From the NCBI GenBank assembly GCA_002377605.1, contig DFQD01000096.1, positions 1-54,847 of the forward strand: a stretch of DNA of 54,847 bases. The letters are read 5' to 3'. Origin of the DNA: Gammaproteobacteria bacterium UBA3498 (GTDB taxonomy: Bacteria; Pseudomonadota; Gammaproteobacteria; Pseudomonadales; Pseudohongiellaceae). The notes under the pieces are model-generated. The model was given only the letters and a program-made list of their open reading frames with translations. It did not search any database and was not told the origin of the DNA. Below, in pieces: positions 1-54,847 of the stretch (its first letter is position 1; every line of letters begins with the position of its first letter). The translations under genes and the position numbers were made by a program.

Positions 1-703
1 CCCCTAAATAATTACTGAAAGATGCAACCAAAAGCGATAAGCCAAGCATAAGAAATAATGAAGGCATTTCAACTTGCTTTGCCTTATCAATTCCTTGCAG
101 CGACTTCATCACTTCATCCAATCCTTGATCGTCAGTCCGAAGAAAACGATCTAGTTGAGGCTTAAAAGGCTTAAGTGCAAGGATCACTACCAGCCAAATA
201 GAGTAGCAAACTGCCCCCATAAGCAAGGTATATGTCATTGCTTCGTCACTAACAGATAATGCTTCCTTAACAGCTACGAAGTTCTGTGTTCCGCCGGTCC
301 AACCAGCAGACATAGTTGCAAATGTGAGAGGAGTTTCATTACCAAGAAATTCCTGCATCAACTGTTGTGTGAATATAAACCCCAACATGATTGAAAAAGT
401 TGATGCTAAAAAAAGAGCAATCAAGCGAATTCCAAGCTTGCGAATGATCACAAGATTAAATTTTAAAGACATGAGAAAAAGCATGGCAGGAATCAAATTA
501 TCTCTTAGTGATTCTCTTGCCTCTCGCACTTGATCTGTTAATTGCCAGAGACCAACAGTATAAAGCACCATAGAGGCAAACATGACTAAGACAATCGATG
601 GGAGCCAACGGAAAAAAGCCAAACGATATCTCGTCTCTAGCCAGACAAGAATTCCGCAAAGCCCAAAAATGACCGCTACAAACTCAAACCCCTGTGTGAT
701 CAT
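1..703 (-). CDS. Polytopic membrane protein, DUF819-like; C-terminal part lies outside the window
   Basis: Absent from the ORF track because it runs off the window edge. The minus-strand frame from ATG at 703 is open to position 2 (checked codon by codon), with an in-frame stop just upstream at 731-733. Translation is MITQGFEFVAVIFGLCGILVWLETRYRLAFFRWLPSIVLVMFASMVLYTVGLW...TFATMSAGWTGGTQNFVAVKEAL..., with several hydrophobic helices. The GWxGGxxNxxAV stretch resembles DUF819 proteins; that family name is from memory and unverified. Confidence 0.55.
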   Translation of the reverse strand, partial: MITQGFEFVAVIFGLCGILVWLETRYRLAFFRWLPSIVLVMFASMVLYTVGLWQLTDQVREARESLRDNLIPAMLFLMSLKFNLVIIRKLGIRLIALFLASTFSIMLGFIFTQQLMQEFLGNETPLTFATMSAGWTGGTQNFVAVKEALSVSDEAMTYTLLMGAVCYSIWLVVILALKPFKPQLDRFLRTDDQGLDEVMKSLQGIDKAKQVEMPSLFLMLGLSLLVASFSNYLG

Positions 704-798
704 AAATGGATATTTACTAAACTTAAGCGGTTAATAGAAAAATCCGCAGGGTTATTAAATTTTCCTGTTTTTACAAAAACAGTACTGCAGAAAATTCA

Positions 799-2208
799 TT
801 AATGAGCACTGCGCCAGTTGCCATGAAAACCAAACGGTACACGATGGTCAAGTATGGCTCGAGCAAGAGGGCCGGCGTCAATATTCTCAGCATCAAGAAT
901 AATCAGATGGCTTTTGTCAGTTTGTGAATTATAAACAGTAGCGAGCAAATACCCTTCTCCCTCAGGTGAATTAGCCTGCCTCGGCACGAAGACTGGCTCC
1001 GAAATCGCGGATCCATTGCCTTCACTAAAAGTTTTAACCTCTCCATTAGTTAAATCTATATGACCAATACCATTGTAGCGGTTTCCTTCCGCGCCGCCGC
1101 CAACCACACAGGCAAAATAACCATGACGATAGGAAAGTCCAGCATATCTTTCATCCAATCGGGGAAATTCTGTTCGCATATCATCGAGCTGCTCGACCTT
1201 GTAAGTATCGGTATTCGCCGAAAGGTCAAATATCCAGCGGGTTAGTTTCGCAGAGCTCTTCTCTGGATCTGGCTTGGATCCATCCGCATGCGGAAACAGC
1301 GGTGCTTCCTCATATTGGCATACCTCGCAGATTATTTTCTCTCCATCGTTATGAGCATTCATGGGATGAAAAACATAAGCCGGATCGCCCTCAAACCAGC
1401 GAATATCCTCCACCGTGCCATTTCGAGGCATTATGCCGATATGGCTACTTTTTTTAGCATCCCATGCATAAACCGGCCCGCCTTGCATTGCTCGCTCCAT
1501 AGAGCCAGTAAGCGGCATGATAGGAAAAATTATATAATCTCGAGTGGTGATAAAATCATGTACCATGGCCGCATAAGGTGCATCAAACCATTCACTCCGA
1601 ATCAAATTGCCATCTCGGTCCGCTACATGGAATGCCATTCGAGGTGAAATAATTCCATCTGCATTATAGGCAAAGAACAACATCTCCCCAGTTTCTGGAT
1701 CAATTTTCGGATGCGCCGACATAGCGCCTTTCAGTTTGTTATTGAAGGTCCAGCTTCCTATAGATTCCAGAGTAACAGGGTCCAATTCGAAGGGGGCATT
1801 GGATTCAACAAGCGCCAGTAGTTTATTTCCATGCCATATAACATTGGTATTAGCTATGCCGTTGGTTTCAACATCCGCCACTCGAGGGTCATTTTCCATC
1901 GGATTCAAAACACCAAAAAGTGATTCACCGGCCTGATTTTCTAAATTCCACTTAACAGTCCGAGCCCAACGATTGCTGTAGGCCACCTTACCCTGATCAA
2001 TTTGAAACGCATGGACCATTCCATCACCCCCGAACCAGTGATACTGACCACGAGGAGCAAACTGAGGATTAGGTCCATTTCTGTAGAGAGTACCATTCAA
2101 GTCTATTGGTAATTCGCCCTCAACAATCAAATCAGGAGCATTACATTCCATCTGTATAGGTGCATATCCACCGATTAGGTTGGGATGGTCTGGAAAAGGC
2201 TTAGCCAT
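799..2208 (-). CDS. Carotenoid oxygenase family (CCO/RPE65, lignostilbene-dioxygenase-like) non-heme iron dioxygenase
   Basis: 469-aa ORF with four spaced His contexts typical of the family (SAHPKIDP, MVHDFITT, VFHPMNAH, GFHGNW). No signal peptide. Confidence 0.85.
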   Translation of the reverse strand: MAKPFPDHPNLIGGYAPIQMECNAPDLIVEGELPIDLNGTLYRNGPNPQFAPRGQYHWFGGDGMVHAFQIDQGKVAYSNRWARTVKWNLENQAGESLFGVLNPMENDPRVADVETNGIANTNVIWHGNKLLALVESNAPFELDPVTLESIGSWTFNNKLKGAMSAHPKIDPETGEMLFFAYNADGIISPRMAFHVADRDGNLIRSEWFDAPYAAMVHDFITTRDYIIFPIMPLTGSMERAMQGGPVYAWDAKKSSHIGIMPRNGTVEDIRWFEGDPAYVFHPMNAHNDGEKIICEVCQYEEAPLFPHADGSKPDPEKSSAKLTRWIFDLSANTDTYKVEQLDDMRTEFPRLDERYAGLSYRHGYFACVVGGGAEGNRYNGIGHIDLTNGEVKTFSEGNGSAISEPVFVPRQANSPEGEGYLLATVYNSQTDKSHLIILDAENIDAGPLARAILDHRVPFGFHGNWRSAH

Positions 2209-2243
2209 TTACTTAATCCTAAAGAAGAGTTCATAAATAAAGA

Positions 2244-2283
2244 AGGCAGAGCCAAAACGCAAATCAGGGTTTTAGCTCTGCCT
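2244..2283 (-). terminator. Hairpin, possible intrinsic terminator or attenuator between 2305-2736 and 799-2208
   Basis: Perfect 9-bp stem AGGCAGAGC / GCTCTGCCT with a 22-nt loop. On the minus strand it is followed by the T-rich TTCTTTATTT. Confidence 0.45.
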
Positions 2284-2304
2284 ATTTTTAAGCAAGATGC
2301 CAGT

Positions 2305-2736
2305 CTATTGCTCTGTTGGGTCAGTCCCATCAATAGGTGCACCGGTTCCGGAAGAACCAGCGAAGAGTCTGCGACCATCGGGGAATGTCACTTCGCGGCC
2401 ATTCGCTTTATTGGTGCCATCAATAGCGCGATAACCCTGAACAACTAATTCGATACCTGGAAGCACAGAATCTTTTCTCCAACCTCGGCGTACCAAGGCA
2501 CCCGGAGGTCCAGCTTCAATCATCCAGACTTCTTCTATACCGTCTTCATTAGTAACACCTAGGTGTAACCAGGCATGGGGGTTAATCCACTCCATCTTCA
2601 CTACCTTGCCACGCAAATTGATCGGCTGGGTAGAATCAAATTCACCCGAAAAGGCATGGTGTGCCTGCAGTGATGTAAAGACAAAAAGAGACATGCCCAT
2701 AGCACCAATTGCACTGATTAGTAATCGCATTCGCAT
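2305..2736 (-). CDS. Small exported protein whose predicted mature N-terminus is His-His (DUF6152-like; family name from memory)
   Basis: 143 aa. Signal peptide MRMRLLISAIGAMGMSLFVFTSLQA, then HHAFSGEFD...INLRGKVVKMEWINPHAWLHL. GAGG RBS about 9 nt upstream of the ATG. Confidence 0.6.
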   Translation of the reverse strand: MRMRLLISAIGAMGMSLFVFTSLQAHHAFSGEFDSTQPINLRGKVVKMEWINPHAWLHLGVTNEDGIEEVWMIEAGPPGALVRRGWRKDSVLPGIELVVQGYRAIDGTNKANGREVTFPDGRRLFAGSSGTGAPIDGTDPTEQ

Positions 2737-2778
2737 TGGTTTTACCTCTATCGATTTAAATTTAAATTCGTTTGCTAA

Positions 2779-4530
2779 TTATTCCTGATAGTCGGTTTGT
2801 TCACCTTCACGCGCATCGAGTGTACGCGCAGCACTTAAAGTATTAGTCATACCATAATTGCCTTCGTGGCATGCATACTCAACAAGCTCATATTGACTAT
2901 CGTCTCTTATGAAATTGAACATACCACTCCAGGGTTCGGTCCACACAGCTGGATCTTCAACTGTAAATTCATAGCGCAAAGTATCAGGACCGGTGCGAGT
3001 AAAACGCTGAGTTAACCTCATATCGGCACTGGATCCGAGATAAGAAGTTCTACCATTAAGATTTCTCACTTCAATTACTAGCGTGTCACCTTCCCAACGA
3101 CCATGAGAATCTCCAAGCCAAGTTTTAAGTCCATCACCAAAACCTTCGCGAGGCTCAGTAGAAATGATTCGAGTTTCATGAATCATTTCTTTTTGAATCG
3201 CGATGTTGCCTGGACTCTGAATAATCTGTAGACCGTTGTTATAAATACTTGGCATCATCATGCCAACTGGCCCACGAGTTATGCAGCGCACATAAGTACC
3301 TAAGTCTTCAGGTGTTCTGGCACGCTGTGGTGGAATTCTTGGTGGCGCATTGGCAACTAATTGCTTATACGCCTCAGTCGTTTCAGGCAATTGTCCGTTT
3401 GGCGGATCAATAATCATTGCCGCCTGCGTGGAAGGCGCAGACCTTACATAACCCAGGGTAGTATCACGCCATTCCCGATCGTAACCCCAGATACTGTTTA
3501 GTGTTCCTCTTTCACGACGCGCGGCTGCTTCCTCCGGAGTTAATTCTCCAGCCTCACCAGCGCCGACACCCCGCTGCAAGGGAATACCATGTGCTGCATC
3601 GGCAGTCCAGATACCTTGGAAATCTGGCTCACCCCAAGGTGTTCTTGGCACAACGTAAAGTTCTTCAGAATCACTGTTGTCTGCGGTGAATGCTTCTTCC
3701 TCGATTCCTTCCCAACCCGGTTCTACAACAGCGATCATCACGCCATCAGGTCCAAGAATGAAAGCCTGCTTAGCGTCAGAGCGGCCACGCTCTGGAACCA
3801 TAGGGTCCTGTCGAAAATCAACATTGAGTTGGTTCATTTCTGCAGCAGTTGCATCCAAATCCGCCACCTGGAAACCAATATGATCGATAGTTCGACCCTG
3901 AGTAATACCTGGTCGACCGTCGTTAAATTGGGTTGCCAGTAGCCAGATATCGCCGAAGCGGACGCCGTCTAACATGCCTTTCAAGCTTTCACGTTCACCA
4001 CCTAGCACTTGGTTATACCAATCAAGTGCCGCCACTGCATCGACTGAATTCAAATGGATGTGATGAAACCCAATTACAGCATCATCCTGCACCAATTCGA
4101 TTTTAGTTCCCCATGGATCGGTGATGAAAGCGATCTTAAATAGCCCAGGTATATCGCGAACCAAAGCGCCGTCATCGAATCGAATCAAACGAACTCCAGA
4201 GCCACGTACACCTACTGACTCAAGTTCAGCCATTTTCGCGTCGAGATCAGGTACAGAAAAACCAATATGATCGACAGCAGAACCCTGACTCCCGCCAACT
4301 GTTCGACCTACGAAAAACTCGATATTGGTTTCACCACAAACAACTGCATCGTTTCTGCCAACTACTCTTTCACAATCCAAATACTCTTCATACCAACTCA
4401 CTGCCTCGTTGGTGCTGGAAAGTGCTATCTGAATGTGGTTTGGAGTAGCGGCATTAAGTGCGAATGGAAACGCTATTACTATAGCAACGATTAGCTTAAT
4501 GCTACTTAGGTTTATGGAACGACACTTCAT
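2779..4530 (-). CDS. Exported fusion protein: two VOC/glyoxalase-type modules plus a C-terminal domain of the uncharacterised PDLQGVW/ACHEGNY family (copy 1)
   Basis: Start placed at ATG 4530 (MKCRSINL...), with GGAGG 8 nt upstream; the track start at 4545 lies upstream of that RBS. Signal peptide ...AFPFALNA. Duplicated VOC signature DHIGFSVPDLDA / DHIGFQVADLDA. Then PDFQGIW, YVRCITRG, QIIQ, RWEGDTLVIEVRN, QRFTR, DPAVWTEPW, VEYACHEGNYGM. Confidence 0.8.
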   Translation of the reverse strand: MKCRSINLSSIKLIVAIVIAFPFALNAATPNHIQIALSSTNEAVSWYEEYLDCERVVGRNDAVVCGETNIEFFVGRTVGGSQGSAVDHIGFSVPDLDAKMAELESVGVRGSGVRLIRFDDGALVRDIPGLFKIAFITDPWGTKIELVQDDAVIGFHHIHLNSVDAVAALDWYNQVLGGERESLKGMLDGVRFGDIWLLATQFNDGRPGITQGRTIDHIGFQVADLDATAAEMNQLNVDFRQDPMVPERGRSDAKQAFILGPDGVMIAVVEPGWEGIEEEAFTADNSDSEELYVVPRTPWGEPDFQGIWTADAAHGIPLQRGVGAGEAGELTPEEAAARRERGTLNSIWGYDREWRDTTLGYVRSAPSTQAAMIIDPPNGQLPETTEAYKQLVANAPPRIPPQRARTPEDLGTYVRCITRGPVGMMMPSIYNNGLQIIQSPGNIAIQKEMIHETRIISTEPREGFGDGLKTWLGDSHGRWEGDTLVIEVRNLNGRTSYLGSSADMRLTQRFTRTGPDTLRYEFTVEDPAVWTEPWSGMFNFIRDDSQYELVEYACHEGNYGMTNTLSAARTLDAREGEQTDYQE

Positions 4531-4594
4531 GGTGCGAACCTCCAATTGGTTAGTCTTTATGCTTTTAAATTCCGTTAAGCTTGAACAATTGTTT

Positions 4595-5425
4595 TTAATC
4601 TTCCGATTCTTCTCTTTTCATTAAATGACCGTACAAAATCTCTTCAGAGAATTCGACGCATTTGTATTCTATTACTCGCGCATTTGGTTCAAGACGTCGA
4701 TATAAAGGCATACGAATTTGCCAAGGGCGAGTAAAAACTGTTGGGTCTTCGATTGTTGCCTCATATAACATAGCATCGGCACTGATTGGCGTGTAGCGTT
4801 CAGTCACAATCAGTGAACTGCTGGCAAAGTTTCCTGCTCGGTCAAACCAGGCTTCGCCATAAAATCCCCGAGCATCTACTACTAATGTATTGCCTTCCCA
4901 ATGACCATGGGAACGACCCATCCAGGTATCTAATGGAGCCGGTTCCGGATTTTCTACATTCATATGAATAGTGCGATTCGCTTCGGCAAACCCATAAACA
5001 ATCATCATCTTGTCGGTGCCTTGCAGAATTTGAAAGGGGTAGGGCAAGTACGTGGCTCGAGGTACTCCGGGTAAATAACACTTGGTTTCAGGATCACCAG
5101 TAGGCCTGCTATCCCAGTTGGCCTGCTTTTGTTCCAGGGCCCAATCCTGATAAGGAATCTCTCCTCCTACAACAACGCCCTGGCCAGGAGGCACTGCACC
5201 TATTGCGCCCATTTCTGGTAACCCTGCACTAGCTTCATGGTCCTGAAGATCCCAGTGGGCAGTGCCTATCGCCTGCCAAACACCGTTGATATCGGGGTTG
5301 CCATCCCAGGCTAGTTCAGGTTGGTAGTTACCGATCTCCTGCGCTATAGCTGAAATGCTCAAAAGGGAAGCAGCAAGAAACGCCTTGAAAGAAAGGAAAA
5401 CAGTGGGCTTAAGTCGAATTATCAT
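4595..5425 (-). CDS. Exported protein, short divergent member of the same uncharacterised family (copy 2)
   Basis: 276 aa. Signal peptide ...SISAIAQE. Motifs PDINGVW, ETKCYLPGVPR, FQILQ, HWEGNTLVVDARGF, ERYTP, DPTVFTRPW, and C-terminal IEYKCVEF in place of ACHEGNY. Confidence 0.75.
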   Translation of the reverse strand: MIIRLKPTVFLSFKAFLAASLLSISAIAQEIGNYQPELAWDGNPDINGVWQAIGTAHWDLQDHEASAGLPEMGAIGAVPPGQGVVVGGEIPYQDWALEQKQANWDSRPTGDPETKCYLPGVPRATYLPYPFQILQGTDKMMIVYGFAEANRTIHMNVENPEPAPLDTWMGRSHGHWEGNTLVVDARGFYGEAWFDRAGNFASSSLIVTERYTPISADAMLYEATIEDPTVFTRPWQIRMPLYRRLEPNARVIEYKCVEFSEEILYGHLMKREESED

Positions 5426-5707
5426 TAGCGAGCCCCATCTTTTTAATTGTTATATTTAAGGAATAGTTGCTTGGAATTCTCCCAGCTAGCCAGCGGAGGG
5501 TCAAGCGACGTAAGTGCCGGTTTTATCGGGCGTTTGCCCTAAATTCAAGCAGGGGAAGACAATAGAATGAAGACAAATCAAGATCAGCGTTGAGAGTTAG
5601 GGACGCACCTTGATGCGATCAGAAAGCTAGTTAGTGGTATTGCATGCAACGATTGGTAATATAAAAACTCCAGTTAAGGCCACATAAAAAGATAGGCCCT
5701 AAAGAGC

Positions 5708-5741
5708 AAAGGGCCAGAGTAAAAAATTACTCTGGCCCTTT
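5708..5741 (-). terminator. Rho-independent terminator downstream of the Ior-like operon (sequence is compatible with bidirectional use)
   Basis: AAAGGGCCAGAGTA-AAAAAT-TACTCTGGCCCTTT gives an 11-bp GC-rich core stem extendable to 14 bp with a 6-nt loop. It starts about 18 nt after the stop at 5756. A T-run follows on both strands. Confidence 0.8.
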
Positions 5742-5755
5742 TGTAGTTACGGTAT

Positions 5756-8020
5756 TTAAGCAACGTCGCCAGTTTCTTCAACCCGAAAATCCAGATCAAA
5801 GTTTTTTAGCGGCAGTTGGCGTACACGAATACCTGTTGCATCGAAAACAGCGTTGGCTAATGCTGGTCCGATACCAGGAGTACCTGGCTCACCAGCTCCG
5901 CCAATATCATTCCCACTGTTTATAACATGAGTTTCAATTTTAGGTGCCTGGTTCATTCTTACTGATGGGTAATCATGGAAGTTACTCTGCACAACTGCAC
6001 CATCCTCGATCGTTATCTCACCGAATAGTGCCGCAGTAAGCCCATAGATAATTCCGGACTCTAACTGAGCAGCTATACCATCAGGCGCAACTGCTAAACC
6101 AGGATCAATCACAGCGACAACGCGGTCTACTGCAACTTCTCCATTATTAATTGTTACTTCCACCACCTGCGCAACTAGAGAACCGAAAGATTCTTGCAGA
6201 GAAATTCCTCGTCCACGCCCTGCGGGCAGCATTCTATTCCATCCCGCTTCTTCAGCAGCTTTAGCTAACACTGCTAAGTGTCGAGGACTGTCTTTCAGGA
6301 GCTCCGCACGAAACTCGAATGGATCTTTTTCCGCCGCATGGGCTGCTTCATCGATAAACGATTCAGTAAAGAAACCATGTTGGGAATGATCCACACTGCG
6401 CCATGCGCCAAATGGAACATGAGTCGGGCTACTGACATAACCTATGTCCTGTGCCGGGACTGCATAAGGAATCAATGGTGCTTCGACTGGCTCATTCTTG
6501 TTGGTGTAAGTATTTTCCCAAGCGAGTATATTGTTATCCGCATCAAATGCTGCCCGGAATCGACTCTGCACCGCTGGGCGGTAAAAATCCTGCCGCACAT
6601 CTTCTTCTCGTGACCAAATCAATTGTACTGGTCGGCCAACTGCCTGTGAAATTTGCGCAGCTTGAATAGCATAGTCAGGACGAGCCTTGCGGCCAAATCC
6701 TCCTCCCATAGCATGGTTATGAAGAGTAACGGCCTCTTCTTCCAAGCCAAGAACGACAGCAACATCCCGACGAAATCCGAGAGGATTCTGACAACCTACC
6801 CAAACTTCAGCGTTACCGTCTCTAACATTTGCAGTGGCGTTTAATGGCTCCATACAGGTGTGCGCCAGATAAGGAACATGATAGTCAGCATCTATAATCT
6901 TGGCTGCTGTTGCGAATACCGAATCAGTTTCGCCTTCTACGCGATCCGTCTGACGTTCTATTCTTGAAGTAATATCGCGATCAAATTGTGCAAAGATGCT
7001 ATCACTGGAAACAGATTCAAATCCTGTTTTACTCCACTGCACATCAAGTTCCTTGATGGCTAAGTTAGCCGTCCAATAACTATCCGCCACAACAGCCACG
7101 GTTTCACCAGAATAGGTACCACCAAACGCATTTCCTATTGTAGATGCAGGAATCTTAATAACATCTACAACTCCGTCGATTGCAAGCGCCGCTGCTTTAT
7201 CAAAAAGTACTACACTGCCACCCGAAACGGGGGAGCGAATAACTGATGCATACAGCATGTCCGGTAGACGAACATCCAATGCAAACTTTAATGAACCATC
7301 AACCTTCGCCGGAATGTCGCGGCGTGGTTTATGAGTACCAACGATCTTGTAGTCTGAAGGATCTTTAAAAGTTGGTGTTTGCGAAGGAGTCATTTCTGCA
7401 ATGGTTGATGCAAATGTTGCATATGGCTCCCTTCTATTAGTTACTGCGTGAATTAGGTAACTATTTTCGGTCGTTACTTCACTAATTGGGACACCCCAAA
7501 AACTTGCTGCAGCTTCCTCCAACATTTCTCTTGTCGCCGCACCTGCAATGCGCATAGCTAGTGCTCCAGTTGTACGAACACTCATACTGCCGCCAGTAAT
7601 TTGCATGTTGAGTGAATCCGCAACCCGCATCATGGCGCCATCAACTGTAGGAATTAAGATTTCTGGAAAATCTATCCCGGCTAAAAGATAGCGACGACCT
7701 GCTGAATAGGTTGAGTACTCACCTAAAGCAGGCGCTTCTTCCGTAAGTAGGTTTTCCCAATCTGCATCTAGCTCTTCTGCGAGCATCTGACCTAATGCAG
7801 TTTGCACTCCCTGACCCATTTCAGAGTGAGGAATGATTGCGGTAATAGTATTGTCGGTGTCGATCTTGACGTAAGAGTGGACTAATTGGCCGCCTTCTTC
7901 TCCTACTTTGCCAGCCAGATCTTTAATCTGATTGCCGGGTCGCAAGGCAACACCCACAATAACTCCACCACCGGCAACTAAACCAGTTGTTATAAATGCG
8001 CGTCTGGTCCACTTACCCAT
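5756..8020 (-). CDS. Xanthine dehydrogenase/aldehyde oxidase family molybdopterin-binding subunit (isoquinoline 1-oxidoreductase beta-like), Tat-exported
   Basis: Start placed at ATG 8020 ([20 protein letters not shown] = twin-arginine signal), with GGAGGTGG just upstream. It overlaps the small-subunit stop by 8 nt (ATGGGTAA). Large Mo-binding subunit-like sequence throughout. Confidence 0.85.
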
Positions 8021-8537
8021 GATCCACCTCCGTCGCATCCTCTGCACTAGCTACATCGTAAAAAAGTTTTTCATCCGAAGAAGCAACGCCAACAGATTTA
8101 ATCGCATTACGAATTCGGCCGTACATACCGCAACGACAAATATTCCCCTGCATGGCGGCGTCGATATCAGCATCAGTCGGATTAGGATTATTGGCAATCA
8201 GTGCCGAGGCGGACATTATTTGTCCAGACTGACAGTAGCCACACTGTGGTACCTGATTATCAATCCATGCTCGCTGCACGGGATGTAATTCGCCATCAGC
8301 TGAAGCGATCCCCTCGATCGTCGTAACTTCTCTTCCTTCGACTGAAGAAATTGGTGTGACACAAGACCGCACTGGCTGGCCATCGATATGAACAGTACAA
8401 GCACCGCATTCGGCAATACCACACCCAAATTTTGTTCCGGTGAGTCCTAGCTGCTCACGAATCACCCACAACAACGGTTTAGATGGATCCACATCCACCG
8501 TTTGCTGTATGCGATTTACTCTAAAAGTCGTACTCAT
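8013..8537 (-). CDS. (2Fe-2S)-binding small subunit of the Mo-hydroxylase (IorA-like)
   Basis: Cys clusters [11 protein letters not shown] and [10 protein letters not shown]...CRCGMY. The track start at 8549 is TTG. ATG at 8537 (MSTTFRV) has GGAG 6 nt upstream. Confidence 0.9.
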
Positions 8538-8674
8538 CAAATTCTCCAACAGCCGAATTAAAAAAAGATTAAACTAGCCCAAACGCTAAGGCGCCGGGAT
8601 TATCAGGGATTTAGCTACTGAAAACAAATTAGAAATTCACTAATTGATTTCTTAACGGGCTTTTTTCTTATGAA

Positions 8675-10213
8675 TCAACGAATTTTCTTGATCACCTGCC
8701 CCGGTCTTGCATTGGTTGTGTTACCGTCTTTGAAAACGCTCTGACCATTTACCCAAACCTGTGACACACCAGTGGAAAGTAGTTGTCCGTCCTCGATAGT
8801 GGCGTGATCTTGGATTGTATTGATATCGAATAGGACCAAATCGGCTTTGTTACCGCTTTTAATCGTTCCTCGATCTTCGATACCGATAACAGAAGCTGCC
8901 ATCGAAGTCATCTTTTCGACAGCTGCCTCAAGGCTTAGAAGATTTTTCTCACGTACATAATTCGCCAGAACTCTCGGGTACGAACCATATCCCCGAGGAT
9001 GTCCAGAGAATCCCCCGTCCGAACAAAAATTTGCATAGGGCCATAGCATGAGTTGTTCTATATCTGCTTCTTGCATAGAGCGGCCCATAATTGATTCGGC
9101 AGACCTGCCACCGTTAGCAACACTCCACGCTCTTGCTTCTTTTATTACATTAGAAAGAGTCCTCACTTCGGAATCAGATCGAAGTTCCGCAATATCTGCA
9201 ATCGATAAACCTACATAAGATGGATCAGGTTCGAAGCGAGTAAATATAATTCCGTCAGCAGGTGCAATATCACCCAACACAAATTCTATTTCTTCAAGAT
9301 TATCGGGATTGCGGTCTGGCAATAAAACTTCAATGGTGGATTGCCAATACTCGTAAGGATAAATATCTGCAGTTAGGTTAATTCCCTCTTCCCTCGCCTC
9401 ATCCATTTTTTGTTTTAAAGATTCTGCTTCATTCCAGAAGGCTTTACCCGCGAGTTTCATATGGGAATAGTGAACTGGCATTCCTGTTTGCCTGCCTATA
9501 TCAATTAGTTCGTCTACTGATTCCCAAATAAAGCGATCTTCTGAGCGGATGTGCGAGGTGTAACGACCATTTGCAGCCGCAGTTATATGTGCTAGAGCAA
9601 GCACTTCTTCTGATTCTGAATAAACTCCTGGTTCGTATTCCAAACCACTGGATAAGCCAAGCGCGCCGTTATCTAGTTCTGTTTGCAGCAAATTCTCCAT
9701 GGAGTTTGTTTGCTCTTCCGTTGCAATATTTCTGTTATTGGCTCCCAAAACCATATTGCGCAAAGTGTTATGGCCGGCATAGGAAGCAATATTTACTGCA
9801 GAAGGTGAATTTTCAAAATCCGCAAAAAAGTTCATTATCGGATAATTGTGACTGCCATCCTGACCAAAAACCGCTGTTGTAATTCCCTGACTAAGTAGTG
9901 GCAGAGCATCGCGATTATCTGCAAGACCTCTATCGTGATGACTGTGAGTGTCAATAAAGCCTGGCGCGAGCACTAATCCGCTAGCATCAACAAACCTTTC
10001 ACCTTGTCTTAATTCCAGGTCACCTATTTCGGAAATTATGTTTCCTTCTATACGTAGATCTGCAATATAAGATTGCGATCCTGTCCCATCGACGATGCGA
10101 GCATTGCTAATAAATGTTTGTTGGGAGTTCGAAAGAGATTGATCTAACGAGCTGCAAGAAGCAGCAATTAATAATAACAATAAAGAAAAACAAAATTTAC
10201 GGCAGAAACTCAT
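8675..10213 (-). CDS. N-acyl-D-amino-acid deacylase (D-aminoacylase) family amidohydrolase, exported and possibly a lipoprotein
   Basis: 512 aa. N-terminal hydrophobic leader ending IAASCSS. Metal-binding motif GFIDTHSHHD. Amidohydrolase-like sequence throughout. Confidence 0.75.
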   Translation of the reverse strand: MSFCRKFCFSLLLLLIAASCSSLDQSLSNSQQTFISNARIVDGTGSQSYIADLRIEGNIISEIGDLELRQGERFVDASGLVLAPGFIDTHSHHDRGLADNRDALPLLSQGITTAVFGQDGSHNYPIMNFFADFENSPSAVNIASYAGHNTLRNMVLGANNRNIATEEQTNSMENLLQTELDNGALGLSSGLEYEPGVYSESEEVLALAHITAAANGRYTSHIRSEDRFIWESVDELIDIGRQTGMPVHYSHMKLAGKAFWNEAESLKQKMDEAREEGINLTADIYPYEYWQSTIEVLLPDRNPDNLEEIEFVLGDIAPADGIIFTRFEPDPSYVGLSIADIAELRSDSEVRTLSNVIKEARAWSVANGGRSAESIMGRSMQEADIEQLMLWPYANFCSDGGFSGHPRGYGSYPRVLANYVREKNLLSLEAAVEKMTSMAASVIGIEDRGTIKSGNKADLVLFDINTIQDHATIEDGQLLSTGVSQVWVNGQSVFKDGNTTNARPGQVIKKIR

Positions 10214-10236
10214 TCGAATAATTTTTACATTTATAA

Positions 10237-10275
10237 AGAAAGACCACGTTCTATTTCTAGATTCGTGGTCTTTCT
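10237..10275 (-). terminator. Hairpin terminator after the NHL-repeat gene
   Basis: Perfect 12-bp inverted repeat AGAAAGACCACG / CGTGGTCTTTCT with a 15-nt loop, 16 nt downstream of the stop at 10291. On the minus strand it is followed by TTATAAAT. Confidence 0.55.
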
Positions 10276-10290
10276 ACTTATTAGTATTGT

Positions 10291-11409
10291 CTAATTTGCA
10301 GTGTACTTGGTGAAAGCCCCACCTGCTAAAGGTAATGAGGCAGGTCCTTCTGCCGCATAAACATTGCCATCGGCATCGACCGCAACGCCTTCACCAGCAG
10401 TTCCTTGCTCATATCTGCTTTCAGTTTGATAGCCAGGAATAAAGCCGGTAATTCGATCTTCGTGCAACGGGCCAATTCTCACTCCACAACGCCAGGCTTC
10501 ATGACGAAGAGGGCCAGATTCAGAATCAATGGCATAAACCATGTCATCATTAGTTATAAAAATACCACTGATTCGCCCATACGAATAACGCGACTCAAGG
10601 TAATTGCCATCCTGGTCGAAGATTTCCAAACGATGGTTACCACGATCTGCAACCCATAGTCGGCCCAATGAATCGAATTCTAATGCATGGGGAGTACGGA
10701 AATCACCGTGTTCGGTTCCTAGCTGCCCCCACTCTCTTATGTAAGTTCCGTCTGGCGCGTACTTCACGATCCGGGCAGTTAGTCCTGCCTGACGCCCTTC
10801 TTCGAGCGCCTGAGCATTTAACATGTTCTGACCACTATGCCCGTCTGCCACATAGATGTTTCCATTAGGACCAACGATTACATCGTTAGGTTGGTTTAAA
10901 TGATTCGGGCCATTGCCAGGTTGACCTGCAGTACCAAGACTCATTAACAATTCGCCATCAGGACTAAATTTGTGCACCTGATGCCCTTTTGTACCTGCTT
11001 CATTACCCGCGAAATCTGCTACCCACACATTGCCTTCATCATCTACATGGATTCCGTGTGGAGTAACCATAATGCCACCACCAAAATTGGCAATAACTTC
11101 ACCGGTATGGCGGTTAAATTTAAAAATAGGATCTACGGGATTGCGATCACAATTGATTCCGGGGCCACCTAGCCCACCCGCACCGCAGCGCTCATATGCA
11201 ACCACATGGCCGTCGGTGGGATCGATATCAATTCCAGCAGTCGACCCCCATTGTCGCCCAGAGGGCAAATCACCCCACTCATTAGTAACCACCTGATTCG
11301 GGTTTGGAAATCCATCGCCAGTGATTATGTTTCCTCCTTGACCTGAAACTTGAGTGACAAAAAACAGCGAAGTCACAAGCGTAGCTAGAGCTATTCTTTT
11401 TTTAGACAT
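10291..11409 (-). CDS. Exported NHL-repeat six-bladed beta-propeller protein (peptidyl-alpha-hydroxyglycine lyase-like)
   Basis: Repeated NHL-type blades (VWVADFAGN, IYVADGHSGQ, LWVADRGNHRLEIFDQDGNY, VYAIDSESG). Start placed at ATG 11409 (MSKKRIALATLVTSLFFVTQVSG signal peptide) with AAGGTGA RBS; the track start at 11484 adds 25 unlikely residues. Confidence 0.7.
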   Translation of the reverse strand: MSKKRIALATLVTSLFFVTQVSGQGGNIITGDGFPNPNQVVTNEWGDLPSGRQWGSTAGIDIDPTDGHVVAYERCGAGGLGGPGINCDRNPVDPIFKFNRHTGEVIANFGGGIMVTPHGIHVDDEGNVWVADFAGNEAGTKGHQVHKFSPDGELLMSLGTAGQPGNGPNHLNQPNDVIVGPNGNIYVADGHSGQNMLNAQALEEGRQAGLTARIVKYAPDGTYIREWGQLGTEHGDFRTPHALEFDSLGRLWVADRGNHRLEIFDQDGNYLESRYSYGRISGIFITNDDMVYAIDSESGPLRHEAWRCGVRIGPLHEDRITGFIPGYQTESRYEQGTAGEGVAVDADGNVYAAEGPASLPLAGGAFTKYTAN

Positions 11410-11674
11410 GGTTTCACCTTTATTGTTGTTCTTTTCATATGCGGATTTAGGAGTCTGCCACACACCAAACCGCTTGTCAGGCATGAAGCTATATAAGAGC
11501 CTAGGTAAACTCTGTAAAAAAAACTATAACGGCGATCATTTTGATTGCCACGATTTTCATCTTTTTTCCATGAGATATAGGTACTAAACTCCGGCATAAT
11601 GCGTGTATTGGATAACTTTGACTGACCATGTTGATTAAATACTTAGAGCACAATCTTTAGGGTAATTTTGCAAA

Positions 11675-12559
11675 ATGCTAAGAATCAATAATCTCAGTAA
11701 AACTTATAGTAACGGCGTTAAAGCATTAAGCGAAGTGAGCCTCCAAATTTCACAGGGTATGTTTGGGCTTCTGGGGCCAAATGGAGCCGGAAAATCAACC
11801 TTGATGCGCACGCTTGCTACCCTTCAGGACGCTGACGAAGGCACTGCTTTTCTTGAAGATGTTGACATCCTAAATGACAAGGAATCCCTCCGTCAGGTAC
11901 TTGGCTACCTGCCACAAGAGTTTGGAACCTATCCCCGAATTTCTGCACGGAGAATGCTAGATCATTTTGCCGTCCTTAAGGGAATCTCTAACAGAAGTGA
12001 AAGAAAGGAACTTGTCGATCACCTTATGAACCAGGTGAACCTATGGCACGTGCGCGATACGGCTGTGAGCACTTATTCCGGCGGCATGAAACAAAGATTC
12101 GGCATTGCCCAAGCCTTAATTGGTAATCCTCAACTTTTAATTGTCGATGAACCTACCGCTGGACTAGATCCGGAGGAGCGACGTAGATTTCACAATCTAC
12201 TTGCCGACATTGGCGAAGACACAGTTGTGATTCTTTCTACTCATATTGTTGATGATGTCAGCGACCTTTGCTCTGACATGGCCATCATGGGCGGAGGAAG
12301 AATTCTATTAAAGGGGCATCCTGCTGAGGTAATTGATCATTTGCAAGGTTCAATCTATGCCAAGTTAATTAATCGTAATGAAGTAGAAGACTATGAAGAA
12401 AGACATCGAGTACTCTTTTCAACATTGGTTGGAGGCCGCACAAAAATACACATTCTGAGCGAACAAGATCCAGGTAACGGGTTTGAAGCGATGAGCCCCA
12501 ACTTGGAGAGTGTCTATTTCGCCACTCTACGCGACCACGAAATTCAAATCACTGTTTAA
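11675..12559 (+). CDS. ABC transporter ATP-binding protein
   Basis: Walker A GPNGAGKST, signature YSGGMKQR, Walker B LLIVDEPTAGLD. Confidence 0.92.
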   Translation: MLRINNLSKTYSNGVKALSEVSLQISQGMFGLLGPNGAGKSTLMRTLATLQDADEGTAFLEDVDILNDKESLRQVLGYLPQEFGTYPRISARRMLDHFAVLKGISNRSERKELVDHLMNQVNLWHVRDTAVSTYSGGMKQRFGIAQALIGNPQLLIVDEPTAGLDPEERRRFHNLLADIGEDTVVILSTHIVDDVSDLCSDMAIMGGGRILLKGHPAEVIDHLQGSIYAKLINRNEVEDYEERHRVLFSTLVGGRTKIHILSEQDPGNGFEAMSPNLESVYFATLRDHEIQITV

Positions 12560-12588
12560 ATGGAAAGCCCTCCAGAAAATCTCTAATC

Positions 12589-15500
12589 ATGTTTGCTGAA
12601 ATTTTTAAATTTGAACTTAGGTATCATGCAAGACAGCCACTGGTTTATGTCATATCTGCCGTATTATTTTTGCTTAATTTTGGTGCCACTGTCTCTGACA
12701 ATATTTCAATCGGCGGCACCCTTACCAACATAAATATCAATTCGCCTTTCAATATCATTATCGTATTAGCCAACACTAGCTTTTTTACCTCGTTGTTTGC
12801 AGGCGTTGCTTATGCCTCAAGTCCAGCGTTAAGAGATTTTGATCACAATATTGCTGAAATTTTCTTAACAACCCGAGTAAAGAAATTTGATTATCTTTTT
12901 GGGCGATTTTGTGGAGCGCTCATTTTTTGTTTTATTGTGTATCTTACAGCGGCTTTTGGCATTTTCCTCGGAGAGTTTATGCCTTGGATCGACCCAGACC
13001 GCTTAGGACCATTACGACTTGATGCTTATTGGTTTGCCACCTGGGCAATTGCTTTACCAAATATATTGATGATGGCAGCTTTAGTTTTTCTTATTGCCAC
13101 TTTAACTCGCAGTCTTCTGGCAAGCTTCCTGACACTGTTTCTTATTTTAGTAGTTCAGTCAGTAGTCGGTTCACTAGTTGATCCGGAAGATATTCGCTTG
13201 TTAAGCCTATTGGATCCTTTTGGCTTGGTAGCGTTATCGGATACTGCTCGTTATTGGACACCATTCCAAATGAATGAACAGATCATGCCAGTTACAGGTA
13301 ACTTTCTATATAACCGGCTAATTGTGCTTGTATTTATGTCAACATTTACTTTGGCTGCTTATCACTATTTTACTTTTTCGTTGGATTTCGCTACGGAAAA
13401 GACAAAATTCAAGAAATTTTTTACAAGCTTTAAAAAGCAGAAGAAAATTATCGAACCAATTTCTTCTTTAACAACCCCTATTTCAGTTAATCACCGTTTT
13501 GGGTTCACTTCCCAAATTCTACAATTTATTTCTCAGCTTCGAATAGAGTTCTACAGCATCATAATCGGTAAAGCATTTTTAATGATCGCTTTGTTTGGCA
13601 TGGTTCAGGTGGCTGGTACCGCCTACTTTGGTCTAGGCGGAATTTATGGCACAGAAGTATATCCTACGACTACATATATGGTGTCAATCATCAATAGCAG
13701 TTACACGCTCCCTTTAATTTTGGTACTGATTTTCTATTCCTCAGAGCTAATGGTGCGGGAAGACAACATGCAAATCTCTGAGATGGTTGATGCTATGCCG
13801 TATCCAAATTGGGTCGCAATAAGTGCGAAACTTGTTGGGTTGATGCTCGTCATGGCGGCAATGCTGTTCGCAGCGATGATAGCGGCGATAGTTGTGCAGG
13901 CGCTAAAAGGATATTTTGATTTTAATTTCTTACAATACTTTTTGGGATTGTTCTCTTTCTTTCAATTTCCAATCTGGTTTACCTGCGTTTTTGCTGTGTT
14001 CGCGCATGTCGTTGCGGGTAATCGCTATATTGGCATGTTTGTCGTATTACTGTACTTTGCAGGTAGCTTGATACTTCCGCAGCAAGGGTTTGATCACAAC
14101 CTTTATCTTTTTGCCACTCCTCAGATTCCTTATTCGGTATTCACGGGTTTTGGGCCAAATCTGAGCGCATATGTTTGGTTTTCTATTTATTGGACAATAT
14201 TCTGTGGAATGCTCTTGATAATAATGAATTTGCTTTGGCAACGAGGCAGTGAGCATAAAAACCGCTTCTCTTGGAAAAGCTTAAAGCAGCGTTTTACGCC
14301 AATTATTGCCACTACAATCCTTGCTTTTTTTACAGCATTTGTGGCCACTGGAAGTTATATCTTTTACAACACAAACATTCTCAACAAGAAACGCAGTGCC
14401 CTGGATGTAGAAGCTGATATCGCTGCCTATGAAAGGAGCTATAAGCAATATGAAGACCAGCTTTTTCCAGATCTCGTCAACATGTATGCCGAAGTGGACA
14501 TCTATCCGGAGGACAAGGAAGCGTTTGTTTATGGCAGGTACACTTTGCAAAACAATTTTAATGAACCAATTTCAGAGCTTCATTTCACGATTCCACCAAA
14601 TATCACTCTAACTAGTCTAGAAGTTCCTGATTCGGAGGTTACTCATAGCGATACTCAGCTCGGCTATTATATTTATGTATTAAATCAACCCATGCAGTCA
14701 GGCGATTCATTTGATGTAAATTTTCAAGTGGAATGGCTTACGCCAGGATTTGTAAACAATAACCCAAACACGCGATTACTAAGTAACGGTACGTTTTTTA
14801 ACAACATCGAAGCTTTTCCCTTACCTGGTTATTCAAAAGAATCAGAGTTGATTGATAACAATCGCCGGCGCCGTTATGACTTACCTCCAGCAGAACGAGT
14901 TGCCAAGATTGATGACGAAAGCAAACATGATGAAGGTTTTGGAACTATTCGCATGCGAGCTGGGTATGAAGCAATTGTTAGTACCTCGCATGATCAGATA
15001 GCGGTCACCCCTGGTTATCTTGAAAGAGAATGGGAACAAAATGGCCGCCGCTATTTCCACTACAAGATGGATGAACCTATTTGGCCATTTGTATCATTTC
15101 TTTCCGCAGACTATGAAATGAAAGCAGACTCATGGAACGACATAGATATCGAGGTTTATTACAAGCATGGATATAACGTTGATCGCATGATTGACGCTTC
15201 TAAGAAATCGTTAGATTATTTCACAAAAAATTTTAGCCCTTATCAATATCGTCAATATCGAATTTTTGAGTTCCCTCGGCAACGAGGCTCATTTGCCCAA
15301 TCATTCCCTAACACTATTCCATTTTCAGAAAACATTGGTTTTGTCGCTGATATACGGGACCCAGCAGATATCGACTCAGTGTTTTACGTTACTGCACATG
15401 AGCTCGCTCATCAGTGGTGGGGGCACCAGGTTTCGGGTGCAAACGTTCAAGGCGGAGCAATGATACTAGAAACGCTCTCGCAATATTCAGCCCTGATGGT

Positions 15501-16188
15501 TATGGAGCAAGAATATGGCCAAGCTCATATGCAGCGATTTCTAAATTATGAACTGGATAGTTATCTTAGTGGTCGAGGAGCAGAAGTGTTAGAAGAACTT
15601 CCGCTAATGTTAGTGGAGAATCAAGGCTACATTCACTATCGAAAAGGCAGCTTGGTGTTATATGCCTTAAAAGATTATTTAGGAGCAGATACAGTTAATA
15701 GGATCTTAAGTGAGTTTATTGATGAATGGGGATTTCAGGGACCACCTTATCCGACCACAAGGGATTTGATAGCAAAATTTAGAGATAACGCCGACCCTCA
15801 GTTTCAATCCGTAATCACGGATCTATTCGAAAAGATAATTATCTTCGATCTTCGTTCTGAAGATAATACATTCCAGCGGTTAGCAGATGGTCGGTTCGAA
15901 GTCACTATCAATACAACCGCGACAAAATTTGAAGCCGATGGTGGAGGGAAGGAAATTCAAGTGGATATGGAAGCACTAGTTGATGTTGCAGTGTTAGGAA
16001 AAGAGGACGAGCATACAAAAATTCCAGAAGTCCTCTACATCGCAAAACATCAAATAAATTCACACAATCAGAGTTTTACTATTACCGTAGACGGTGAACC
16101 TGAGTCCGCAGGAATCGATCCTTTTAACAAACTCATCGATAGAAACCCTGATGACAATGTGTCAAACGTCAATCCAATCGAAGATTGA
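12589..16188 (+). CDS. Fusion of a polytopic ABC-2-type permease (about the first 600 aa) with a C-terminal M1 (aminopeptidase N-like) gluzincin domain
   Basis: 1199 aa. Many hydrophobic helices up to about residue 600. Then a soluble domain with HELAHQWWGH followed about 19 residues later by E (MILETLSQY). The canonical GxMEN exopeptidase motif is not obvious (FPNTIPFSENIGF in its place). Starts 29 nt after the ATPase gene. Confidence 0.8.
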   Translation: MFAEIFKFELRYHARQPLVYVISAVLFLLNFGATVSDNISIGGTLTNININSPFNIIIVLANTSFFTSLFAGVAYASSPALRDFDHNIAEIFLTTRVKKFDYLFGRFCGALIFCFIVYLTAAFGIFLGEFMPWIDPDRLGPLRLDAYWFATWAIALPNILMMAALVFLIATLTRSLLASFLTLFLILVVQSVVGSLVDPEDIRLLSLLDPFGLVALSDTARYWTPFQMNEQIMPVTGNFLYNRLIVLVFMSTFTLAAYHYFTFSLDFATEKTKFKKFFTSFKKQKKIIEPISSLTTPISVNHRFGFTSQILQFISQLRIEFYSIIIGKAFLMIALFGMVQVAGTAYFGLGGIYGTEVYPTTTYMVSIINSSYTLPLILVLIFYSSELMVREDNMQISEMVDAMPYPNWVAISAKLVGLMLVMAAMLFAAMIAAIVVQALKGYFDFNFLQYFLGLFSFFQFPIWFTCVFAVFAHVVAGNRYIGMFVVLLYFAGSLILPQQGFDHNLYLFATPQIPYSVFTGFGPNLSAYVWFSIYWTIFCGMLLIIMNLLWQRGSEHKNRFSWKSLKQRFTPIIATTILAFFTAFVATGSYIFYNTNILNKKRSALDVEADIAAYERSYKQYEDQLFPDLVNMYAEVDIYPEDKEAFVYGRYTLQNNFNEPISELHFTIPPNITLTSLEVPDSEVTHSDTQLGYYIYVLNQPMQSGDSFDVNFQVEWLTPGFVNNNPNTRLLSNGTFFNNIEAFPLPGYSKESELIDNNRRRRYDLPPAERVAKIDDESKHDEGFGTIRMRAGYEAIVSTSHDQIAVTPGYLEREWEQNGRRYFHYKMDEPIWPFVSFLSADYEMKADSWNDIDIEVYYKHGYNVDRMIDASKKSLDYFTKNFSPYQYRQYRIFEFPRQRGSFAQSFPNTIPFSENIGFVADIRDPADIDSVFYVTAHELAHQWWGHQVSGANVQGGAMILETLSQYSALMVMEQEYGQAHMQRFLNYELDSYLSGRGAEVLEELPLMLVENQGYIHYRKGSLVLYALKDYLGADTVNRILSEFIDEWGFQGPPYPTTRDLIAKFRDNADPQFQSVITDLFEKIIIFDLRSEDNTFQRLADGRFEVTINTTATKFEADGGGKEIQVDMEALVDVAVLGKEDEHTKIPEVLYIAKHQINSHNQSFTITVDGEPESAGIDPFNKLIDRNPDDNVSNVNPIED

Positions 16189-16381
16189 TTAACAGAGAGT
16201 GATAACGGTAGTTAGTCCAATCTAACCCAAAAACCTGACTCCAAACCAACTGCAGTATCTGAACACTACTCTCTTTCAATAATTTTGTGCAGATAGCTGC
16301 CATCCCGATGTGAAATATCTACTTATACCGACAATTTGTTTCAATTGGTTACTAGATCGCAGTTGAAAAATCTTTGAAGCG

Positions 16382-18406
16382 CTAAGCGTCCGCTATGCTT
16401 GAAGGCGCAGTTTCAGAAGGAGTTGCGCGACTCATCAGAACACCCAAAATCGCGGTGATAGCTCCGGCAATAAGTAAGGTCATTTGTCCCATATTTATAT
16501 CAATAACTTCTGTTGACGGCAGTGCAATAAGCCCTCCACCTAACGCGATTAGTGCGCGACCTGAGATACCGATCGGCCCCTCGCGATCCAAAAACCCAAC
16601 ACCGATAAGATAGCGCTGCAAACAGCTGGCGATTAAAACAATACCAATGGCAACTTTAACTGTTGCGATAAGTGTGTCAGTCCAGGAGCCTGACATAACC
16701 ATCGCAGGTTCTAGAACAAAGAAAAACGGAATGAAATAAATAATGCTCCCTAGGCGCATCGCAGTAAAACCGGTCGCAAGCGCCGAAGAGCCGGCAATGC
16801 TTGCAGCAGCGAATGCACCTAATGCTACAGGTGGTGTAATAAATGAAAGCATGCCCCAATAAAGAATAAAGAGGTGAACACTCATAGGCTCAAGTCCACC
16901 CTGAATTAGCGCAGGTGCCAAAACTATCGCAAGGAAAACGTACGCTGCTGTGACAGTCATTCCAATACCGAGTAAAAAACTGCTAAACGCGCCCATTAAT
17001 AATAAGAGCAAGGTCGAGTCCCCCGCCAGGTAAAGAAGATCGTTGACCAGAGTGCCCGATAAACCGGTGACAGAGAGAGCACCAACGATTAAGCCAACCC
17101 CGGCCATAATGGTTAACAGCTCCATCAGTAGCTTTCCTGTTGCAACCAAAAAGGAACCTACTTGTTTTGTTTCCCAACGATGTTCCTTAGAGAATTGATT
17201 GAGCACTAACAACAATCCAGTGGCGATAAACGGAGCGACGGCTTCACGCTGCAAATAAACAAGTAGAAAAATTAAAATCATGAACGCAACTATATAGAAC
17301 CAGCCTTGCTTCATGGTTTCACTCAAACTCGGAAGTTCTTCGCGCGGCGTACCTTCAAGCCCTTTTCGAGCTGCATAGGCGTCTACCTGAACAAACAGGC
17401 CAAAGAAATACAGCAAGGCTGGTATTGCTGCGGCCAAAGCGACCGTAGTGTAAGGAACATTCAGAAACGTGGCCATTACAAAAGCAGTTGAACCCATGAT
17501 CGGAGGCAATAACACCCCACCAGTTGAAGCACAAGATTCAACACCAGCGGCATACTCTTTTTCCATGCCATTGTTTTGCATAGCTGGAATTGTCATCTGC
17601 CCCGTGGTTAAAACATTAGTAATAACACTGCCACTCATCGACCCCATTAAACCACTGGAAACAATTGCTACTTTCGCAGAGCCACCTCGAACATGACCAA
17701 AAACTGCAAAAGCCAGATTTATAAAGAAGCGACCTCCCCCGGTTTGTTGCAATGCAATTCCGAAAATTAAAAAGCCGATAACTAATTGTGCAAAAGCTCG
17801 GAAAGGCAATCCCAGGATACTTTCGATACTCATGACATGATATGCCGCTGTTTCTGCCGGCGTAGAAGCCATACCAGAGATTGGCCCGGGCAAGCTTTCT
17901 GCAAAAATGGGATAAAGAGAGAACACGAATACCAGTCCGAACAACACCATGCCACCGCTGCGTCGGACTGCCTCCATGATAAGAATCCAGAGTAAATAGC
18001 TCACCCAAATAGCATAATCAGGTGCCCCAAACTCCCAACCGAAGTCCAACATGGTTTCTGCGTTTACAAAAAAGAATATGCAAGCACCGCACGCTGCTAT
18101 TGCTAGCAGGCCATCAAACCAAATGCCTTTAGGATTTTTTATTGTTGGATTAAGCAGGTAGCAAAGAGGCAACAACAAACCCATGAGGGCATAGTAGTAA
18201 TGGTTTTGTACGGTGATAATGAAATCGAGAAGTGGACGCTCGGAAAATAAGCGCAAAGAGTCCATGGCAAGAAAAGCACTACCGATGGCAGCGGCGCCAG
18301 TCAACCAGCGCAATGTAATTGGTAATCCGCTGGCTTTATCTGACACTATCGCCAAACCGGATCGAAGCCGGCTGCCTCCAGGCGTTGCGCTCTGACCTGC
18401 ATCCAA
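16382..18406 (-). CDS. TRAP transporter fused permease (TAXI-type, DctQ/DctM-like fusion)
   Basis: 674-aa highly hydrophobic protein directly downstream of a TAXI binding protein. The alternative GTG start at 18346 overlaps the upstream stop (TAGTG) and may be the true start; the ATG at 18406 would overlap the SBP gene by 61 nt. Confidence 0.85.
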   Translation of the reverse strand: MDAGQSATPGGSRLRSGLAIVSDKASGLPITLRWLTGAAAIGSAFLAMDSLRLFSERPLLDFIITVQNHYYYALMGLLLPLCYLLNPTIKNPKGIWFDGLLAIAACGACIFFFVNAETMLDFGWEFGAPDYAIWVSYLLWILIMEAVRRSGGMVLFGLVFVFSLYPIFAESLPGPISGMASTPAETAAYHVMSIESILGLPFRAFAQLVIGFLIFGIALQQTGGGRFFINLAFAVFGHVRGGSAKVAIVSSGLMGSMSGSVITNVLTTGQMTIPAMQNNGMEKEYAAGVESCASTGGVLLPPIMGSTAFVMATFLNVPYTTVALAAAIPALLYFFGLFVQVDAYAARKGLEGTPREELPSLSETMKQGWFYIVAFMILIFLLVYLQREAVAPFIATGLLLVLNQFSKEHRWETKQVGSFLVATGKLLMELLTIMAGVGLIVGALSVTGLSGTLVNDLLYLAGDSTLLLLLMGAFSSFLLGIGMTVTAAYVFLAIVLAPALIQGGLEPMSVHLFILYWGMLSFITPPVALGAFAAASIAGSSALATGFTAMRLGSIIYFIPFFFVLEPAMVMSGSWTDTLIATVKVAIGIVLIASCLQRYLIGVGFLDREGPIGISGRALIALGGGLIALPSTEVIDINMGQMTLLIAGAITAILGVLMSRATPSETAPSSIADA

Positions 18407-19536
18407 GAGGCTTGAAATTGGTCAGCATCACGGATATTTTCGGCTGTGACTTCAGACCATGCTGCCTCTAAAACCTCCTGACGACGAATCAACTCGCGAT
18501 TGTGTGCATCAATTTCATCCGTCCATACACCAATCTCTCGCCAGTAATTCACCGCACCCTCATGATATGGAACAACCCAGTCGAAAACCTGTCTGTCCAA
18601 AGCCCAGCCTATTGCACCAGGATCGGAATCTTTATAGTCGTCATAATTTTCATTTAAAGCCTTGACAAGGGCATACACGAGATCACTATCTTGTGTATCC
18701 AGCGTTGTTAAAAGAGGGTATGGATAAGTGCCCGCCTCAAGTGGATTTTCTTCACTAATGGCTGCACCACGCGTTGCATTATGCTTAGTAAAGTAAGGTG
18801 AAATTGCCAGCATCCTGTTCCAGCATTCTTCATCGTCGTGAGGGACTTCCAACCAGGTTATACCGCGAGGTGAAGCTTCAAGCCGATACGGAGGGCCAGA
18901 AACAGTTGCGCCAAACCCAACATCAACATCACCGTTGATTATTCCAATCCAATTCGCTTCGTAGCCAGGGAAATCAACACGTACAACGTCGTCCCAAGTC
19001 AGTCCTGCGCATGCTAAATGGGCTTCAACTGAAACATTGAGCGCAGGCGCAGCTCTAACAAACGGTACGCGGCGACCACGTAAACCAGCTATTGTTGTAA
19101 CCCCTGTATCTGAAGCAACTGCAATCGATTGATTACTCAGCCCGTTTGAAACCATGACTAATCGAAGAGGTTGAGGACCCCACTGTGAAACTGCAAACTG
19201 AAAAGTTCCTTCTTGCGCGAAATAAGTTGCTACCCCATTAGCGGTAAAATCAACTCGGCCAGTCTTAAGGGGTAATAGTCTTGAAATATCATTTTGTCCC
19301 GGAATTACACGCAGCGTGACATTAAACTTTTCCCGCAGCATAGCACCTATTGCAACGGCCTGATTATAGCCAGTAGTACCCAGGTTGTAGGCAGTCCAGG
19401 CCATTTGTCGAGGAAATGGGGATTGGTTCGATTGGCTTATTGAAGCACCAGTAGCCGCTAGCACCAGAACTACTGCGCTTATCTTAAATATCTTGCCATA
19501 TCCTGATGCTGGTGTTTTCAAATCCTTCATAAACAC
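18346..19536 (-). CDS. TAXI-family TRAP transporter solute-binding protein
   Basis: 396 aa. Signal peptide ...VVLVLAATGASISQ. TAXI-like sequence (TTGYNQAVAIGAMLREKFNVTLRVIPGQNDISRL, GRVDFTANG). Adjacent to the fused permease. Confidence 0.85.
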   Translation of the reverse strand: MFMKDLKTPASGYGKIFKISAVVLVLAATGASISQSNQSPFPRQMAWTAYNLGTTGYNQAVAIGAMLREKFNVTLRVIPGQNDISRLLPLKTGRVDFTANGVATYFAQEGTFQFAVSQWGPQPLRLVMVSNGLSNQSIAVASDTGVTTIAGLRGRRVPFVRAAPALNVSVEAHLACAGLTWDDVVRVDFPGYEANWIGIINGDVDVGFGATVSGPPYRLEASPRGITWLEVPHDDEECWNRMLAISPYFTKHNATRGAAISEENPLEAGTYPYPLLTTLDTQDSDLVYALVKALNENYDDYKDSDPGAIGWALDRQVFDWVVPYHEGAVNYWREIGVWTDEIDAHNRELIRRQEVLEAAWSEVTAENIRDADQFQASWMQVRAQRLEAAGFDPVWR

Positions 19537-19590
19537 TCTTTCTCCTGGAGATTACGACTTTCGAGCTGAAGAATACTAGACTGCGCTGCT

Positions 19591-20253
19591 TTATTCGATT
19601 AATTCGATGAATTCATCGGTTGAAAAGACATTGTGGCTTATCACCGGATAATCGATTTCAACTGCAGCCTCCATTTCCCGCATGTTAAATGCGCCCACTG
19701 CATCAGTAAGCATAGTGGTGTGGTAACCCAGCTCAACTGCATAACGCGCTGTAGATTCGATGCAGGTATTAGCGCGCATTCCAGCGAGTACGACATGATC
19801 TAGTCCATTTTGTTTTAACAAAAAGTCCAAATCAGTGTTGGCGAATCCACTAGATTGCCAATGCTGACGCGCTTCGATATCGCCAGGCTGCATTTGCAAA
19901 TCTGGGTGATACTCCACCGCCCAGGTTCCAGCCCTGAATACACGACCAGTGCCGCGAGCAAATTTCCAGCCAGCAGTATCACCTTCTTCCGAATGATGGT
20001 GAGGAACATATATTACTTTCACACCAGCATCTCTGGCTGCAGTTACCAGATTCTTCATGTTCTCAATAGCGTTATTTGCTTCTAGCGTTTCCTTTGACAA
20101 ATCGTAGAGCAGACCACCTTCAGAAAGAAATTCGTTATAGGGATCAACGAGCAAAATTGCAGTTCGACTCGGATCGTAATCATAGTCCTGTGAATTTGCC
20201 TCTACAGATAGGAAAATAGATAGAAGAAGAAACAGGCTAAATCTTTTAGACAC
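19591..20253 (-). CDS. Isochorismatase-family cysteine hydrolase with an N-terminal signal peptide
   Basis: MSKRFSLFLLLSIFLSVEANSQ leader. ILLVDPYNEF (catalytic Asp region). LAGMRANTCIEST (catalytic Cys). Confidence 0.8.
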   Translation of the reverse strand: MSKRFSLFLLLSIFLSVEANSQDYDYDPSRTAILLVDPYNEFLSEGGLLYDLSKETLEANNAIENMKNLVTAARDAGVKVIYVPHHHSEEGDTAGWKFARGTGRVFRAGTWAVEYHPDLQMQPGDIEARQHWQSSGFANTDLDFLLKQNGLDHVVLAGMRANTCIESTARYAVELGYHTTMLTDAVGAFNMREMEAAVEIDYPVISHNVFSTDEFIELIE

Positions 20254-20441
20254 GGTTAAGTTCCTTTATCGATTGTTGAATGGGCTTCAGTTTCAAATCG
20301 ATGCTAGAAGTATTTTAACGAGTATTCAAGCTTTAAGATCAGAATTGAATAAGGTGATCGAAACTCAGAGAGGCATTTGAAACTGAACACTATATAATCT
20401 AGTCAAATTGTTAATTGAGTTTTTACTGGAACTGAATTCCC

Positions 20442-23400
20442 ATGTTTGCTGCCAATTTAGTGTGCCGATTTTTTTATCTTGTTGTGTTTATTTTTTTTCT
20501 TCCATTGGCTACATCTTCTGCCAATGACTTAGTCTTAAAAGAAAACGCAGAATCATTGCAGTTCACTGTCGATGAAGGCTCTTGGGTTTCAGTAAGCTTA
20601 TTGCCAGATGGTGATTCGTTTGTTTTCGACTTGCTGGGAGACATCTATCGCTTGGGCATAGATGGCGGTGAAGCAGCAGTGATTACCCGTGGCATGGGAT
20701 TTGATTCCCAACCTGTAGTTTCTCCTGATGGCAGCAAGATCGCATTTATCAGTGATCGTGACGGCAAAGATAATCTTTGGATAACCAATATCGACGGTAG
20801 CAATCCAATTAAGTTAAGTAGCGAAACGTATGCTGCATTGATCAGTCCTACCTGGAGTCCAGATGGTCAAAACATTGTTGTCACCAAACGTGCTAGAGAA
20901 ATAGAGCTGGTGCAATTCAATTTGGACGGCGGTACTGGAGTTGTAATCGAACAGTTAGATGACGATGGCGATACAGAAAGCGCACCAGGTGTTGGAGCTG
21001 AGTTCTCACCGGATGGCAACCATCTGTATTATGCTGAGCGACTTGGAGGTCCTGATGCTCCGGTGAGTAGTTTTCCAGTCACGCAAATCGTTCGTCTCGA
21101 TTTAAGTACAGGTACAAAGATTCAGGTCACCCGAGGTGAAGGTGGCGGAGTACGGCCAATCATCTCTCCCGATGGACGCTTGATGGTTTATGGAACGCGC
21201 TTCGAAACCAACACCGGCCTAAGAGTAAGAAATCTAGAAAGTGGCGATGATCAATGGCTCACATATCCCGTGCAAAGGGATACCCAAGAAAATTTTCGTC
21301 CATCAACTCGGGGCATGTTACCTGGTTATGAGTTTACGCCGGATAGTGACGCTATCATTCTTTCCAGTAATGGTCAGTTTCAGCGCATAGAAATCGAAGA
21401 CGGGGCAAGGACAACTGTTCCCTTTACCGCAAACGTAAATCTTGAGATTGGTCCAGACTTAACTCAACACTGGCGTGTGCCAACTGACCCCTTTACTGCA
21501 ACCTTAGTACAGGATGTCGATCTCGACCCAGACAAAGAAAATTACGTCGCCAGCATAATGACCCGTCTTTACACTTTGGAAAAAGGTGACGATGAACCGG
21601 AAGAACTTACACCTGACGACATGTGGGCATTTAAACCTGTTTATTCGCCAGACGGACGCTGGATTGCATTTGTAAACTGGACAGCTAATGACGGTGGACA
21701 CATCTGGAAGATTCGCTCAAATGGTAGTAGCAATCCACAACAGTTAACCGAAAATGCTGCCTTCTATACCGACATCGTATGGCAACCCGATGGTCAAAGA
21801 GTCTGGGCATTACGCGGAAACGAATGGATGCGTCATCAGACTTATAGTGAATTCGGGGGGCTCGGTATTCCATTGGAATTGTTTTCCGTGGATGAGGACG
21901 GTGGCGATGAACAGGCCATACTGGAAATTGGAGATGCCAGGGTTCCCCACTTCGGGCCTGAAGAAGATCGCATTTACCTGACGGATGAAGGCACTTTGTT
22001 TTCAGTAAATCTGGATGGTGGCGATCGGAAAGAACATATAAAAGTAACTGGACCCAGAGGCAATCGTTTCCCGGAAGAAGCCCCTGGTGCTGAAGAACTG
22101 CGCATCTCACCGGAAGGAAATTACGTTCTTGCTCATGTCATTAAACAAGTCTTCGTTGTCGGCTTACCAAGGGTTGGGGCCGCGATTCCGGAAGTTAATG
22201 TTAGAAGCGGATCAACCCCGGTTGCCAGGCTCACAGACGTTGGTGCGGACTATATAAGTTGGAGTGATGATGGCGAAACTGTTTTATGGGCCATGGGTTC
22301 AACTGTTTACGAACGGGAATTAGATTCAATTGAATTTAGAAGTGAAGATGAAGAAAACGAAGAAGATGAATCTTTGGAAGACGAAAGCGAAGAAGAAACT
22401 CCCTTTGTTCCGCTCGATGAACACACATCAGTGAACGCAACACGGTTTACAGTTACTTTTGAGCGCGATGCTCCGGAAGGAAATTTGTTAATCAGAGGCG
22501 CCAATGTGATTGCAATGGCGGGAAGTACTCTGACCCAAATGAGCAATCCATTACAGGATCAGGATTTACTAATTACTGACAATCGCATAGCCGCAATTGG
22601 AGCCAGAGGATCTTTCGAAATTCCTGAAGAGACGGATATCGTAGAAGCATACGGCAATTGGATTATCCCGGGTATGATCGACACTCATGCCCACTGGGAG
22701 TTTCGGGCAGGAGATGTCCTGGAGCCAACCAATTGGTCTGTAGCTGTGAACCTGGCCATGGGAGTAACATCTGGGCTCGATGTACAGACATCTAATCATG
22801 ACTATTTTGTATATCGGGATATGCAACAGAGTGGACAAATGATTGGGCAACGCGCATTCATGACCGGTCCGGGAATTTTCGGTATAAATGATTTTCAAAA
22901 CTATGATGCTGTGCACAGTTACCTGCGCCGCTACAGCGATCATTACAACACACCAAACATTAAGGCCTATATTTCTGGCAACAGAGAACAACGACAATGG
23001 GTAGTTAAGGCATCAGAAGATTTAGAGCTAATGCCAACTACCGAAGGTGGCGGGGATCAGAAGCTGGACCTTACTCATGCTATCGATGGTATGCACGGCA
23101 ATGAACATAATATGCCTGACACTCCATTTTTCGATGATATTGTCCAACTCTATGCCCAAACACGTACCGCATACACTCCTACTTTAATAGTTCAATACAA
23201 CGCCGAGGGTATGCGGGAATACTTCTTTACTCGTTCAGAAGTGTATGATGATCCAAAACTACAACGTTTCTATCCTCAAAATCGTTTGGATGAATTGACT
23301 CGACGCCGTCCCGTATGGTTAAGAGATGATGAATTTCGTTTTCGGGAAGGTGCAGAGGCCGCTGCGAAAATTCAACGTGAGGGGGGATTACTAGGTGTCG

Positions 23401-23744
23401 GTGGTCACGCAGAATTGCAGGGTATGAGTTTTCACTGGGAGATGTGGGCTTATGCTATGGGAGGAATGAGCACAGCTGAGATCCTTCGCGCTGCAACAAT
23501 TGATGCAGCTTTTATTATTGGTGCACCAGAAGATCTGGGATCAATTGAAGTTGGAAAATTGGCGGATATGGTAATTCTCAATTCAAATCCCTTGGATGAT
23601 ATTCGAAATAGTGTGGACATTGATCGAGTTATTCAGAATGGGCGACTCTATGACGGCGACACCTTGGAACAACAATGGCCAGATCAGGTTCCGTTTCCTG
23701 AAACCTGGTGGCAAACAGAAGAAGCATCTCCGCCAGGGTTTTAA
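20442..23744 (+). CDS. Exported multidomain protein: TolB-like PD40/WD40 beta-propeller repeats plus a C-terminal amidohydrolase domain
   Basis: 1100 aa. Signal peptide. Repeated SPDG motifs (SPDGSKIAFISDRDG, SPDGQNIV, SPDGNHLYY, SPDGRLMVY, SPDGRWIAF). Acidic linker SEDEENEEDESLEDESEEE. Then GMIDTHAHWE and a C-terminal amidohydrolase-like region (GKLADMVILNSNPLDDI). Confidence 0.8.
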   Translation: MFAANLVCRFFYLVVFIFFLPLATSSANDLVLKENAESLQFTVDEGSWVSVSLLPDGDSFVFDLLGDIYRLGIDGGEAAVITRGMGFDSQPVVSPDGSKIAFISDRDGKDNLWITNIDGSNPIKLSSETYAALISPTWSPDGQNIVVTKRAREIELVQFNLDGGTGVVIEQLDDDGDTESAPGVGAEFSPDGNHLYYAERLGGPDAPVSSFPVTQIVRLDLSTGTKIQVTRGEGGGVRPIISPDGRLMVYGTRFETNTGLRVRNLESGDDQWLTYPVQRDTQENFRPSTRGMLPGYEFTPDSDAIILSSNGQFQRIEIEDGARTTVPFTANVNLEIGPDLTQHWRVPTDPFTATLVQDVDLDPDKENYVASIMTRLYTLEKGDDEPEELTPDDMWAFKPVYSPDGRWIAFVNWTANDGGHIWKIRSNGSSNPQQLTENAAFYTDIVWQPDGQRVWALRGNEWMRHQTYSEFGGLGIPLELFSVDEDGGDEQAILEIGDARVPHFGPEEDRIYLTDEGTLFSVNLDGGDRKEHIKVTGPRGNRFPEEAPGAEELRISPEGNYVLAHVIKQVFVVGLPRVGAAIPEVNVRSGSTPVARLTDVGADYISWSDDGETVLWAMGSTVYERELDSIEFRSEDEENEEDESLEDESEEETPFVPLDEHTSVNATRFTVTFERDAPEGNLLIRGANVIAMAGSTLTQMSNPLQDQDLLITDNRIAAIGARGSFEIPEETDIVEAYGNWIIPGMIDTHAHWEFRAGDVLEPTNWSVAVNLAMGVTSGLDVQTSNHDYFVYRDMQQSGQMIGQRAFMTGPGIFGINDFQNYDAVHSYLRRYSDHYNTPNIKAYISGNREQRQWVVKASEDLELMPTTEGGGDQKLDLTHAIDGMHGNEHNMPDTPFFDDIVQLYAQTRTAYTPTLIVQYNAEGMREYFFTRSEVYDDPKLQRFYPQNRLDELTRRRPVWLRDDEFRFREGAEAAAKIQREGGLLGVGGHAELQGMSFHWEMWAYAMGGMSTAEILRAATIDAAFIIGAPEDLGSIEVGKLADMVILNSNPLDDIRNSVDIDRVIQNGRLYDGDTLEQQWPDQVPFPETWWQTEEASPPGF

Positions 23745-23769
23745 TGCGAACCGGCTATTTAGGGATAAA

Positions 23770-25863
23770 TTAAAAGGTTGCTTGCACACTAAAAGTATAA
23801 TCAGGATCGATGATCCAGTCCTGAATTTCGTAGCGTTTGACTACACCATCGGAGACGTGGCCTTCATAGAAAGTTTTTTCGAACACACGCCAGTCTCTAT
23901 TCCAAAAGTGAGAACCTGCTAATCGCAATCGAATATTTGGCGTAACGTTGTACTCGATAAACATTTCATCCAAATGAGGTAGAAAATCGGCCCCCTCAAA
24001 CAGTGACACATCCTGTCGAAGCCTTTGAGCACGTCTATGAGCTCTTACACCGTAAGCGAAATTTGTTCCTTCCACATCATGGCGAAAATTGACCCTAAAA
24101 TAATCGGAAGTAGAAAATCTTGTTGGCCGCTTCATCCCGGTAAACGGATCAGTAACTTCGGTGTCTTCATGGGTGTAAGACAGAGTAAGTACTGCTGACG
24201 GGAAGCCAATAAAACCGAAGCGTGTATTCAGATTTACATCGAGGCTCTTCTCTAAGGCATCACCAATATTTCCTATTCCTGAATCATCTTTGCCAACCAA
24301 TATTTTGTCGATATGCTCAGAAATATCTGCATATTGGTATCTGACCTCAATCGACCCTTGGTCATTAGCAAATCTTCTTTCGTAACTTAGGGAATAAGTC
24401 CAGGTAACCTCTGGTTCGAGATGAGGATTACCAAAATTAATCAGTTCATCGTCGATGTTTCGGCTGGCAACGAACTCGTTAAGATTTAATTGGCTCGCTG
24501 TGCGTTCAGCCAGGAATCTAAACTGATCAGTTGGTGTTAAGTCGTAACGAACTTCTAATCGCGGTTTTAGATAACGGAAACTACGATCGTTAGTTTGATT
24601 ATCTCTGTCCTGAAAAATCTTTGAATATTCTTCTGTTAATGCGGACTGCAGACTTAACTTGTCATTGAGCTGAATACTGTGAGTAACAAAAACTTCATAG
24701 CGATCTTCTTCAACAATTGCATTGGCGAATGAATCATCATTAAAAGCCCAGGTTCTATCCAGTGTATTAAATGCACCTTCTACACCATATTCCAATGTGT
24801 GCTTACCAATCACGCTTGTCATGGCGGAACGAAAGATCGTTTCCTCTTCGTCATAATCAGCAATACTAGAGAAGAAGCGTGAAGTTACATTGTTTGCAAT
24901 TACATCTTGTTTGATGGTGTCATCGTTCGTTCTATTGTTTACTACAAACAAAGTTTTTAAAAGGCCGATGTCGCCAATATTGAATTCGATATCGCCACCC
25001 ACTTCTATCTCATCATTAAGGTTTGCGATATCTCCTACTTCGATAGCGTTTGGTTCTAATGCTCCGCCGGCTCCAATGAGAAACTGATCCTCATGCCTGT
25101 CGTATCTCTGAGCATTGTCAGAAATCAGTCCATTCAGTTGGAGCAGCACACCATTTTGAAAGGTGTAAGCAAAATTTCCAGTAACTATGTGATTTCGTCG
25201 TGTTTGTGCGTTAAACAGATCACGAAATTCACGTAGTGTTCGATCTGAATTTAGAACGTGTTCGTCAACAAGATTAAGACGAGGCCTATTTTCGTATTGA
25301 TAACTTAAGCCAAACTCTAGTGGTCCCCTACTTGCATTGTATGAGGCTAGTATTGCTGGTTCCGGATCCATTCCATTGATGTCATTAACACCTGCATCGA
25401 CGAAACTCGAAGAGCTATTTTCTGCGCCCTCTTCCAGAATGACGTTGTAAATAATTCCCTCATTACGAATGTCCAGGCCTTCGGCGTTGCCACGAATAAG
25501 CTCAATTCTTTCAACCTGAGATGCCTGAATGCGAGCCAAGGCAGTAGACATATTATTAATCTTGCCTGACATACGGCGACCGTTCAGTAAAACCTGAGAA
25601 TCATTGGAACCGAAACCGCGAAAGTTTCCTCCGCCTCCTGGCCCAAAGCGCCGATTCAAAATCATTTCACCGCCCGGGATATAGCGAATCATGTCAGTGA
25701 GAGTTACCGCATTATATTGGGCAAAATAACTCGCTTCATAGATGATCGTAGATTCATCCTGCTGCTGTGCTATCAATGCAGTGGAAATTAACAACAAAAT
25801 GAGGACCACAATAAATTTGTGGCAAATCAGAATAGTTTTACAAGGCTGGCTTAATACTTTCAT
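23770..25863 (-). CDS. TonB-dependent outer-membrane receptor
   Basis: 697 aa. Signal peptide. Plug-domain sequences (LTDMIRYIPGG, VLLNGRRMSG, VERIELIRG). Long beta-barrel-like region ending in a C-terminal Phe (SVQATF). Confidence 0.85.
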   Translation of the reverse strand: MKVLSQPCKTILICHKFIVVLILLLISTALIAQQQDESTIIYEASYFAQYNAVTLTDMIRYIPGGEMILNRRFGPGGGGNFRGFGSNDSQVLLNGRRMSGKINNMSTALARIQASQVERIELIRGNAEGLDIRNEGIIYNVILEEGAENSSSSFVDAGVNDINGMDPEPAILASYNASRGPLEFGLSYQYENRPRLNLVDEHVLNSDRTLREFRDLFNAQTRRNHIVTGNFAYTFQNGVLLQLNGLISDNAQRYDRHEDQFLIGAGGALEPNAIEVGDIANLNDEIEVGGDIEFNIGDIGLLKTLFVVNNRTNDDTIKQDVIANNVTSRFFSSIADYDEEETIFRSAMTSVIGKHTLEYGVEGAFNTLDRTWAFNDDSFANAIVEEDRYEVFVTHSIQLNDKLSLQSALTEEYSKIFQDRDNQTNDRSFRYLKPRLEVRYDLTPTDQFRFLAERTASQLNLNEFVASRNIDDELINFGNPHLEPEVTWTYSLSYERRFANDQGSIEVRYQYADISEHIDKILVGKDDSGIGNIGDALEKSLDVNLNTRFGFIGFPSAVLTLSYTHEDTEVTDPFTGMKRPTRFSTSDYFRVNFRHDVEGTNFAYGVRAHRRAQRLRQDVSLFEGADFLPHLDEMFIEYNVTPNIRLRLAGSHFWNRDWRVFEKTFYEGHVSDGVVKRYEIQDWIIDPDYTFSVQATF

Positions 25864-26117
25864 TAATGGCTACATACCTTTCTAATCCCGCTTCTTAACG
25901 CATACTTTAACTTATTGATTTTAATAGAGTATCAACTAGTAGGTACTATAGGATACTTGGGGAGGCAACTCGAAAACAAGTTTCAACGTTTGCGAAGGAA
26001 TACCTCCAGATAGAAACGTTACTGACATGACTAGACATCCGCCTGGGACCTCGATAGCTTTAGTTTTTCCTATCCAACTTATAACAATGAACAATCAACC
26101 CCTTAACGGAGGGTAGC

Positions 26118-27332
26118 ATGACTCAGCGCCGAGAATTTCTTAAGTTTCTAGCAGCCAGTCCATTACTTACTAGTTACGAGACCTTCGCCCAGGAAGTCGA
26201 GGAAACTTTAGGGGAGCGACTTACAGATCCTTCCGAAGTTATAAACGTTTTCGAGATGGAAGCCGTTGCGAGAGAAAAAGTTCCTCCGGCGCACTTTGGT
26301 TATCTGGCTACTGGGGTTGATGGCGACATAACATTGAGAGCGAATCGCGCTGGGTTCACTCGCTTTCAGATTAAACCGAGAAGATTAGTTGACGTGAGTC
26401 AACCAGATTTGTCGGTAAACGTTTTGGGAGCTCAGGCGGATTCACCGATTTTCATTTGTCCGGTCGGAAGTCACCGAGCTTTTAATCCTGTGGAAGGTGA
26501 AATCGGTGTTGCTCGAGCTGCCGCCGCAAAGAATCATCACATGACTCTCTCGACTCAGGCCTCGACGCCAATTGAGGACGTAATCGAAGCAAGGGATGGT
26601 CCGATCTGGTTTCAGCTATATCCAACTAATCGCTGGGAATACACCGTAGCTATGTTGCAGCGAGCTGAACAAGCCGGTGCCACGGCAGTTGCCTTAACGA
26701 TAGATTTACCCGGGGGTCGAAATACTGAAACTCAATCAATTTTAATGCGGGAAGACACCCGCACTTGCTCCAACTGCCACACCGGACAAGCAAAGCCAAT
26801 TTTCGATGGTCTGGATATGCGCGGTGTCGGACTAAACGATCCTTCTCTAACCTGGGACGTCATCGGTCGAATCAAAGAAGTAACCGATATGAAAGTCCTC
26901 ATAAAAGGTATTGAAGTAGGAATCGATGCTACGCTTGCAATTGAAAATGGTGCTGACGGAGTTTGGGTATCCAATCACGGCGCAAGAGCAACTGAAACTG
27001 ACAGGGGATCGATTGAATGTTTACCGGAAATCGTCGCCGCGGTTAATGGTCGCATTCCAATCATTATCGACAGTGGCTTCCGACGTGGCACAGACATTTA
27101 TAAAGCATTGGCAATGGGTGCTGATGCTATCGGCATAGGTCGACCATATATCTGGGGACTTGGTGCCTTCGGTCAGGCTGGTGTTGAAAGGGTGTTAGAT
27201 TTATTGAATCGAGAATTACAAATCACCATGCAAGGCAGTGGCACACCTACTGTGCATTCGATAGGACCAGATTATATTTTAGATGCAGGTCGTCGTGTGC
27301 CACGGGGACGATTAGGCCGTGAGTTACTGTAA
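26118..27332 (+). CDS. FMN-dependent alpha-hydroxy acid dehydrogenase/oxidase family protein with a twin-arginine signal
   Basis: MTQRREFLKFLAASPLLTSYETFAQE leader. SNHGARA (family SNHGGRQ motif). IIIDSGFRRGTDIYKALAMGADAIGIGRP. Confidence 0.85.
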   Translation: MTQRREFLKFLAASPLLTSYETFAQEVEETLGERLTDPSEVINVFEMEAVAREKVPPAHFGYLATGVDGDITLRANRAGFTRFQIKPRRLVDVSQPDLSVNVLGAQADSPIFICPVGSHRAFNPVEGEIGVARAAAAKNHHMTLSTQASTPIEDVIEARDGPIWFQLYPTNRWEYTVAMLQRAEQAGATAVALTIDLPGGRNTETQSILMREDTRTCSNCHTGQAKPIFDGLDMRGVGLNDPSLTWDVIGRIKEVTDMKVLIKGIEVGIDATLAIENGADGVWVSNHGARATETDRGSIECLPEIVAAVNGRIPIIIDSGFRRGTDIYKALAMGADAIGIGRPYIWGLGAFGQAGVERVLDLLNRELQITMQGSGTPTVHSIGPDYILDAGRRVPRGRLGRELL

Positions 27333-27360
27333 TAACAGAAAACTTCATAAGGAAGGAAGT

Positions 27361-28350
27361 ATGCAAGTCTTTTGCACCAGTATTAGCAATGCCGTTTGTT
27401 CAGTCTGCTTGTTTGCGATCTTATTTATTGAAAGCACAGTTAGTGCACAGGGGCTAATTGCACCAAATCGACAGCTCGATCCTGAAGCTGGGATGTCAGC
27501 GATTTTATTGGGTACTGGTATTCCCCTTCCTCAAGCTGCAAGAGCTTCAGCATGTAATGCACTTATTGCGGGTGATCGTGTTTTCCTGGTTGATACTGGA
27601 CGAAACTGTGTTCTTAGAGTTCGCGAAGCAGGCCTTACTGATATCAATGGCATCTTTTACACCCACTACCATTCCGATCACTTCATCGGGCTTGGCGAAA
27701 TACTTCTAAACTACGGTGTCGCAGGTCTGGACAAATCAATTCCAGTTGAAGGCCCAGTTGGAGCTAAAGAAATGGTGGATGGCATGCTTGCCAACTATAG
27801 TCTCGATGTTAGCTATCGCATTGCCCATCATGGTGACAAATTCAGTACGGCGATAATGAACCCTACCGTTACTGAGAGTGAGCCTGGTGTAATCTTTGAC
27901 GAAGATGGACTAACCATTACAATGTTCCCTGTTTGTCATGAACCAATAGCTCCCGCTGTTGGTTATCGTTTTGAATACAAAGATCAAACGGTGGTTTTTT
28001 CTGGAGATACCAATGTCTGCCCCGCTTTCGCAGAAGGAGCAAGAGATGCGGACTTGCTGGTTAGTGAAGTTTCCAATCAGGCAATTTGGGATCGCGCTTT
28101 GAGTATGGCCCGGGCTGCTAACAATCAGCGCCAGGTGGAAATGATTCAGGAAGGGCTCGAGTACCATGCAGAGTCTCTTGCACTGGCTCGCATGGCACAA
28201 GAAGTTGGTGTAAAGAAATTAGCTCTCACACATTTTTTCCCAAGCTTTCCACCAACGGAACAAGCCGAAGCGAATTTCATTAGTGGCATGAGTGATTTTT
28301 ATGATGGCCCAATAGTAGTTGGACGAGATGGAATGGAAGTAGCACCTTAA
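27361..28350 (+). CDS. Exported MBL-fold metallo-hydrolase
   Basis: Start placed at ATG 27361 after AAGGAAGG; the track start at 27319 overlaps the upstream gene. Signal peptide ...IESTVSAQG. HYHSDH (HxHxDH) motif. Downstream ...LALTHF. Confidence 0.75.
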   Translation: MQVFCTSISNAVCSVCLFAILFIESTVSAQGLIAPNRQLDPEAGMSAILLGTGIPLPQAARASACNALIAGDRVFLVDTGRNCVLRVREAGLTDINGIFYTHYHSDHFIGLGEILLNYGVAGLDKSIPVEGPVGAKEMVDGMLANYSLDVSYRIAHHGDKFSTAIMNPTVTESEPGVIFDEDGLTITMFPVCHEPIAPAVGYRFEYKDQTVVFSGDTNVCPAFAEGARDADLLVSEVSNQAIWDRALSMARAANNQRQVEMIQEGLEYHAESLALARMAQEVGVKKLALTHFFPSFPPTEQAEANFISGMSDFYDGPIVVGRDGMEVAP

Positions 28351-28353
28351 CGG

Positions 28354-29196
28354 TTAATCGAACTGTGAAATGGTCGTTCGGTAAAGCAGGCGATCAAACC
28401 CTGCATAACCGCCAGTCGCCTTGTGTAACACGCTGCGGTTATCCCACATCACTAACATGTTTGGCTGCCATTGATGGCGATAGACGAATTGTTCGGAACC
28501 TTGATAACGATAAAGCTCTTTTAATAGTTCTTTGCTTTCTTTTTCTGAAATCTCTTCGAACCGCTCGATATAGCCAGCAGTTGAATATATGGCAGGCATT
28601 CCAGTTTCAGTATGCGGACGAATTAATGGATGCGTGTGAGTTCGCCGTGCTTCTTCGGAGATAACAATATCCATGCTGCGGTGTTCATTTTCTACTTTAT
28701 TTTCACTATATATTCCATCTGGCGAATAACCGGAAGCTGCTGAATGGATGGCGGTAAGATTCTCAATTCGATCTTTCAATTCGCGCGGTAACTCATCATA
28801 GGCTTTGTGTTGATTAGCAAATAATGTATCGCCGCCTTGCGGTGGTATGGTGATGCCATAAAGACATGTGCCTATCGGTGGTTTGGGCTGAAAGCTCCAA
28901 TCGGTATGCCAATTTTCTGCAAACAAAGAGGTCTTTTCATCAGCATCGCGTCGAATAGCTGAAATGTTTTTGTGGGCATCGATTGGATTAAAAAACGGAT
29001 CTTCGCCAAAATTCCCAAAGTAAAGTGTGAAGCGAGCAAGATCTTGGACACTAATCTCTTGCTCTGGAAATACAAGAACGTGATGTTTCAACCAAGCTTG
29101 GCGAATCTTAGTCACTTGCTCAGATGAAAGTTGCTGAGTTAGATCGACATTGGTAATTTCCGCTCCGCAGGGAGCTGCTTTTTGACTAACTTGCAT
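28354..29196 (-). CDS. TauD/TfdA-family Fe(II)/2-oxoglutarate-dependent dioxygenase
   Basis: 280 aa. WHTDWSF (HxD iron ligands). C-terminal VMWDNRSVLHKA...R pattern. Confidence 0.8.
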   Translation of the reverse strand: MQVSQKAAPCGAEITNVDLTQQLSSEQVTKIRQAWLKHHVLVFPEQEISVQDLARFTLYFGNFGEDPFFNPIDAHKNISAIRRDADEKTSLFAENWHTDWSFQPKPPIGTCLYGITIPPQGGDTLFANQHKAYDELPRELKDRIENLTAIHSAASGYSPDGIYSENKVENEHRSMDIVISEEARRTHTHPLIRPHTETGMPAIYSTAGYIERFEEISEKESKELLKELYRYQGSEQFVYRHQWQPNMLVMWDNRSVLHKATGGYAGFDRLLYRTTISQFD

Positions 29197-29214
29197 TTAA
29201 TTTCTCTTTCACAC

Positions 29215-29622
29215 TTACGCTGGTGTCTCAACCATAAAGCTGGCTTGAGTTTCCGCTACTAATTCTTTAGTGTCCTCTCGGAACATCTTACCTTCCATAA
29301 CAATGAGCCGACCGCGATTTTTAATGCAATGCCCTTCCACTAAAACTTTTGTGCCGATAGGCAAACTGTCTTTGTAGCGAATATCACATTTGGCGGTATA
29401 GGCTCTAACACCCTTGAGATAGATCCAGTTAGCCATTACATCGTCAAGTACGCTAAATATTATGCCTCCATGGGTAACACCATCGAAGCCACAATGCATA
29501 TTGCCAGGAGTAAACTCCGACCTAGCAACATCATCTTCAATTCTAAAATTCAGTTTCAGACCAATATCATTACTAGGTCCGCATACAAAGCAATTTTTTC
29601 CATCGGTTCTCATTTCAGCCAT
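29215..29622 (-). CDS. PaaI-family hotdog-fold thioesterase
   Basis: 135 aa. CFVCGPSNDIGLKLNF and THGGIIFSVLDDVM motifs. 18 nt upstream of the TauD-like gene, so probably one operon. Confidence 0.7.
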   Translation of the reverse strand: MAEMRTDGKNCFVCGPSNDIGLKLNFRIEDDVARSEFTPGNMHCGFDGVTHGGIIFSVLDDVMANWIYLKGVRAYTAKCDIRYKDSLPIGTKVLVEGHCIKNRGRLIVMEGKMFREDTKELVAETQASFMVETPA

Positions 29623-29698
29623 TTCAATTTAGTACTCACATTATTCAGACATTATTACTTAGCTCCAACAGATGATATCTTAGTGTAGGATAACCGCG

Positions 29699-30163
29699 AT
29701 GAGAAACTTAAAAGTAAAAATTGCTAATCTTGAAGATGATTTGCGGGCATTGGCTGAGCAGATCAATCACTCATCATGGGGCACTGAGAACGATGTAGAT
29801 GACTATTCGAAAGAATCCCTAGAGACCTACCTGAAAAAAGAAGATACGATTTTTATAGCCTGTTATTTGGAGGAAGCTGGGGAGCAGGTATTGGCAGGCA
29901 TATCCTCCGGAAGAATTGAGCAAAAGCCTTATAACTGCGAGAAATGGCTCTATATAGATGAGGTAGACGCTTGCAGCGATCACCGCCGAAAAGGTGCTGG
30001 TACTGCAATGATCAATGAAATGTTAAAGCTCGCCAAAGATAATGATTGCGAAGAAGTTTGGTTAGCCGCCGAATCTGATAACCATGAAGCCAGAAAGTTT
30101 TACGAATCCTTAGATCCTCATGAGATCGATGAGGTTGTTAGCTATACATTTGAGCTAGAGTAA
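29699..30163 (+). CDS. GNAT-family N-acetyltransferase
   Basis: 154 aa. Acetyl-CoA binding motif HRRKGAGTAMI and C-terminal NHEARKFYESL. Confidence 0.7.
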   Translation: MRNLKVKIANLEDDLRALAEQINHSSWGTENDVDDYSKESLETYLKKEDTIFIACYLEEAGEQVLAGISSGRIEQKPYNCEKWLYIDEVDACSDHRRKGAGTAMINEMLKLAKDNDCEEVWLAAESDNHEARKFYESLDPHEIDEVVSYTFELE

Positions 30164-30178
30164 TTTTTGCCTAAAACC

Positions 30179-31120
30179 ATGAAGTCACTCTCCTTTTTCA
30201 TTGCTGCACACAATGGTGCTGAATATCCAGATCTCCTCAAAGGAAGGTTAGGCAAAGGCATAGACTACCGAGTTGCAACCACAATCGAAGAAAGTTTGGC
30301 GCAATATGATGGCCAGCAAGTGTTACTAGCACGACCAGACTTTGCTGCAGCTATATTAAATACACAGCCACCGATTGACTGGATTCAGTCCACTTGGGCC
30401 GGTGTTACTCCCTTAATCAATCATCCAAACAAAAATTACACCCTTACCGGGGTCAAAAAGGTATTTGGTGAACAGATGACCGAGTATGTTCTCGCTCAAA
30501 TCCTGCATCATGAACTGCGAATTAAAGAAAGGGGTGAGCAACAACGACAAAAAGTTTGGAAAGCTCAAGGCAGCGGTCGATTAGCGGGTAAGGTTATCGG
30601 GATTCTAGGAACCGGTTCAATCGGAGCAGAATTGGCGAATTCTGCAGCTCAACTAGGCGTAAAAGTAATCGGCTATAACAGCAGTGGTAATCCAGTTAAG
30701 CCATTCGAAGAAATATTTACAAAAGACTCTCTCACCGAGTTCTTGGAACAGAGTGACTATGTGATTGGCATCCTGCCAGACCTTCCTAGCACCACTAATC
30801 TAATTGATGCTTCATCTTTTCAATCTATGAAAGAGACCGCATTACTTATAAATGTAGGTAGAGGAAACCTTATCGATGATGATGCCTTATGCGCCGCGCT
30901 GAACAACGGAGAAATTGCCGGAGCTGTATTAGACGTATTTAAAAAAGAGCCATTATCTGCAGACAGCTCACTCTGGACCGCGAAGAACTGCACTATTACA
31001 CCTCATATTGCTGCCATGAGTTATCCCAAAGATATCGTCGAAGTGTTCCTTAAGAATCTGGAACGCTATATGGCGGAAGAGTCATTACTTTACCAGATCG
31101 ATTTTGATAAGGGTTACTGA
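30179..31120 (+). CDS. D-isomer-specific 2-hydroxyacid dehydrogenase family, NAD-binding
   Basis: GILGTGSIGAEL Rossmann motif, LINVGRGNLIDDDAL, TPHIAA. The track start at 30167 is TTG; the first ATG is 30179. Confidence 0.8.
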   Translation: MKSLSFFIAAHNGAEYPDLLKGRLGKGIDYRVATTIEESLAQYDGQQVLLARPDFAAAILNTQPPIDWIQSTWAGVTPLINHPNKNYTLTGVKKVFGEQMTEYVLAQILHHELRIKERGEQQRQKVWKAQGSGRLAGKVIGILGTGSIGAELANSAAQLGVKVIGYNSSGNPVKPFEEIFTKDSLTEFLEQSDYVIGILPDLPSTTNLIDASSFQSMKETALLINVGRGNLIDDDALCAALNNGEIAGAVLDVFKKEPLSADSSLWTAKNCTITPHIAAMSYPKDIVEVFLKNLERYMAEESLLYQIDFDKGY

Positions 31121-31123
31121 TTT

Positions 31124-31140
31124 TTAAGCTCTAAAGAATA
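31124..31140 (+). promoter_or_regulatory. Conserved upstream motif TTAAGCTCTAAAGAATA (partner at 36611-36628)
   Basis: The 17-mer lies 16 nt upstream of the family copy-3 start. The same sequence with one extra A lies 20 nt upstream of the copy-6 start. Function unknown. Confidence 0.35.
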
Positions 31141-31155
31141 GGAAAAAAACAGTTC

Positions 31156-32124
31156 ATGAACTTGAAAAAAAAGATTGTATGCATTGCTGCTGCAAGTTTT
31201 CTTTTTATGACATCCGTAAATTTCGCGGATGTTCCGCGCACTAGCTGGGGCACGCCAGATTTACAAGGAGTATGGACTGGAGCAACAGTAACGCCACTAG
31301 AAAGACCCCAGACATTAGAAGACAAACCTTTTCTAACCGAAGAAGAAAGGCGCATTATTGAGAAAGATCGGGAAGATTTCTTTTTATCTCGAAGTGCAAA
31401 TCCTGATCCAGGAACACCTGGAGGATATAATCGCTTCTGGTTAGATCCCGGCACAGTAACCTTAGATGACGGCCGCAGTTCATTAATCGTCGACCCACCA
31501 AGTGGTCGCATTCCGTGGCATCCGGAAGAGAAACAATGGTCAGATTCACAGTCTGCTCGTTATGGTGTCGGTCCGTTTAATGATTACACTGATCTAGATA
31601 CAGGTGAGCGCTGCATATCAGATGGCATCACTATGGTTGCATTGCAGCCCTACAACATGAATTACCAAATCGTGCAAACAGAAGATACGATCATTATCGC
31701 TCACGAGATGTATCATGAGTTTCGCGTTATTCCTCTTGATGATCGACCATTTATATCCGACAAAATCGGACAGTGGTTAGGAGATGCCCGCGCCCATTGG
31801 GAAGGTGACACTCTAGTAATAGAATCAAGAAATTTTGCTGACAAGCGTCATTACTATTGGGCATGGCCCTGGCGCAGTGTTCGAGGCAGTCTTACTCTAA
31901 TTGAAAGATTAACTCGATTGGATGAGACAAACATGGATTACGAGGTAATTTTGGATGATCCGGAATTGTTTACTCAGCCATGGACAATTTCCGCACCCAT
32001 GACTATAGATCAGGCGTCTCGCGGAGTGACAGCAGGCCCTCTTTTCGAGTTCGCCTGTCATGAAGGCAACTACGCGCTCCCAAATGTGCTGCGAGGTGCA
32101 CAAATGGAATCTTCACCTGATTAA
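31156..32124 (+). CDS. Exported protein of the uncharacterised PDLQGVW/ACHEGNY family (copy 3)
   Basis: 322 aa. Signal peptide ...MTSVNFA. Motifs PDLQGVW, TPLERP, LIVDPPSGRIP, GERCISDG, YQIVQ, MYHEFRVIPL, HWEGDTLVIESRNF, ERLTR, DPELFTQPW, FEFACHEGNYAL. Confidence 0.8.
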   Translation: MNLKKKIVCIAAASFLFMTSVNFADVPRTSWGTPDLQGVWTGATVTPLERPQTLEDKPFLTEEERRIIEKDREDFFLSRSANPDPGTPGGYNRFWLDPGTVTLDDGRSSLIVDPPSGRIPWHPEEKQWSDSQSARYGVGPFNDYTDLDTGERCISDGITMVALQPYNMNYQIVQTEDTIIIAHEMYHEFRVIPLDDRPFISDKIGQWLGDARAHWEGDTLVIESRNFADKRHYYWAWPWRSVRGSLTLIERLTRLDETNMDYEVILDDPELFTQPWTISAPMTIDQASRGVTAGPLFEFACHEGNYALPNVLRGAQMESSPD

Positions 32125-32158
32125 GTTCAAGCAGCTAAAATTTCCTAAGGTATTCCAT

Positions 32159-33283
32159 ATGAAACACTCAATTACGATATTTAGTGTGCTTGCTCTTTTC
32201 TCTACTGAAGTAAGTGCAACTGATTTCAATAATACTGTTGATGAGATTTTTTCAGACATAGATTCAAATACATCTCCGGGATGTTCAGTGGGCGTAATAG
32301 AGAATGGAGAACTAATACATAAAGCTGGCTATGGACTGGCAAACATGGAATTAGGAATCCAACTGGATGGCAGTCATGTACATAGAGTAGGATCAGTTTC
32401 CAAACAATTCACTGCAATGGCAGTACTATTACTGGTAGAAGAAGGAAAGATCGATCTTACTGAAGAAGTTCGAACTTATTTACCTGATCTAAGGGAATAT
32501 GTAAGCAGAGTCACCGTTAACGCGATGCTTGGGCATGTTGCGGGAATGGCAGATTACGACTATATAACTGATGATGATAATTCAGTACTAAATCCAGGCG
32601 CCAATATTCAATCAGTCGCAGGCGGACCATTTCGCTTAGGTAATGAAGACTACCTAACCATCCAAGAATTTTATGATGTAGTTAAAAGCGTTCCACTTAG
32701 GCACCCACCTAACCAGCAGTATCAATACAGTAACCTGGCCTACTTTTTATTATCAATGTTAGTGGAAGAAGTTTCGGGTCAAAGCCTGCGAGATTATTCT
32801 GAAGAAAAAATTTTCCAACCACTGGGTATGTCGCAGTCATTTTTTAGCGACGAACCAACCGAAATAGTTCGTAATCGAGCCAGCGGTTACCGGCCAAATG
32901 AAGACGGTTATATAACTGATATGACTAACCTATTTTGGGTAGGCGATGGCGGCCTGCATACCAATATCGAAGACATGGTGAAATGGGATCAAAATTTTTA
33001 TGAACCTCGAGTGGGCCAAAATCCTGAAGAGCTACTGAAACTTTTTAATACTCCTAATAGCGACTTTGATTCTGGGGGAGGTGGCCGTTATGCTAATGGC
33101 CAGCAAATCAGAAGATCAAACGATCGTTTAGTCTTTGCTCATTCTGGAGGGTGGCTGGGAACGACAACATTTTATGCGCGCTTTCCCGAAGATAGATTCT
33201 CTGCAGTTGTTTTTTGCAATGACATAAGTTTGAATCCAGAACAATACGTCAACAACATCACTGAAGCGTACTTTCTAGACTAA
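32159..33283 (+). CDS. Exported serine hydrolase, class C beta-lactamase/D-Ala carboxypeptidase-related
   Basis: SxxK (GSVSKQFTA) and YxN (YQYSNLAY) motifs. Start placed at ATG 32159 (MKHSITIFSVLALFSTEVSA signal); the track start at 32060 overlaps the upstream gene. Confidence 0.85.
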   Translation: MKHSITIFSVLALFSTEVSATDFNNTVDEIFSDIDSNTSPGCSVGVIENGELIHKAGYGLANMELGIQLDGSHVHRVGSVSKQFTAMAVLLLVEEGKIDLTEEVRTYLPDLREYVSRVTVNAMLGHVAGMADYDYITDDDNSVLNPGANIQSVAGGPFRLGNEDYLTIQEFYDVVKSVPLRHPPNQQYQYSNLAYFLLSMLVEEVSGQSLRDYSEEKIFQPLGMSQSFFSDEPTEIVRNRASGYRPNEDGYITDMTNLFWVGDGGLHTNIEDMVKWDQNFYEPRVGQNPEELLKLFNTPNSDFDSGGGGRYANGQQIRRSNDRLVFAHSGGWLGTTTFYARFPEDRFSAVVFCNDISLNPEQYVNNITEAYFLD

Positions 33284-33305
33284 GCGTCGCAACTACAGCT
33301 CACTG

Positions 33306-33779
33306 CTAGTCGTCTCCTATAACGGCTATTGCTTCTACTTCAACCTGTAACGCTGGGATTACCAATCCGGATACTCCAATTAAAGTTGAGGCGGGTGGAG
33401 GAATGTCGGCTGAAAAATAACGTGCCCTTGCCTCACTATATGCTGTTCGCCTTTCTGCATCTATATCTACTATAAAGCCTGTAAGTTTTATGACATCTGC
33501 CATGGTTGCACCTGCTGCCTCCAATTGCTCGACCATGTTGGCAAAGACCACATCCATTTGTTCAGCAAACGAATCAGCAATTTCACCGTTGCGGATACCT
33601 ACTTGTCCTGAAACGTAGATGGTTTTGACCCCATTAGAAGTTACGGTCGCCACTTGAGAAAAGGAAGCATTAGAGTTAATAAATTCAGTTTCTAAATCTG
33701 CTGCAAAACCAGAACTACCCATTATTAAGATGAGCAAGATGCCGCAACGTTGAATTAGCATTTTCATTGTTTTCTCCAT
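33306..33779 (-). CDS. RidA/YjgF/UK114-family protein with a signal peptide
   Basis: Leader MKMLIQRCGILLILIMGSSGFA. The likely start is ATG 33767, after GGAGAA. Motifs YVSGQVGI and C-terminal QVEVEAIAV. Confidence 0.8.
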   Translation of the reverse strand: MEKTMKMLIQRCGILLILIMGSSGFAADLETEFINSNASFSQVATVTSNGVKTIYVSGQVGIRNGEIADSFAEQMDVVFANMVEQLEAAGATMADVIKLTGFIVDIDAERRTAYSEARARYFSADIPPPASTLIGVSGLVIPALQVEVEAIAVIGDD

Positions 33780-33842
33780 CGAAGATAAAAAAGGGACGTA
33801 AGTATTTTAACTTCGCCCCTTCAAATTTTTTCTCAGTTAGAT

Positions 33843-34418
33843 CTATTCAGTATAAGGGTTTACATAACCTTCAGGTAATACACGCTCTGGATCCGGCCTT
33901 ATACTAATCATCTCTACACGCGAGTCCACAGAATGCCAACCGTGGAAAACTCCTGCAGGTATCACTACGATATCACCCTGCCTTACTTCACGGACCTGAC
34001 CATCGCCACGAGCTACAGAAGTTGAAAAACTTTCTCCCACCAACACTTCAACGATGTCGGTGTTAGATGGAATGTTATTTCTCCCTAGCAAAGTTCCTCC
34101 AGTAACTAACACGCCCGAGCCCTTAGTTATGTAGTAAACCTCGGACACATGGTTGTGAACGATGCCACTAACCGGTTCGTCATTGGCTTCGATCTTATCA
34201 CGGAACAGAACGCCAACCGCCACGTTGGAGTTACCAATGTCCACTACTTTAACCTGTCGATCGACTCGACCTTCAGGAGCGTGTATGACATTTTGCCATT
34301 CGCTATAAACAACATCGGTCGCTTCAGTTAGGTTCCCTTCGTGTGAAAGTGAAGTGAAAACGAAAAAGCTGCATGCAATTGCACCAGTAGTGGCAAACAC
34401 GTTTTTTAGCTTAAACAT
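33843..34418 (-). CDS. Exported cupin-domain protein
   Basis: Signal peptide ...SFFVFTSLSHE. Cupin motif 1 HNHVSEVYYITKGSG and motif 2 GDIVVIPAGVFHGW. Confidence 0.7.
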   Translation of the reverse strand: MFKLKNVFATTGAIACSFFVFTSLSHEGNLTEATDVVYSEWQNVIHAPEGRVDRQVKVVDIGNSNVAVGVLFRDKIEANDEPVSGIVHNHVSEVYYITKGSGVLVTGGTLLGRNNIPSNTDIVEVLVGESFSTSVARGDGQVREVRQGDIVVIPAGVFHGWHSVDSRVEMISIRPDPERVLPEGYVNPYTE

Positions 34419-34455
34419 AGCTCCTTCCTCTATTCTTAACTATTCTCTTATTTTG

Positions 34456-35412
34456 TTAATGAGATTGCTCTGCTGCTTTAGCTTCTGCTTCTTGTACCCG
34501 TGCTCCCATTAGTGCTCCTGTCATGCTGTAGTTGCCTTCATGACACGCATATTCGTAGATATGCCCAGAGTCGTCCCAGGTAAATGAAAATTCTCCGCGG
34601 AATTCATCATTGTAATAAACAGGATCATTAACAGTGTATTGGTAGAACAATTCGGTTTCAGACAAACGAGTGAATCGTTCGATTACGTGAGCTTTAGAAC
34701 TAATCAGCATAGGTCGACCAGTTGCCGCTCTTTCAGGCACTGTATCGCTGTAGTGTGTTGTCTCTACAACGAGTGTTTCCCCTTCCCAACGCCCAATAGA
34801 ATGACCTTCCATTGTTCGTATAACTTCTGGCCTAGTTGCGCCGTCCATGTGAATGACTCTTAAAGGTGAATTCTCTTCCGCTACGATTGCGATCTTATCG
34901 GGAGTCTGCACAAAACCATAGAACAACTCATAGGGAAATGCGCGCATTGGTGGAGCACCCCAACCTTCAATGCATCGTTCTACTCCGGGTCGCTGCTCCG
35001 GGCCATCGAATCCGGAATTGTCCCTAAAATAACCAAACGATGAATTGGAAATACCATGCTCGTTGTAAGGTAGTACGCCATCCTCTGGATACACCAGTAC
35101 TGAAGATCGGTACTCACCCTTCACAATTGCAAGTTTTAGAGGTCCAAAAATGTCAATATCTGGATCCGTGTTTCCAGCAAATGCAGCGTCATATGTTGCT
35201 TGAGCAAATCCGCTCGCAAACTCTGGCGACACTACTAATGGCGTACCTTCATATCGCTCCAGAGGTGTGATGAAGCGTGTACTCCATACGCCCTGAAAAT
35301 CAGGCTGCCCATGTTCATTGCGCGCTACCTCGTAAATACCTTCAGACTGTGCAAAACTCAATGAGCCAAATACCAACGCTACAACTAACGCACTTGCTTT
35401 TCTAAACCGCAT
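34456..35412 (-). CDS. Exported protein of the uncharacterised PDLQGVW/ACHEGNY family (copy 4)
   Basis: 318 aa. Signal peptide ...GSLSFAQS. Motifs PDFQGVW, TPLERY, VERCIEGW, RWEGETLVVETTHY, ERFTR, DPVYY, YEYACHEGNYSM. Its start lies 2 nt after the stop of copy 5, so the two are probably translationally coupled. Confidence 0.8.
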   Translation of the reverse strand: MRFRKASALVVALVFGSLSFAQSEGIYEVARNEHGQPDFQGVWSTRFITPLERYEGTPLVVSPEFASGFAQATYDAAFAGNTDPDIDIFGPLKLAIVKGEYRSSVLVYPEDGVLPYNEHGISNSSFGYFRDNSGFDGPEQRPGVERCIEGWGAPPMRAFPYELFYGFVQTPDKIAIVAEENSPLRVIHMDGATRPEVIRTMEGHSIGRWEGETLVVETTHYSDTVPERAATGRPMLISSKAHVIERFTRLSETELFYQYTVNDPVYYNDEFRGEFSFTWDDSGHIYEYACHEGNYSMTGALMGARVQEAEAKAAEQSH

Positions 35413-35414
35413 AA

Positions 35415-36440
35415 TTAATTAATTCCTTCTGCTTCTCTTCTCTCTTCCATTCGCGCGCCACGTAACGTATTAATCATGCCGTAGTTACCTTCATGACAAG
35501 CGTATTCGTAAATCTGTCCAGCAACTTTGCTCATTGGAACAATTGCTGAAATCCTTTCCGTGTAAGTCGATGGATCTTCGACTGTGAATTCATAGTTCAC
35601 AACATCGTAAGAAACTCGGGTAAATTTTTCTGTGAGCATCATGTCGTGGTTATTACCCCTACTCTGGAAACTAGCCTGCATACCATTGAAATTCTTAGTC
35701 TGCACTACCATGGTATCGCCTTCCCAATAGCCAATAGAATCTCCCGACCACAAACGAATGTCGTCACTCAACTCTGCTTTCTCAACCAGTGGAACTATTC
35801 GGGCATCGTGTACCATCTCAGTCATGATGACGAATGTATCTCTATGTTGAATGATCTGCATATTGTTGTTGTATAGGCTAGGCTGAAATGGAGGGCCAGC
35901 ATTAAAACCAACCAAACATCTTTCCGATGTGCCACGATCTTCAGGGCCATCTTTACCAATTCCACCAACGATAAACCTTACCGGTCTCTCACCGGTGATG
36001 TCCGGACCGAGCCCACCAGCAATTACCGGATTGCCTTCAACCGCTTCCGGTAGACGACCGTTTAATGGATAGACGATATGAGAAGTACGGACGTTATCAC
36101 CTAGCGTACCCATTTCTATCCAAAACGTGTTGTAACCGCGAGGCGTTTGCCCTGAAGGCGGAGGTTCTGGATCGACAACTAGCTCGGCTTCGCGAGCATC
36201 AGCCAATGCTGTCATGCGAGCTTGTCGTTCAATCTGCTCCTGAACTTGTTCCGGCGTCAGAAATTCTTGTTCACCGAATCGTTCTGGCCTTTGCATCGGT
36301 GTGCTGGAACTGAAATTCCACACGCCCTGCAAGTCGGGCTGATCGTATTCCGTTCTGGGAACCTGGTAATCTGATTGTGCTGTAGCAGTGCCGCAGGCCA
36401 CTGCCACTGCATAAAGTAATATCAAGAATCGTAGCTTCAT
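35415..36440 (-). CDS. Exported protein of the uncharacterised PDLQGVW/ACHEGNY family (copy 5)
   Basis: 341 aa. Signal peptide ...ACGTATAQS. Motifs PDLQGVW, TPMQRP, SERCLVGF, MQIIQ, MVHDARIVPL, YWEGDTMVVQTKNFNG, EKFTR, DPSTYTE, YEYACHEGNYGM. Confidence 0.85.
   Translation of the reverse strand: MKLRFLILLYAVAVACGTATAQSDYQVPRTEYDQPDLQGVWNFSSSTPMQRPERFGEQEFLTPEQVQEQIERQARMTALADAREAELVVDPEPPPSGQTPRGYNTFWIEMGTLGDNVRTSHIVYPLNGRLPEAVEGNPVIAGGLGPDITGERPVRFIVGGIGKDGPEDRGTSERCLVGFNAGPPFQPSLYNNNMQIIQHRDTFVIMTEMVHDARIVPLVEKAELSDDIRLWSGDSIGYWEGDTMVVQTKNFNGMQASFQSRGNNHDMMLTEKFTRVSYDVVNYEFTVEDPSTYTERISAIVPMSKVAGQIYEYACHEGNYGMINTLRGARMEERREAEGIN
36313..36377 (-). repeat. Left arm of a 65-nt near-identical inverted repeat (inside the copy-5 coding 5' end)
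   Basis: Its reverse complement matches 36715-36779 at 62/65 positions, including a 47-nt perfect core (36325-36371 versus 36721-36767). Confidence 0.9.
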
Positions 36441-36610
36441 TTGTTTTACCCCCCATTGGTGAGCTTGAATAGTAGAATAAATGCCTAGAGAAGAAATATA
36501 CAGTAGATTTTCCGATACAACTCTCGAAAATACTGTGGTTTATCGCCCTGGAACAGTCTGAAATTCAGGGTTTTTCTCAGAACATTGGTATTTTCATTGA
36601 GCCTCTTTTG

Positions 36611-36628
36611 TTAAGCTCTAAAAGAATA
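36611..36628 (+). promoter_or_regulatory. Conserved upstream motif TTAAGCTCTAAAAGAATA (partner at 31124-31140)
   Basis: See the partner feature. Lies 20 nt upstream of the GTG start at 36649. An AGGAG RBS lies between the motif and the start. Confidence 0.35.
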
Positions 36629-36648
36629 AAAACTAAAGGAGTAGAACA

Positions 36649-37644
36649 GTGAAAAAGTTGATCTCCTGCCTGGCAGGCGGCTTTATTGCCCTGACAAGCC
36701 CCATTCTTGTTGCTCAATCCGATTACCAGGTTCCCAGAACGGAATACGATCAGCCCGACTTGCAGGGTGTTTGGAATTTTGCTTCCCATACACCAGTGCA
36801 ACGTAACGAAAGTCTGGGGGATCGCGAGTATTTCACTACTGAAGAAAATGAAGAGAATCGTGAGCGTTCGGTTACAACTTTTGAGGCAAGAGCTGAATCT
36901 CATTTTGACGGTGTAGGTGGTTACAACTCCTTCTGGTACGAGCGCGCAACAATTGGTTACGACTTACGTACTTCATTAATAACTTACCCAGAAAATGGTC
37001 GTATTCCTCCTGCTGTAGAGGGCGCATTTATGCAAGTCGGTGGAGTTAGTCAGGATTTCCCCAGCGAAAGACCAGTACGATTTGTCGTTGGCGGAATAGC
37101 TAAAGACGGTCCGGAAGATCGAGGACTATCAGAACGTTGTATAGTCGGTTTTAATTCTGGTCCTCCTTTTATGCCCAGTGCATACAACAATAATGTGCAG
37201 CTAATTCAACATCGGAACCATGTCGTTATTCTCACAGAAATGATTCACGACGCCCGTGTAGTACCTCTCGATCGCGATCACAGTCTCACTGACGACATTC
37301 GTCTCTGGTCGGGAGACTCAAGAGGATATTGGGACGATGACACCCTTGTAGTCGAAACCAAAAACTTTAATGGTCTAACCCAAAGTTTTCTTTCTTCGCC
37401 CTATGGAGATTCTTACAACAAGTCTCTGGTGGAAAGATTCACTCGGGTAAGTGCGGACACTATTGAATATGAATTCACTATCGATGATCCAAGCACCTTT
37501 AGCGACAAAATAATAGCCATGGTCCCTATGACCAAAGTGGACGGGCTGCTGTATGAGTACTCGTGCCATGAAGGCAACTACGGAATGGCGAATATGATTC
37601 GTGGTGAACGAAGACAAGAATTGGATGCATTAGGCATTGATTAG
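36649..37644 (+). CDS. Exported protein of the uncharacterised PDLQGVW/ACHEGNY family (copy 6)
   Basis: 331 aa with a GTG start after AAAGGAG. Signal peptide ...TSPILVAQS. Motifs PDLQGVW, TPVQRN, SERCIVGF, VQLIQ, MIHDARVVPL, YWDDDTLVVETKNFNG, ERFTR, DPSTFSD, YEYSCHEGNYGM. By eye it is highly similar to copy 5 along its whole length. Confidence 0.85.
   Translation: MKKLISCLAGGFIALTSPILVAQSDYQVPRTEYDQPDLQGVWNFASHTPVQRNESLGDREYFTTEENEENRERSVTTFEARAESHFDGVGGYNSFWYERATIGYDLRTSLITYPENGRIPPAVEGAFMQVGGVSQDFPSERPVRFVVGGIAKDGPEDRGLSERCIVGFNSGPPFMPSAYNNNVQLIQHRNHVVILTEMIHDARVVPLDRDHSLTDDIRLWSGDSRGYWDDDTLVVETKNFNGLTQSFLSSPYGDSYNKSLVERFTRVSADTIEYEFTIDDPSTFSDKIIAMVPMTKVDGLLYEYSCHEGNYGMANMIRGERRQELDALGID
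36715..36780 (+). repeat. Right arm of the 65-nt inverted repeat (inside the copy-6 coding 5' end)
   Basis: CAATCCGATTACCAGGTTCCCAGAACGGAATACGATCAGCCCGACTTGCAGGGTGTTTGGAATTT. The three differences from the left arm are all synonymous third positions. Confidence 0.9.
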
Positions 37645-37824
37645 ATGGTCGATTCAGTCTCGACAGTTATTGTTCACATGGAGGCCAACCTCGATGGTTA
37701 CATCCAAAACAAAGACGGCAACATTTCCTGCTTAGTCACTCAAGTTAGTTTTGCAGCGACTCTATCCTTTCTTTACGATAGCCTTCCTACTTCTTATTGT
37801 TTGCTTGTGAGGATTCTAAATTGA
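37645..37824 (+). pseudogene. Possible remnant of a dihydrofolate-reductase-like (RibD C-terminal domain) gene; only the N-terminal ~25 aa are recognisable
   Basis: 59-codon ORF, just below the track cutoff, starting immediately after the copy-6 stop (TAGATG). It reads MVDSVSTVIVHMEANLDGYIQNKDGNISCL..., resembling the N-terminus of RibD_C/DHFR-like proteins (xxIVxMxxSLDGxIAxxDG). The remainder is unrecognisable and short. Confidence 0.3.
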
Positions 37825-38432
37825 AATTCTATGATCTACCTGCTTCACCTAACACTAGACGGGTACGCATTTTTATGGCCGAAAAAGGTCTAGATATCCC
37901 CATGACTCCAGTCAACATGATGGAAAATGAAAATAAGACCGAAGAGTATCTAGCTAAGAATTCTCTCGGCCGGATGCCTGTCTTAGAGCTTGATGATGGA
38001 ACCTGTATTGCCGAATCCATGGCTATTTGTAAGTACTTGGAAGAATTGCACCCGGAACCACCTATGCTGGGCCGTGATGCACTAGATAAAGCCATGGTGG
38101 AAATGTGGCAACGTAGAATGGAATTTGAATTACTAAATCCAGTGATTGGAGTATTCAGACATACCGCAGACATGTTCAAAGGACGCATCGCTCAAGTTCC
38201 AAAAATGGCCGAAGTGGAAACTGCAAATGTAAAAGAAAAAATGGAGTGGTTAGAAAAAGAACTAGAAGGCAAGCAATACATAGCAAACAATGAATATACA
38301 ATTGCAGACATTACCGCGCAATGTGCATTCGTCATGGCAAAAGCAGCAATCGGTATTCGCATTCCTGAAGAGATGACTAATCTGACGCAATGGTGGAAGC
38401 GTGTTACCTCGCGACCAACGTCACGAGCTTGA
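37821..38432 (+). CDS. Glutathione S-transferase
   Basis: Start placed at TTG 37821 ((M)KFYDLPASPNTRRVRIFMAEKG), with GAGGA 7 nt upstream; the track start at 37797 is also TTG. Thioredoxin-like N-domain with GRMPVLELDDG, followed by a helical C-domain. Confidence 0.85.
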   Translation: MKFYDLPASPNTRRVRIFMAEKGLDIPMTPVNMMENENKTEEYLAKNSLGRMPVLELDDGTCIAESMAICKYLEELHPEPPMLGRDALDKAMVEMWQRRMEFELLNPVIGVFRHTADMFKGRIAQVPKMAEVETANVKEKMEWLEKELEGKQYIANNEYTIADITAQCAFVMAKAAIGIRIPEEMTNLTQWWKRVTSRPTSRA

Positions 38433-38450
38433 GAATTCGGGGAGTAAACA

Positions 38451-39215
38451 ATGAAACCAGTATGTCTAGTTATAGGTGCAGGTGCTGGAATAGGTGGTAC
38501 CGTAGGAAAGCGCTTTGCCAAAGAAGGCTTTCACGCAGTCTTATGCAGACGCAGTAACGAAGAAGGTCTTAAAAAACTCGTAGCTGAGATACGGGATGAT
38601 GGTGGAGATGCAACTGGGTTTCTTCTAAATGCAGTTAAAGAAGACACGATTGAGGAACGAGTAAAACAAGTTGAAGCTGAGATTGGCCCTATTGAAGTGG
38701 TTATTTTTAACTTGGGCGCACAAGTTGGTAATCGTTCTCTTGAAGAAACCACTTATAAGATTTTTGAACTAGGCTGGCGCATGGCCACTCTTGCTTTGTT
38801 TAGAATCGCTTCTGTAGCTTGTCCATTAATGGAGACTCGAGGCAAGGGGACAATGTTAGTGACTTCTTCAACAGCTGCAGTACGAGGTAATGCCGGACAA
38901 CATTCCCATGCCGCAGCTATGGGTGGACGACGCATGTTGTGTCAATCGCTAAACGCGCAATATGCGTCCAAAGGAATTCACATTGCTCATATTGTTATCG
39001 ACGGTTCGGTGGACGCTCCAGATACTCTTGGCAAGATGTTAGGGCCTGAAAAATTTCAGCAGCTGCGTGAATCCAAAGGCATGGAACACGATGGTTTAAT
39101 GTTGCCGGAGAAAATTGCCGATACTTATTTCCACTTACACCAGCAGCATCGTTCTGTCTGGACTCATGAATTAGATCTTCGGTCTTTTTCTGATCTGGCC
39201 TGGTGGAATCATTAA
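38451..39215 (+). CDS. SDR-family NAD(P)-dependent oxidoreductase (atypical active-site region)
   Basis: VIGAGAGIGGTVGKRFAKEG dinucleotide-binding motif. SSTAAVRG... region. A canonical YxxxK is not evident (HAAAMGGRR in its place). Confidence 0.7.
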   Translation: MKPVCLVIGAGAGIGGTVGKRFAKEGFHAVLCRRSNEEGLKKLVAEIRDDGGDATGFLLNAVKEDTIEERVKQVEAEIGPIEVVIFNLGAQVGNRSLEETTYKIFELGWRMATLALFRIASVACPLMETRGKGTMLVTSSTAAVRGNAGQHSHAAAMGGRRMLCQSLNAQYASKGIHIAHIVIDGSVDAPDTLGKMLGPEKFQQLRESKGMEHDGLMLPEKIADTYFHLHQQHRSVWTHELDLRSFSDLAWWNH

Positions 39216-39536
39216 AACAAGCCCGAAACGAATCACAGAATCTTGCTGTTATCATAGTCTTCACCCTGGCGACGGGACTTTTTCTCTATGTGGATTTCCG
39301 GCTCTTTAAGATGATCGAGATTGATGGCGCCCTGAGTGAGCCCTTCGGACACCGTGGTCCACAGCGGTATATTATTCTTCCTGGATTTTAACCAGGCAAC
39401 CAGCTTCACAGTCGCCCAGCCAAATATCAACTAGCCACCAAGAAATGAATATTGTAGTAGCAAACCTTCAGTCATTATGGTTTCTCCATGCCCTATAATA
39501 TGGAGGTAGACTGCGCCAATTCAACTGCTTCTAAAG

Positions 39537-40802
39537 GTGCACCTGTCGAACATGATGAATCTACCTCAACCTAATTTCGATAGAATGCAGACTATGCTTC
39601 AGCCGAAAATTACAAACTTGGTTTTTAACTCTACCCTTTTCATTCTCTCTGCGCTAATAAGCTTTCCAGTGTTAGCTCAAAACGAATCGCAGAATCTTGA
39701 CGACTCTTGGCTACAAGAAGTTATGCCATTGGCAAATTCCTTTTCTGAAAAACAAGGCGACCCCCCTGTCTATTTAGCATTTCAATCTGCTGATGAAAAC
39801 GAACTAATAGGTTACATATTCACAACTCCCGATATTCCACCGGAAGAAGATGGGTTTAGTGGTCCAATCGATGCATTGATTGGTATGAATTTAGACGGTG
39901 AAATTACTGGAGTTAAGGTACTTTTCTACCAGGAATCCTATAAACATATCCGTGGTGACTTTATCGTTGACTCAGGATTTCCAGAGCAATTTACTGGCAA
40001 AGCAATCGCCGATAAATTTCGTATGCGTGTAGACATAGATGGAATTTCGCGCGCAACGATTAGTAGCTGGGCATTAGCACGAGGAATTCGCAACGCAACC
40101 AGGCGAGTGGCTATGGCCTATCTGCCTGGATCTTCTTTTGTGATCGAAGCTAACGTAGAGATCGAAGTATTACAAACACTACAAGATCAGAATTGGGATG
40201 ATTATCTAGCCACCGGTTTTGTTAAAGAGTTCTCGGCTCCCATAGCCGGCGAGTCTGATCTTAATTTTGCTTTGGCTTACATGGGTCACTATCGTTTAGG
40301 GGAACTACTCGTCGGCGCTAATGATTACTCAAATTCTGATCGCACTGCTAGCGAGATGATCGAAGACGGTCATATGCTTTTACTTGGTCTGACAGGCAAT
40401 ACTCCTCGATTGCAACAACTACGATTGGGCACCATGCAGGACGGAATTCTATACCCTAATCGTGGAGATAGAGTTGTATTCGCCGGAACAGCTGATGAAG
40501 GAAAGATCGCTGATCGAGCCCAGTTCGCTATCGCTTTATTTATGCACCCAAACATAGACATAACACAGCCCTTTACTGTGGTTTACGACACAAGCGAAGT
40601 GCGTGGAGAATTTAATGACTATGTGGGGGTTGAATATCAGTTGCCAGAGGATGTATTGACTTTGATAATGGGTGCTTCTGTAACTGAAGAAAGTGCCGTG
40701 ACGCAAACTGTTTTTCTCGTCGTGATACTATTGCTGACCGTCACCTTATTTGTACTGAATCTGCCTCGAATTAGGGTACACCTAAATAATAGTAACCAGT
40801 AG
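39537..40802 (+). CDS. Exported, C-terminally membrane-anchored protein with a NosR-N-terminal-like FMN-binding (FMN_bind) domain
   Basis: Signal peptide ...ISFPVLAQN. LIGYIFTT...GFSGPIDALIGMNLDGEITGVKVLFYQESY... and DIDGISRATISS (matching the Dxx[ST]xAT flavinylation-type motif). About 200 further residues, then one C-terminal TM (VFLVVILLLTVTLFVL). The start codon is uncertain: GTG at 39537, with in-frame ATGs at 39552, 39585 and 39594. Confidence 0.6.
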   Translation: MHLSNMMNLPQPNFDRMQTMLQPKITNLVFNSTLFILSALISFPVLAQNESQNLDDSWLQEVMPLANSFSEKQGDPPVYLAFQSADENELIGYIFTTPDIPPEEDGFSGPIDALIGMNLDGEITGVKVLFYQESYKHIRGDFIVDSGFPEQFTGKAIADKFRMRVDIDGISRATISSWALARGIRNATRRVAMAYLPGSSFVIEANVEIEVLQTLQDQNWDDYLATGFVKEFSAPIAGESDLNFALAYMGHYRLGELLVGANDYSNSDRTASEMIEDGHMLLLGLTGNTPRLQQLRLGTMQDGILYPNRGDRVVFAGTADEGKIADRAQFAIALFMHPNIDITQPFTVVYDTSEVRGEFNDYVGVEYQLPEDVLTLIMGASVTEESAVTQTVFLVVILLLTVTLFVLNLPRIRVHLNNSNQ

Positions 40803-40803
40803 A

Positions 40804-41379
40804 TTGAAATCATTTAGTCACATTTTTACTTTAGCAGCATTGCTTTCTGTTTGCTTTAATTCTGCGGCAGCGGAACTAGAAGAAGAATTTATTCAGCAAG
40901 AATTGGCACGAACACAGCTCGACCCTGATCATGCAGTTACATTTGAAATTAATGCGCCATCTGAATTTGTATTTCAATTTCTCATCCGTCGCGTTGCTGA
41001 CTATGCAAGCGAAGCAGTTGCCGTGGAATTCGACCATAACAATTCGCTTACCCCGGATAGATTAGATGGGGGATCAGTTCGCATCACAACCATGGAAAAT
41101 GCAGGCCAGTTAGTTCAACGCATTCTTTTATTTGACCCTCCACTTAGTTATGCCTATTACACTGATATGAACGCATCTACAATAGAAGCTCCGTTAGATT
41201 ATTCGTTAGCAAGATACAATCTCACGGAATTAGATAACAACAGAACCAGAGTACAAATTTCTGTTGTTTATAAATCAAGCTCTCGGTTGTTGTCTTATTT
41301 TGTTAGAAGAGCATTTAATGCTGCTCTTGAAAGTGATTTCGAACTGGCCGTACATAAAATCGAAGAGGAATATCAATAA
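40804..41379 (+). CDS. Exported hypothetical protein, possibly SRPBCC/START-like
   Basis: 191 aa with a TTG start 1 nt after the upstream stop. Signal peptide ...CFNSAAAE. Size and the pattern FEINAPSEFVFQFL... suggest a polyketide-cyclase/SRPBCC fold, but this call is weak. Confidence 0.4.
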   Translation: MKSFSHIFTLAALLSVCFNSAAAELEEEFIQQELARTQLDPDHAVTFEINAPSEFVFQFLIRRVADYASEAVAVEFDHNNSLTPDRLDGGSVRITTMENAGQLVQRILLFDPPLSYAYYTDMNASTIEAPLDYSLARYNLTELDNNRTRVQISVVYKSSSRLLSYFVRRAFNAALESDFELAVHKIEEEYQ

Positions 41380-41503
41380 ATTGAACGTTTACTTATTACT
41401 GATTAAGAATGTTAAGCCGTAAATATCATTACCGACTCCTGTTACCGTATATATAACTTCCTGCGATTCAAGATCATAGCTCTATATTTACAATCGGAAT
41501 TAG

Positions 41504-41537
41504 AGGAATCCAACGAATTATATAAATTTGGATTCCT
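41504..41537 (+). terminator. Perfect 10-bp hairpin in the 259-nt gap after 40804-41379 (terminator or regulatory structure)
   Basis: AGGAATCCAA-14 nt loop-TTGGATTCCT, followed by TTGAAAAT, which is a poor U-tract. Confidence 0.4.
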
Positions 41538-41638
41538 TTGAAAATGAAATAAATTGAAATATTACCTTGCACATAGACTGGCAGGCTCTACCATTCAGCA
41601 TCAATTCCATACGCAGCCGAATTAATTAGAAAGTAATC

Positions 41639-43909
41639 ATGAAAATATCGCAGTTCGTGTTAGCGATTAGCATAGCATTTGTTTCCCTGATTAGTTTTTC
41701 CGCGGAAGAAGGAATATATATTCCCCGAATTGATGGCGAGCCCACCTTGGGTGATTTTGAAGGCATGGAACCTCGCTCAGAGTTGGCCCGCTCTATGTCA
41801 AAAGTAGAAGGATTCATTCAGAGAGATCCTGACGACGGCGAGCCTGCCAGCCAAGATACCGAAGTCTATATTGGTTACGACAACATTAATCTCTATGCCA
41901 TCTGGCTTGCCTTTGATGATGAGCCAGAATTAATCCGCGCAAATTTATCTTCTCGAGAAAATATCGGTGGCGACGACCGCGTAGGTCTGACCATCGATAC
42001 ATTTAATGATCAACGCACCGCACTGTCTTTTCATGCAAGTCCATTGGGAATTCAATGGGACGCAAGATGGACAGAAGGGTCGTCTCTTCGCGCAGGTTTC
42101 GATATTACTTTCGATTCGGTTTGGTATAGCGATGGCCAGTTAACCGATAAGGGTTATATGGTAAGCATGGCTATTCCTCTGAGAAGTCTGCGCTTTCCTG
42201 ATTCGGATGAACAATTGTGGCGTGTTCAGTTTGGACGGAATATTCCTCGATCCAGCGAATTTTCCTTTTGGCCTAGATACACAATAGAAATAGAAGGACG
42301 ACTTAACCAGACAGCACTGCTTCAAGGAATAGAAAGCGTATCGCCAGGCAATAACTCACAGTTCATTCCATTTTTGTTTGCACGCGATGTTGAAGCCCTG
42401 GATACAAGGGCAATTGGCGGCCCAAAGCTTGATAGAGCTACTGAACAAGATGTCGGTCTCGACGCCAAATTTGTTTTTAATGATTCCTGGGTTTTAGATT
42501 TAACATTGAATCCTGACTTCAGTCAGGTTGAATCAGACGAGCCTCAAGTAACCGTTAACGAGCGTTTCGAAGTTCAGTTTCCCGAGCGGCGTCCTTTCTT
42601 TGTCGAGAACGCTGATTTCTTTGCCAGCGATTCAATTCTTTTGTTCACCCGTCGCATTGTAGACCCGGAAGGTGGCATTCGATTCACCGGTCGTGAAGGT
42701 GATTATGGATTAGGCGCTATTTTTATCAATGATGAGGCGCCAGGTTTAAATCGAGAAGCTGGCGATCCGCTAGATGGCGAAAAAGCAAACATTGGGATTA
42801 TTCGTGGCTTTCGCGATATCTCTGAACAATCCCGCGTTGGTTTTTTCCTGAGCGATAGGGTACTAGGCCACGGTTACAATCGAGTAGCGAGTCTAGATGC
42901 CCGTTTTAAACTTACTGATAACTGGATTACCCAAGCACAGCTAGTTGGAACAGATAGTGAACCAACTTTAGGCGGAGAATCAACAACTGGTTACCAACGC
43001 AATATACAATTTAATTACACTGGTCGAACGGTAAATAGTCATTCACACTTTGTAGAAACTACAGACCACTTTCGCACCGACCTTGGATTTCAGAATCGCT
43101 TTTTTAAGCCTGATACATCGGGTATACACAACAGTGTAGATTTGAATTTCTACCCTGAAGGATCAAGTTTAAATCGCTGGAGCACCGGCTTCTTTGACGT
43201 CTACTTAAATGACAATGACGGTACCCGGATTTATCACCAGTTCGGTCCAGACCTAAATTTCAATTGGAACACTACGGGTATCGGATTTTCATTTACTGAT
43301 TACGCAGAAATTCTACGACCAAAGGATTTCCCGGGAATCATTAGTAATACCCGATATGACTATGAAACCTATCAGGTAAACATATTCGATAACACCTTAC
43401 AGACTGCAACATTTCGCGCCAGCTATCGAGAAGGTCGAGCGCTGAATCTAGTACCACCTATTGGTACACTCCCTTATGTTGCTGATACCAGTCGTATCGA
43501 TCTATCTTTTTTGTGGCGACCACTGGATCAGCTATCGATAAATAACACTTATTTTCTAACTGAACTGGAGAATCGCGGCGGTAGCGCGAAAATTTTCACA
43601 AATGAAATTTTTCGCAGTAACTGGAATTATCAGTTCACCAAAGAATTATCTCTTCGATTTATCGCGCAATATGATGAGACGGAAGCTGGACCGGCAACCC
43701 GGCTACAAGATGATGAGAACCTAAACTTCGACGTCTTACTACGCTATGTGATTAACCCATGGTCCGCATTTTATATAGGCTACAACTCTAACCGTAGCAA
43801 TTTCGATATTGTCGAGTATGAAGGTGAACGAGAATTAATAGTTGCCAATGACTTGAGACAGGATGGCGATCAGTTCTTTGTGAAATTTTCCTATCTTTTT
43901 CAGCGCTAG
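41639..43909 (+). CDS. Exported CBM9-like/DUF5916-type protein (probable outer-membrane associated)
   Basis: 756 aa. Signal peptide. N-terminal IPRIDGEPTLGDFEGMEP...VYIGYDNINLYAIWLAFDDEP...DDRVGLTIDTFNDQRTA...NPLGIQWD pattern typical of CBM9-like domains that precede DUF5916. Long beta-rich C-terminal part. Family name from memory. Confidence 0.6.
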   Translation: MKISQFVLAISIAFVSLISFSAEEGIYIPRIDGEPTLGDFEGMEPRSELARSMSKVEGFIQRDPDDGEPASQDTEVYIGYDNINLYAIWLAFDDEPELIRANLSSRENIGGDDRVGLTIDTFNDQRTALSFHASPLGIQWDARWTEGSSLRAGFDITFDSVWYSDGQLTDKGYMVSMAIPLRSLRFPDSDEQLWRVQFGRNIPRSSEFSFWPRYTIEIEGRLNQTALLQGIESVSPGNNSQFIPFLFARDVEALDTRAIGGPKLDRATEQDVGLDAKFVFNDSWVLDLTLNPDFSQVESDEPQVTVNERFEVQFPERRPFFVENADFFASDSILLFTRRIVDPEGGIRFTGREGDYGLGAIFINDEAPGLNREAGDPLDGEKANIGIIRGFRDISEQSRVGFFLSDRVLGHGYNRVASLDARFKLTDNWITQAQLVGTDSEPTLGGESTTGYQRNIQFNYTGRTVNSHSHFVETTDHFRTDLGFQNRFFKPDTSGIHNSVDLNFYPEGSSLNRWSTGFFDVYLNDNDGTRIYHQFGPDLNFNWNTTGIGFSFTDYAEILRPKDFPGIISNTRYDYETYQVNIFDNTLQTATFRASYREGRALNLVPPIGTLPYVADTSRIDLSFLWRPLDQLSINNTYFLTELENRGGSAKIFTNEIFRSNWNYQFTKELSLRFIAQYDETEAGPATRLQDDENLNFDVLLRYVINPWSAFYIGYNSNRSNFDIVEYEGERELIVANDLRQDGDQFFVKFSYLFQR

Positions 43910-44973
43910 CTGAATTCTTGAACAGAATCCTCTGGCGCTAATGCAGCACCGGCCTGGGGTGAGTGACCCTTTGCAAGCATCTTATACCAATCACGAAAAG
44001 GCCCTGTCGTGTTTTGCATGAAAGATCTGTACTCCCCTTGCGTATCAGGGCCGATTCCCCAAGGGGTGTACTCGTCTTTGTCTGGAATGTATAAGGTTCC
44101 AAACATTCGATCATAAATGCTAGTCACCGCTGCCAGATTCGTATCCCAATGCTTCTTCAGATAACTGTGATGGGTGTGATGCATAGCCGGGCTTTGAATC
44201 CATTTTTCCAGCCAGCGAGGATAACGTAATTGCACGTGATAATGTCGAAATGAACCGGTTAATCCCAGAATAAATGAAAAGAATCCTGCTCCCAAAATTG
44301 TTGCTTGGGTGATACCACCATCAAATAGATAAGCAAAAATTCCTGTTGCAACTGCAAAACTAAATGCAGAGCCCGCAGCCCAAATTGGCCCAGCAAGAAA
44401 ATGCTCTCGATAACGAGTTAAGGGCGTCAGTACTTCAGCAGAATGATGCACTTTGTGGATAGCCCATAACGCTGGAATCTTATGCATTGAATAGTGAATG
44501 ACATAGAACACAAAGTCATATAACAACAGACTTACCAGCGCAAAAAACAGCATCCAGGCGAAGCTTGATTCTATTGCTGGTGTCTCCCCGAATTGCCATT
44601 GTAAAACTGCGATTACATTCTGCTCAGTAACTGGCCCCACTGTTGCCATTAAAGCGACTACCCAGATCGGTCGAAGGATTCGTTCCAACACCCATAACCA
44701 AACATCGACTCGTGCAGAAACATGCGTGTAAACATCATTCGGGATTAAATATTCGACAATTCCGACTTGGCGAACTTCACCTTTGGCACTCTTGGATCCA
44801 TGACCGCGGTAATACATGAAAAGGCAAATAGCTAAAAACAGGGTGATCAATAATCTATCCCAGTGCAAATCATTGGGAATGTTGGTTGAGGCGATATTCC
44901 AGATGAAGGTTGATGCTTGCTGAACGATATCCGTGAACGGCCCGACTATCTCGCCAGAAGTGCTATTGGCCAT
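43906..44973 (-). CDS. Fatty acid hydroxylase/sterol desaturase superfamily membrane di-iron enzyme
   Basis: His boxes HYSMHK, HKVHHS and HHTHHSY with several TM helices. Its stop shares the palindrome CTAG with the convergent upstream gene. Confidence 0.8.
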   Translation of the reverse strand: MANSTSGEIVGPFTDIVQQASTFIWNIASTNIPNDLHWDRLLITLFLAICLFMYYRGHGSKSAKGEVRQVGIVEYLIPNDVYTHVSARVDVWLWVLERILRPIWVVALMATVGPVTEQNVIAVLQWQFGETPAIESSFAWMLFFALVSLLLYDFVFYVIHYSMHKIPALWAIHKVHHSAEVLTPLTRYREHFLAGPIWAAGSAFSFAVATGIFAYLFDGGITQATILGAGFFSFILGLTGSFRHYHVQLRYPRWLEKWIQSPAMHHTHHSYLKKHWDTNLAAVTSIYDRMFGTLYIPDKDEYTPWGIGPDTQGEYRSFMQNTTGPFRDWYKMLAKGHSPQAGAALAPEDSVQEFS

Positions 44974-45177
44974 GTATGAAACCTCTGGAACTCAAATTTA
45001 AGTATTATAATTTTGACTTGGATGAGATTATGCCTGAATTGATTGCCAATTAGTGAGCAAATTCATCAACGATCCAAGCGGCATCATTTTACGTTATAAA
45101 AATAAAGCTATGTGAAACAGGCTCTCCTACAAATCAGCTAAAATAATGTATAACAGTGAAGACTCGGAGGAATTATT

Positions 45178-45537
45178 GTGACAAAAAAACTACTTGTGTT
45201 GATATTTATATCATTGACCTCTCATCTAATTGTGGCTCAATCATCTGCGAATGGCGTTTGGGATTTTTCTATGGCTAGTCCAATGGGCTCTGTAAGCGCT
45301 AAGGTTACAATGATGGTTGAAGGGAACGTATTAAAGGGAGAATTCGATCTGGGCGGGGGCCGTACTTGGCCTATCGAAGAAGGCGAGGTCGACGGAAACA
45401 ACATCTCGTTTAATATTAATCGCGATGGATCTTCTATGACCTATGTTATGAGTGCCGAAGTTAATGAAGATTCTATTTCCGGAATCGCATCGGCAATGGG
45501 TACAACCGCTGAGTGGTCTATGACTCGCGCAGAATAG
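45178..45537 (+). CDS. Small exported hypothetical protein
   Basis: 119 aa with a GTG start after GGAGGAA. Signal peptide ...SHLIVAQS. No recognisable motif. Confidence 0.5.
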   Translation: MTKKLLVLIFISLTSHLIVAQSSANGVWDFSMASPMGSVSAKVTMMVEGNVLKGEFDLGGGRTWPIEEGEVDGNNISFNINRDGSSMTYVMSAEVNEDSISGIASAMGTTAEWSMTRAE

Positions 45538-45638
45538 CGCTAGTTGAACTACTCATGCGAAAAAGACTTTGCTTCCCAATTTCCTCGGGGTTAGATTAGA
45601 TTTATTCTTAAACCCAATGAGATAAAGGTGAAGCCATC

Positions 45639-46790
45639 ATGCTCACTCGCCGCGAACTATTCCATGCCGCAGGCGCAGCGACCGCGCTCGGATTAACACA
45701 AGCAAACTCTGCTCAGAGCCAAACTTTGGCATCTGATTCAAGTAACTCAACCGTTCGCCTTAGCGGTGATGGGATCGGGCTGCGACCCCAGGAATTTACG
45801 GAGCTGCTTGATAGTTTATGCCAGAATCAAAACATCGAACCGGATAACTATTTGCTTGGTGGTGAAGTCGAAAAATTTGAACGATATTGCGCAAAACTAC
45901 TAGACAAAGAAATGGCGGTATTCATGCCATCCGGGACATTGGCTAATCAGCTAGCTCTGCGTCAAATCGCCGGCGAAAGGCGTCGAGTGATAGTGCCGGG
46001 ATTAAGTCATGTCTATAACGACACCGGTGATGCTTCTCAGAATCTTTCCAACTTAAATCTAATTCCCCTTGCACATGATCGCGCCACTTTTACCCTAGAA
46101 GAAGTTGAGGCTGTTATTGAACGAACTGCTGGCGGAAGAGTTACCGCGGAAGTTGGAGCAATCTTAATTGAGAGTCCGGTACGAAGATTATCTGGCGAGA
46201 TGGTCGATTGGGAAGAAACTAAACGCGTTGCGGGTTATGCCAAAGAAAAAGGAATCGGTATTCATCTTGATGGCGCAAGAATGTTTATCGCTTCTGCTTA
46301 TACCGGAATAAGTCCGGCCGAATATGCAGAACCTTTTGATATGGTCTATTTCTCACTATGGAAATACTTTAACAGCGGCATCGGTGCAATTCTCGCGGGA
46401 AATAAAAATGACCTTGAAGATATGTTTCACACTCGGCGTATGTTTGGCGGTAACCTTTATACAGGTTGGTCAGCTGCATTAGTAGCGCATCATTTCATGG
46501 AGGGCTATATAGATCGCTTAAAAACTGCTATTACTATCTCCGAGGATTTTTACTCAGCAATCGACCAGCACCCCGCCTTCATTGTGACTAGAATTCCAAA
46601 TGGTACGAACTTAACCCGGATTACCCTTATAGGAACTGACAGTGAAGAATTCAGAACTCGATTGTCAGAACAAAACATCTTGCTGGGAAGAGCCAATGAA
46701 AACAATCGATTCACCTTAGGTGTAAATGAAACCTGGAATCGAAGAACTGCAAACGAGTTAGCTTTGGCATTTACTAGCGCTGTTACTTAA
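45639..46790 (+). CDS. Threonine aldolase/beta-eliminating-lyase-like PLP-dependent enzyme with a twin-arginine signal
   Basis: MLTRRELFHAAGAATALGLTQANSAQS leader. FMPSGTLANQLAL. HLDGARMF. YFSLWKYF, with the Lys at the position of the family PLP lysine. Confidence 0.7.
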   Translation: MLTRRELFHAAGAATALGLTQANSAQSQTLASDSSNSTVRLSGDGIGLRPQEFTELLDSLCQNQNIEPDNYLLGGEVEKFERYCAKLLDKEMAVFMPSGTLANQLALRQIAGERRRVIVPGLSHVYNDTGDASQNLSNLNLIPLAHDRATFTLEEVEAVIERTAGGRVTAEVGAILIESPVRRLSGEMVDWEETKRVAGYAKEKGIGIHLDGARMFIASAYTGISPAEYAEPFDMVYFSLWKYFNSGIGAILAGNKNDLEDMFHTRRMFGGNLYTGWSAALVAHHFMEGYIDRLKTAITISEDFYSAIDQHPAFIVTRIPNGTNLTRITLIGTDSEEFRTRLSEQNILLGRANENNRFTLGVNETWNRRTANELALAFTSAVT

Positions 46791-46880
46791 TCGTTCAGTG
46801 CTGTTTAGCTCAAACAAATATTGTTTTTCATGTAAAGTAGCTATTCGAAATGGATTAAAAAAATAAAGTGGAGCCTAGCC

Positions 46881-49034
46881 ATGAATCTCTTCTCAGCCAA
46901 ATGTAGTTTCATCTTCGCAATTTTTTTGTTTTTAACAACAAATGTATTTGCCCAAGGGCTCGGCAACGTAAACGATGAGCGCGTAATTAACTCGTCCGAA
47001 ATCGAACCAGGTTCATGGCTCACTTACGGACAATCTTTTAAAGAACAGCGCTTCTCGCAATTAACCCAAATCAACACCGATACTGTTGCCCGACTCGGAC
47101 TTGCCTGGAGCAAACAAATCGGTGATTACAATATGAGAATGCAGGGCACCCCATTGGTAGTAGATGGCGTCATGTATGTATCGAACGGTTGGAGCGTTGT
47201 TTATGCATTGGATGCGGTAACAGGTGAAGAAATCTGGACCTACGACCCGGAAGTTGATCGCAGCTATATAAGATTGGCTTGTTGTGGACCTGCGCATAAT
47301 CGGGGCGTTGCAGTTTACGAAGGCAAAGTTTTTGTTGGTACCTTCGATGGGCGCCTGGTAGCAATCGATGCCAATACCGGTGAAGAAGTTTGGGATGTAG
47401 ATACCTGGATTCCAGCAGGACTTGGTAGATTCAACATTACTGGAGCACCCCGAGCAGCCGCGGGAAAAATTTATATCGGTCAAGGTAGTGGCGAATCGGG
47501 ACATCGTCGTGGTTATGTGACCGCTTATGATGCTGATAACGGTGAAGTAGCTTGGCGTTTCTTTTTAGTTCCCGGTGATCCCAGTAAACCATTCGAACAT
47601 CCTGAAATGGAATTAGCCGCTCAAACCTGGGGCGGTGAATGGTGGAAATATGGCGGTGGCGGCACGGCATGGAATTCCCTGGTTTACGATGAAGAATTTA
47701 ACTCTCTCTATATTGGTGTTGGTAATGGTGCGCCCTGGCCACGAGATATTCGATCTCCCGGCGGTGGGGATGATTTATTTCTTTCTACCATTGTTTCTGT
47801 CGACGTCGATACCGGACGGATGAATTGGTATTACCAAACAACTCCTGGAGATAACTGGGACTACAGTTCTGCAATGGACATGTCACTGGGTGAAATTGAA
47901 TTCGGTGGCGAGATCCGCAAGGTGGTTTTGCAAGCACCAAAGAATGGTTTCTTTTATGTCATCGATCGTAGCGATGGTGAACTGCTAAGAGCTCTCCCTT
48001 ATACCGATGGAATTGACTGGGCAACTCACGTAGATATGGAAACCGGGCGCCCGGTTGAGAACCCGGATGTTGTTTACGAAGTCGAACCACAATGGATTAT
48101 GCCGGCGAACTCCGGCGCCCATAATTGGGAACCGCAGTCATGGGATAACGAGTTGGGCCTAATGTACTTTTACTACCATGACATCGCCAACTTTTATTCA
48201 TTGGATGAAGGCTTTGTTGAAACTGGCGAGTATCAAATTCGTGAACGCGGCTTGAGTCTTGGTTGGGGTGAAGGTGAATATCGCCGGCGATTGATTGAAG
48301 AAGCAGGGCCACGTCCACCATCACAAGCCTTCATTGGCGCGTTCGATCCAATTACAGGAACATATAAGTGGCGGAAGGAACTCGAATCCGACTATAACGG
48401 TGGAGTAGTTGCCACCAGAGGCAATGTATTGTTTCAGCCAGAAGGCACCGGAGTTTTTTCAGTGCGGGACACTGAAGATGGCGAATTGATTTGGCAATAT
48501 CGGGCGCCGGGAACATTTAGATCAACTTCTGTGATGACTTATCAGGTAGGTGGCACACAGTATGTTGCAACGATGATGAATGGCAACAGAGCGATTGATC
48601 TTGGCGGAACGGTATTAGTATTCAAGTTAGATGGTGGCCATAACTTGCCTATCCCAGAAATAGCGCAAGCGGTTGTACCGGAACTCCCGGATGATGCATA
48701 CACGGTTGAACAACTTCGTGAAGGCGACAATTTGTACCACGCACAATGTGCCAGCTGTCATGGTGGAATCGGTGTTCCCAATGAAGTTGCAATCGTTGCA
48801 CCAGACCTTCGCTTAATGACATTGGATAACCACTCTGAAATGGCAGATATTGTTATCGGAGGTAGCCGTGCGCAACAAGGAATGCCAGATTTTGAAGAGG
48901 CGATTTCCGAAGAGCAATTGGAATCGATTCGTGCATTTGTTGTTGAACAGGCAAGACGTTTGCAGGAATTTCAGCAACAGAATCAGGAAGCTCTAGAAGC
49001 GACAGCTAACGAAGAAGCACTTAATCGTGCTTAA
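46881..49034 (+). CDS. Quinohemoprotein PQQ-dependent alcohol dehydrogenase (type II, with a C-terminal cytochrome c domain)
   Basis: Signal peptide. Vicinal Cys pair RLACCGPAHNRG. Propeller W-motifs. Catalytic region GDNWDYSS (Ser, not Asp, two residues after the Asp, which indicates the Ca-type). C-terminal heme motif CASCHG with downstream QGMPDF. Confidence 0.9.
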   Translation: MNLFSAKCSFIFAIFLFLTTNVFAQGLGNVNDERVINSSEIEPGSWLTYGQSFKEQRFSQLTQINTDTVARLGLAWSKQIGDYNMRMQGTPLVVDGVMYVSNGWSVVYALDAVTGEEIWTYDPEVDRSYIRLACCGPAHNRGVAVYEGKVFVGTFDGRLVAIDANTGEEVWDVDTWIPAGLGRFNITGAPRAAAGKIYIGQGSGESGHRRGYVTAYDADNGEVAWRFFLVPGDPSKPFEHPEMELAAQTWGGEWWKYGGGGTAWNSLVYDEEFNSLYIGVGNGAPWPRDIRSPGGGDDLFLSTIVSVDVDTGRMNWYYQTTPGDNWDYSSAMDMSLGEIEFGGEIRKVVLQAPKNGFFYVIDRSDGELLRALPYTDGIDWATHVDMETGRPVENPDVVYEVEPQWIMPANSGAHNWEPQSWDNELGLMYFYYHDIANFYSLDEGFVETGEYQIRERGLSLGWGEGEYRRRLIEEAGPRPPSQAFIGAFDPITGTYKWRKELESDYNGGVVATRGNVLFQPEGTGVFSVRDTEDGELIWQYRAPGTFRSTSVMTYQVGGTQYVATMMNGNRAIDLGGTVLVFKLDGGHNLPIPEIAQAVVPELPDDAYTVEQLREGDNLYHAQCASCHGGIGVPNEVAIVAPDLRLMTLDNHSEMADIVIGGSRAQQGMPDFEEAISEEQLESIRAFVVEQARRLQEFQQQNQEALEATANEEALNRA

Positions 49035-49089
49035 ATGCATTTAGATTTGCTAGCAAAAACTAATTTTTCAGGCGTGGCATAATATTGCT

Positions 49090-49539
49090 ATGCTAAAGTC
49101 GGTTCTTTTAAAACTCTTTTTCTATTCGTTTACAGTAAACACTTTTATGCTCTCTTGCCCCGGCGTATATTCAGCTGAAGAAGAGGTTCTGCTAACCATT
49201 GAAGGAAACCTTATAGATCGAATTGAATTAGTAGACGAAGACAGTGACGCCGATTTAGTTATAACTATTTACTATGATCTTCTCCCCAACGATGCAAGAG
49301 CTGATATCGAAATTCTGCGTGGAAGGTTAGAACGCTTACAACCAGATTATGAAGTCGCCTATCTCGCCGCGGACAGCGCGGAGATGGCAGAGGTGCGAGA
49401 TCAGATAGATGAAGAATGGGCGGTTATACAAGCAATTCACCTCTACTACTTCACTGCGCAAGTAGTGGACATTTTGAATCAGGCTTACATAAGTAACTTC
49501 GATGGCCTATTGCCAGAAGAGACTATAACGCCGGAGTAG
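49090..49539 (+). CDS. Hypothetical acidic protein with an N-terminal hydrophobic leader
   Basis: 149-aa ORF between the PQQ-ADH gene and a hydroxylase gene. No recognisable motif. Confidence 0.45.
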   Translation: MLKSVLLKLFFYSFTVNTFMLSCPGVYSAEEEVLLTIEGNLIDRIELVDEDSDADLVITIYYDLLPNDARADIEILRGRLERLQPDYEVAYLAADSAEMAEVRDQIDEEWAVIQAIHLYYFTAQVVDILNQAYISNFDGLLPEETITPE

Positions 49540-49544
49540 GAAAA

Positions 49545-50348
49545 TTGAATGGTTTAGATGCAAACTCGGAACCAGCAGTACGTTTAGGAGCCTTCATCCT
49601 AGTCCTTTCTATTCTGTTCTTAATGGAAGTAGTATCCCCTCGCCGTAAGCTCATTTACTCAAAATCCAAACGATGGCTCACAAATTTCAGTCTAAGCATT
49701 ACCAATGCACTAATTGTAAGTGTGTTTGTACCAGTTGCCGGTGTTGCGGCGGCCATTACGGCACAGAACAACGATTGGGGATTGTTCAATATGGTAAATC
49801 TTACTGCCTGGATCAGCATTCCTTTTTATCTTCTGATTTTTGACCTCACAATCTATTTTCAACACCGTATATTTCATGCTGTAAAACCATTATGGCGACT
49901 GCATCGTATGCATCATGCAGATTTGGACTATGACGTGTCGACAGGCATTCGTTTTCATCCAGTTTCAATTATTATTTCCAGCCTAGTTAAACTTGCTCTG
50001 ATTTTTCTCTTGGGACCATTGACTATCGCCGTATTGGTCGCCGATATGCTTTTGAATGCGACATCGATGTTTAATCACAGCAACTGGAAGATTCCGAAAG
50101 GATTAGAAGAGACTCTAAGACTAATTGTGGTTACGCCGGATGTCCATCGAGTTCATCACTCTACGAATCATGAAGAATACAGTCATAACTTCGGATTCAA
50201 TTTCCCCTGGTGGGACAGAATTTTTGGCACATATCAGGCGCAACCAGCACTTGGTCACGAAGAAATGAACGTTGGTATTAAGGGATTACAGGACAGGCAG
50301 TCAATCGAGTATTTCGCTCTATTGTCTCAACCGTTTAAAAGAGATTAA
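49545..50348 (+). CDS. Fatty acid hydroxylase/sterol desaturase superfamily membrane di-iron enzyme (second copy)
   Basis: His boxes HRIFH, HRMHHAD and HRVHHS with TM helices. TTG start. Confidence 0.8.
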   Translation: MNGLDANSEPAVRLGAFILVLSILFLMEVVSPRRKLIYSKSKRWLTNFSLSITNALIVSVFVPVAGVAAAITAQNNDWGLFNMVNLTAWISIPFYLLIFDLTIYFQHRIFHAVKPLWRLHRMHHADLDYDVSTGIRFHPVSIIISSLVKLALIFLLGPLTIAVLVADMLLNATSMFNHSNWKIPKGLEETLRLIVVTPDVHRVHHSTNHEEYSHNFGFNFPWWDRIFGTYQAQPALGHEEMNVGIKGLQDRQSIEYFALLSQPFKRD

Positions 50349-52429
50349 GCAGTCTGAGACTCTTCGCGGCGCAACCACACTGCAGTATCGTGGAATACAG
50401 CGCCACCAATACCATGGCCGGGATCGCTGCTGACCAAAGAATTAATTCCAATACCTTCAATAAAATTTTGGTTAGGCCAGATGCTTTCAACGATTACTAC
50501 GTCTTTTTGCAAATTGTCATAAACTTCTACATGCACAAGTACAGAAGCCTGATCATTTCCTACTCGCACTACTCCACCATCCTCTAAATCTAAAGACTCG
50601 CAGGTGTCAGAATGTATCTTCGCAGTAGGTCTACCCTCTCTGCGCTGTGAAGTTGGAGTTTCTGTAAAACTGCTGTTGAGAAACTGCCGTGCAGGTGCGG
50701 TAACTAATCGATAAGGTTTTGTGTTCGATTTTTTGTCGGTGACCGAATAGTGATCAGGAAACTCTGGCATAGATGTATTTACTTTGCCTAAGCGAGACCA
50801 GTCAGGAGAGAAATGAAACTTTTTATCAGGCGTTTCGAACCCATTCAGAAAGTGTGCTTCTTCGAAATCTCTGGCGCAATCTAGCCAGTTATTTTTATAA
50901 ATTTCTTCCGCTGAAGGAAAGCCACTTCTATTTAAAGTTTCTTCGATAAGCTCCCAAGTTGACATTTCAAAACCTGGATGCTCAGCACCAAGTCTTTTTG
51001 ATAACTCACAGATGACATAGTGATTAGGCCTGGCGTCAGCGTAGGGTTTGATGACAGGTTTAGCCACCTGTAAAAATGTATGCCCACCTGCAATGTAAAT
51101 GTCTTCATGTTCCAGGAAGGTAGTAGCTGGCAATACGATGTCGGCCATCGCTGCAGTGTCAGTCATAAATTGCTCATGCACACAAACAAAAAGGTCATTC
51201 CTTTCGAATCCCTTTTTTACTTTAAGAGATGAAGGAGAGACCATCATGGGATTAGTATTTTGAATTAGTAAGCCTGTTATGGGTGGACCACCCTGCAAGT
51301 CAATTGGATTACCGGAAAGAATTTCTCCAATACGTGATTGATCTAACACTCGCGTATTACGATCGATAACATCAGAACCAACTATTAGGGTTTTATCTAA
51401 CTTAAATAACTCAGCATTACTATACAGAGCTCCCCCACCTTTGTATTTCCAAGCACCAGTAATTGCGGGTAAGCAGGACGCTGCGTGCATATTGAACGCA
51501 CCATTCCGACTTCGCGTAAATCCATAACCGAAACGATAATAGGATTTTGGGTTTTGCCCGATTAATCTTGCAAATTCGATAATGGTAGCAGCAGATACTC
51601 CAGTTATAGCTTCTCCCCATTCAGGAGTCTTCCCTTCTAAGTGAACTTCAAGTTCAACACTAAAATCGGTGTACTCCGCAAGATATTCGCGATCGGCCAG
51701 ACCTTCTTTTAACAAAACGTGCATCAGCGTAGCAGCGAGCGCGCCATCACTTCCCGGCTGCAACATGATGTGCAGATCGGCGCGCTTGGCGGTCGCATTG
51801 CGATAAGGGTCGACTACCACGAGTTTCGCATTTCGCTTGCACGCCTGTGATACGTGATGCATTAGATTTACTTGGGTATGGACGGCATTAGTACCCCAAA
51901 GAACAACTACATCACTATGCTCACCAATCTCTCGCGCATCGACTCCTCGCTTAACTCCGGTTCCAACTTTCCATCCTGCATCTGATGCAGCAGAACAAAT
52001 TGTTGAATGTTGACGGGAATATCCCATGGCATGTCTGAGTCGCTCGATACCGTCTCTTTGTACCAACCCCATAGTGCCAGCATAGAAATGTGGCCAGATA
52101 GTTTCGTTACCATACTTTTTACTTAATTCCTTAAATCGGTCGGAAACCTCGTCTAGTGCTTCTTCCCAACTGATTTCTGCGAATGCTTCCAACCCCACTC
52201 CCTTGGAGCCGGTTCTCCTTAAAGGTTTGGTTAAGCGACCAGGATGATGAACGCGTTCAGCGTAATTGCCGACTTTTGCGCAAAGTGTGCCAGATGTATA
52301 AGAGTTACCTTTGGCGCCGTAGATCCTGCCGATAGTTTGCTCATCTAGCTTCTCGACTTCCAGTGCACAAACGCTGGGACAATCGTGAGGACAGGTACTT
52401 TGAACCCTAATTGGAGCAGTTTTTGCCAT
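50345..52429 (-). CDS. Cytoplasmic molybdopterin (bis-MGD) oxidoreductase family protein with an N-terminal 4Fe-4S motif
   Basis: 694 aa. CPHDCPSVCAL (Cx2Cx3C) at the N-terminus. MopB-like core (VVLWGTNAVHTQ). C-terminal dinucleotide-binding barrel (VVRVGNDQASVLVHVEV). No Tat signal. Confidence 0.85.
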   Translation of the reverse strand: MAKTAPIRVQSTCPHDCPSVCALEVEKLDEQTIGRIYGAKGNSYTSGTLCAKVGNYAERVHHPGRLTKPLRRTGSKGVGLEAFAEISWEEALDEVSDRFKELSKKYGNETIWPHFYAGTMGLVQRDGIERLRHAMGYSRQHSTICSAASDAGWKVGTGVKRGVDAREIGEHSDVVVLWGTNAVHTQVNLMHHVSQACKRNAKLVVVDPYRNATAKRADLHIMLQPGSDGALAATLMHVLLKEGLADREYLAEYTDFSVELEVHLEGKTPEWGEAITGVSAATIIEFARLIGQNPKSYYRFGYGFTRSRNGAFNMHAASCLPAITGAWKYKGGGALYSNAELFKLDKTLIVGSDVIDRNTRVLDQSRIGEILSGNPIDLQGGPPITGLLIQNTNPMMVSPSSLKVKKGFERNDLFVCVHEQFMTDTAAMADIVLPATTFLEHEDIYIAGGHTFLQVAKPVIKPYADARPNHYVICELSKRLGAEHPGFEMSTWELIEETLNRSGFPSAEEIYKNNWLDCARDFEEAHFLNGFETPDKKFHFSPDWSRLGKVNTSMPEFPDHYSVTDKKSNTKPYRLVTAPARQFLNSSFTETPTSQRREGRPTAKIHSDTCESLDLEDGGVVRVGNDQASVLVHVEVYDNLQKDVVIVESIWPNQNFIEGIGINSLVSSDPGHGIGGAVFHDTAVWLRREESQTA

Positions 52430-52614
52430 TAACTTTGTAGTTGCTTACGCGATCCACTTCGAAATCTAAGAATATCAAAAACATTGATAACGATCATCGT
52501 ATTCAGTGGTGAAGTTAACGCATAATTGTCACCTGTTGATGCGACATTGCGCCCCAAGTCAATAGGTTACAAAGAAGCTATAATGCACCCTGAATTTTAA
52601 TCGGTGAATTGTAT

Positions 52615-53628
52615 ATGCGGTTCCTACTAGCTCTAATACTTGGCGCTCACGTTATTGCAATTAGCCATGCAGCAACGTCAGCTGCGACTAATATCGGCTC
52701 TTCCAGCCAGGGAACCGCGCCGCTAAATGAATTTGGTCGGCCTGATTTTCAGGGCTATTGGTTCTTCGGTTCAAGAACACCTTTGCAACGCCCCTCGAAT
52801 CTGGGAGAAAAACAAACCTATACCATAGAGGAAGCCCGGGAGCTCGAACAGCGGATGCAGGAACAATTAGATCGTCAAGATGCACCGCTCGATCCTAATC
52901 GAGGCGCGCCTGAAAAAGGCGCAAGGATTGGTCAAGAAGCAGATGATGCATTTTTAGGTCACTTTGTCGAAGCGAAACTGTATCCAATCGATGGACAATA
53001 CAAAACATCGATCATAATGGATCCTCTAGACGGACGAATCCCGAGAAGAGAAGGGTTCATGGATTTTAATGCAAAGCGACGCGCCATTGGCCTAGCTGAC
53101 ACTGATGGACCTGAAGGGCAACCCTTATCTGGGAGATGTTTGATGTTTGGTGCTGCCGCTCCATCTCTTACACCGATGATGATGAACCCGAACTTACAAA
53201 TAGTTCAGACAGAAGACTATCTAATGATAATGACCGAAATGATTCATGACGCACGTATTATCAGAATTGGTGATGAACATTTCAAACATAATATTCCACA
53301 ATGGATGGGGGATTCAGTTGCCCATTGGGAAGGCGATACCTTGGTGGTTCACTCCAAAAATTTTCGACCGGAACAATCTTCTTCTCGTTCGATTATGATT
53401 TCAGAAGATTTCGAATTAATTGAGCGTTACACCTTAATTGGAGATGACGAAATTTATTATGGGTTTACGGTTCATGATGAACAAGCATATACCCAGCCAT
53501 TCAGTGGAGAACGCATACTCTCGCGCAATGCACCCGAAGAAAAAGTCTACGAGTTTGCCTGCCATGAAGGTAATTACTCTTTACCTGGCATATTGGCTGG
53601 TGCTCGACGCCTAGAAAGCGAAGAATAG
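52615..53628 (+). CDS. Exported protein of the uncharacterised PDLQGVW/ACHEGNY family (copy 7)
   Basis: Start placed at ATG 52615 (GGTGA 7 nt upstream); the track start at 52609 is TTG. Signal peptide ...AISHAATSA. Motifs PDFQGYW, TPLQRP, IIMDPLDGRIP, SGRCLMFG, LQIVQ, MIHDARIIRI, HWEGDTLVVHSKNF, ERYT, YEFACHEGNYSL. Confidence 0.8.
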   Translation: MRFLLALILGAHVIAISHAATSAATNIGSSSQGTAPLNEFGRPDFQGYWFFGSRTPLQRPSNLGEKQTYTIEEARELEQRMQEQLDRQDAPLDPNRGAPEKGARIGQEADDAFLGHFVEAKLYPIDGQYKTSIIMDPLDGRIPRREGFMDFNAKRRAIGLADTDGPEGQPLSGRCLMFGAAAPSLTPMMMNPNLQIVQTEDYLMIMTEMIHDARIIRIGDEHFKHNIPQWMGDSVAHWEGDTLVVHSKNFRPEQSSSRSIMISEDFELIERYTLIGDDEIYYGFTVHDEQAYTQPFSGERILSRNAPEEKVYEFACHEGNYSLPGILAGARRLESEE

Positions 53629-53689
53629 TTAGACGTAAAAACTTCCTGCACTTATTATTCGCTCTTCACAAAATCTTTGGTAAGAGCAC

Positions 53690-54313
53690 ATGTTCTACGA
53701 ACCGAGAAAGAAAAATCACGGACTTCCAAAAAACCCTTTTAACTCTTTAGTAATTCCACGACCCATAGGCTGGATAAGTAGCATCGACAAACATGGTGTA
53801 CACAATCTGGCCCCGTATAGCTTTTTTAATGCTGTTAGTTATTCTCCACCCACAGTTATGTTTTCGTCTGGGGTTGGTATCGCCGATGACAAAACAAAAG
53901 ACTCGGCTCGAAATGTAGAAGCAAGTGGCGAGTTCGTTTGCAATCTTTCTACCTGGGACACACGGGAGCAAATGAATAAGTCTTCAGCAACGCTGCCTCC
54001 TGAAACCGATGAGATTGCTTTAACCGGACTAACTCCAATTGATTCAATGCTGATTAGCGTGCCCAGGATTGCCGAAGCACCAGTGAATCTTGAATGCAAA
54101 TATCTCAAAACAGTTGAGATTCCCGGATGGAATGAAGGAGATGTTTATAAAGTGTTATTCGGTGAGGTAATTGGCATTCACATCAATGATGATTTTATTA
54201 CCGATGAAGGCCTTATCGATATCACGAAAATGAAACCAATTGGACGTTTGGGTTATAACGACTATGCTCGAGTCGATGTAGATTCTTCTTTTACACTGGT
54301 GCGACCGCCCTAA
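53690..54313 (+). CDS. Flavin reductase family protein (FMN-binding split barrel)
   Basis: PRPIGWISSIDKHGVHNLAPYSFFNAVSYSPPTVMFS is the characteristic N-terminal pattern of this family. Confidence 0.8.
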   Translation: MFYEPRKKNHGLPKNPFNSLVIPRPIGWISSIDKHGVHNLAPYSFFNAVSYSPPTVMFSSGVGIADDKTKDSARNVEASGEFVCNLSTWDTREQMNKSSATLPPETDEIALTGLTPIDSMLISVPRIAEAPVNLECKYLKTVEIPGWNEGDVYKVLFGEVIGIHINDDFITDEGLIDITKMKPIGRLGYNDYARVDVDSSFTLVRPP

Positions 54314-54319
54314 CTGACT

Positions 54320-54847
54320 TTATAATTCTTCGGGATCAAGCGATATCATTTGAGTCGGATGATAACGATCGCCAATCACTGCCCCGTTAGCGAATATTTC
54401 GCAAGCTTTGTTTAAGTCAGCTTTGCTAATATTTAATTCAGCAGCTCCGGCGTTTTCTTCCACAAACTTTACGTGTTTTGTCCCAGGAATTGGCACGAAG
54501 TCTGGATCCTGAGCCATCACCCAAGCAAGTGCTAATTGAGCTGGAGTGCAGGAATAGTCCTCCGCTATAGATATGAACTCATCTACCAGTTGCAGATTGT
54601 GGTCAATATTTTCATCAGAAAAGCGAGGCATAGTTTTACGCATATCTCCCTCTTCCAATTCTTCTATATTGCTAACAACCCCTGTAAGAAATGCTCTGCC
54701 CAGAGGACTAAAGGGCACAAATCCAATGCCTAATTCCTTACAACAATCTAAAACTTTATATTCAGGGTCTCTAGTCCACAGTGAGTATTCAGACTGAACC
54801 GCACAGATAGGATGTTCATTGTGCGCTTTACGAATTGTTTCCGAGGA
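54320..54847 (-). CDS. Aldo/keto reductase; N-terminal part lies outside the window
   Basis: The track start at 54718 is an internal GTG. The frame stays open to the window edge and reads SSETIRKAHNEHPICAVQSEYSLWTRDPEYKVLDCCKELGIGFVPFSPLGRAFLTG..., a classic AKR C-terminal half. Confidence 0.85.
   Translation of the reverse strand, partial: SSETIRKAHNEHPICAVQSEYSLWTRDPEYKVLDCCKELGIGFVPFSPLGRAFLTGVVSNIEELEEGDMRKTMPRFSDENIDHNLQLVDEFISIAEDYSCTPAQLALAWVMAQDPDFVPIPGTKHVKFVEENAGAAELNISKADLNKACEIFANGAVIGDRYHPTQMISLDPEEL

Follow-up and report, generated by a model that had tools for sequence, protein, structure and literature searches.

Seven paralogues of a large unannotated family

Seven open reading frames (ORFs) in a 54,847-nucleotide stretch of DNA from Gammaproteobacteria bacterium UBA3498 (contig DFQD01000096.1; hereafter the window) are, as judged by sequence comparison, old paralogues of one very large and unannotated family of exported proteins. 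All seven ORFs listed in the original prediction are present at the coordinates and on the strands given below, and their homology was upheld by an HMM built from 150 representatives from outside the window. Among the window's 137 ORFs with a minimum length of 60 aa, this HMM matched these seven only (E-values from 6e-39 to 7e-114), with no other match at E ≤ 10; as it was built without window sequences, the homology is not circular. The copies share 24-58% pairwise identity, range from 276 to 583 aa and together cover 7,545 nt, in agreement with the predicted figure of about 7.5 kb.

The family as a whole comprises 24,571 clusters at 50% identity (representatives at E ≤ 1e-3) and at least ~8,000 clusters at 90% identity. 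The main hosts are Pseudohongiellaceae, other Gammaproteobacteria and Acidobacteriota, with multiple copies in marine Pseudohongiellaceae and Porticoccaceae and in soil and sediment Vicinamibacterales, Bryobacterales and Ca. Multivorans. The seven copies had been described as an expansion, but the comparison contradicts a lineage-specific one: each copy is nearer to proteins of other genomes than to its window paralogues, suggesting that old subfamilies lie side by side. The closest relative of copy 2, at 54% identity, is a Bryobacterales protein in locus L043, whereas its best match within the window reaches 28%, and the domain fusion of copy 1 recurs in protein P0241, with 52% identity over 577 aa. 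A protein 95% identical to copy 5 (P0002) led to two syntenic contigs. Some loci carry family ORFs of 450-1377 aa with long N-terminal extensions in which no Pfam domains were found; these are possibly over-extended ORF calls in high-GC genomes.

The expectation that no characterised homologue exists was borne out by each search made. The domain shared by the seven copies matched nothing in Pfam (2025) or NCBIfam (June 2026) at E ≤ 1 in the HMM scan that had been proposed as a check, no Pfam family was common to 107 diverse members (E ≤ 0.1), and sequence-profile searches of the PDB (2026) with 7- and 107-sequence profiles gave nothing better than E ~1. Family proteins are named 'hypothetical' in every source. 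Keyword searches of the open-access literature returned no paper for either DUF6152 (a neighbouring family described below) or the 'ACHEGNY' motif, and nothing relevant for Pseudohongiella/PQQ/periplasmic or lipocalin-like/Acidobacteria terms; the family is unmentioned in the lanthanide/PQQ papers checked. We consider it very improbable that the family has already been described, or that its conserved residues merely stabilise an unusual fold, such as that of a structural envelope protein. The databases date up to 2025-2026 and the literature was open-access and searched by keyword, which leaves some room for the former, yet the unmatched databases, the uniform 'hypothetical' names and the lack of papers on DUF6152 or the signature motif in those searches all speak against it. 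A purely structural role is opposed by the extreme conservation of charged residues, the enzyme fusions and the placement in catabolic operons.

Arrangement of the seven copies

The prediction of a single architecture does not hold, as the window contains three: a long form fused to VOC modules (copy 1), a short form (copy 2) and plain long forms (the other five). Copy 1 (2779..4530, minus strand; E 9e-91) consists of a signal peptide, two VOC/glyoxalase modules (~3715-4449) and a long-form family domain (~2779-3681). The VOC protein previously described as an operon neighbour is thus the N-terminal half of copy 1 itself, which matches PF00903 in two stretches (aa ~30-270) with an E-value of 1.4e-15 and 58.2 bits against a cut-off of 20.6, placing it in the VOC superfamily. 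Its family domain (aa 284-583) has no VOC match and the C-terminal half has no Pfam match; a search for PDB relatives of the VOC half gave only a weak match to glyoxalase I. Directly upstream lies copy 2 (4595..5425, minus strand; E 6e-39), a 276-aa member of the short-form subfamily, and 42 bp downstream of copy 1 is a DUF6152 gene (2305..2736, minus strand; PF19649, E 4e-29).

Copy 3 (31156..32124, plus strand; 322 aa, E 5e-106) is a long form flanked by genes for a 2-hydroxyacid dehydrogenase and a beta-lactamase-fold protein. Copy 5 (35415..36440, minus strand; 341 aa, E 7e-114) is a typical long form, whose residue numbers are used throughout and on which the structure models are based. 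Copy 4 (34456..35412, minus strand; 318 aa, E 1e-78), which starts 2 bp past the end of copy 5 and precedes genes for exported cupin and RidA proteins, is a divergent long form with Ser at the H211 position and H316 and N319 retained. Copy 6 (36649..37644, plus strand; 331 aa, E 1e-110) is a long form whose transcription diverges from that of copy 5, with GST and SDR genes coming next, and copy 7 (52615..53628, plus strand; 337 aa, E 9e-100) is a long form followed by a flavin-reductase-like gene. Alternative TTG starts at 4545 and 52609 would make copies 1 and 7 slightly longer. A scan for promoters and terminators over 30-39.5 kb was uninformative, since its sites were no commoner than in shuffled sequence.

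Export signals and conserved residues

Signal-like N-termini are present in all seven copies and in 119 of 136 representatives, as predicted; the call was heuristic rather than by SignalP, and used K/R residues, a hydrophobic 10-mer with a mean Kyte-Doolittle value of at least 2.2 and an AXA-type site assigned by eye. From these N-termini we infer a periplasmic location for the family. The two predicted invariant Cys were likewise found: each copy has exactly two in its mature family domain and both are invariant family-wide, making one disulfide likely, probably between C175, in an insertion, and C315, where the C-terminal helix begins.

The predicted motif list survived in part. PD[LFI][QN]G[VIY]W is common to all seven copies, as is E[YF]xCxE in relaxed form; the other literal patterns are not universal, with ERC[ILV]/TKCY, the long W.G..WEG..TLV pattern, ER[FLY]T and [YF]E[YF][AS]CHEGNY each in five of seven (copy 1 reads VEYACHEGNY), QI[IV]Q in four and DPxx[FWY]TxP in three. 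Over 156 sequences, mostly below 50% mutual identity, the nearly invariant polar residues are R51, R174, Q198, E208, R214, E271, Y283, D289 and E312-x-x-C-H-E-x-N, and some 20 positions with polar or charged residues reach a conservation of 95% or more among clusters mostly <50% identical. Attachment of heme through a single Cys at 'ACH' was considered and rejected, because the family has no CxxCH motif of the c-type cytochrome kind and position 312 of the motif E312-Y-A-C315-H316 is Glu in 100% of the 156 sequences.

Short forms and the three-gene module

Each of 11 short forms adjoins a long form, and in all 11 H211, H316 and N319 are absent. Copy 2 shows this pattern and also lacks the N-terminal helical segment. 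The short forms keep C175, C315, Q198, R214, E271, Y283, D289 and E312, and E317 is aligned in 9 of 11. The specific loss of H316 and N319, with H211, while the Cys and Glu are kept lends indirect support to the earlier proposal that the C-H-E-x-N cluster is functional. Such a systematic loss, in a subfamily always paired with an intact paralogue, would fit short forms that are degenerate partners of active long subunits.

A module of short, long and DUF6152 genes, described here for the first time, recurs across both phyla, in at least five loci (the window, L043, L062, L083-85 and L088); in the L083 and L088 examples the intergenic gaps range from a 4-bp overlap to 11 bp, and in L083-85 and L088 the annotation likewise places DUF6152 next to family genes. 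The window DUF6152 gene, third member of its module, scores 100.9 bits against PF19649 (cut-off 27) and belongs to that family; a search for PDB relatives of DUF6152 found none. DUF6152 homologues beside family genes share invariant 'A|HH[AS]F..EFD' and 'W[IT]NPH' motifs. The predicted mature N-terminus of the window protein is HHAF, and the His-His pair after the predicted cleavage site is invariant in eight homologues. In sequence pattern the pair may resemble the copper 'histidine brace', or N-terminal X-His site, of LPMO, CopC and YcnI-like proteins, in which the N-terminal His of the mature protein binds Cu with the help of a second His.

These features bear on the possibility that the long forms are metal or redox-cofactor proteins, binding a metal through H211, H316, E208, E317 and N319, possibly with Cys, and acting with DUF6152 in the triad as electron-transfer or metal-handling partners of periplasmic oxidoreductases such as PQQ dehydrogenases and Mo enzymes. 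Such a role would fit the conservation of these five residues, the loss of the His and Asn positions in short forms and the recurrence of DUF6152, with its invariant A|HH[AS]F and NPH, beside family genes; PQQ dehydrogenase is moreover the commonest neighbour (20 of 81 loci, adjacent in 10), with cytochrome c genes often nearby, and the most conserved motif is modelled with low confidence, perhaps for want of a cofactor. We nevertheless regard it as unlikely, as both DUF6152 and PQQ dehydrogenase are missing next to most family genes (five of the seven in the window among them), PQQ adjacency does not significantly exceed that in within-locus shuffles, and the lack of CxxCH with the invariant Glu at 312 argues against heme.

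Gene neighbourhoods and fusions

Neighbours of the family are largely exported catabolic enzymes and include hydrolases, amidohydrolases, PQQ dehydrogenases, cupin, RidA, GST and SDR proteins. The neighbourhood survey suggested with the original prediction showed that tandem pairs and the short/long/DUF6152 triad recur among relatives, the other neighbours being heterogeneous. Only family-family adjacency is clearly non-random, with 24 pairs against 12.3 expected (0 of 2,000 shuffles reached 24), so the claimed operon link to oxygenases and redox enzymes is a loose one. Within-locus shuffles gave a marginal result for DUF6152 adjacency (p ~0.04). A fixed partnership with PQQ dehydrogenases was considered and rejected, the 13 adjacent pairs comparing with 8.4 expected (p ~0.06, within-locus shuffles). 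Family domains are fused to VOC, a DUF3089 alpha/beta-hydrolase, a prenyltransferase-like repeat region and Lipocalin_5 (protein P0319).

Predicted fold

A first AF2 model of copy 5 was judged too weak (pLDDT 66.5, shallow alignment) and was replaced by a run with a deeper alignment (pLDDT 76.2, pTM 0.76). In this model strand A (39-42), which bears the PDxxGxW motif, is followed by ~150 inserted residues of helix and loops that are poorly predicted, then by eight strands (193-305) and a C-terminal helix; confidence is low around C175 and over residues 311-320, the best conserved motif. The best Foldseek matches in the PDB are CRBP1, CRABP2 and FABP, with E ~1e-4, target TM 0.45-0.50 and query TM 0.22 over ~120 aligned columns (16-18% identity, rmsd 5-6 Å), and the first model gave a similar result. 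The model thus weakly suggests a calycin/FABP-like beta-barrel core, a likeness that covers about a third of the protein; neither the insertion nor the C-terminal helix has a counterpart among known structures. The prediction that the family could not be placed therefore stands at the sequence level, and the proposed structure-prediction and Foldseek check gave no confident match to a characterised family, but the core does have this weak FABP/CRBP likeness. The barrel may form the ligand site. Conserved residues lie on both strand faces, so that many could be structural.

Because barrels of this type are typical of carriers, the fold favours a passive role, in which a periplasmic barrel would bind hydrophobic or amphipathic molecules (for example lipids, isoprenoids or products of aromatic breakdown) and pass them between periplasmic enzymes and the transporters of the outer and inner membranes, its polar residues being structural or anchoring a common head group. 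FABP and CRBP carry such molecules in the eukaryotic cytosol, and the fold search pointed first to carriers of lipids and retinoids. The many copies in each genome, set among catabolic enzymes and transporters of various kinds, also speak for this role, and the fusions to VOC, the DUF3089 hydrolase and another lipocalin-like domain would fit a substrate-delivery module. Carriers of diverse ligands usually vary in their pockets, whereas here about 20 polar or charged positions stay at least 95% conserved despite very different gene contexts, and a subfamily always paired with an intact paralogue has systematically lost two His and one Asn, which looks more like the pairing of an active with a degenerate subunit. 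On balance we consider a passive carrier rather unlikely.

Proposed role

The reading we favour, tentatively and at somewhat less than an even chance, is that the family comprises Sec-exported, periplasmic calycin/FABP-like barrel enzymes that process small organic molecules, often in paralogue pairs. Each would bind and chemically process small, probably hydrophobic or aromatic, molecules as an enzyme rather than a passive carrier, with E208/H211/R214/E271/Y283/D289 and E312-x-x-C-H316-E317-x-N319 as the candidate site. Unlike paralogues would often work as tandem pairs, presumably as heteromers, a recurrent case being the module of a short form without His/His/Asn, a long form and DUF6152. 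Points that count against this reading are the weak fold match (TM ≤ 0.5), the absence of profile similarity to CRBP1 and Lipocalin_5, the low model confidence at key conserved regions, the position of conserved residues on both strand faces, the mixed gene contexts and the carrier-typical FABP-like barrel.

A bolder version, which we hold to be distinctly improbable, would make the module an unrecognised periplasmic metallo-enzyme complex that oxidises or cleaves hydrophobic or aromatic organic matter. In it the long subunit would be catalytic, with a His/His/Glu/Asn site, the short partner degenerate, and the third component a small copper-type protein with an N-terminal His; its hosts would be abundant marine Gammaproteobacteria and soil Acidobacteriota. 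The many stand-alone long forms would represent a radiation of this chemistry onto other substrates.

With ~24,500 clusters and multiple copies in widespread carbon-degrading lineages, the family is nameless and has no entry in Pfam, NCBIfam or the PDB; its size and multi-copy spread in carbon degraders place it among the larger blind spots in the annotation of periplasmic catabolism. If its members are enzymes or obligate enzyme partners, current metabolic reconstructions of the host organisms miss a recurrent step. At the least, further work would yield the definition of a new domain family that comprises three subfamily architectures.

Comparison with known systems

The best structural match to the beta-core of the family is the intracellular lipid-binding proteins (iLBP; FABP/CRBP/CRABP, calycin superfamily, PF00061). 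As in iLBP, a first strand with G-x-W is followed in the model by an inserted helical element and then by antiparallel strands, and the W-[DE]-G-D-x-L hairpin of the family resembles one in CRBP1. Unlike the cytosolic iLBP of ~135 aa (range ~130-140), family proteins are exported and typically of 320-340 aa, the window copies spanning 276-583 aa with signal-peptide-like N-termini; they also differ by an invariant Cys pair and by their large set of invariant polar residues. The iLBP barrel has ten strands and a helix-turn-helix lid between strands A and B, whereas the model of copy 5 shows strand A plus eight strands, with the ~150-residue insertion at the position of the lid and an additional helix at the C-terminus. 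No PF00061 match was found for the seven copies (E ≤ 1) or the 107 members (E ≤ 0.1), and hhalign of the family profile against CRBP1 gave a probability of 2.2%.

Bacterial domains of the Lipocalin_5 type (PF13924) are likewise exported or periplasmic beta-barrels whose N-terminal strand carries G-x-W; compared by hhalign with the Lipocalin_5 domain of P0319, the family profile reached a probability of 0.6%, which does not place the family there, and the 107 members had no Pfam match in the Lipocalin clan. ZinT/YodA, which was outside the top 50 fold matches and had no sequence match, is a periplasmic calycin-like barrel that binds metal through His and so provides a precedent for a metal site. 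Weaker fold matches of the first model were the spirocyclases OlmO and OssO (probability 0.66-0.84, target TM 0.34-0.42). These are cytoplasmic biosynthetic enzymes, unlike the family, and share no sequence similarity with it, but they are examples of such barrels acting as catalysts without a cofactor.

Seven copies in three architectures

All seven open reading frames of the original prediction were found, at 2779-4530(-), 4595-5425(-), 31156-32124(+), 34456-35412(-), 35415-36440(-), 36649-37644(+) and 52615-53628(+) (copies 1 to 7, in this order), with a summed span of 7,545 nt. They can be aligned over their full shared length, with 24-58% identity. Of the 137 window ORFs that are 60 aa or longer, a family HMM built from 150 representatives, all from other organisms, matched these seven, with E-values ranging from 6e-39 for the short copy 2 to 7e-114 for copy 5, and no other at E ≤ 10. 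Their proposed export is consistent with a basic N-region, a hydrophobic core and an AXA-like site in every copy (a heuristic assignment, not SignalP), with predicted cleavage between, for example, ATA and QSDY in copy 5 and LVA and QSDY in copy 6; a signal-peptide-like pattern was found by the same heuristic in 119 of 136 full-length representatives. Among the literal motifs put forward for the copies, only PDxxGxW and E[YF]xCxE are common to the seven; the remaining patterns, drawn too strictly, fit three to five.

The copies had been described as sharing one architecture; three are present instead. Copy 1 is a fused long form, with a signal peptide and two VOC/glyoxalase modules (PF00903, E 1.4e-15) ahead of the family domain, copy 2 is a short form, and the other five are plain long forms. 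The longest ORF of a beta-lactamase-fold gene, 32060-33283(+), shares 65 nt with the end of copy 3. This is probably an ORF-calling artefact, since on the 95%-identical contigs L081 and L082 the gene calls start later and give 374 aa.

Nor do the copies represent a recent expansion: each is nearer to a protein in another genome than to its paralogues in the window. Copy 1 is 52% identical over 577 aa, VOC fusion included, to the family member P0241 (best window paralogue 35%), copy 2 is 54% identical to a Bryobacterales protein at locus L043 (28%), and copy 4 is 63% identical to P0209 (31%). The seven copies are therefore members of old subfamilies that coexist here.

Clusters of several copies are usual in the family, with two or more copies within ~21 kb at 36 of the best 80 of at least 582 loci. 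The densest cluster among the matches listed, L070 from a Ca. Rariloculaceae MAG (OZ245000.1), has eight family genes in ~21 kb, the whole of the 21-kb locus, and DUF6152 genes are interspersed among them, at least four of them clear and up to seven if all matches at E ≤ 1e-3 are counted. The one neighbour relation that is clearly non-random is adjacency between family genes (24 pairs observed vs 12.3 expected; none of 2,000 within-locus shuffles reached 24), and these data establish the tandem pairing of unlike paralogues as a habit of the family. Two high-scoring 'fusions', P0191 (505 aa), in which an internal segment is exactly repeated, and P0342 (482 aa), in which the order is circularly permuted, look like assembly or gene-calling artefacts rather than real architectures.

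A very large family without annotation

The claim that the proteins fit no named family stood up to Pfam-A and NCBIfam, no model of which matched the shared domain of any copy at E ≤ 1. When 107 diverse members were scanned one by one no Pfam family was common to them, and sequence-profile searches of all PDB chains gave no match to the family. Three word-indexed searches each returned at least ~8,000 clusters at the 90% identity level, and the clusters listed were all 'hypothetical' or unnamed and all without Pfam domains. When 1.84 billion representatives at 50% identity were searched exhaustively with a profile, 24,571 matched at E ≤ 1e-3, of which 12,238 reached E ≤ 1e-10 and 2,295 reached E ≤ 1e-30, and at least 582 family loci were confirmed with one genome taken per GTDB species. 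The best 80 of these fall into two groups, one comprising Pseudohongiella/Pseudohongiellaceae and other Gammaproteobacteria (including Porticoccaceae, Steroidobacter and Ca. Rariloculaceae), the other Acidobacteriota (including Vicinamibacterales, Bryobacterales and Ca. Multivorans). The window is closest to Pseudohongiellaceae, its best genome match being 67% identical. A copy 5 of 95% identity is found on two metagenome contigs, where the genes are ordered as in window 26-46 kb.

The evidence establishes that the family, whose members are predicted to be exported, is real, very large and unannotated, and by sequence it appears to belong to nothing described. That it is already known elsewhere, or is purely structural, we consider the least probable of the explanations.

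Conserved residues and their loss in short forms

Conservation was assessed over 156 sequences, mostly of less than 50% mutual identity, using copy 5 numbering. Residues conserved in at least 94% are, up to position 214, G39, R51, P125, G128, P131, R174, C175, Q198, E208 and R214 and, beyond it, G233, W239, L244, V245, E271, Y283, D289, E312, C315, H316, E317, N319, L326 and R330; H211 is conserved in 83%. The family has a strongly conserved polar constellation. As predicted, two Cys are shared by the seven copies, and C175 and C315 are the sole Cys of each mature family domain. Because an exported domain with exactly two Cys is best read as having a single disulfide, C175-C315 is a probable one, which would link the insertion with the beginning of the C-terminal helix. 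A c-type heme site was ruled out, as the motif reads E-Y-A-C-H, with an invariant Glu where CxxCH needs Cys.

The short subfamily (268-296 aa; 11 sequences including copy 2) is without the segment around the long helix. In these proteins H211 is replaced by G, S or E, H316 by V, I or A, N319 by V, A or S, and R174 by K (Q in one). Both Cys, Q198, R214, E271, R272, Y283, D289 and E312 are retained, as is E317 in the 9 of 11 where the position is aligned. Copy 4 is a long form that lacks H211 only. The pattern suggests that H211, H316 and N319 are part of a functional site given up by some paralogues.

A short form, long form and DUF6152 module

Every one of the 11 short forms adjoins a long form. 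In the window, copy 2 (short) is followed by copy 1 (long), DUF6152 (2305-2736(-)) and RPE65. The same short-long-DUF6152 triad occurs at L043 (Bryobacterales), at L062 (a gammaproteobacterial MAG), at L083-85, reached through the arbitrarily chosen member P0394 (gaps of 11 bp and 5 bp), and at L088, reached through P0452 (one overlap of 4 bp, one gap of 5 bp). Loci L052, L053 and L069 have looser versions that include a PQQ dehydrogenase. The triad is a conserved module and is new relative to the original prediction. At L083-L085 two tandem DUF6644 genes, 11712-12698(-), lie directly downstream of it, and another family copy, an amidohydrolase and a cytochrome c and PQQ dehydrogenase pair lie within 10 kb.

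The window DUF6152 protein has 143 aa, with a signal peptide ending ...SLQA, followed by His-His-Ala-Phe, and a 'WINPH' motif. DUF6152 proteins share this pattern of a signal peptide, an invariant His-His-[AS]-Phe..EFD and W[IT]NPH, and His-His stands at the predicted mature N-terminus in all eight aligned homologues. The N-terminal His that cleavage would expose presumably resembles a copper 'histidine brace' or N-terminal X-His site. No PDB relative of DUF6152 and no literature on it were found. A role for the family as a metal or redox partner protein, acting with DUF6152, is an unlikely reading, ranked above only a known or structural family.

Gene neighbourhood, fusions and function

Pfam assignments place an RPE65-type carotenoid/stilbene oxygenase and DUF6152 downstream of copies 1 and 2, and a TAT-signal Mo-cofactor oxidoreductase with its 2Fe-2S subunit, then amidohydrolases, upstream. 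The Mo-cofactor pair, 5756-8549(-), is of IorAB/aldehyde-oxidase type, with a twin-arginine-like N-terminus (RRAFITTG) on the large subunit, and lies 330 bp upstream of the string of copy 2, copy 1, DUF6152 and RPE65. An aldehyde oxidase encoded beside an oxygenase that cleaves C=C bonds would suit the breakdown of apocarotenoids or stilbenes. Copy 3 is flanked by a 2-hydroxyacid dehydrogenase and a beta-lactamase-fold protein, an exported cupin and RidA lie downstream of copies 5 and 4, GST and SDR genes follow copy 6, and a flavin reductase follows copy 7. Many window neighbours carry signal peptides. An FMN-dependent alpha-hydroxy-acid dehydrogenase (PF01070), 26118-27332(+), has a TAT-type signal (MTQRREFLKFLAA...) and is therefore implied to be a periplasmic flavoenzyme, which is unusual for PF01070. 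Elsewhere in the window, 11675-16188(+) encodes an ABC ATPase and then a 1199-aa protein, apparently a permease-aminopeptidase-like fusion, whose C-terminal part gives a match to the peptidase M1 domain, and 20442-23744(+) encodes a 1100-aa exported protein with PD40/TolB-like propeller repeats and a C-terminal amidohydrolase domain.

At the best 80 of at least 582 loci in other genomes the neighbours are a mixed set. A PQQ-dependent dehydrogenase is the most frequent, found at 20 of the 80, adjacent at 10 and often on the same strand; its adjacency was not significant in within-locus shuffles (p ~0.06). Beta-lactamase-fold proteins, amidases/amidohydrolases, carboxylesterases, NHL propellers and cytochrome-c-containing proteins also recur at these loci. 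Among representatives, the family domain is fused behind VOC, behind a DUF3089 alpha/beta-hydrolase and ahead of Lipocalin_5. In the metagenomic representative P0194 (714 aa) it stands behind a CxxCH-bearing (ACVSCH) region with prenyltransferase/squalene-cyclase-like repeats (PF13243, E 2e-10), a fusion that hints at isoprenoid-type substrates.

Our leading, still tentative, reading is that the family is a periplasmic small-molecule-processing protein, an enzyme, often heteromeric. We favour it because the charged residues are unusually widely conserved across very different contexts, because intact and degenerate paralogues are paired, and because the proteins are fused to enzymes and placed among exported catabolic enzymes. 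The weak, partial fold match and the low model confidence at the key motif speak against it. Although no surprising mechanism is shown, the family merits further study for its size, its ecological spread and the newly defined triad.

Predicted structure and comparison with known folds

AlphaFold run on an alignment of 46 sequences gave a weak first model (pLDDT 66.5); a second model of copy 5, from a more diverse alignment of 126 sequences, reached pLDDT 76.2 and pTM 0.76. It has a strand with the GxW motif (residues 39-42), a long helix (63-89), a poorly defined stretch (141-173), eight strands between residues 193 and 305, and a C-terminal helix (317-339). An exported 119-aa protein at 45178-45537(+) has a mature N-terminus, ANGVWDFSM, that echoes the strand-A motif PDLQGVWNF; it was undetected by the family HMM at E ≤ 10, and its L081 counterpart has no Pfam match.

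Foldseek searches of the PDB with both models gave partial matches only, and every one was a calycin-type barrel. For the first model these were SAHS, FABP, UnaG and NanoLuc and, lower in the ranking, the spirocyclases OlmO and OssO. The second model matched CRBP1, CRABP2 and FABPs (E ~1e-4, target TM 0.45-0.50, query TM ~0.22, ~120 columns), and roughly a third of the protein resembles an FABP-like barrel. A passive FABP-like carrier is the nearest competitor to the enzyme reading, and we think it rather unlikely. Profile-profile comparison found no sequence homology to CRBP1 (probability 2%, with an approximate CRBP1 sequence) or to a Lipocalin_5 domain (probability 0.6%). The likeness to calycins and FABPs, as modelled, is thus one of fold only and not of membership, and by predicted fold the family would be an elaborated calycin-like barrel. 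The modelled order of elements, in which the GxW strand is followed by an inserted lid and then by the remaining strands, would be common to the family and FABP-like barrels; the family's 150-residue insertion and C-terminal helix have no counterpart in those barrels.

Follow-up and report, generated by a model that had tools for sequence, protein, structure and literature searches.

The window that we analysed is a 54,847-nucleotide stretch (contig DFQD01000096.1) from Gammaproteobacteria bacterium UBA3498. On its minus strand lies a gene that joins a VOC (glyoxalase/extradiol-dioxygenase-type) region to a domain of an unnamed protein family. This fusion gene is the middle gene of a self-contained operon, between a short paralog of the family (gene 1) and a gene encoding a DUF6152 protein (gene 3). 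In the direction of transcription the features are:

5476..5504, minus strand: sigma-70-type promoter candidate, TTGACC-N17-TGgGAGAAT (consensus scan and upstream alignment)
4595..5425, minus strand: gene 1, short family paralog of 276 aa with a signal peptide (BLASTP and HMM match to the family)
4450..4530, minus strand: fusion start codon and predicted Sec-type signal peptide, aa 1-27, cleavage after LNA (sequence reading)
4084..4449, minus strand: VOC domain 1, modules 1+2, aa 28-149 (Pfam PF00903, AF2, GloA alignment, conservation)
3715..4083, minus strand: VOC domain 2, modules 3+4, aa 150-272 (Pfam best stretch 155-267, AF2, GloA alignment, conservation)
3646..3714, minus strand: acidic, sequence-variable inter-domain linker, aa 273-295 (pLDDT 36 at aa 281-290; variable alignment columns)
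2782..3645, minus strand: C-terminal domain of the unnamed family, aa 296-583 (288 aa; window paralogs, database clusters, AF2)
2779..2781, minus strand: stop codon TAA of the fusion gene (translation of the ORF)
2305..2736, minus strand: gene 3, DUF6152 protein of 143 aa (Pfam PF19649)
2235..2282, minus strand: hairpin ggcagagc...gctctgcc followed by a T-rich run, a possible terminator of the unit (sequence reading)

The intergenic gaps within the unit are 42-49 bp, with a Shine-Dalgarno sequence present. When the upstream regions of six Pseudohongiellaceae/OM182 relatives were aligned, both hexamers and the TG of the promoter candidate proved to be conserved, and no obvious operator was seen in the promoter region. 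The terminator hairpin is tentative, because a pattern scan did not call a hairpin on the minus strand. Gene 1 keeps the barrel and Cys pair of the family, with the equivalents of fusion residues E448/H451/H555/N558 replaced by G/E/V/S; its positional counterpart in a Vicinamibacterales contig shares 68% identity with it, and a short paralog of this type lies directly upstream of 49 of the 85 fusion genes. Gene 3 matches Pfam PF19649 well above its cut-off (E 4e-29; 100.9 bits vs 27), is 64% identical to its Vicinamibacterales counterpart, and has DUF6152 equivalents downstream of 47 of the 85 fusion genes.

The fusion gene itself is a single unbroken ORF of 583 aa (window 2779-4530, minus strand), running from ATG 4530 to TAA 2779-2781. 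A GGAGG sequence sits 8 nt 5′ of this ATG, which is therefore the likely start, rather than TTG 4545. The N-terminus, MKCRSINLSSIKLIVAIVIAFPFALNA|ATP, when read by eye, has the form of a Sec signal peptide, with a basic n-region, a hydrophobic core and an AxA-like site (AF2 pLDDT ~40), and this reading showed neither a twin-arginine motif nor a lipobox. The protein is thus predicted to be exported by the Sec-type route, in agreement with the signal peptide that the earlier note had assigned to this copy of the family. All of the motifs which that note had quoted are found in the ORF: DHIGFSVPDLDA at aa 87-98 (nt 4237-4272), DHIGFQVADLDA at aa 216-227 (nt 3850-3885), PDFQGIW at aa 302-308 (nt 3607-3627) and VEYACHEGNYGM at aa 550-561 (nt 2848-2883).

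We considered whether a frameshift or assembly error could have joined a VOC gene to a family gene, which had been named as the observation that would undo the case for a covalent fusion. We found no point in support of this, and regard it as so improbable that it can safely be set aside: the ORF is continuous, the linker position is conserved among orthologs, and the same architecture and length recur in hundreds of assemblies of independent origin, closed MAG chromosomes among them. The 120 best database matches, from many independent assemblies, are nearly all full-length (~570-613 aa, 57-92% identity), one being a 431-aa fragment. A search for split VOC and family gene pairs, proposed alongside the search for the same fusion in other genomes, found none in the complete loci among 84 examined; the separate VOC calls there were a contig-end truncation (L060), an apparently frameshifted fusion copy (L041) and an unrelated VOC ORF (L037).

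The Pfam Glyoxalase/VOC family PF00903 matches the fusion twice (E 1.4e-15), with PF13669 also above cut-off, and BLASTP confirms that the two VOC halves repeat each other (E 2e-12, 37% identity). The earlier note had counted them as two VOC modules; in the AF2 model each is a full two-module VOC domain, giving four beta-alpha-beta-beta-beta modules in all (pLDDT 85-94), and Foldseek matches this region to many VOC structures at probability 1.0, four-module VOC proteins among them. The modelled pairing of these modules places the fusion in the VOC superfamily.

Alignment to E. coli GloA puts H32, E71, H88 and E145 at the canonical positions of VOC domain 1, and for VOC domain 2 matches GloA H5 to H157, E56 to L198, H74 to H217 and E122 to A267. 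Residues H157/H88/E145 are H-H-E in 163 of 185 orthologs (88%); at the canonical Glu position 267, 156 of the 185 (84%), this protein included, carry Ala; and E71 is kept in just 32%. Judged from these residues, one canonical metal site (H88/E145/H157) is intact and the other (H32/H217, A267) is degenerate, which answers the earlier note's question whether H/H/E ligands are intact: they are at the first site and are not at the second. In VOC domain 2, H156, H159 and E270 are also nearly invariant in the 185 orthologs, and VOC domain 1 carries an invariant C53/C65 pair (never replaced in the same set) and a highly conserved loop, VGVRGSGVRL. The Fe(II) ligands of PcpA (His11, His227, Glu276) come from modules 1 and 4 (PMC3204407), from which we take it that modules of this fold type pair as 1+4 and 2+3; for the VOC half such a pairing is suggested by global Foldseek similarity and sequence register. 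Where PcpA draws its triad from modules 1+4, the complete triad of the fusion would lie at 2+3, its 1+4 positions being H32/H217/A267, without a Glu.

The closest comparators are one-chain, four-module VOC proteins with two pseudo-symmetric cavities: Zea mays glyoxalase I (5D7Z/6BNZ), PcpA 2,6-dichlorohydroquinone 1,2-dioxygenase (4HUZ), Bacillus MhqO-like proteins (3OAJ, 1ZSW) and human GLOD4. The modelled VOC half shares with them His/Glu ligands at canonical strand positions and superposes globally (TMt 0.52-0.66, ~5 Å rmsd) at only 12-16% identity; the maize enzyme scores E 7e-12 with TMt 0.66 and rmsd ~5 Å, and the PcpA/MhqO type TMt 0.55-0.57 (PcpA itself 0.57) with rmsd ~5 Å and 16% identity. 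The maize glyoxalase I structure is said to have one functional and one ‘cryptic’ site, and we liken the VOC half to it. Unlike these proteins, the fusion is predicted to be exported, and has the conserved Cys pair, the long conserved loop (VGVRGSGVRL...) and, at its C-terminal end, a domain of 288 aa. Its relationship to characterised enzymes is remote: the best PDB profile match is E ~1e-4, and NCBIfam scores are all far below cut-off, as are the sequence models for glyoxalase I, FosA and methylmalonyl-CoA epimerase. We rejected an identity as glyoxalase I (lactoylglutathione lyase), as the H-E-H-E tetrad is broken in the conserved site by Leu198 at the fourth ligand position and equivalog scores fall short (TIGR00068 42 bits, cut-off 120; NF050074 12.5, cut-off 165); a periplasmic location would also be without glutathione. 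A type I extradiol (catechol) dioxygenase, with two-module domains and a C-terminal triad, was rejected too, with A267 in place of the Glu and with classical extradiol dioxygenases superposing on one VOC domain only (TMt ~0.3, rmsd ~19 Å).

The C-terminal 290 aa of the fusion match six further ORFs of the window (E 2.5e-54 to 1e-16), bearing out the earlier view that a complete family domain follows the VOC part; the window thus holds seven family members and one DUF6152 protein. The domain aligns end to end with these paralogs and with database clusters, every invariant residue being present, which by sequence makes it a member of an unnamed secreted family (~330 aa; motifs PDLQGxW ... RC ... 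EMIHxxR ... WEGDTLVV ... EYACHEGN). Matches to the domain number 9,832 clusters at 50% identity (E<=1e-3), and no relatives were found by sequence searches in Pfam (74 diverse members scanned), NCBIfam or the PDB. Modelled alone (pLDDT 79, pTM 0.81), it has an N-terminal PDxQGxW strand, a helical/loop region, a barrel of eight consecutive antiparallel strands (aa 433-542) and a CHEGN tail. C416/C554 are invariant (never replaced in 576 family sequences), and the domain carries a polar set of Q438, E448, H451, R454, Y520, D526, E551, H555, E556 and N558. Within this set the E/H...H/N site co-varies: H451/H555 are H/H in 492 family sequences and jointly lost (E/V) in 53, with E448 changed to G in 57 and N558 to S in 53, counts that agree with the short subfamily. 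This conserved polar/His site of its own suggests that the family domain may do more than accompany the VOC half passively. The invariant CHEGN motif falls in a low-pLDDT segment, which fits a conformation that depends on a ligand or partner.

By Foldseek the modelled barrel weakly resembles FABP/calycin proteins (CRABP/CRBP/FABP, E ~1e-3, best 9e-4; TMt 0.41-0.51; 10-21% identity over ~115 residues), and this weakness makes a "hydrophobic ligand" a guess. The domain would share with calycins (FABP/CRABP/CRBP, lipocalins) an antiparallel meander beta-barrel of similar size and a secreted or periplasmic location, and differs from them in ~140 extra N-terminal residues, an invariant, probably disulfide-bonded, Cys pair and the CHEGN tail; no sequence relationship to the Pfam lipocalin or YceI families was found. 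The periplasmic lipocalin BcnA works as a detoxification pair with cytochrome b561 (PMC9113575), and our domain could follow the same principle, a barrel taking up a hydrophobic small molecule on behalf of a redox or metal partner, but has no cytochrome b561 partner. The full-length fusion model gave no confident inter-domain packing or contacts (AF2 pTM 0.51; linker pLDDT ~36), leaving the earlier suggestion that both domains act on the same substrate without the structural backing that had been looked for.

The signal peptide of the DUF6152 protein, ...SLQA|HHAFSGEFD, gives a predicted mature N-terminus of His-His, and a conserved EWINPHAWLH motif follows; in an alignment that includes divergent members, AHH, D and NPH are invariant. 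A profile search with DUF6152 recovered cassette-type proteins alone (~137-168 aa, mostly ~145 aa), and the PDB search found no relatives. Binding of Ni, Co or Cu is described for secreted N-terminal-His proteins (PMC12537917), and in these (CopC, YcnI, DUF4198, DUF6702, ‘anglerases’; PMC12537917, PMC8424229), as in DUF6152, the signal peptide is cleaved directly before His1 and further His and Asp are conserved, so that the putative metal sites may be analogous. Unlike them, DUF6152 shows no sequence similarity, forms its own Pfam family and has an invariant His as its second residue also. In one genome (locus L064) three proteins join DUF6152 to the family barrel. The VOC fusion had been put forward as the strongest functional hint in the window; this independent fusion, together with the conserved three-gene operon, is stronger contextual evidence. 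Our literature search returned no paper mentioning DUF6152 or PF19649, and no description of a periplasmic VOC-lipocalin protein.

Relatives of the VOC half turned up in no fewer than 530 species-representative genomes. Fusion orthologs occur in Pseudohongiellaceae/OM182 and many Acidobacteriota, and their 57-60% identity between Gammaproteobacteria and Acidobacteriota speaks, at the sequence level, for strong purifying selection. Around the cassette, a Pfam scan of 91 flanking ORFs found no enriched function, and no dedicated catabolic genes, efflux pumps or antibiotic gene clusters were associated with it; nor was a metal transporter, metal-responsive regulator or riboswitch conserved nearby. 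McrBC, seen at seven loci, represents a Thermoanaerobaculia insertion that separates the fusion from DUF6152. We rejected an RNA leader or riboswitch upstream of the unit, as Rfam gave no match at gathering score in the window (chance-level matches alone in 5380-5800), and an anti-phage defence role, there being no PADLOC match. A retinoid/carotenoid link was suggested by a downstream RPE65-type carotenoid oxygenase and by fold matches to retinoic-acid/retinol binding proteins; this was rejected, because RPE65 is not beside the cassette in a 91%-identical Pseudohongiella relative and the Foldseek matches are weak, generic FABP-fold ones. The upstream Mo-hydroxylase, conserved in near relatives and few others only and separated from the cassette by a hairpin, was likewise dropped.

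Our best explanation, which we hold as plausible yet short of probable, is that the fusion is a periplasmic metal-dependent enzyme module for a small, probably hydrophobic or aromatic, substrate, with DUF6152 handling the metal. We envisage a Sec-exported, disulfide-stabilised periplasmic protein whose two functional halves would be joined by the flexible acidic linker. Its N-terminal half would have a four-module, pseudo-dimeric VOC fold like that of monomeric glyoxalase I and PcpA, most likely with one working metal centre, a 2-His-1-Glu triad of H157 (module 3) with H88 and E145 (module 2); the second site (H32/H217, with Ala at the Glu position) would be degenerate. The C-terminal half would be a calycin-like eight-stranded barrel pinned by the invariant disulfide, with its polar/His cluster probably serving as a binding site for a small ligand's head group or for a second metal. 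This protein would stand at the centre of the self-contained three-gene operon, with its own candidate promoter, where the short paralog, its His cluster lost, is a likely non-catalytic partner and DUF6152 might act as periplasmic supplier or buffer of a divalent metal (Ni, Co or Cu class) that it binds; the three products may also form a physical complex. In the mechanism that we propose, the barrel would catch a small periplasmic compound, probably a hydrophobic or aromatic one, and the VOC centre tethered to it would chelate and transform this compound, whether by ring cleavage, by isomerisation or by hydrolysis. The metal that a 2-His-1-Glu site exported through Sec should take up in the periplasm is Cu or Zn, not Fe(II), and this argues against a classical Fe(II) dioxygenase.

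Other readings of the same evidence have to be weighed against this enzyme module. That the family domain is the catalytic unit, with the VOC half as its accessory, is rather unlikely; the active site would then be E448/H451/R454 plus the C-H555-E-G-N cluster, possibly as a second metal site, and the VOC half would provide substrate binding or a preceding or following step, making a two-enzyme fusion. Nearly all family sequences (~500 of 590) have the polar cluster, and its loss as a block is confined to the short subfamily, which is the pattern of an active site and a pseudo-enzyme derivative; moreover, most family members stand alone, without any VOC partner, and the family is fused also to DUF6152, to a prenyltransferase-like repeat region and to a 290-aa domain without assignment. 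However, no fold or sequence similarity to any known enzyme was found (Pfam, NCBIfam, PDB, Foldseek), the best structural matches being binding proteins (FABP/CRABP), and this reading overlaps with the enzyme module rather than excluding it. One apparent further fusion, P0268 (630 aa), was discarded as a low-complexity, probably frameshifted prediction.

To a similarly low degree we credit the view that the business of the three exported proteins is a divalent metal, which they would capture, buffer or deliver within the periplasm, with no organic substrate, through the DUF6152 N-terminal His-His, the His-rich strands of the VOC half (HHxH) and the family E/H...H cluster. The invariable HH of the predicted mature DUF6152, with its conserved D and NPH, would suit this, as would the near-invariance of H156/H157/H159, H217 and E270 besides the canonical triad, and the lack of dedicated catabolic genes conserved beside the cassette; the secreted N-terminal-His proteins DUF4198 and DUF6702 bind metal with no oxidase or peroxidase activity (PMC12537917). 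Against it, the neighbourhood has no conserved metal transporter, metal-responsive regulator or riboswitch, and no operator is obvious in the promoter region; for simple metal buffering, 583 aa in two folds, with a large conserved barrel and many invariant residues that are not ligands, make an elaborate protein; and the ~9,800-cluster family is mostly without DUF6152 neighbours, as in the window itself, with its 7 members to 1. A non-catalytic resistance protein, in which the VOC half (likened to bleomycin- or mitomycin-binding VOC proteins) and the barrel would bind and neutralise a toxic small molecule untransformed in the periplasm, is more improbable still. The VOC superfamily does include pure binding proteins, the Pfam family name covers ‘bleomycin resistance protein’, one of the two VOC sites is degenerate (A267), and a self-contained cassette in variable genomic contexts is what one would expect of a mobile resistance trait. 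Binding-type VOC proteins are, however, generally without metal ligands, and here 88% of orthologs, from different phyla, retain H88, E145 and H157; nor was there any association with efflux pumps or antibiotic gene clusters, or any PADLOC or resistance-model match.

A wider reading, which we put forward as doubtful, is that short paralog, VOC-barrel fusion and DUF6152 constitute an unrecognised periplasmic metalloenzyme system that has spread horizontally between phyla. A histidine-brace-like DUF6152 and a new calycin-like catalytic or binding family would here cooperate with a Sec-exported VOC centre, which would use a metal other than iron (Cu, Ni or Co) to transform a small molecule abundant in the environment. 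If this were so, the ~10,000-cluster unnamed family would become a new class of extracytoplasmic ligand-processing proteins, and DUF6152 would gain a role among the emerging N-terminal-histidine metal proteins. A VOC centre active in the periplasm would also extend VOC chemistry to an extracytoplasmic, Sec-exported, disulfide-bonded setting, and raise the question of metal identity. With ~9,800 clusters, and seven copies in this 55-kb window, the family is among the larger ones absent from Pfam, NCBIfam and the PDB, and its VOC and independent DUF6152 fusions are the sole ‘Rosetta-stone’ clues to its function. The link to VOC concerns a single clade of the family: the fusion appears as essentially one 50%-identity cluster among the ~9,800, and therefore cannot be read as the general function of the family.

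Both partners lie beside 45 of the 85 fusion genes and neither is nearby for 30, so that the partners are not strictly required in cis. The three-gene unit is a good experimental target. Its gene order is identical in Pseudomonadales, Vicinamibacterales and marine contigs, and marine Gammaproteobacteria and Acidobacteriota from soil or sediment share 55-68% identity over it. Being small, self-contained and conserved across phyla, the three-gene unit is directly expressible and testable.

The gene at window 2779-4530 (-) lies in a single reading frame that is open throughout 2779-4545 (-) and ends with the stop codon TAA (2779-2781); as GGAGG stands 8 nt 5′ of the ATG at 4530, we take the product to be 583 aa. 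Its N-terminus, MKCRSINLSSIKLIVAIVIAFPFALNA/ATP (the stroke marking the end of the signal peptide), has neither a twin-arginine motif nor a lipobox and reads as a Sec signal peptide, in agreement with an earlier note on this DNA, whose cited motifs were all found in place. Pfam gives two PF00903 Glyoxalase/VOC matches (E 1.4e-15); the last 300 residues have no match in Pfam or NCBIfam.

The earlier note had described this gene as a fusion of VOC modules to a domain of an unknown family, and the fusion proved genuine. Searched against 5.8 billion proteins it gave 3,323 matches, and the best 120 of these, from many independent assemblies, were nearly all of ~570-613 aa, at 91-100% query coverage and 57-92% identity (one was a 431-aa fragment), with ‘VOC family protein’ as their fullest annotation. 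With each species represented by a single genome, relatives of the VOC half turned up in at least 530 genomes. The best 80 (80/80 MAGs) came from Pseudohongiella (91% identity, which makes that genus or its family the probable source of the window), OM182, other Gammaproteobacteria and, for the most part, Acidobacteriota (Vicinamibacterales, Thermoanaerobaculia, Ca. Multivorans, Bryobacterales and Holophagales). Such full-length matches across independent assemblies exclude, to our minds virtually beyond doubt, that a frameshift or assembly artefact created the fusion.

The fusion is the middle gene of a three-gene unit with these features:
Hairpin after the preceding Mo-hydroxylase gene
5504-5476 (-): promoter candidate TTGACC-N17-TGgGAGAAT, conserved in six relatives
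4595-5425 (-): gene 1, ‘short’ family member of 276 aa, without the His cluster; 49-bp gap upstream of the fusion
2305-2736 (-): gene 3, DUF6152 (PF19649, E 4e-29); 42-bp gap downstream of the fusion
Hairpin and T-run after DUF6152

The order short-fusion-DUF6152 recurs in a Pseudomonadales MAG and in Vicinamibacterales contigs, where a second fusion copy follows, 69% identical to the first; an independent approach starting from DUF6152 led to marine and Tara contigs that have it too. Across phyla the partners are 68% (short gene) and 64% (DUF6152) identical. ORFs of 84 loci were classified with local HMMs. The 80 loci that came from species genomes contain 85 fusion genes: the short gene was directly upstream in 49/85, DUF6152 lay at most 8 kb downstream in 47/85 (32 at ≤400 bp), both were present in 45/85 and neither in 30/85, mostly extra copies in Vicinamibacterales. 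Among the flanking genes of the compared loci we found no others that were conserved. In some Thermoanaerobaculia a McrBC system separates the fusion from DUF6152; this restriction-type McrBC/AAA_5 insert, of 5-6 kb, occurs in loci L012, L014 (9885-13494), L015, L019 and similar ones from Ca. Multivorans/Thermoanaerobaculia genomes, with a stand-alone family member after DUF6152.

In the AF2 model of the fusion, built on 45 sequences, residues 28-270 are confidently modelled as four beta-alpha-beta-beta-beta modules, making two full VOC domains that arose by internal duplication (BLASTP of one against the other, E 2e-12). The internal repeat noted earlier thus stands, but what had been counted as two modules are two complete domains of two modules each. 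Foldseek against the PDB ranked monomeric four-module VOC proteins highest: Zea mays glyoxalase I (E 7e-12, TMt 0.66), GLOD4 (TMt 0.60), PcpA (0.57) and Bacillus 3OAJ and 1ZSW (0.55 and 0.52), superposing at ~5 Å rmsd. For classical extradiol dioxygenases the superposition covers a single domain (rmsd ~19 Å). Characterised VOC enzymes are remote in sequence (best PDB profile E ~1e-4) and all NCBIfam equivalog scores for the fusion fall far below cut-off. The VOC half qualifies as a member of the VOC superfamily, and as neither a glyoxalase I nor a type I extradiol dioxygenase.

To place the metal ligands, each VOC domain was aligned to E. coli GloA (ligands H5/E56/H74/E122).

Canonical ligand positions from the GloA alignment
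VOC module 1: strand-1 H32, strand-4 E71
VOC module 2: strand-1 H88, strand-4 E145
VOC module 3: strand-1 H157, strand-4 L198
VOC module 4: strand-1 H217, strand-4 A267

Across 185 distinct orthologs H88, E145, H157 and H217 are each conserved in at least 94%, and the figure is 84% for H32 and 32% for E71; at position 267, 84% of the orthologs have Ala and 12% have Glu; H156, H159, E270 and the C53/C65 pair are likewise nearly invariant. PcpA binds Fe(II) through His11, His227 and Glu276, from modules 1 and 4 (PMC3204407). If the fusion shares this pseudo-dimeric topology, as its Foldseek ranking suggests, its two sites would be formed by modules 2+3 and 1+4. The former would hold a complete 2-His-1-Glu triad, H157/H88/E145 (HHE in 163/185 orthologs), while H32/H217/A267 lacks the carboxylate. 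The fold arrangement is like that of the PcpA/ZmGLX1 type, but the complete triad would be at the other pseudo-symmetric site. Were the modules paired as 1+2 and 3+4, H32/H88/E145 would still be a triad in most orthologs, and under either pairing one canonical site is predicted to be conserved and the other degenerate. Whether the VOC ligands are intact, as the earlier note asked, is answered yes for one site and no for the other.

Relatives of the last 300 residues are encoded by six other window ORFs (E 2.5e-54 to 1e-16).

Family paralogs matching the fusion C-terminus, each with a signal peptide
4595-5425 (-): family paralog
31156-32124 (+): family paralog
34456-35412 (-): family paralog
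35415-36440 (-): family paralog
36649-37644 (+): family paralog
52609-53628 (+): family paralog

Two of the six form a tandem pair, and as a set they are interspersed with oxidoreductase/hydrolase genes (cupin, RidA, GST, SDR, flavin reductase, beta-lactamase-fold); DUF6152 is a neighbour of the cassette copy alone. As annotated, the beta-lactamase-fold ORF 32060-33283 (+) begins ~65 nt inside the end of paralog 31156-32124 (+), and the true start is probably further downstream. Exhaustive HMMER of 1.84 billion cluster representatives gave 9,832 family clusters at a cut-off of E≤1e-3, of which 4,047 reach E≤1e-10; with few exceptions these proteins stand alone and are 310-360 aa long. Neither profiles nor 74 diverse members found a Pfam, NCBIfam or PDB sequence relative, and the 7,986 matches to one window paralog carried no Pfam domain and, wherever the source gave a name, only ‘hypothetical protein’.

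Modelled alone (pLDDT 79, pTM 0.81), the domain opens at its N-terminus with a short strand (PDxQGxW), followed by a helical/loop region, a run of eight antiparallel strands (aa 433-542) and a C-terminal tail whose invariant motif EYACHEGN is modelled with low confidence. Weak Foldseek matches to FABP/CRABP/CRBP barrels (E ~1e-3, TMt 0.4-0.5) suggest a calycin-like barrel without a close solved relative. In 670 family sequences no substitution of C416 or C554 occurs (576 C/C pairs); the pair points to a disulfide, in keeping with export. Q438, R454, Y520, D526, E551 and E556 are almost universal there. H451/H555 is H/H in 492 and jointly E/V in 53, with E448 as G in 57 and N558 as S in 53, counts that agree with the same ‘short’ subfamily; this is what one would expect of a functional polar or metal site that a derivative subfamily has lost.

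The proposal that the VOC fusion shows what the family as a whole does is valid for one clade only among the ~9,800 clusters. Other fusion partners are DUF6152, prenyltransferase-like repeats and the N-terminal domain of P0273. P0302 (714 aa) joins the family domain to an N-terminal prenyltransferase/squalene-cyclase-like repeat region with a CVSCH (CxxCH) motif, and in P0273 (595 aa) the ~290-aa N-terminal domain has no Pfam match.

The DUF6152 signal peptide ends ...A/HHAF(S/A)xEFD in every cassette copy, so the mature protein is predicted to begin His-His; EW(I/V)NPHxW is also conserved in the cassette, and once divergent members are included invariance is limited to A-H-H, one Asp, N-P-H and three Gly. 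PDB and literature searches for DUF6152 returned no relative and no paper. A 2025 study, which does not extend to DUF6152, showed binding of Ni, Co or Cu by secreted bacterial N-terminal-His proteins such as DUF4198, DUF6702 and the ‘anglerases’ (PMC12537917). In locus L064 (Ca. Rariloculaceae, OZ250159.1) three proteins combine an N-terminal DUF6152 with the barrel part of the family:
L064 1457-2479: DUF6152-barrel fusion
L064 11785-12987: DUF6152-barrel fusion
L064 14354-15496: DUF6152-barrel fusion
Together they represent another domain fusion, independent of the first, that ties DUF6152 to the family and not to the VOC half. Stand-alone DUF6152 (13026-13490) and a short-like family member (13487-14338) adjoin them.

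We tentatively propose, as the best reading though one that could well be wrong, that the fusion belongs to an exported enzyme module that depends on metal. Its VOC centre would keep one intact 2-His-1-Glu site and be tethered to a calycin-like domain, the probable binder of the ligand or of a second metal; its partners would be a degenerate paralog and DUF6152, a probable N-terminal-His metal protein. The linker (pLDDT ~36) and full-length pTM of 0.51 suggest that the tether is flexible. Given Sec export, the metal must be acquired in the periplasm, which makes a role for DUF6152 plausible. From what is established on periplasmic metallation, Cu, Ni, Co or Zn would be likelier than Fe(II), and the fusion may hold one of these four. 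The chemistry could be ring cleavage, isomerisation or hydrolysis.

The three-gene unit might instead be a pure metal-handling module, which we think unlikely. Equally improbable, and overlapping with the exported-enzyme reading, is that the family domain is catalytic and the VOC half accessory. Non-catalytic sequestration by the calycin-like and VOC halves seems to us less probable still. No study of the C-terminal domain or operon was found in the literature, and databases name them only ‘VOC family protein’ or ‘hypothetical protein’; the VOC superfamily itself is well known, and what is new is a VOC metalloprotein in an exported, multi-component architecture.

Around the cassette, 5756-8047 (-) encodes the large subunit of a molybdenum hydroxylase, whose Tat-like signal is RRAFITTG, and 8013-8549 (-) a 2Fe-2S small subunit. 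The pair resembles an IorAB-type aldehyde/N-heterocycle oxidoreductase of the periplasm; subunits of this sort are close to the cassette in L007, L008, L028, L030, L039 and L064. Directly downstream of the window's cassette is an RPE65/carotenoid-cleavage oxygenase (799-2208 (-), Pfam E 6e-139), a placement that relatives do not conserve. Planctomycete-type PSCyt/PSD cytochrome-like and HXXSHH (PF07586) genes recur no more than a few kb from the cassette on several unrelated contigs:
L001 14092-17749: genes of these types
L085/L086 8062-10438: genes of these types
L087 1-2119: genes of these types
Elsewhere in the window, a 1,199-aa ORF (12589-16188 (+)), with a C-terminal M1-peptidase-like region as its only match, follows an ABC ATPase gene, and a 1,100-aa ORF (20442-23744 (+)) has both PD40 beta-propeller repeats and an amidohydrolase domain.

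Follow-up and report, generated by a model that had tools for sequence, protein, structure and literature searches.

A short block of near-identical sequence shared by two neighbouring, divergently transcribed genes in a marine Pseudohongiella genome is, with a probability of about 0.88, the footprint of one recent non-reciprocal copying of sequence from one paralog (copy 6, c6) into the other (copy 5, c5), i.e., of ectopic gene conversion in the broad sense. The present comparison of sequences demonstrates that a transfer took place, which way it went, how far it extended and when, in relative terms, it occurred. The event is an ordinary mutational one, being neither a regulatory nor a switching device, and the inverted repeat which it left behind is most probably a neutral side effect that serves no function itself.

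The source genome is a metagenome-assembled genome (MAG) of an uncultured bacterium, 70% complete and distributed over 250 contigs; the window considered here is the whole 54,847-nt stretch analyzed on contig DFQD01000096.1. According to the ORF calls, c5 (35415..36440, minus strand, 341 aa), the acceptor of the patch, encodes a predicted exported protein, while its divergently transcribed paralog c6 (36649..37644, plus strand, 331 aa, GTG start) is the donor. The genes are separated by a divergent intergenic region of 208 nt (36441..36648), where both promoters are presumed to lie; a consensus scan of positions 36300-36800 detected no sigma-70-like site, and the placement of the c5 and c6 promoters is therefore presumptive. 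A Shine-Dalgarno-like AAAGGAG (36636-36642) precedes the GTG start of c6. Two terminator-like matches obtained in the scan of 36300-36800 fall within the leader coding sequence of c6 and were disregarded. The same divergent c5/c6 pair is also present in related Pseudohongiella genomes: orthologs of c5 were found in L036, L048, L043, L037, L007, L065 and L068, and those of c6 display 93% identity in G008/L036 and 83% in G017. Both genes belong to a massively expanded family with 33 members in the source genome, for which searches of Pfam and NCBIfam revealed no match, so the family is unnamed; a PDB profile search gave no match either. The structure model is moderately confident (pLDDT 62), and its resemblance to FABP-like proteins may be taken as a lead only.

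Direct comparison confirmed the inverted repeat reported in the first-pass annotation: the 65-nt arm within c5 (36313..36377, minus strand) and the 65-nt arm within c6 (36715..36779, plus strand) are reverse-complementary at 62 of 65 positions and share a perfect core of 47 nt. The core, GATTACCAGGTTCCCAGAACGGAATACGATCAGCCCGACTTGCAGGG, occupies positions 36721-36767 of the plus strand in c6, where it represents the donor sequence, and its reverse complement is located at 36325-36371 in c5 (coding on the minus strand), where it coincides with the converted tract and bears 10 consecutive donor-type informative sites. The spacer comprises 337 nt from arm to arm and 349 nt from core to core. Both arms lie in frame 0 of their coding sequences, offset by 69 nt from the start at 36440 in c5 and by 72 nt from that at 36649 in c6, and, just as the annotation had it, both encode QSDYQVPRTEYDQPDLQGVWNF directly downstream of the predicted leaders. 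Its further statement that the three differences between the arms are synonymous also proved correct (TCA/TCC, GGC/GGT and GTG/GTT).

The identity is confined to an island, in agreement with the same annotation. The c5 and c6 proteins are 56% identical, the DNA identity outside the core is 60.1%, and the same codon is used at 91 of the 185 identical residues (whole codon alignment, island included), whereas the core contains 15 successive codons that agree between the genes. The codon alignment likewise bore out that the conserved ERPVRF block is encoded differently in the two genes (GAG AGA CCG GTA AGG TTT versus GAA AGA CCA GTA CGA TTT). Among all 528 pairs of the 33 family members the longest exact shared run is 47 nt; the next-longest ones (29, 27 and 25 nt) occur at other strongly conserved protein blocks, mostly at the C-terminal YEYACHEGNY motif. 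The best match of the c5/c6 arm to any other paralog in the genome does not exceed 83%. Exact scans for the 47-mer in genome contigs and for a 41-mer in metagenome contigs returned 0 matches, which is uninformative, as near-self records were possibly omitted.

The direction of transfer was deduced from a four-sequence comparison, which comprised 342 sites that distinguish the c5 type from the c6 type. At 298 of these sites the c5 studied here carries its own type, at 28 the donor type and at 16 some other state. Of the donor-type sites, ten follow one another without interruption (codon-alignment columns 81-114), the remaining ones being scattered singly or in one pair; among 200,000 permutation runs, none yielded a run of at least 10 donor-type sites, and the longest reached 6. 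The reverse test with c6 as the acceptor revealed no run of donor-type sites, hence the event is considered to be non-reciprocal. Comparison with the orthologs in L036 is in line with this: c5 is 93.6% identical to L036_c5 outside the core, with only 35 of 47 positions matching inside it, while c6 shows 92.6% identity to its ortholog outside the core and 44/47 inside, and at none of the three core sites where c6 departs from its ortholog does c5 carry its own type. Moreover, the c5 tract carries ACG and GAC, the c6 states specific to this lineage (ACA and AAC in L036_c6), which points to this lineage's own c6 as the donor. The tract is directly flanked on both sides by own-type sites (TCA and GTG) and extends over at least 34 nt (36332-36365, between the outermost donor-type sites) and at most about 50 nt (approximately 36322-36371, up to the nearest own-type sites). 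Three residues of c5 were replaced by the patch (T to Q, G to D and A to P). Thus a paralog-like tract, orthologous flanks, an unchanged donor and a run of shared sites above chance are all found together, as is characteristic of gene conversion in the broad sense. A strict diagnostic-site test over seven lineages found no fixed diagnostic sites within the island and is powerless for older events.

Within a single genome, the c5 and c6 cores match at 47/47 positions here, at 35 in L036, 33 in L043, 31 in L037 and 30 in L007 (each of 47), with low identity in L068 and moderate identity in L065. The comparison with relatives proposed in the first-pass annotation has thereby been run, and it went against conservation of the island, which is absent from the orthologous pairs of five other lineages (30-35 of 47 positions matching). 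Of the two explanations offered there, gene conversion is strongly supported by the 10-site donor-type run and by the orthologs, which show c6 bases in c5 in this lineage only, whereas selection on the nucleic acid is not supported, the island being missing from relatives.

The distribution of the patch among assemblies dates the copying, in relative terms, to the period after the split from the ~93%-identical LRMED-323 / CM1_200m.P40 lineage and before diversification of the present strains, which are 98.7-99.7% identical. The patch is common to four independent assemblies of the latter group, and the converted c5 arm is present, identical, in the three further assemblies L035, L062 and L063, originating from other samples or sources (ENA ERZ841489, JGI 3300009103 and ENA ERZ2438759). 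These were found by exact look-up of c6 and of near-identical cluster representatives (a further one, L064, ends before the c5 arm); exact database look-up of c5 itself gave no record. In L062 and L063 the cores of c5 and c6 differ at one position (46/47). This site (CAG/CAA) and the GGC/GGT site at the tract edge complicate the simplest history; to account for either of them, an additional substitution, a copying somewhat earlier in time or a second copying has to be assumed. Two candidates for independent events in other lineages were rejected as not significant: in L043 the genes share a 20-nt run but with only 3 informative sites, and in L065 the island identity is ~85%, but the same codon is used at 11 of 20 identical residues (counted by hand from the printed alignment), which is near the ~49% observed for c5/c6 here.

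It might be supposed that the tract is an assembly artefact, or that it was imported from an unsampled foreign c5 allele rather than from the neighbouring c6, the more so as the genome is an incomplete MAG in 250 contigs. Either origin is hardly credible: the same c5 arm recurs in the three assemblies from other samples and sources mentioned above, and the identity shared at the tract edges, 6-10 nt, is too short for mis-threading of a k-mer graph. As to a foreign allele, the tract matches the genome's own c6 at 47/47 positions, lineage-specific synonymous states included, whereas among the foreign c5 alleles encountered even the one nearest to c6 (P0123/L065) shows many differences. Maintenance of the identity by selection on DNA or RNA, as a target of small RNA, a protein-binding site or an mRNA structure, is very improbable as well. 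The island is indeed sharper than protein conservation demands, with its 15 identical codons in a row, and a strand containing both arms would form a hairpin of very high stability (-115.5 kcal/mol, z = -13), but such a hairpin is a trivial outcome of any inverted repeat, and the mRNAs of c5 and c6 carry the same sense sequence and so are unable to pair with each other. Synonymous identity is limited to one species-level lineage, unlike that of a conserved cis-regulatory element. The absence of the island from all five or six other lineages possessing the same gene pair, together with the difference already present at one core position in L062 and L063, leaves selection at the nucleic-acid level unsupported.

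In-frame inverted repeats that bracket both leaders and the intergenic region could also be regarded as recombination sites of a programmed invertible cassette of the inverton or shufflon kind, swapping promoter and leader between the paralogs. The geometry inferred in the first-pass annotation is correct: if the arms recombined, the leader/promoter segment would be inverted in frame, and the perfect match of 47 nt could now be enough for homologous inversion. Against a programmed device, the same orientation was observed in 4 of 4 independent assemblies (although assemblies miss minor variants), and the own leader is kept in all of the ~100 database representatives of the c5 and c6 orthologs, among which no chimeric protein joining the leader of one to the body of the other was found. 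No match to serine or tyrosine recombinases (PF00239, PF00589) was obtained in the contig or in the 70%-complete MAG. Furthermore, the repeat is lineage-specific and born of a single copying event, the core identity of 30-35/47 in L036, L043, L037 and L007 showing that it is not conserved in relatives as the repeats of invertons are. A programmed switch is, consequently, very unlikely. Slightly less so, but still improbable, is low-frequency flipping of the 349-nt promoter/leader cassette through ordinary homologous recombination on the new 47-nt repeat. If that did occur, each in-frame flip would swap regulation and signal peptide between c5 and c6, and the locus would be an accidental, newly arisen switch resembling phase variation, caught at its origin.

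The molecular route of the copying from c6 to c5 was considered with the sister lineage as a proxy for the state preceding the event. Judging from this proxy, c5 and c6 were ~70-75% identical in the island and ~60% across the gene, with perfect runs of no more than 8 nt (7-8 nt within 230 nt of the tract in L036, L037 and L007), and the core identity rose from ~35/47 to 47/47, i.e., an imperfect inverted repeat was made perfect. Microhomologies bounding the tract existed beforehand, namely GATTAC on its 5′ side and TGCAGGG(+GT) on its 3′ side. Where inverted repeats are imperfect, template switching between them is known to produce substitutions in clusters, by which the arms become identical (PMC8604942, PMC7202029), and shorter spacers, of a few to tens of nucleotides, are favoured in such events (PMC8604942). 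The c5/c6 locus possesses a nearby inverted donor, with arms 349 nt apart on opposite strands, and microhomology at both putative switch points, but the spacer is not a short one. During replication, a nascent strand would have switched template and copied the inverted neighbouring sequence of c6, and then switched back to c5. By whichever route, about 34-50 nt coding for the first residues of the mature protein were carried over ~350 nt, and a perfect inverted repeat of 47 nt, enclosing the two leaders together with the intergenic region, arose as a by-product.

The same transfer could have proceeded through RecA-dependent homeologous conversion, e.g., by repair of a break in c5 on the c6 template. 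A short non-reciprocal tract with restored flanks is the classic signature of conversion, and there is ample documentation of ectopic conversion among paralogs in bacteria. Efficient RecA exchange in E. coli, however, requires a perfectly homologous stretch of at least ~25 nt, and at divergence of the c5/c6 level exchange is suppressed by mismatch repair in this organism; the pre-event sequences, ~74% identical within the island and ~60% over the gene and without any perfect run above 8 nt near the tract, speak against this route. In addition, at least one dispersed paralog, C147, scored about as near to c6 as c5 did (63% versus 61%, protein search), yet the partner in the event was the adjacent inverted copy. 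RecA-type conversion may thus be viewed as a possible but less probable route, and replication template switching is favoured over it, at somewhat better than even odds, in view of the low pre-event homology, the edge microhomologies and the nearby inverted donor. Anyway, the two routes cannot be told apart from sequence alone.

The locus provides a clean, well-dated example of a very short patch exchanged between paralogs that are only ~60% identical, in which donor, acceptor, direction, boundaries and microhomologies can all be read off the natural genomes of a marine bacterium that has not been cultured. It shows that adjacent inverted paralogs of a massively expanded family can trade a few codons without long homology. 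This is relevant to the diversification of such families and to clusters of substitutions liable to be misread as positive selection. A false lead is also removed, the repeat being no regulatory element and no programmed switch; biologically, the unnamed family of secreted proteins is more interesting than the inverted repeat.

Among known systems, invertons (fimS, hin) and shufflons resemble the c5/c6 locus in that inverted repeats flank a segment with a promoter and 5′ coding sequence, but here neither a recombinase match, nor conservation of the repeat, nor a second orientation in any assembly was seen, and the repeats stem from one-off copying. The tufA and tufB genes of Salmonella and E. 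coli are inversely oriented paralogs, ~99% identical over their full length and continuously homogenised by ectopic conversion. They share with c5/c6 the non-reciprocal patch, the orthologous flanks and the inverse orientation, in which a crossover would invert the interval between the genes; in contrast to them, c5 and c6 are ~60% identical, a single patch of 34-50 nt occurs in one lineage, and the surrounding homology falls short of what classical RecA exchange requires. Quasipalindrome template-switch mutation, described in E. coli (PMC7202029) and in coding genes of yeast (PMC8604942), is documented for arms of ~5-20 nt with spacers of a few to tens of nucleotides, whereas in our case 34-50 nt were copied across a spacer of 349 nt, and the two arms sit at homologous places in separate genes, unlike those of a quasipalindrome hairpin within one gene. 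The likeness to this class consists in clustered substitutions that perfect an imperfect inverted repeat, in a nearby inverted donor arm, in microhomology at both edges and in the replacement of amino acids.

The window, of 54,847 nt, comprises one entire contig of a MAG. The inverted repeat lies in the 5' coding ends of two divergent paralogs, c5 (35415-36440, minus strand; an ORF of 341 aa) and c6 (36649-37644, plus strand; an ORF of 331 aa with a GTG start). The arm in c5 (36313-36377, minus) is the reverse complement of the arm in c6 (36715-36779, plus) at 62/65 positions, and the 47-nt perfect core reported in the first-pass annotation was located at 36325-36371 in c5 and 36721-36767 in c6. 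As had also been stated there, the three mismatches are all synonymous and both arms encode the same peptide, QSDYQVPRTEYDQPDLQGVWNF, directly behind the predicted leader peptides. Both arms begin at codon boundaries. Its description of the identity as an island was likewise borne out: the two proteins are 56% identical, the core matches at 47/47 against 60.1% DNA identity without it, and it forms a run of 15 identical codons in a whole-gene alignment in which, island counted, the same codon is used at 91 of 185 identical residues; in the conserved ERPVRF... block the codons differ, as claimed. Among the 528 pairs formed by the 33 family members of the genome (G000, a MAG of 250 contigs, 70% complete), the longest shared exact run is this 47-nt one; the next-longest (29, 27 and 25 nt) all fall in other blocks of the protein that are strongly conserved, mainly the C-terminal motif. 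The island is real and statistically secure, and a chance match is ruled out.

Neither Pfam nor NCBIfam recognized c5, c6 or four further copies in the window, a PDB sequence search gave no match for the family, and all database relatives are annotated as hypothetical proteins. The family comprises exported proteins of about 330 aa with PDLQGVW near the mature N-terminus and YEYACHEGNY near the C-terminus, the invariant residues including P36, G40, W42, C164, C306 and E308-G309-N310. Its copies in the window lie at 2779-4545, 4595-5425, 34456-35412 and 35415-36440 on the minus strand and at 31156-32124, 36649-37644 and 52609-53628 on the plus strand. Matches at E <= 1e-40 were found in 24/24 genomes searched from the same genus, Pseudohongiella (Pseudohongiellaceae, marine Gammaproteobacteria), at 12-43 per genome, and in 0/16 genomes searched from other families of the order; remoter members occur in Vicinamibacteria, Woeseia and Gemmatimonadota MAGs. 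In an AlphaFold (AF2) model of c6 of moderate quality, built from a 24-sequence alignment (pLDDT 62, pTM 0.68), the beta-rich C-terminal half weakly resembles barrels of the fatty-acid-binding (FABP)/retinol-binding type (best E = 4e-3, TM about 0.5 on target), which may serve as a lead only.

The arrangement in which c6 lies on the opposite strand to c5 and to c4, the copy beside c5, recurs in L036 (G008, MAG LRMED-323; 93% protein identity for c6), L048 (MAG CM1_200m.P40), L043, L037, L007 (G017), L065-L067 and L068-L069, and near-identical arms are absent from all of these loci; core identity between the two genes is 35/47 in L036, 33/47 in L043, 31/47 in L037 and 30/47 in L007. The c6 ortholog of L048 (BPDI01000015.1) carries a 1-nt deletion (GGGC to GGG) exactly at the island's 3' edge, equivalent to window position ~36769, which shifts the frame; since 6 kb of this locus align to L036 with 5 gap openings, the frameshift probably reflects an error of sequencing or assembly, not a pseudogene. 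In L043 (JAPPOG010000015.1) c5 and c6 have in common a 20-nt exact run, GACCTGCAAGGTGTCTGGAA, on the 3' side of the same island, and c5 bears c6-type bases at 3 informative sites in succession; an independent micro-conversion may have occurred there, but the signal is not statistically secure. The gene order 3' of c5 (c4, an exported cupin and RidA; 33306-36440, minus) is kept in L035 and L066, and the L068 lineage has two shorter ORFs (226 and 84 aa) in c4's place, ahead of the cupin. Immediately after the c6 stop lies a 59-codon ORF (37645-37824, plus), annotated in L035 and L062, too, as a gene of 59 aa. Its first 41 residues are 39% identical (E = 1e-11) to the N-terminus of an intact RibD_C-family protein that the L068 lineage encodes beside c6, and the ORF is probably what is left of that gene.

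On these sequence comparisons, one non-reciprocal copying event, short and recent, between the adjacent inverted paralogs explains the island. At every core position that distinguishes the two gene types the window c5 has the c6-type base, and it follows its own ortholog on both flanks. Comparison with the sister lineage L036 defines 342 informative sites along the gene: the window c5 shows its own type at 298 of them, the c6 type at 28 and another state at 16. Ten of those 28 are consecutive (codon-alignment columns 81-114) and the others are scattered, the longest run in 200,000 permutations being 6. Identity of c5 to its ortholog is 93.6% outside the core and 35/47 inside, the corresponding values for c6 being 92.6% and 44/47; the converse test, with c6 as acceptor, gave no signal. 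The tract has ACG and GAC, synonymous states specific to the c6 of this lineage (the L036 ortholog has ACA and AAC), and no other paralog of the genome matches the arm at >83%. The transfer was non-reciprocal, from c6 to c5. Its tract has a minimum length of 34 nt (36332-36365) and a maximum of about 50 nt (36322-36371), and it changed the c5 protein from ...SDYTVPRTEYGQADLQ... to ...SDYQVPRTEYDQPDLQ...; among database c5 orthologs of the genus, the Asp of EYDQPD occurs only in this lineage's cluster.

Exactly the same converted c5 arm is present in assemblies from other samples, L035 (ENA ERZ841489, a 105.7-kb contig), L062 (JGI 3300009103) and L063 (ENA ERZ2438759), whose identity to the window over the locus is 99.7%, 99.3% and 98.7%, respectively, and an artefact of a single assembly is therefore ruled out; mis-threading of a k-mer graph was also rejected, the sequence shared at the tract edges (6-10 nt) being too short. 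By this distribution the event is placed later than the split from the L036/L048 lineage (about 7% DNA divergence) and earlier than the diversification of the present strains. The c6 of L062 and L063 has CAA where c5 and the window c6 have CAG, so that the core stands at 46/47 in both strains and its identity is evidently not policed. At the 3' edge of the tract c5 has GGC and c6 GGT, the reverse of the sister lineage, which would fit a tract reaching that codon and one later c6 substitution; together the two sites add one or two steps to the history and leave it otherwise the same. Compared with the window, L035 has a 2-nt insertion and one substitution (36451-36453) shortly before the c5 start, near the ribosome-binding site, as well as Y10S in the c5 leader (36412); this variation between strains clusters in the 5' UTR and leader.

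The first-pass annotation had proposed recent gene conversion or selection at the nucleic-acid level, and an inversion swapping leader and promoter in frame. The run of c6-type sites in c5 supports the former; a functional nucleic-acid element was rejected, as the inverted repeat is not conserved in relatives and the core is already imperfect in L062 and L063. The geometry of the inversion stands, because with the arms in frame it would exchange leader and promoter between c5 and c6, and no sign of its occurrence was found: orientation is identical in 4/4 assemblies (the window, L035, L062, L063), leader swaps are absent from the distinct database proteins compared (about 50 of c6 type, about 45 of c5 type), and neither the contig nor the remainder of the incomplete MAG has a detectable gene of the Resolvase or Phage_integrase family. 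A strand with both arms has a very stable predicted fold, as any inverted repeat does, and the c5 and c6 mRNAs carry the same sense sequence at the arms and thus cannot pair with each other. Since a consensus scan of the spacer gave no sigma-70-like promoter, a shared promoter region remains an assumption.

The transfer is an observation, and its molecular route is what we infer. Divergence strongly suppresses classical RecA-dependent conversion, which in E. coli requires a perfectly matched stretch of about 25 nt or more. In the sister lineage, which stands in for the state before the event, c5 and c6 share no perfect run longer than 7-8 nt within 230 nt of the tract; their longest over the whole gene, 24 nt, lies about 420 nt away. 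Homeologous RecA-mediated conversion is accordingly a less probable, still serious alternative to a replication template switch, in which the patch would have been copied into c5 from the nearby inverted c6. We favor template switching, at roughly 55%, because of these short runs and four fitting features, and because the distance of 349 nt, the main objection to it, would still lie inside the single-stranded stretch at a bacterial replication fork. The copying is an ordinary kind of mutation, of which this is an unusually clear example. Template switching between imperfect inverted repeats is known to yield identical arms via clustered substitutions (PMC7202029, PMC8604942); here, too, an inverted copy close by is the donor of a short patch, the patch edges coincide with pre-existing microhomologies (GATTAC, TGCAGGG) and an imperfect inverted repeat has become perfect, whereas the spacer is 349 nt long and documented events favor shorter ones, from a few nt to tens of nt (PMC8604942).
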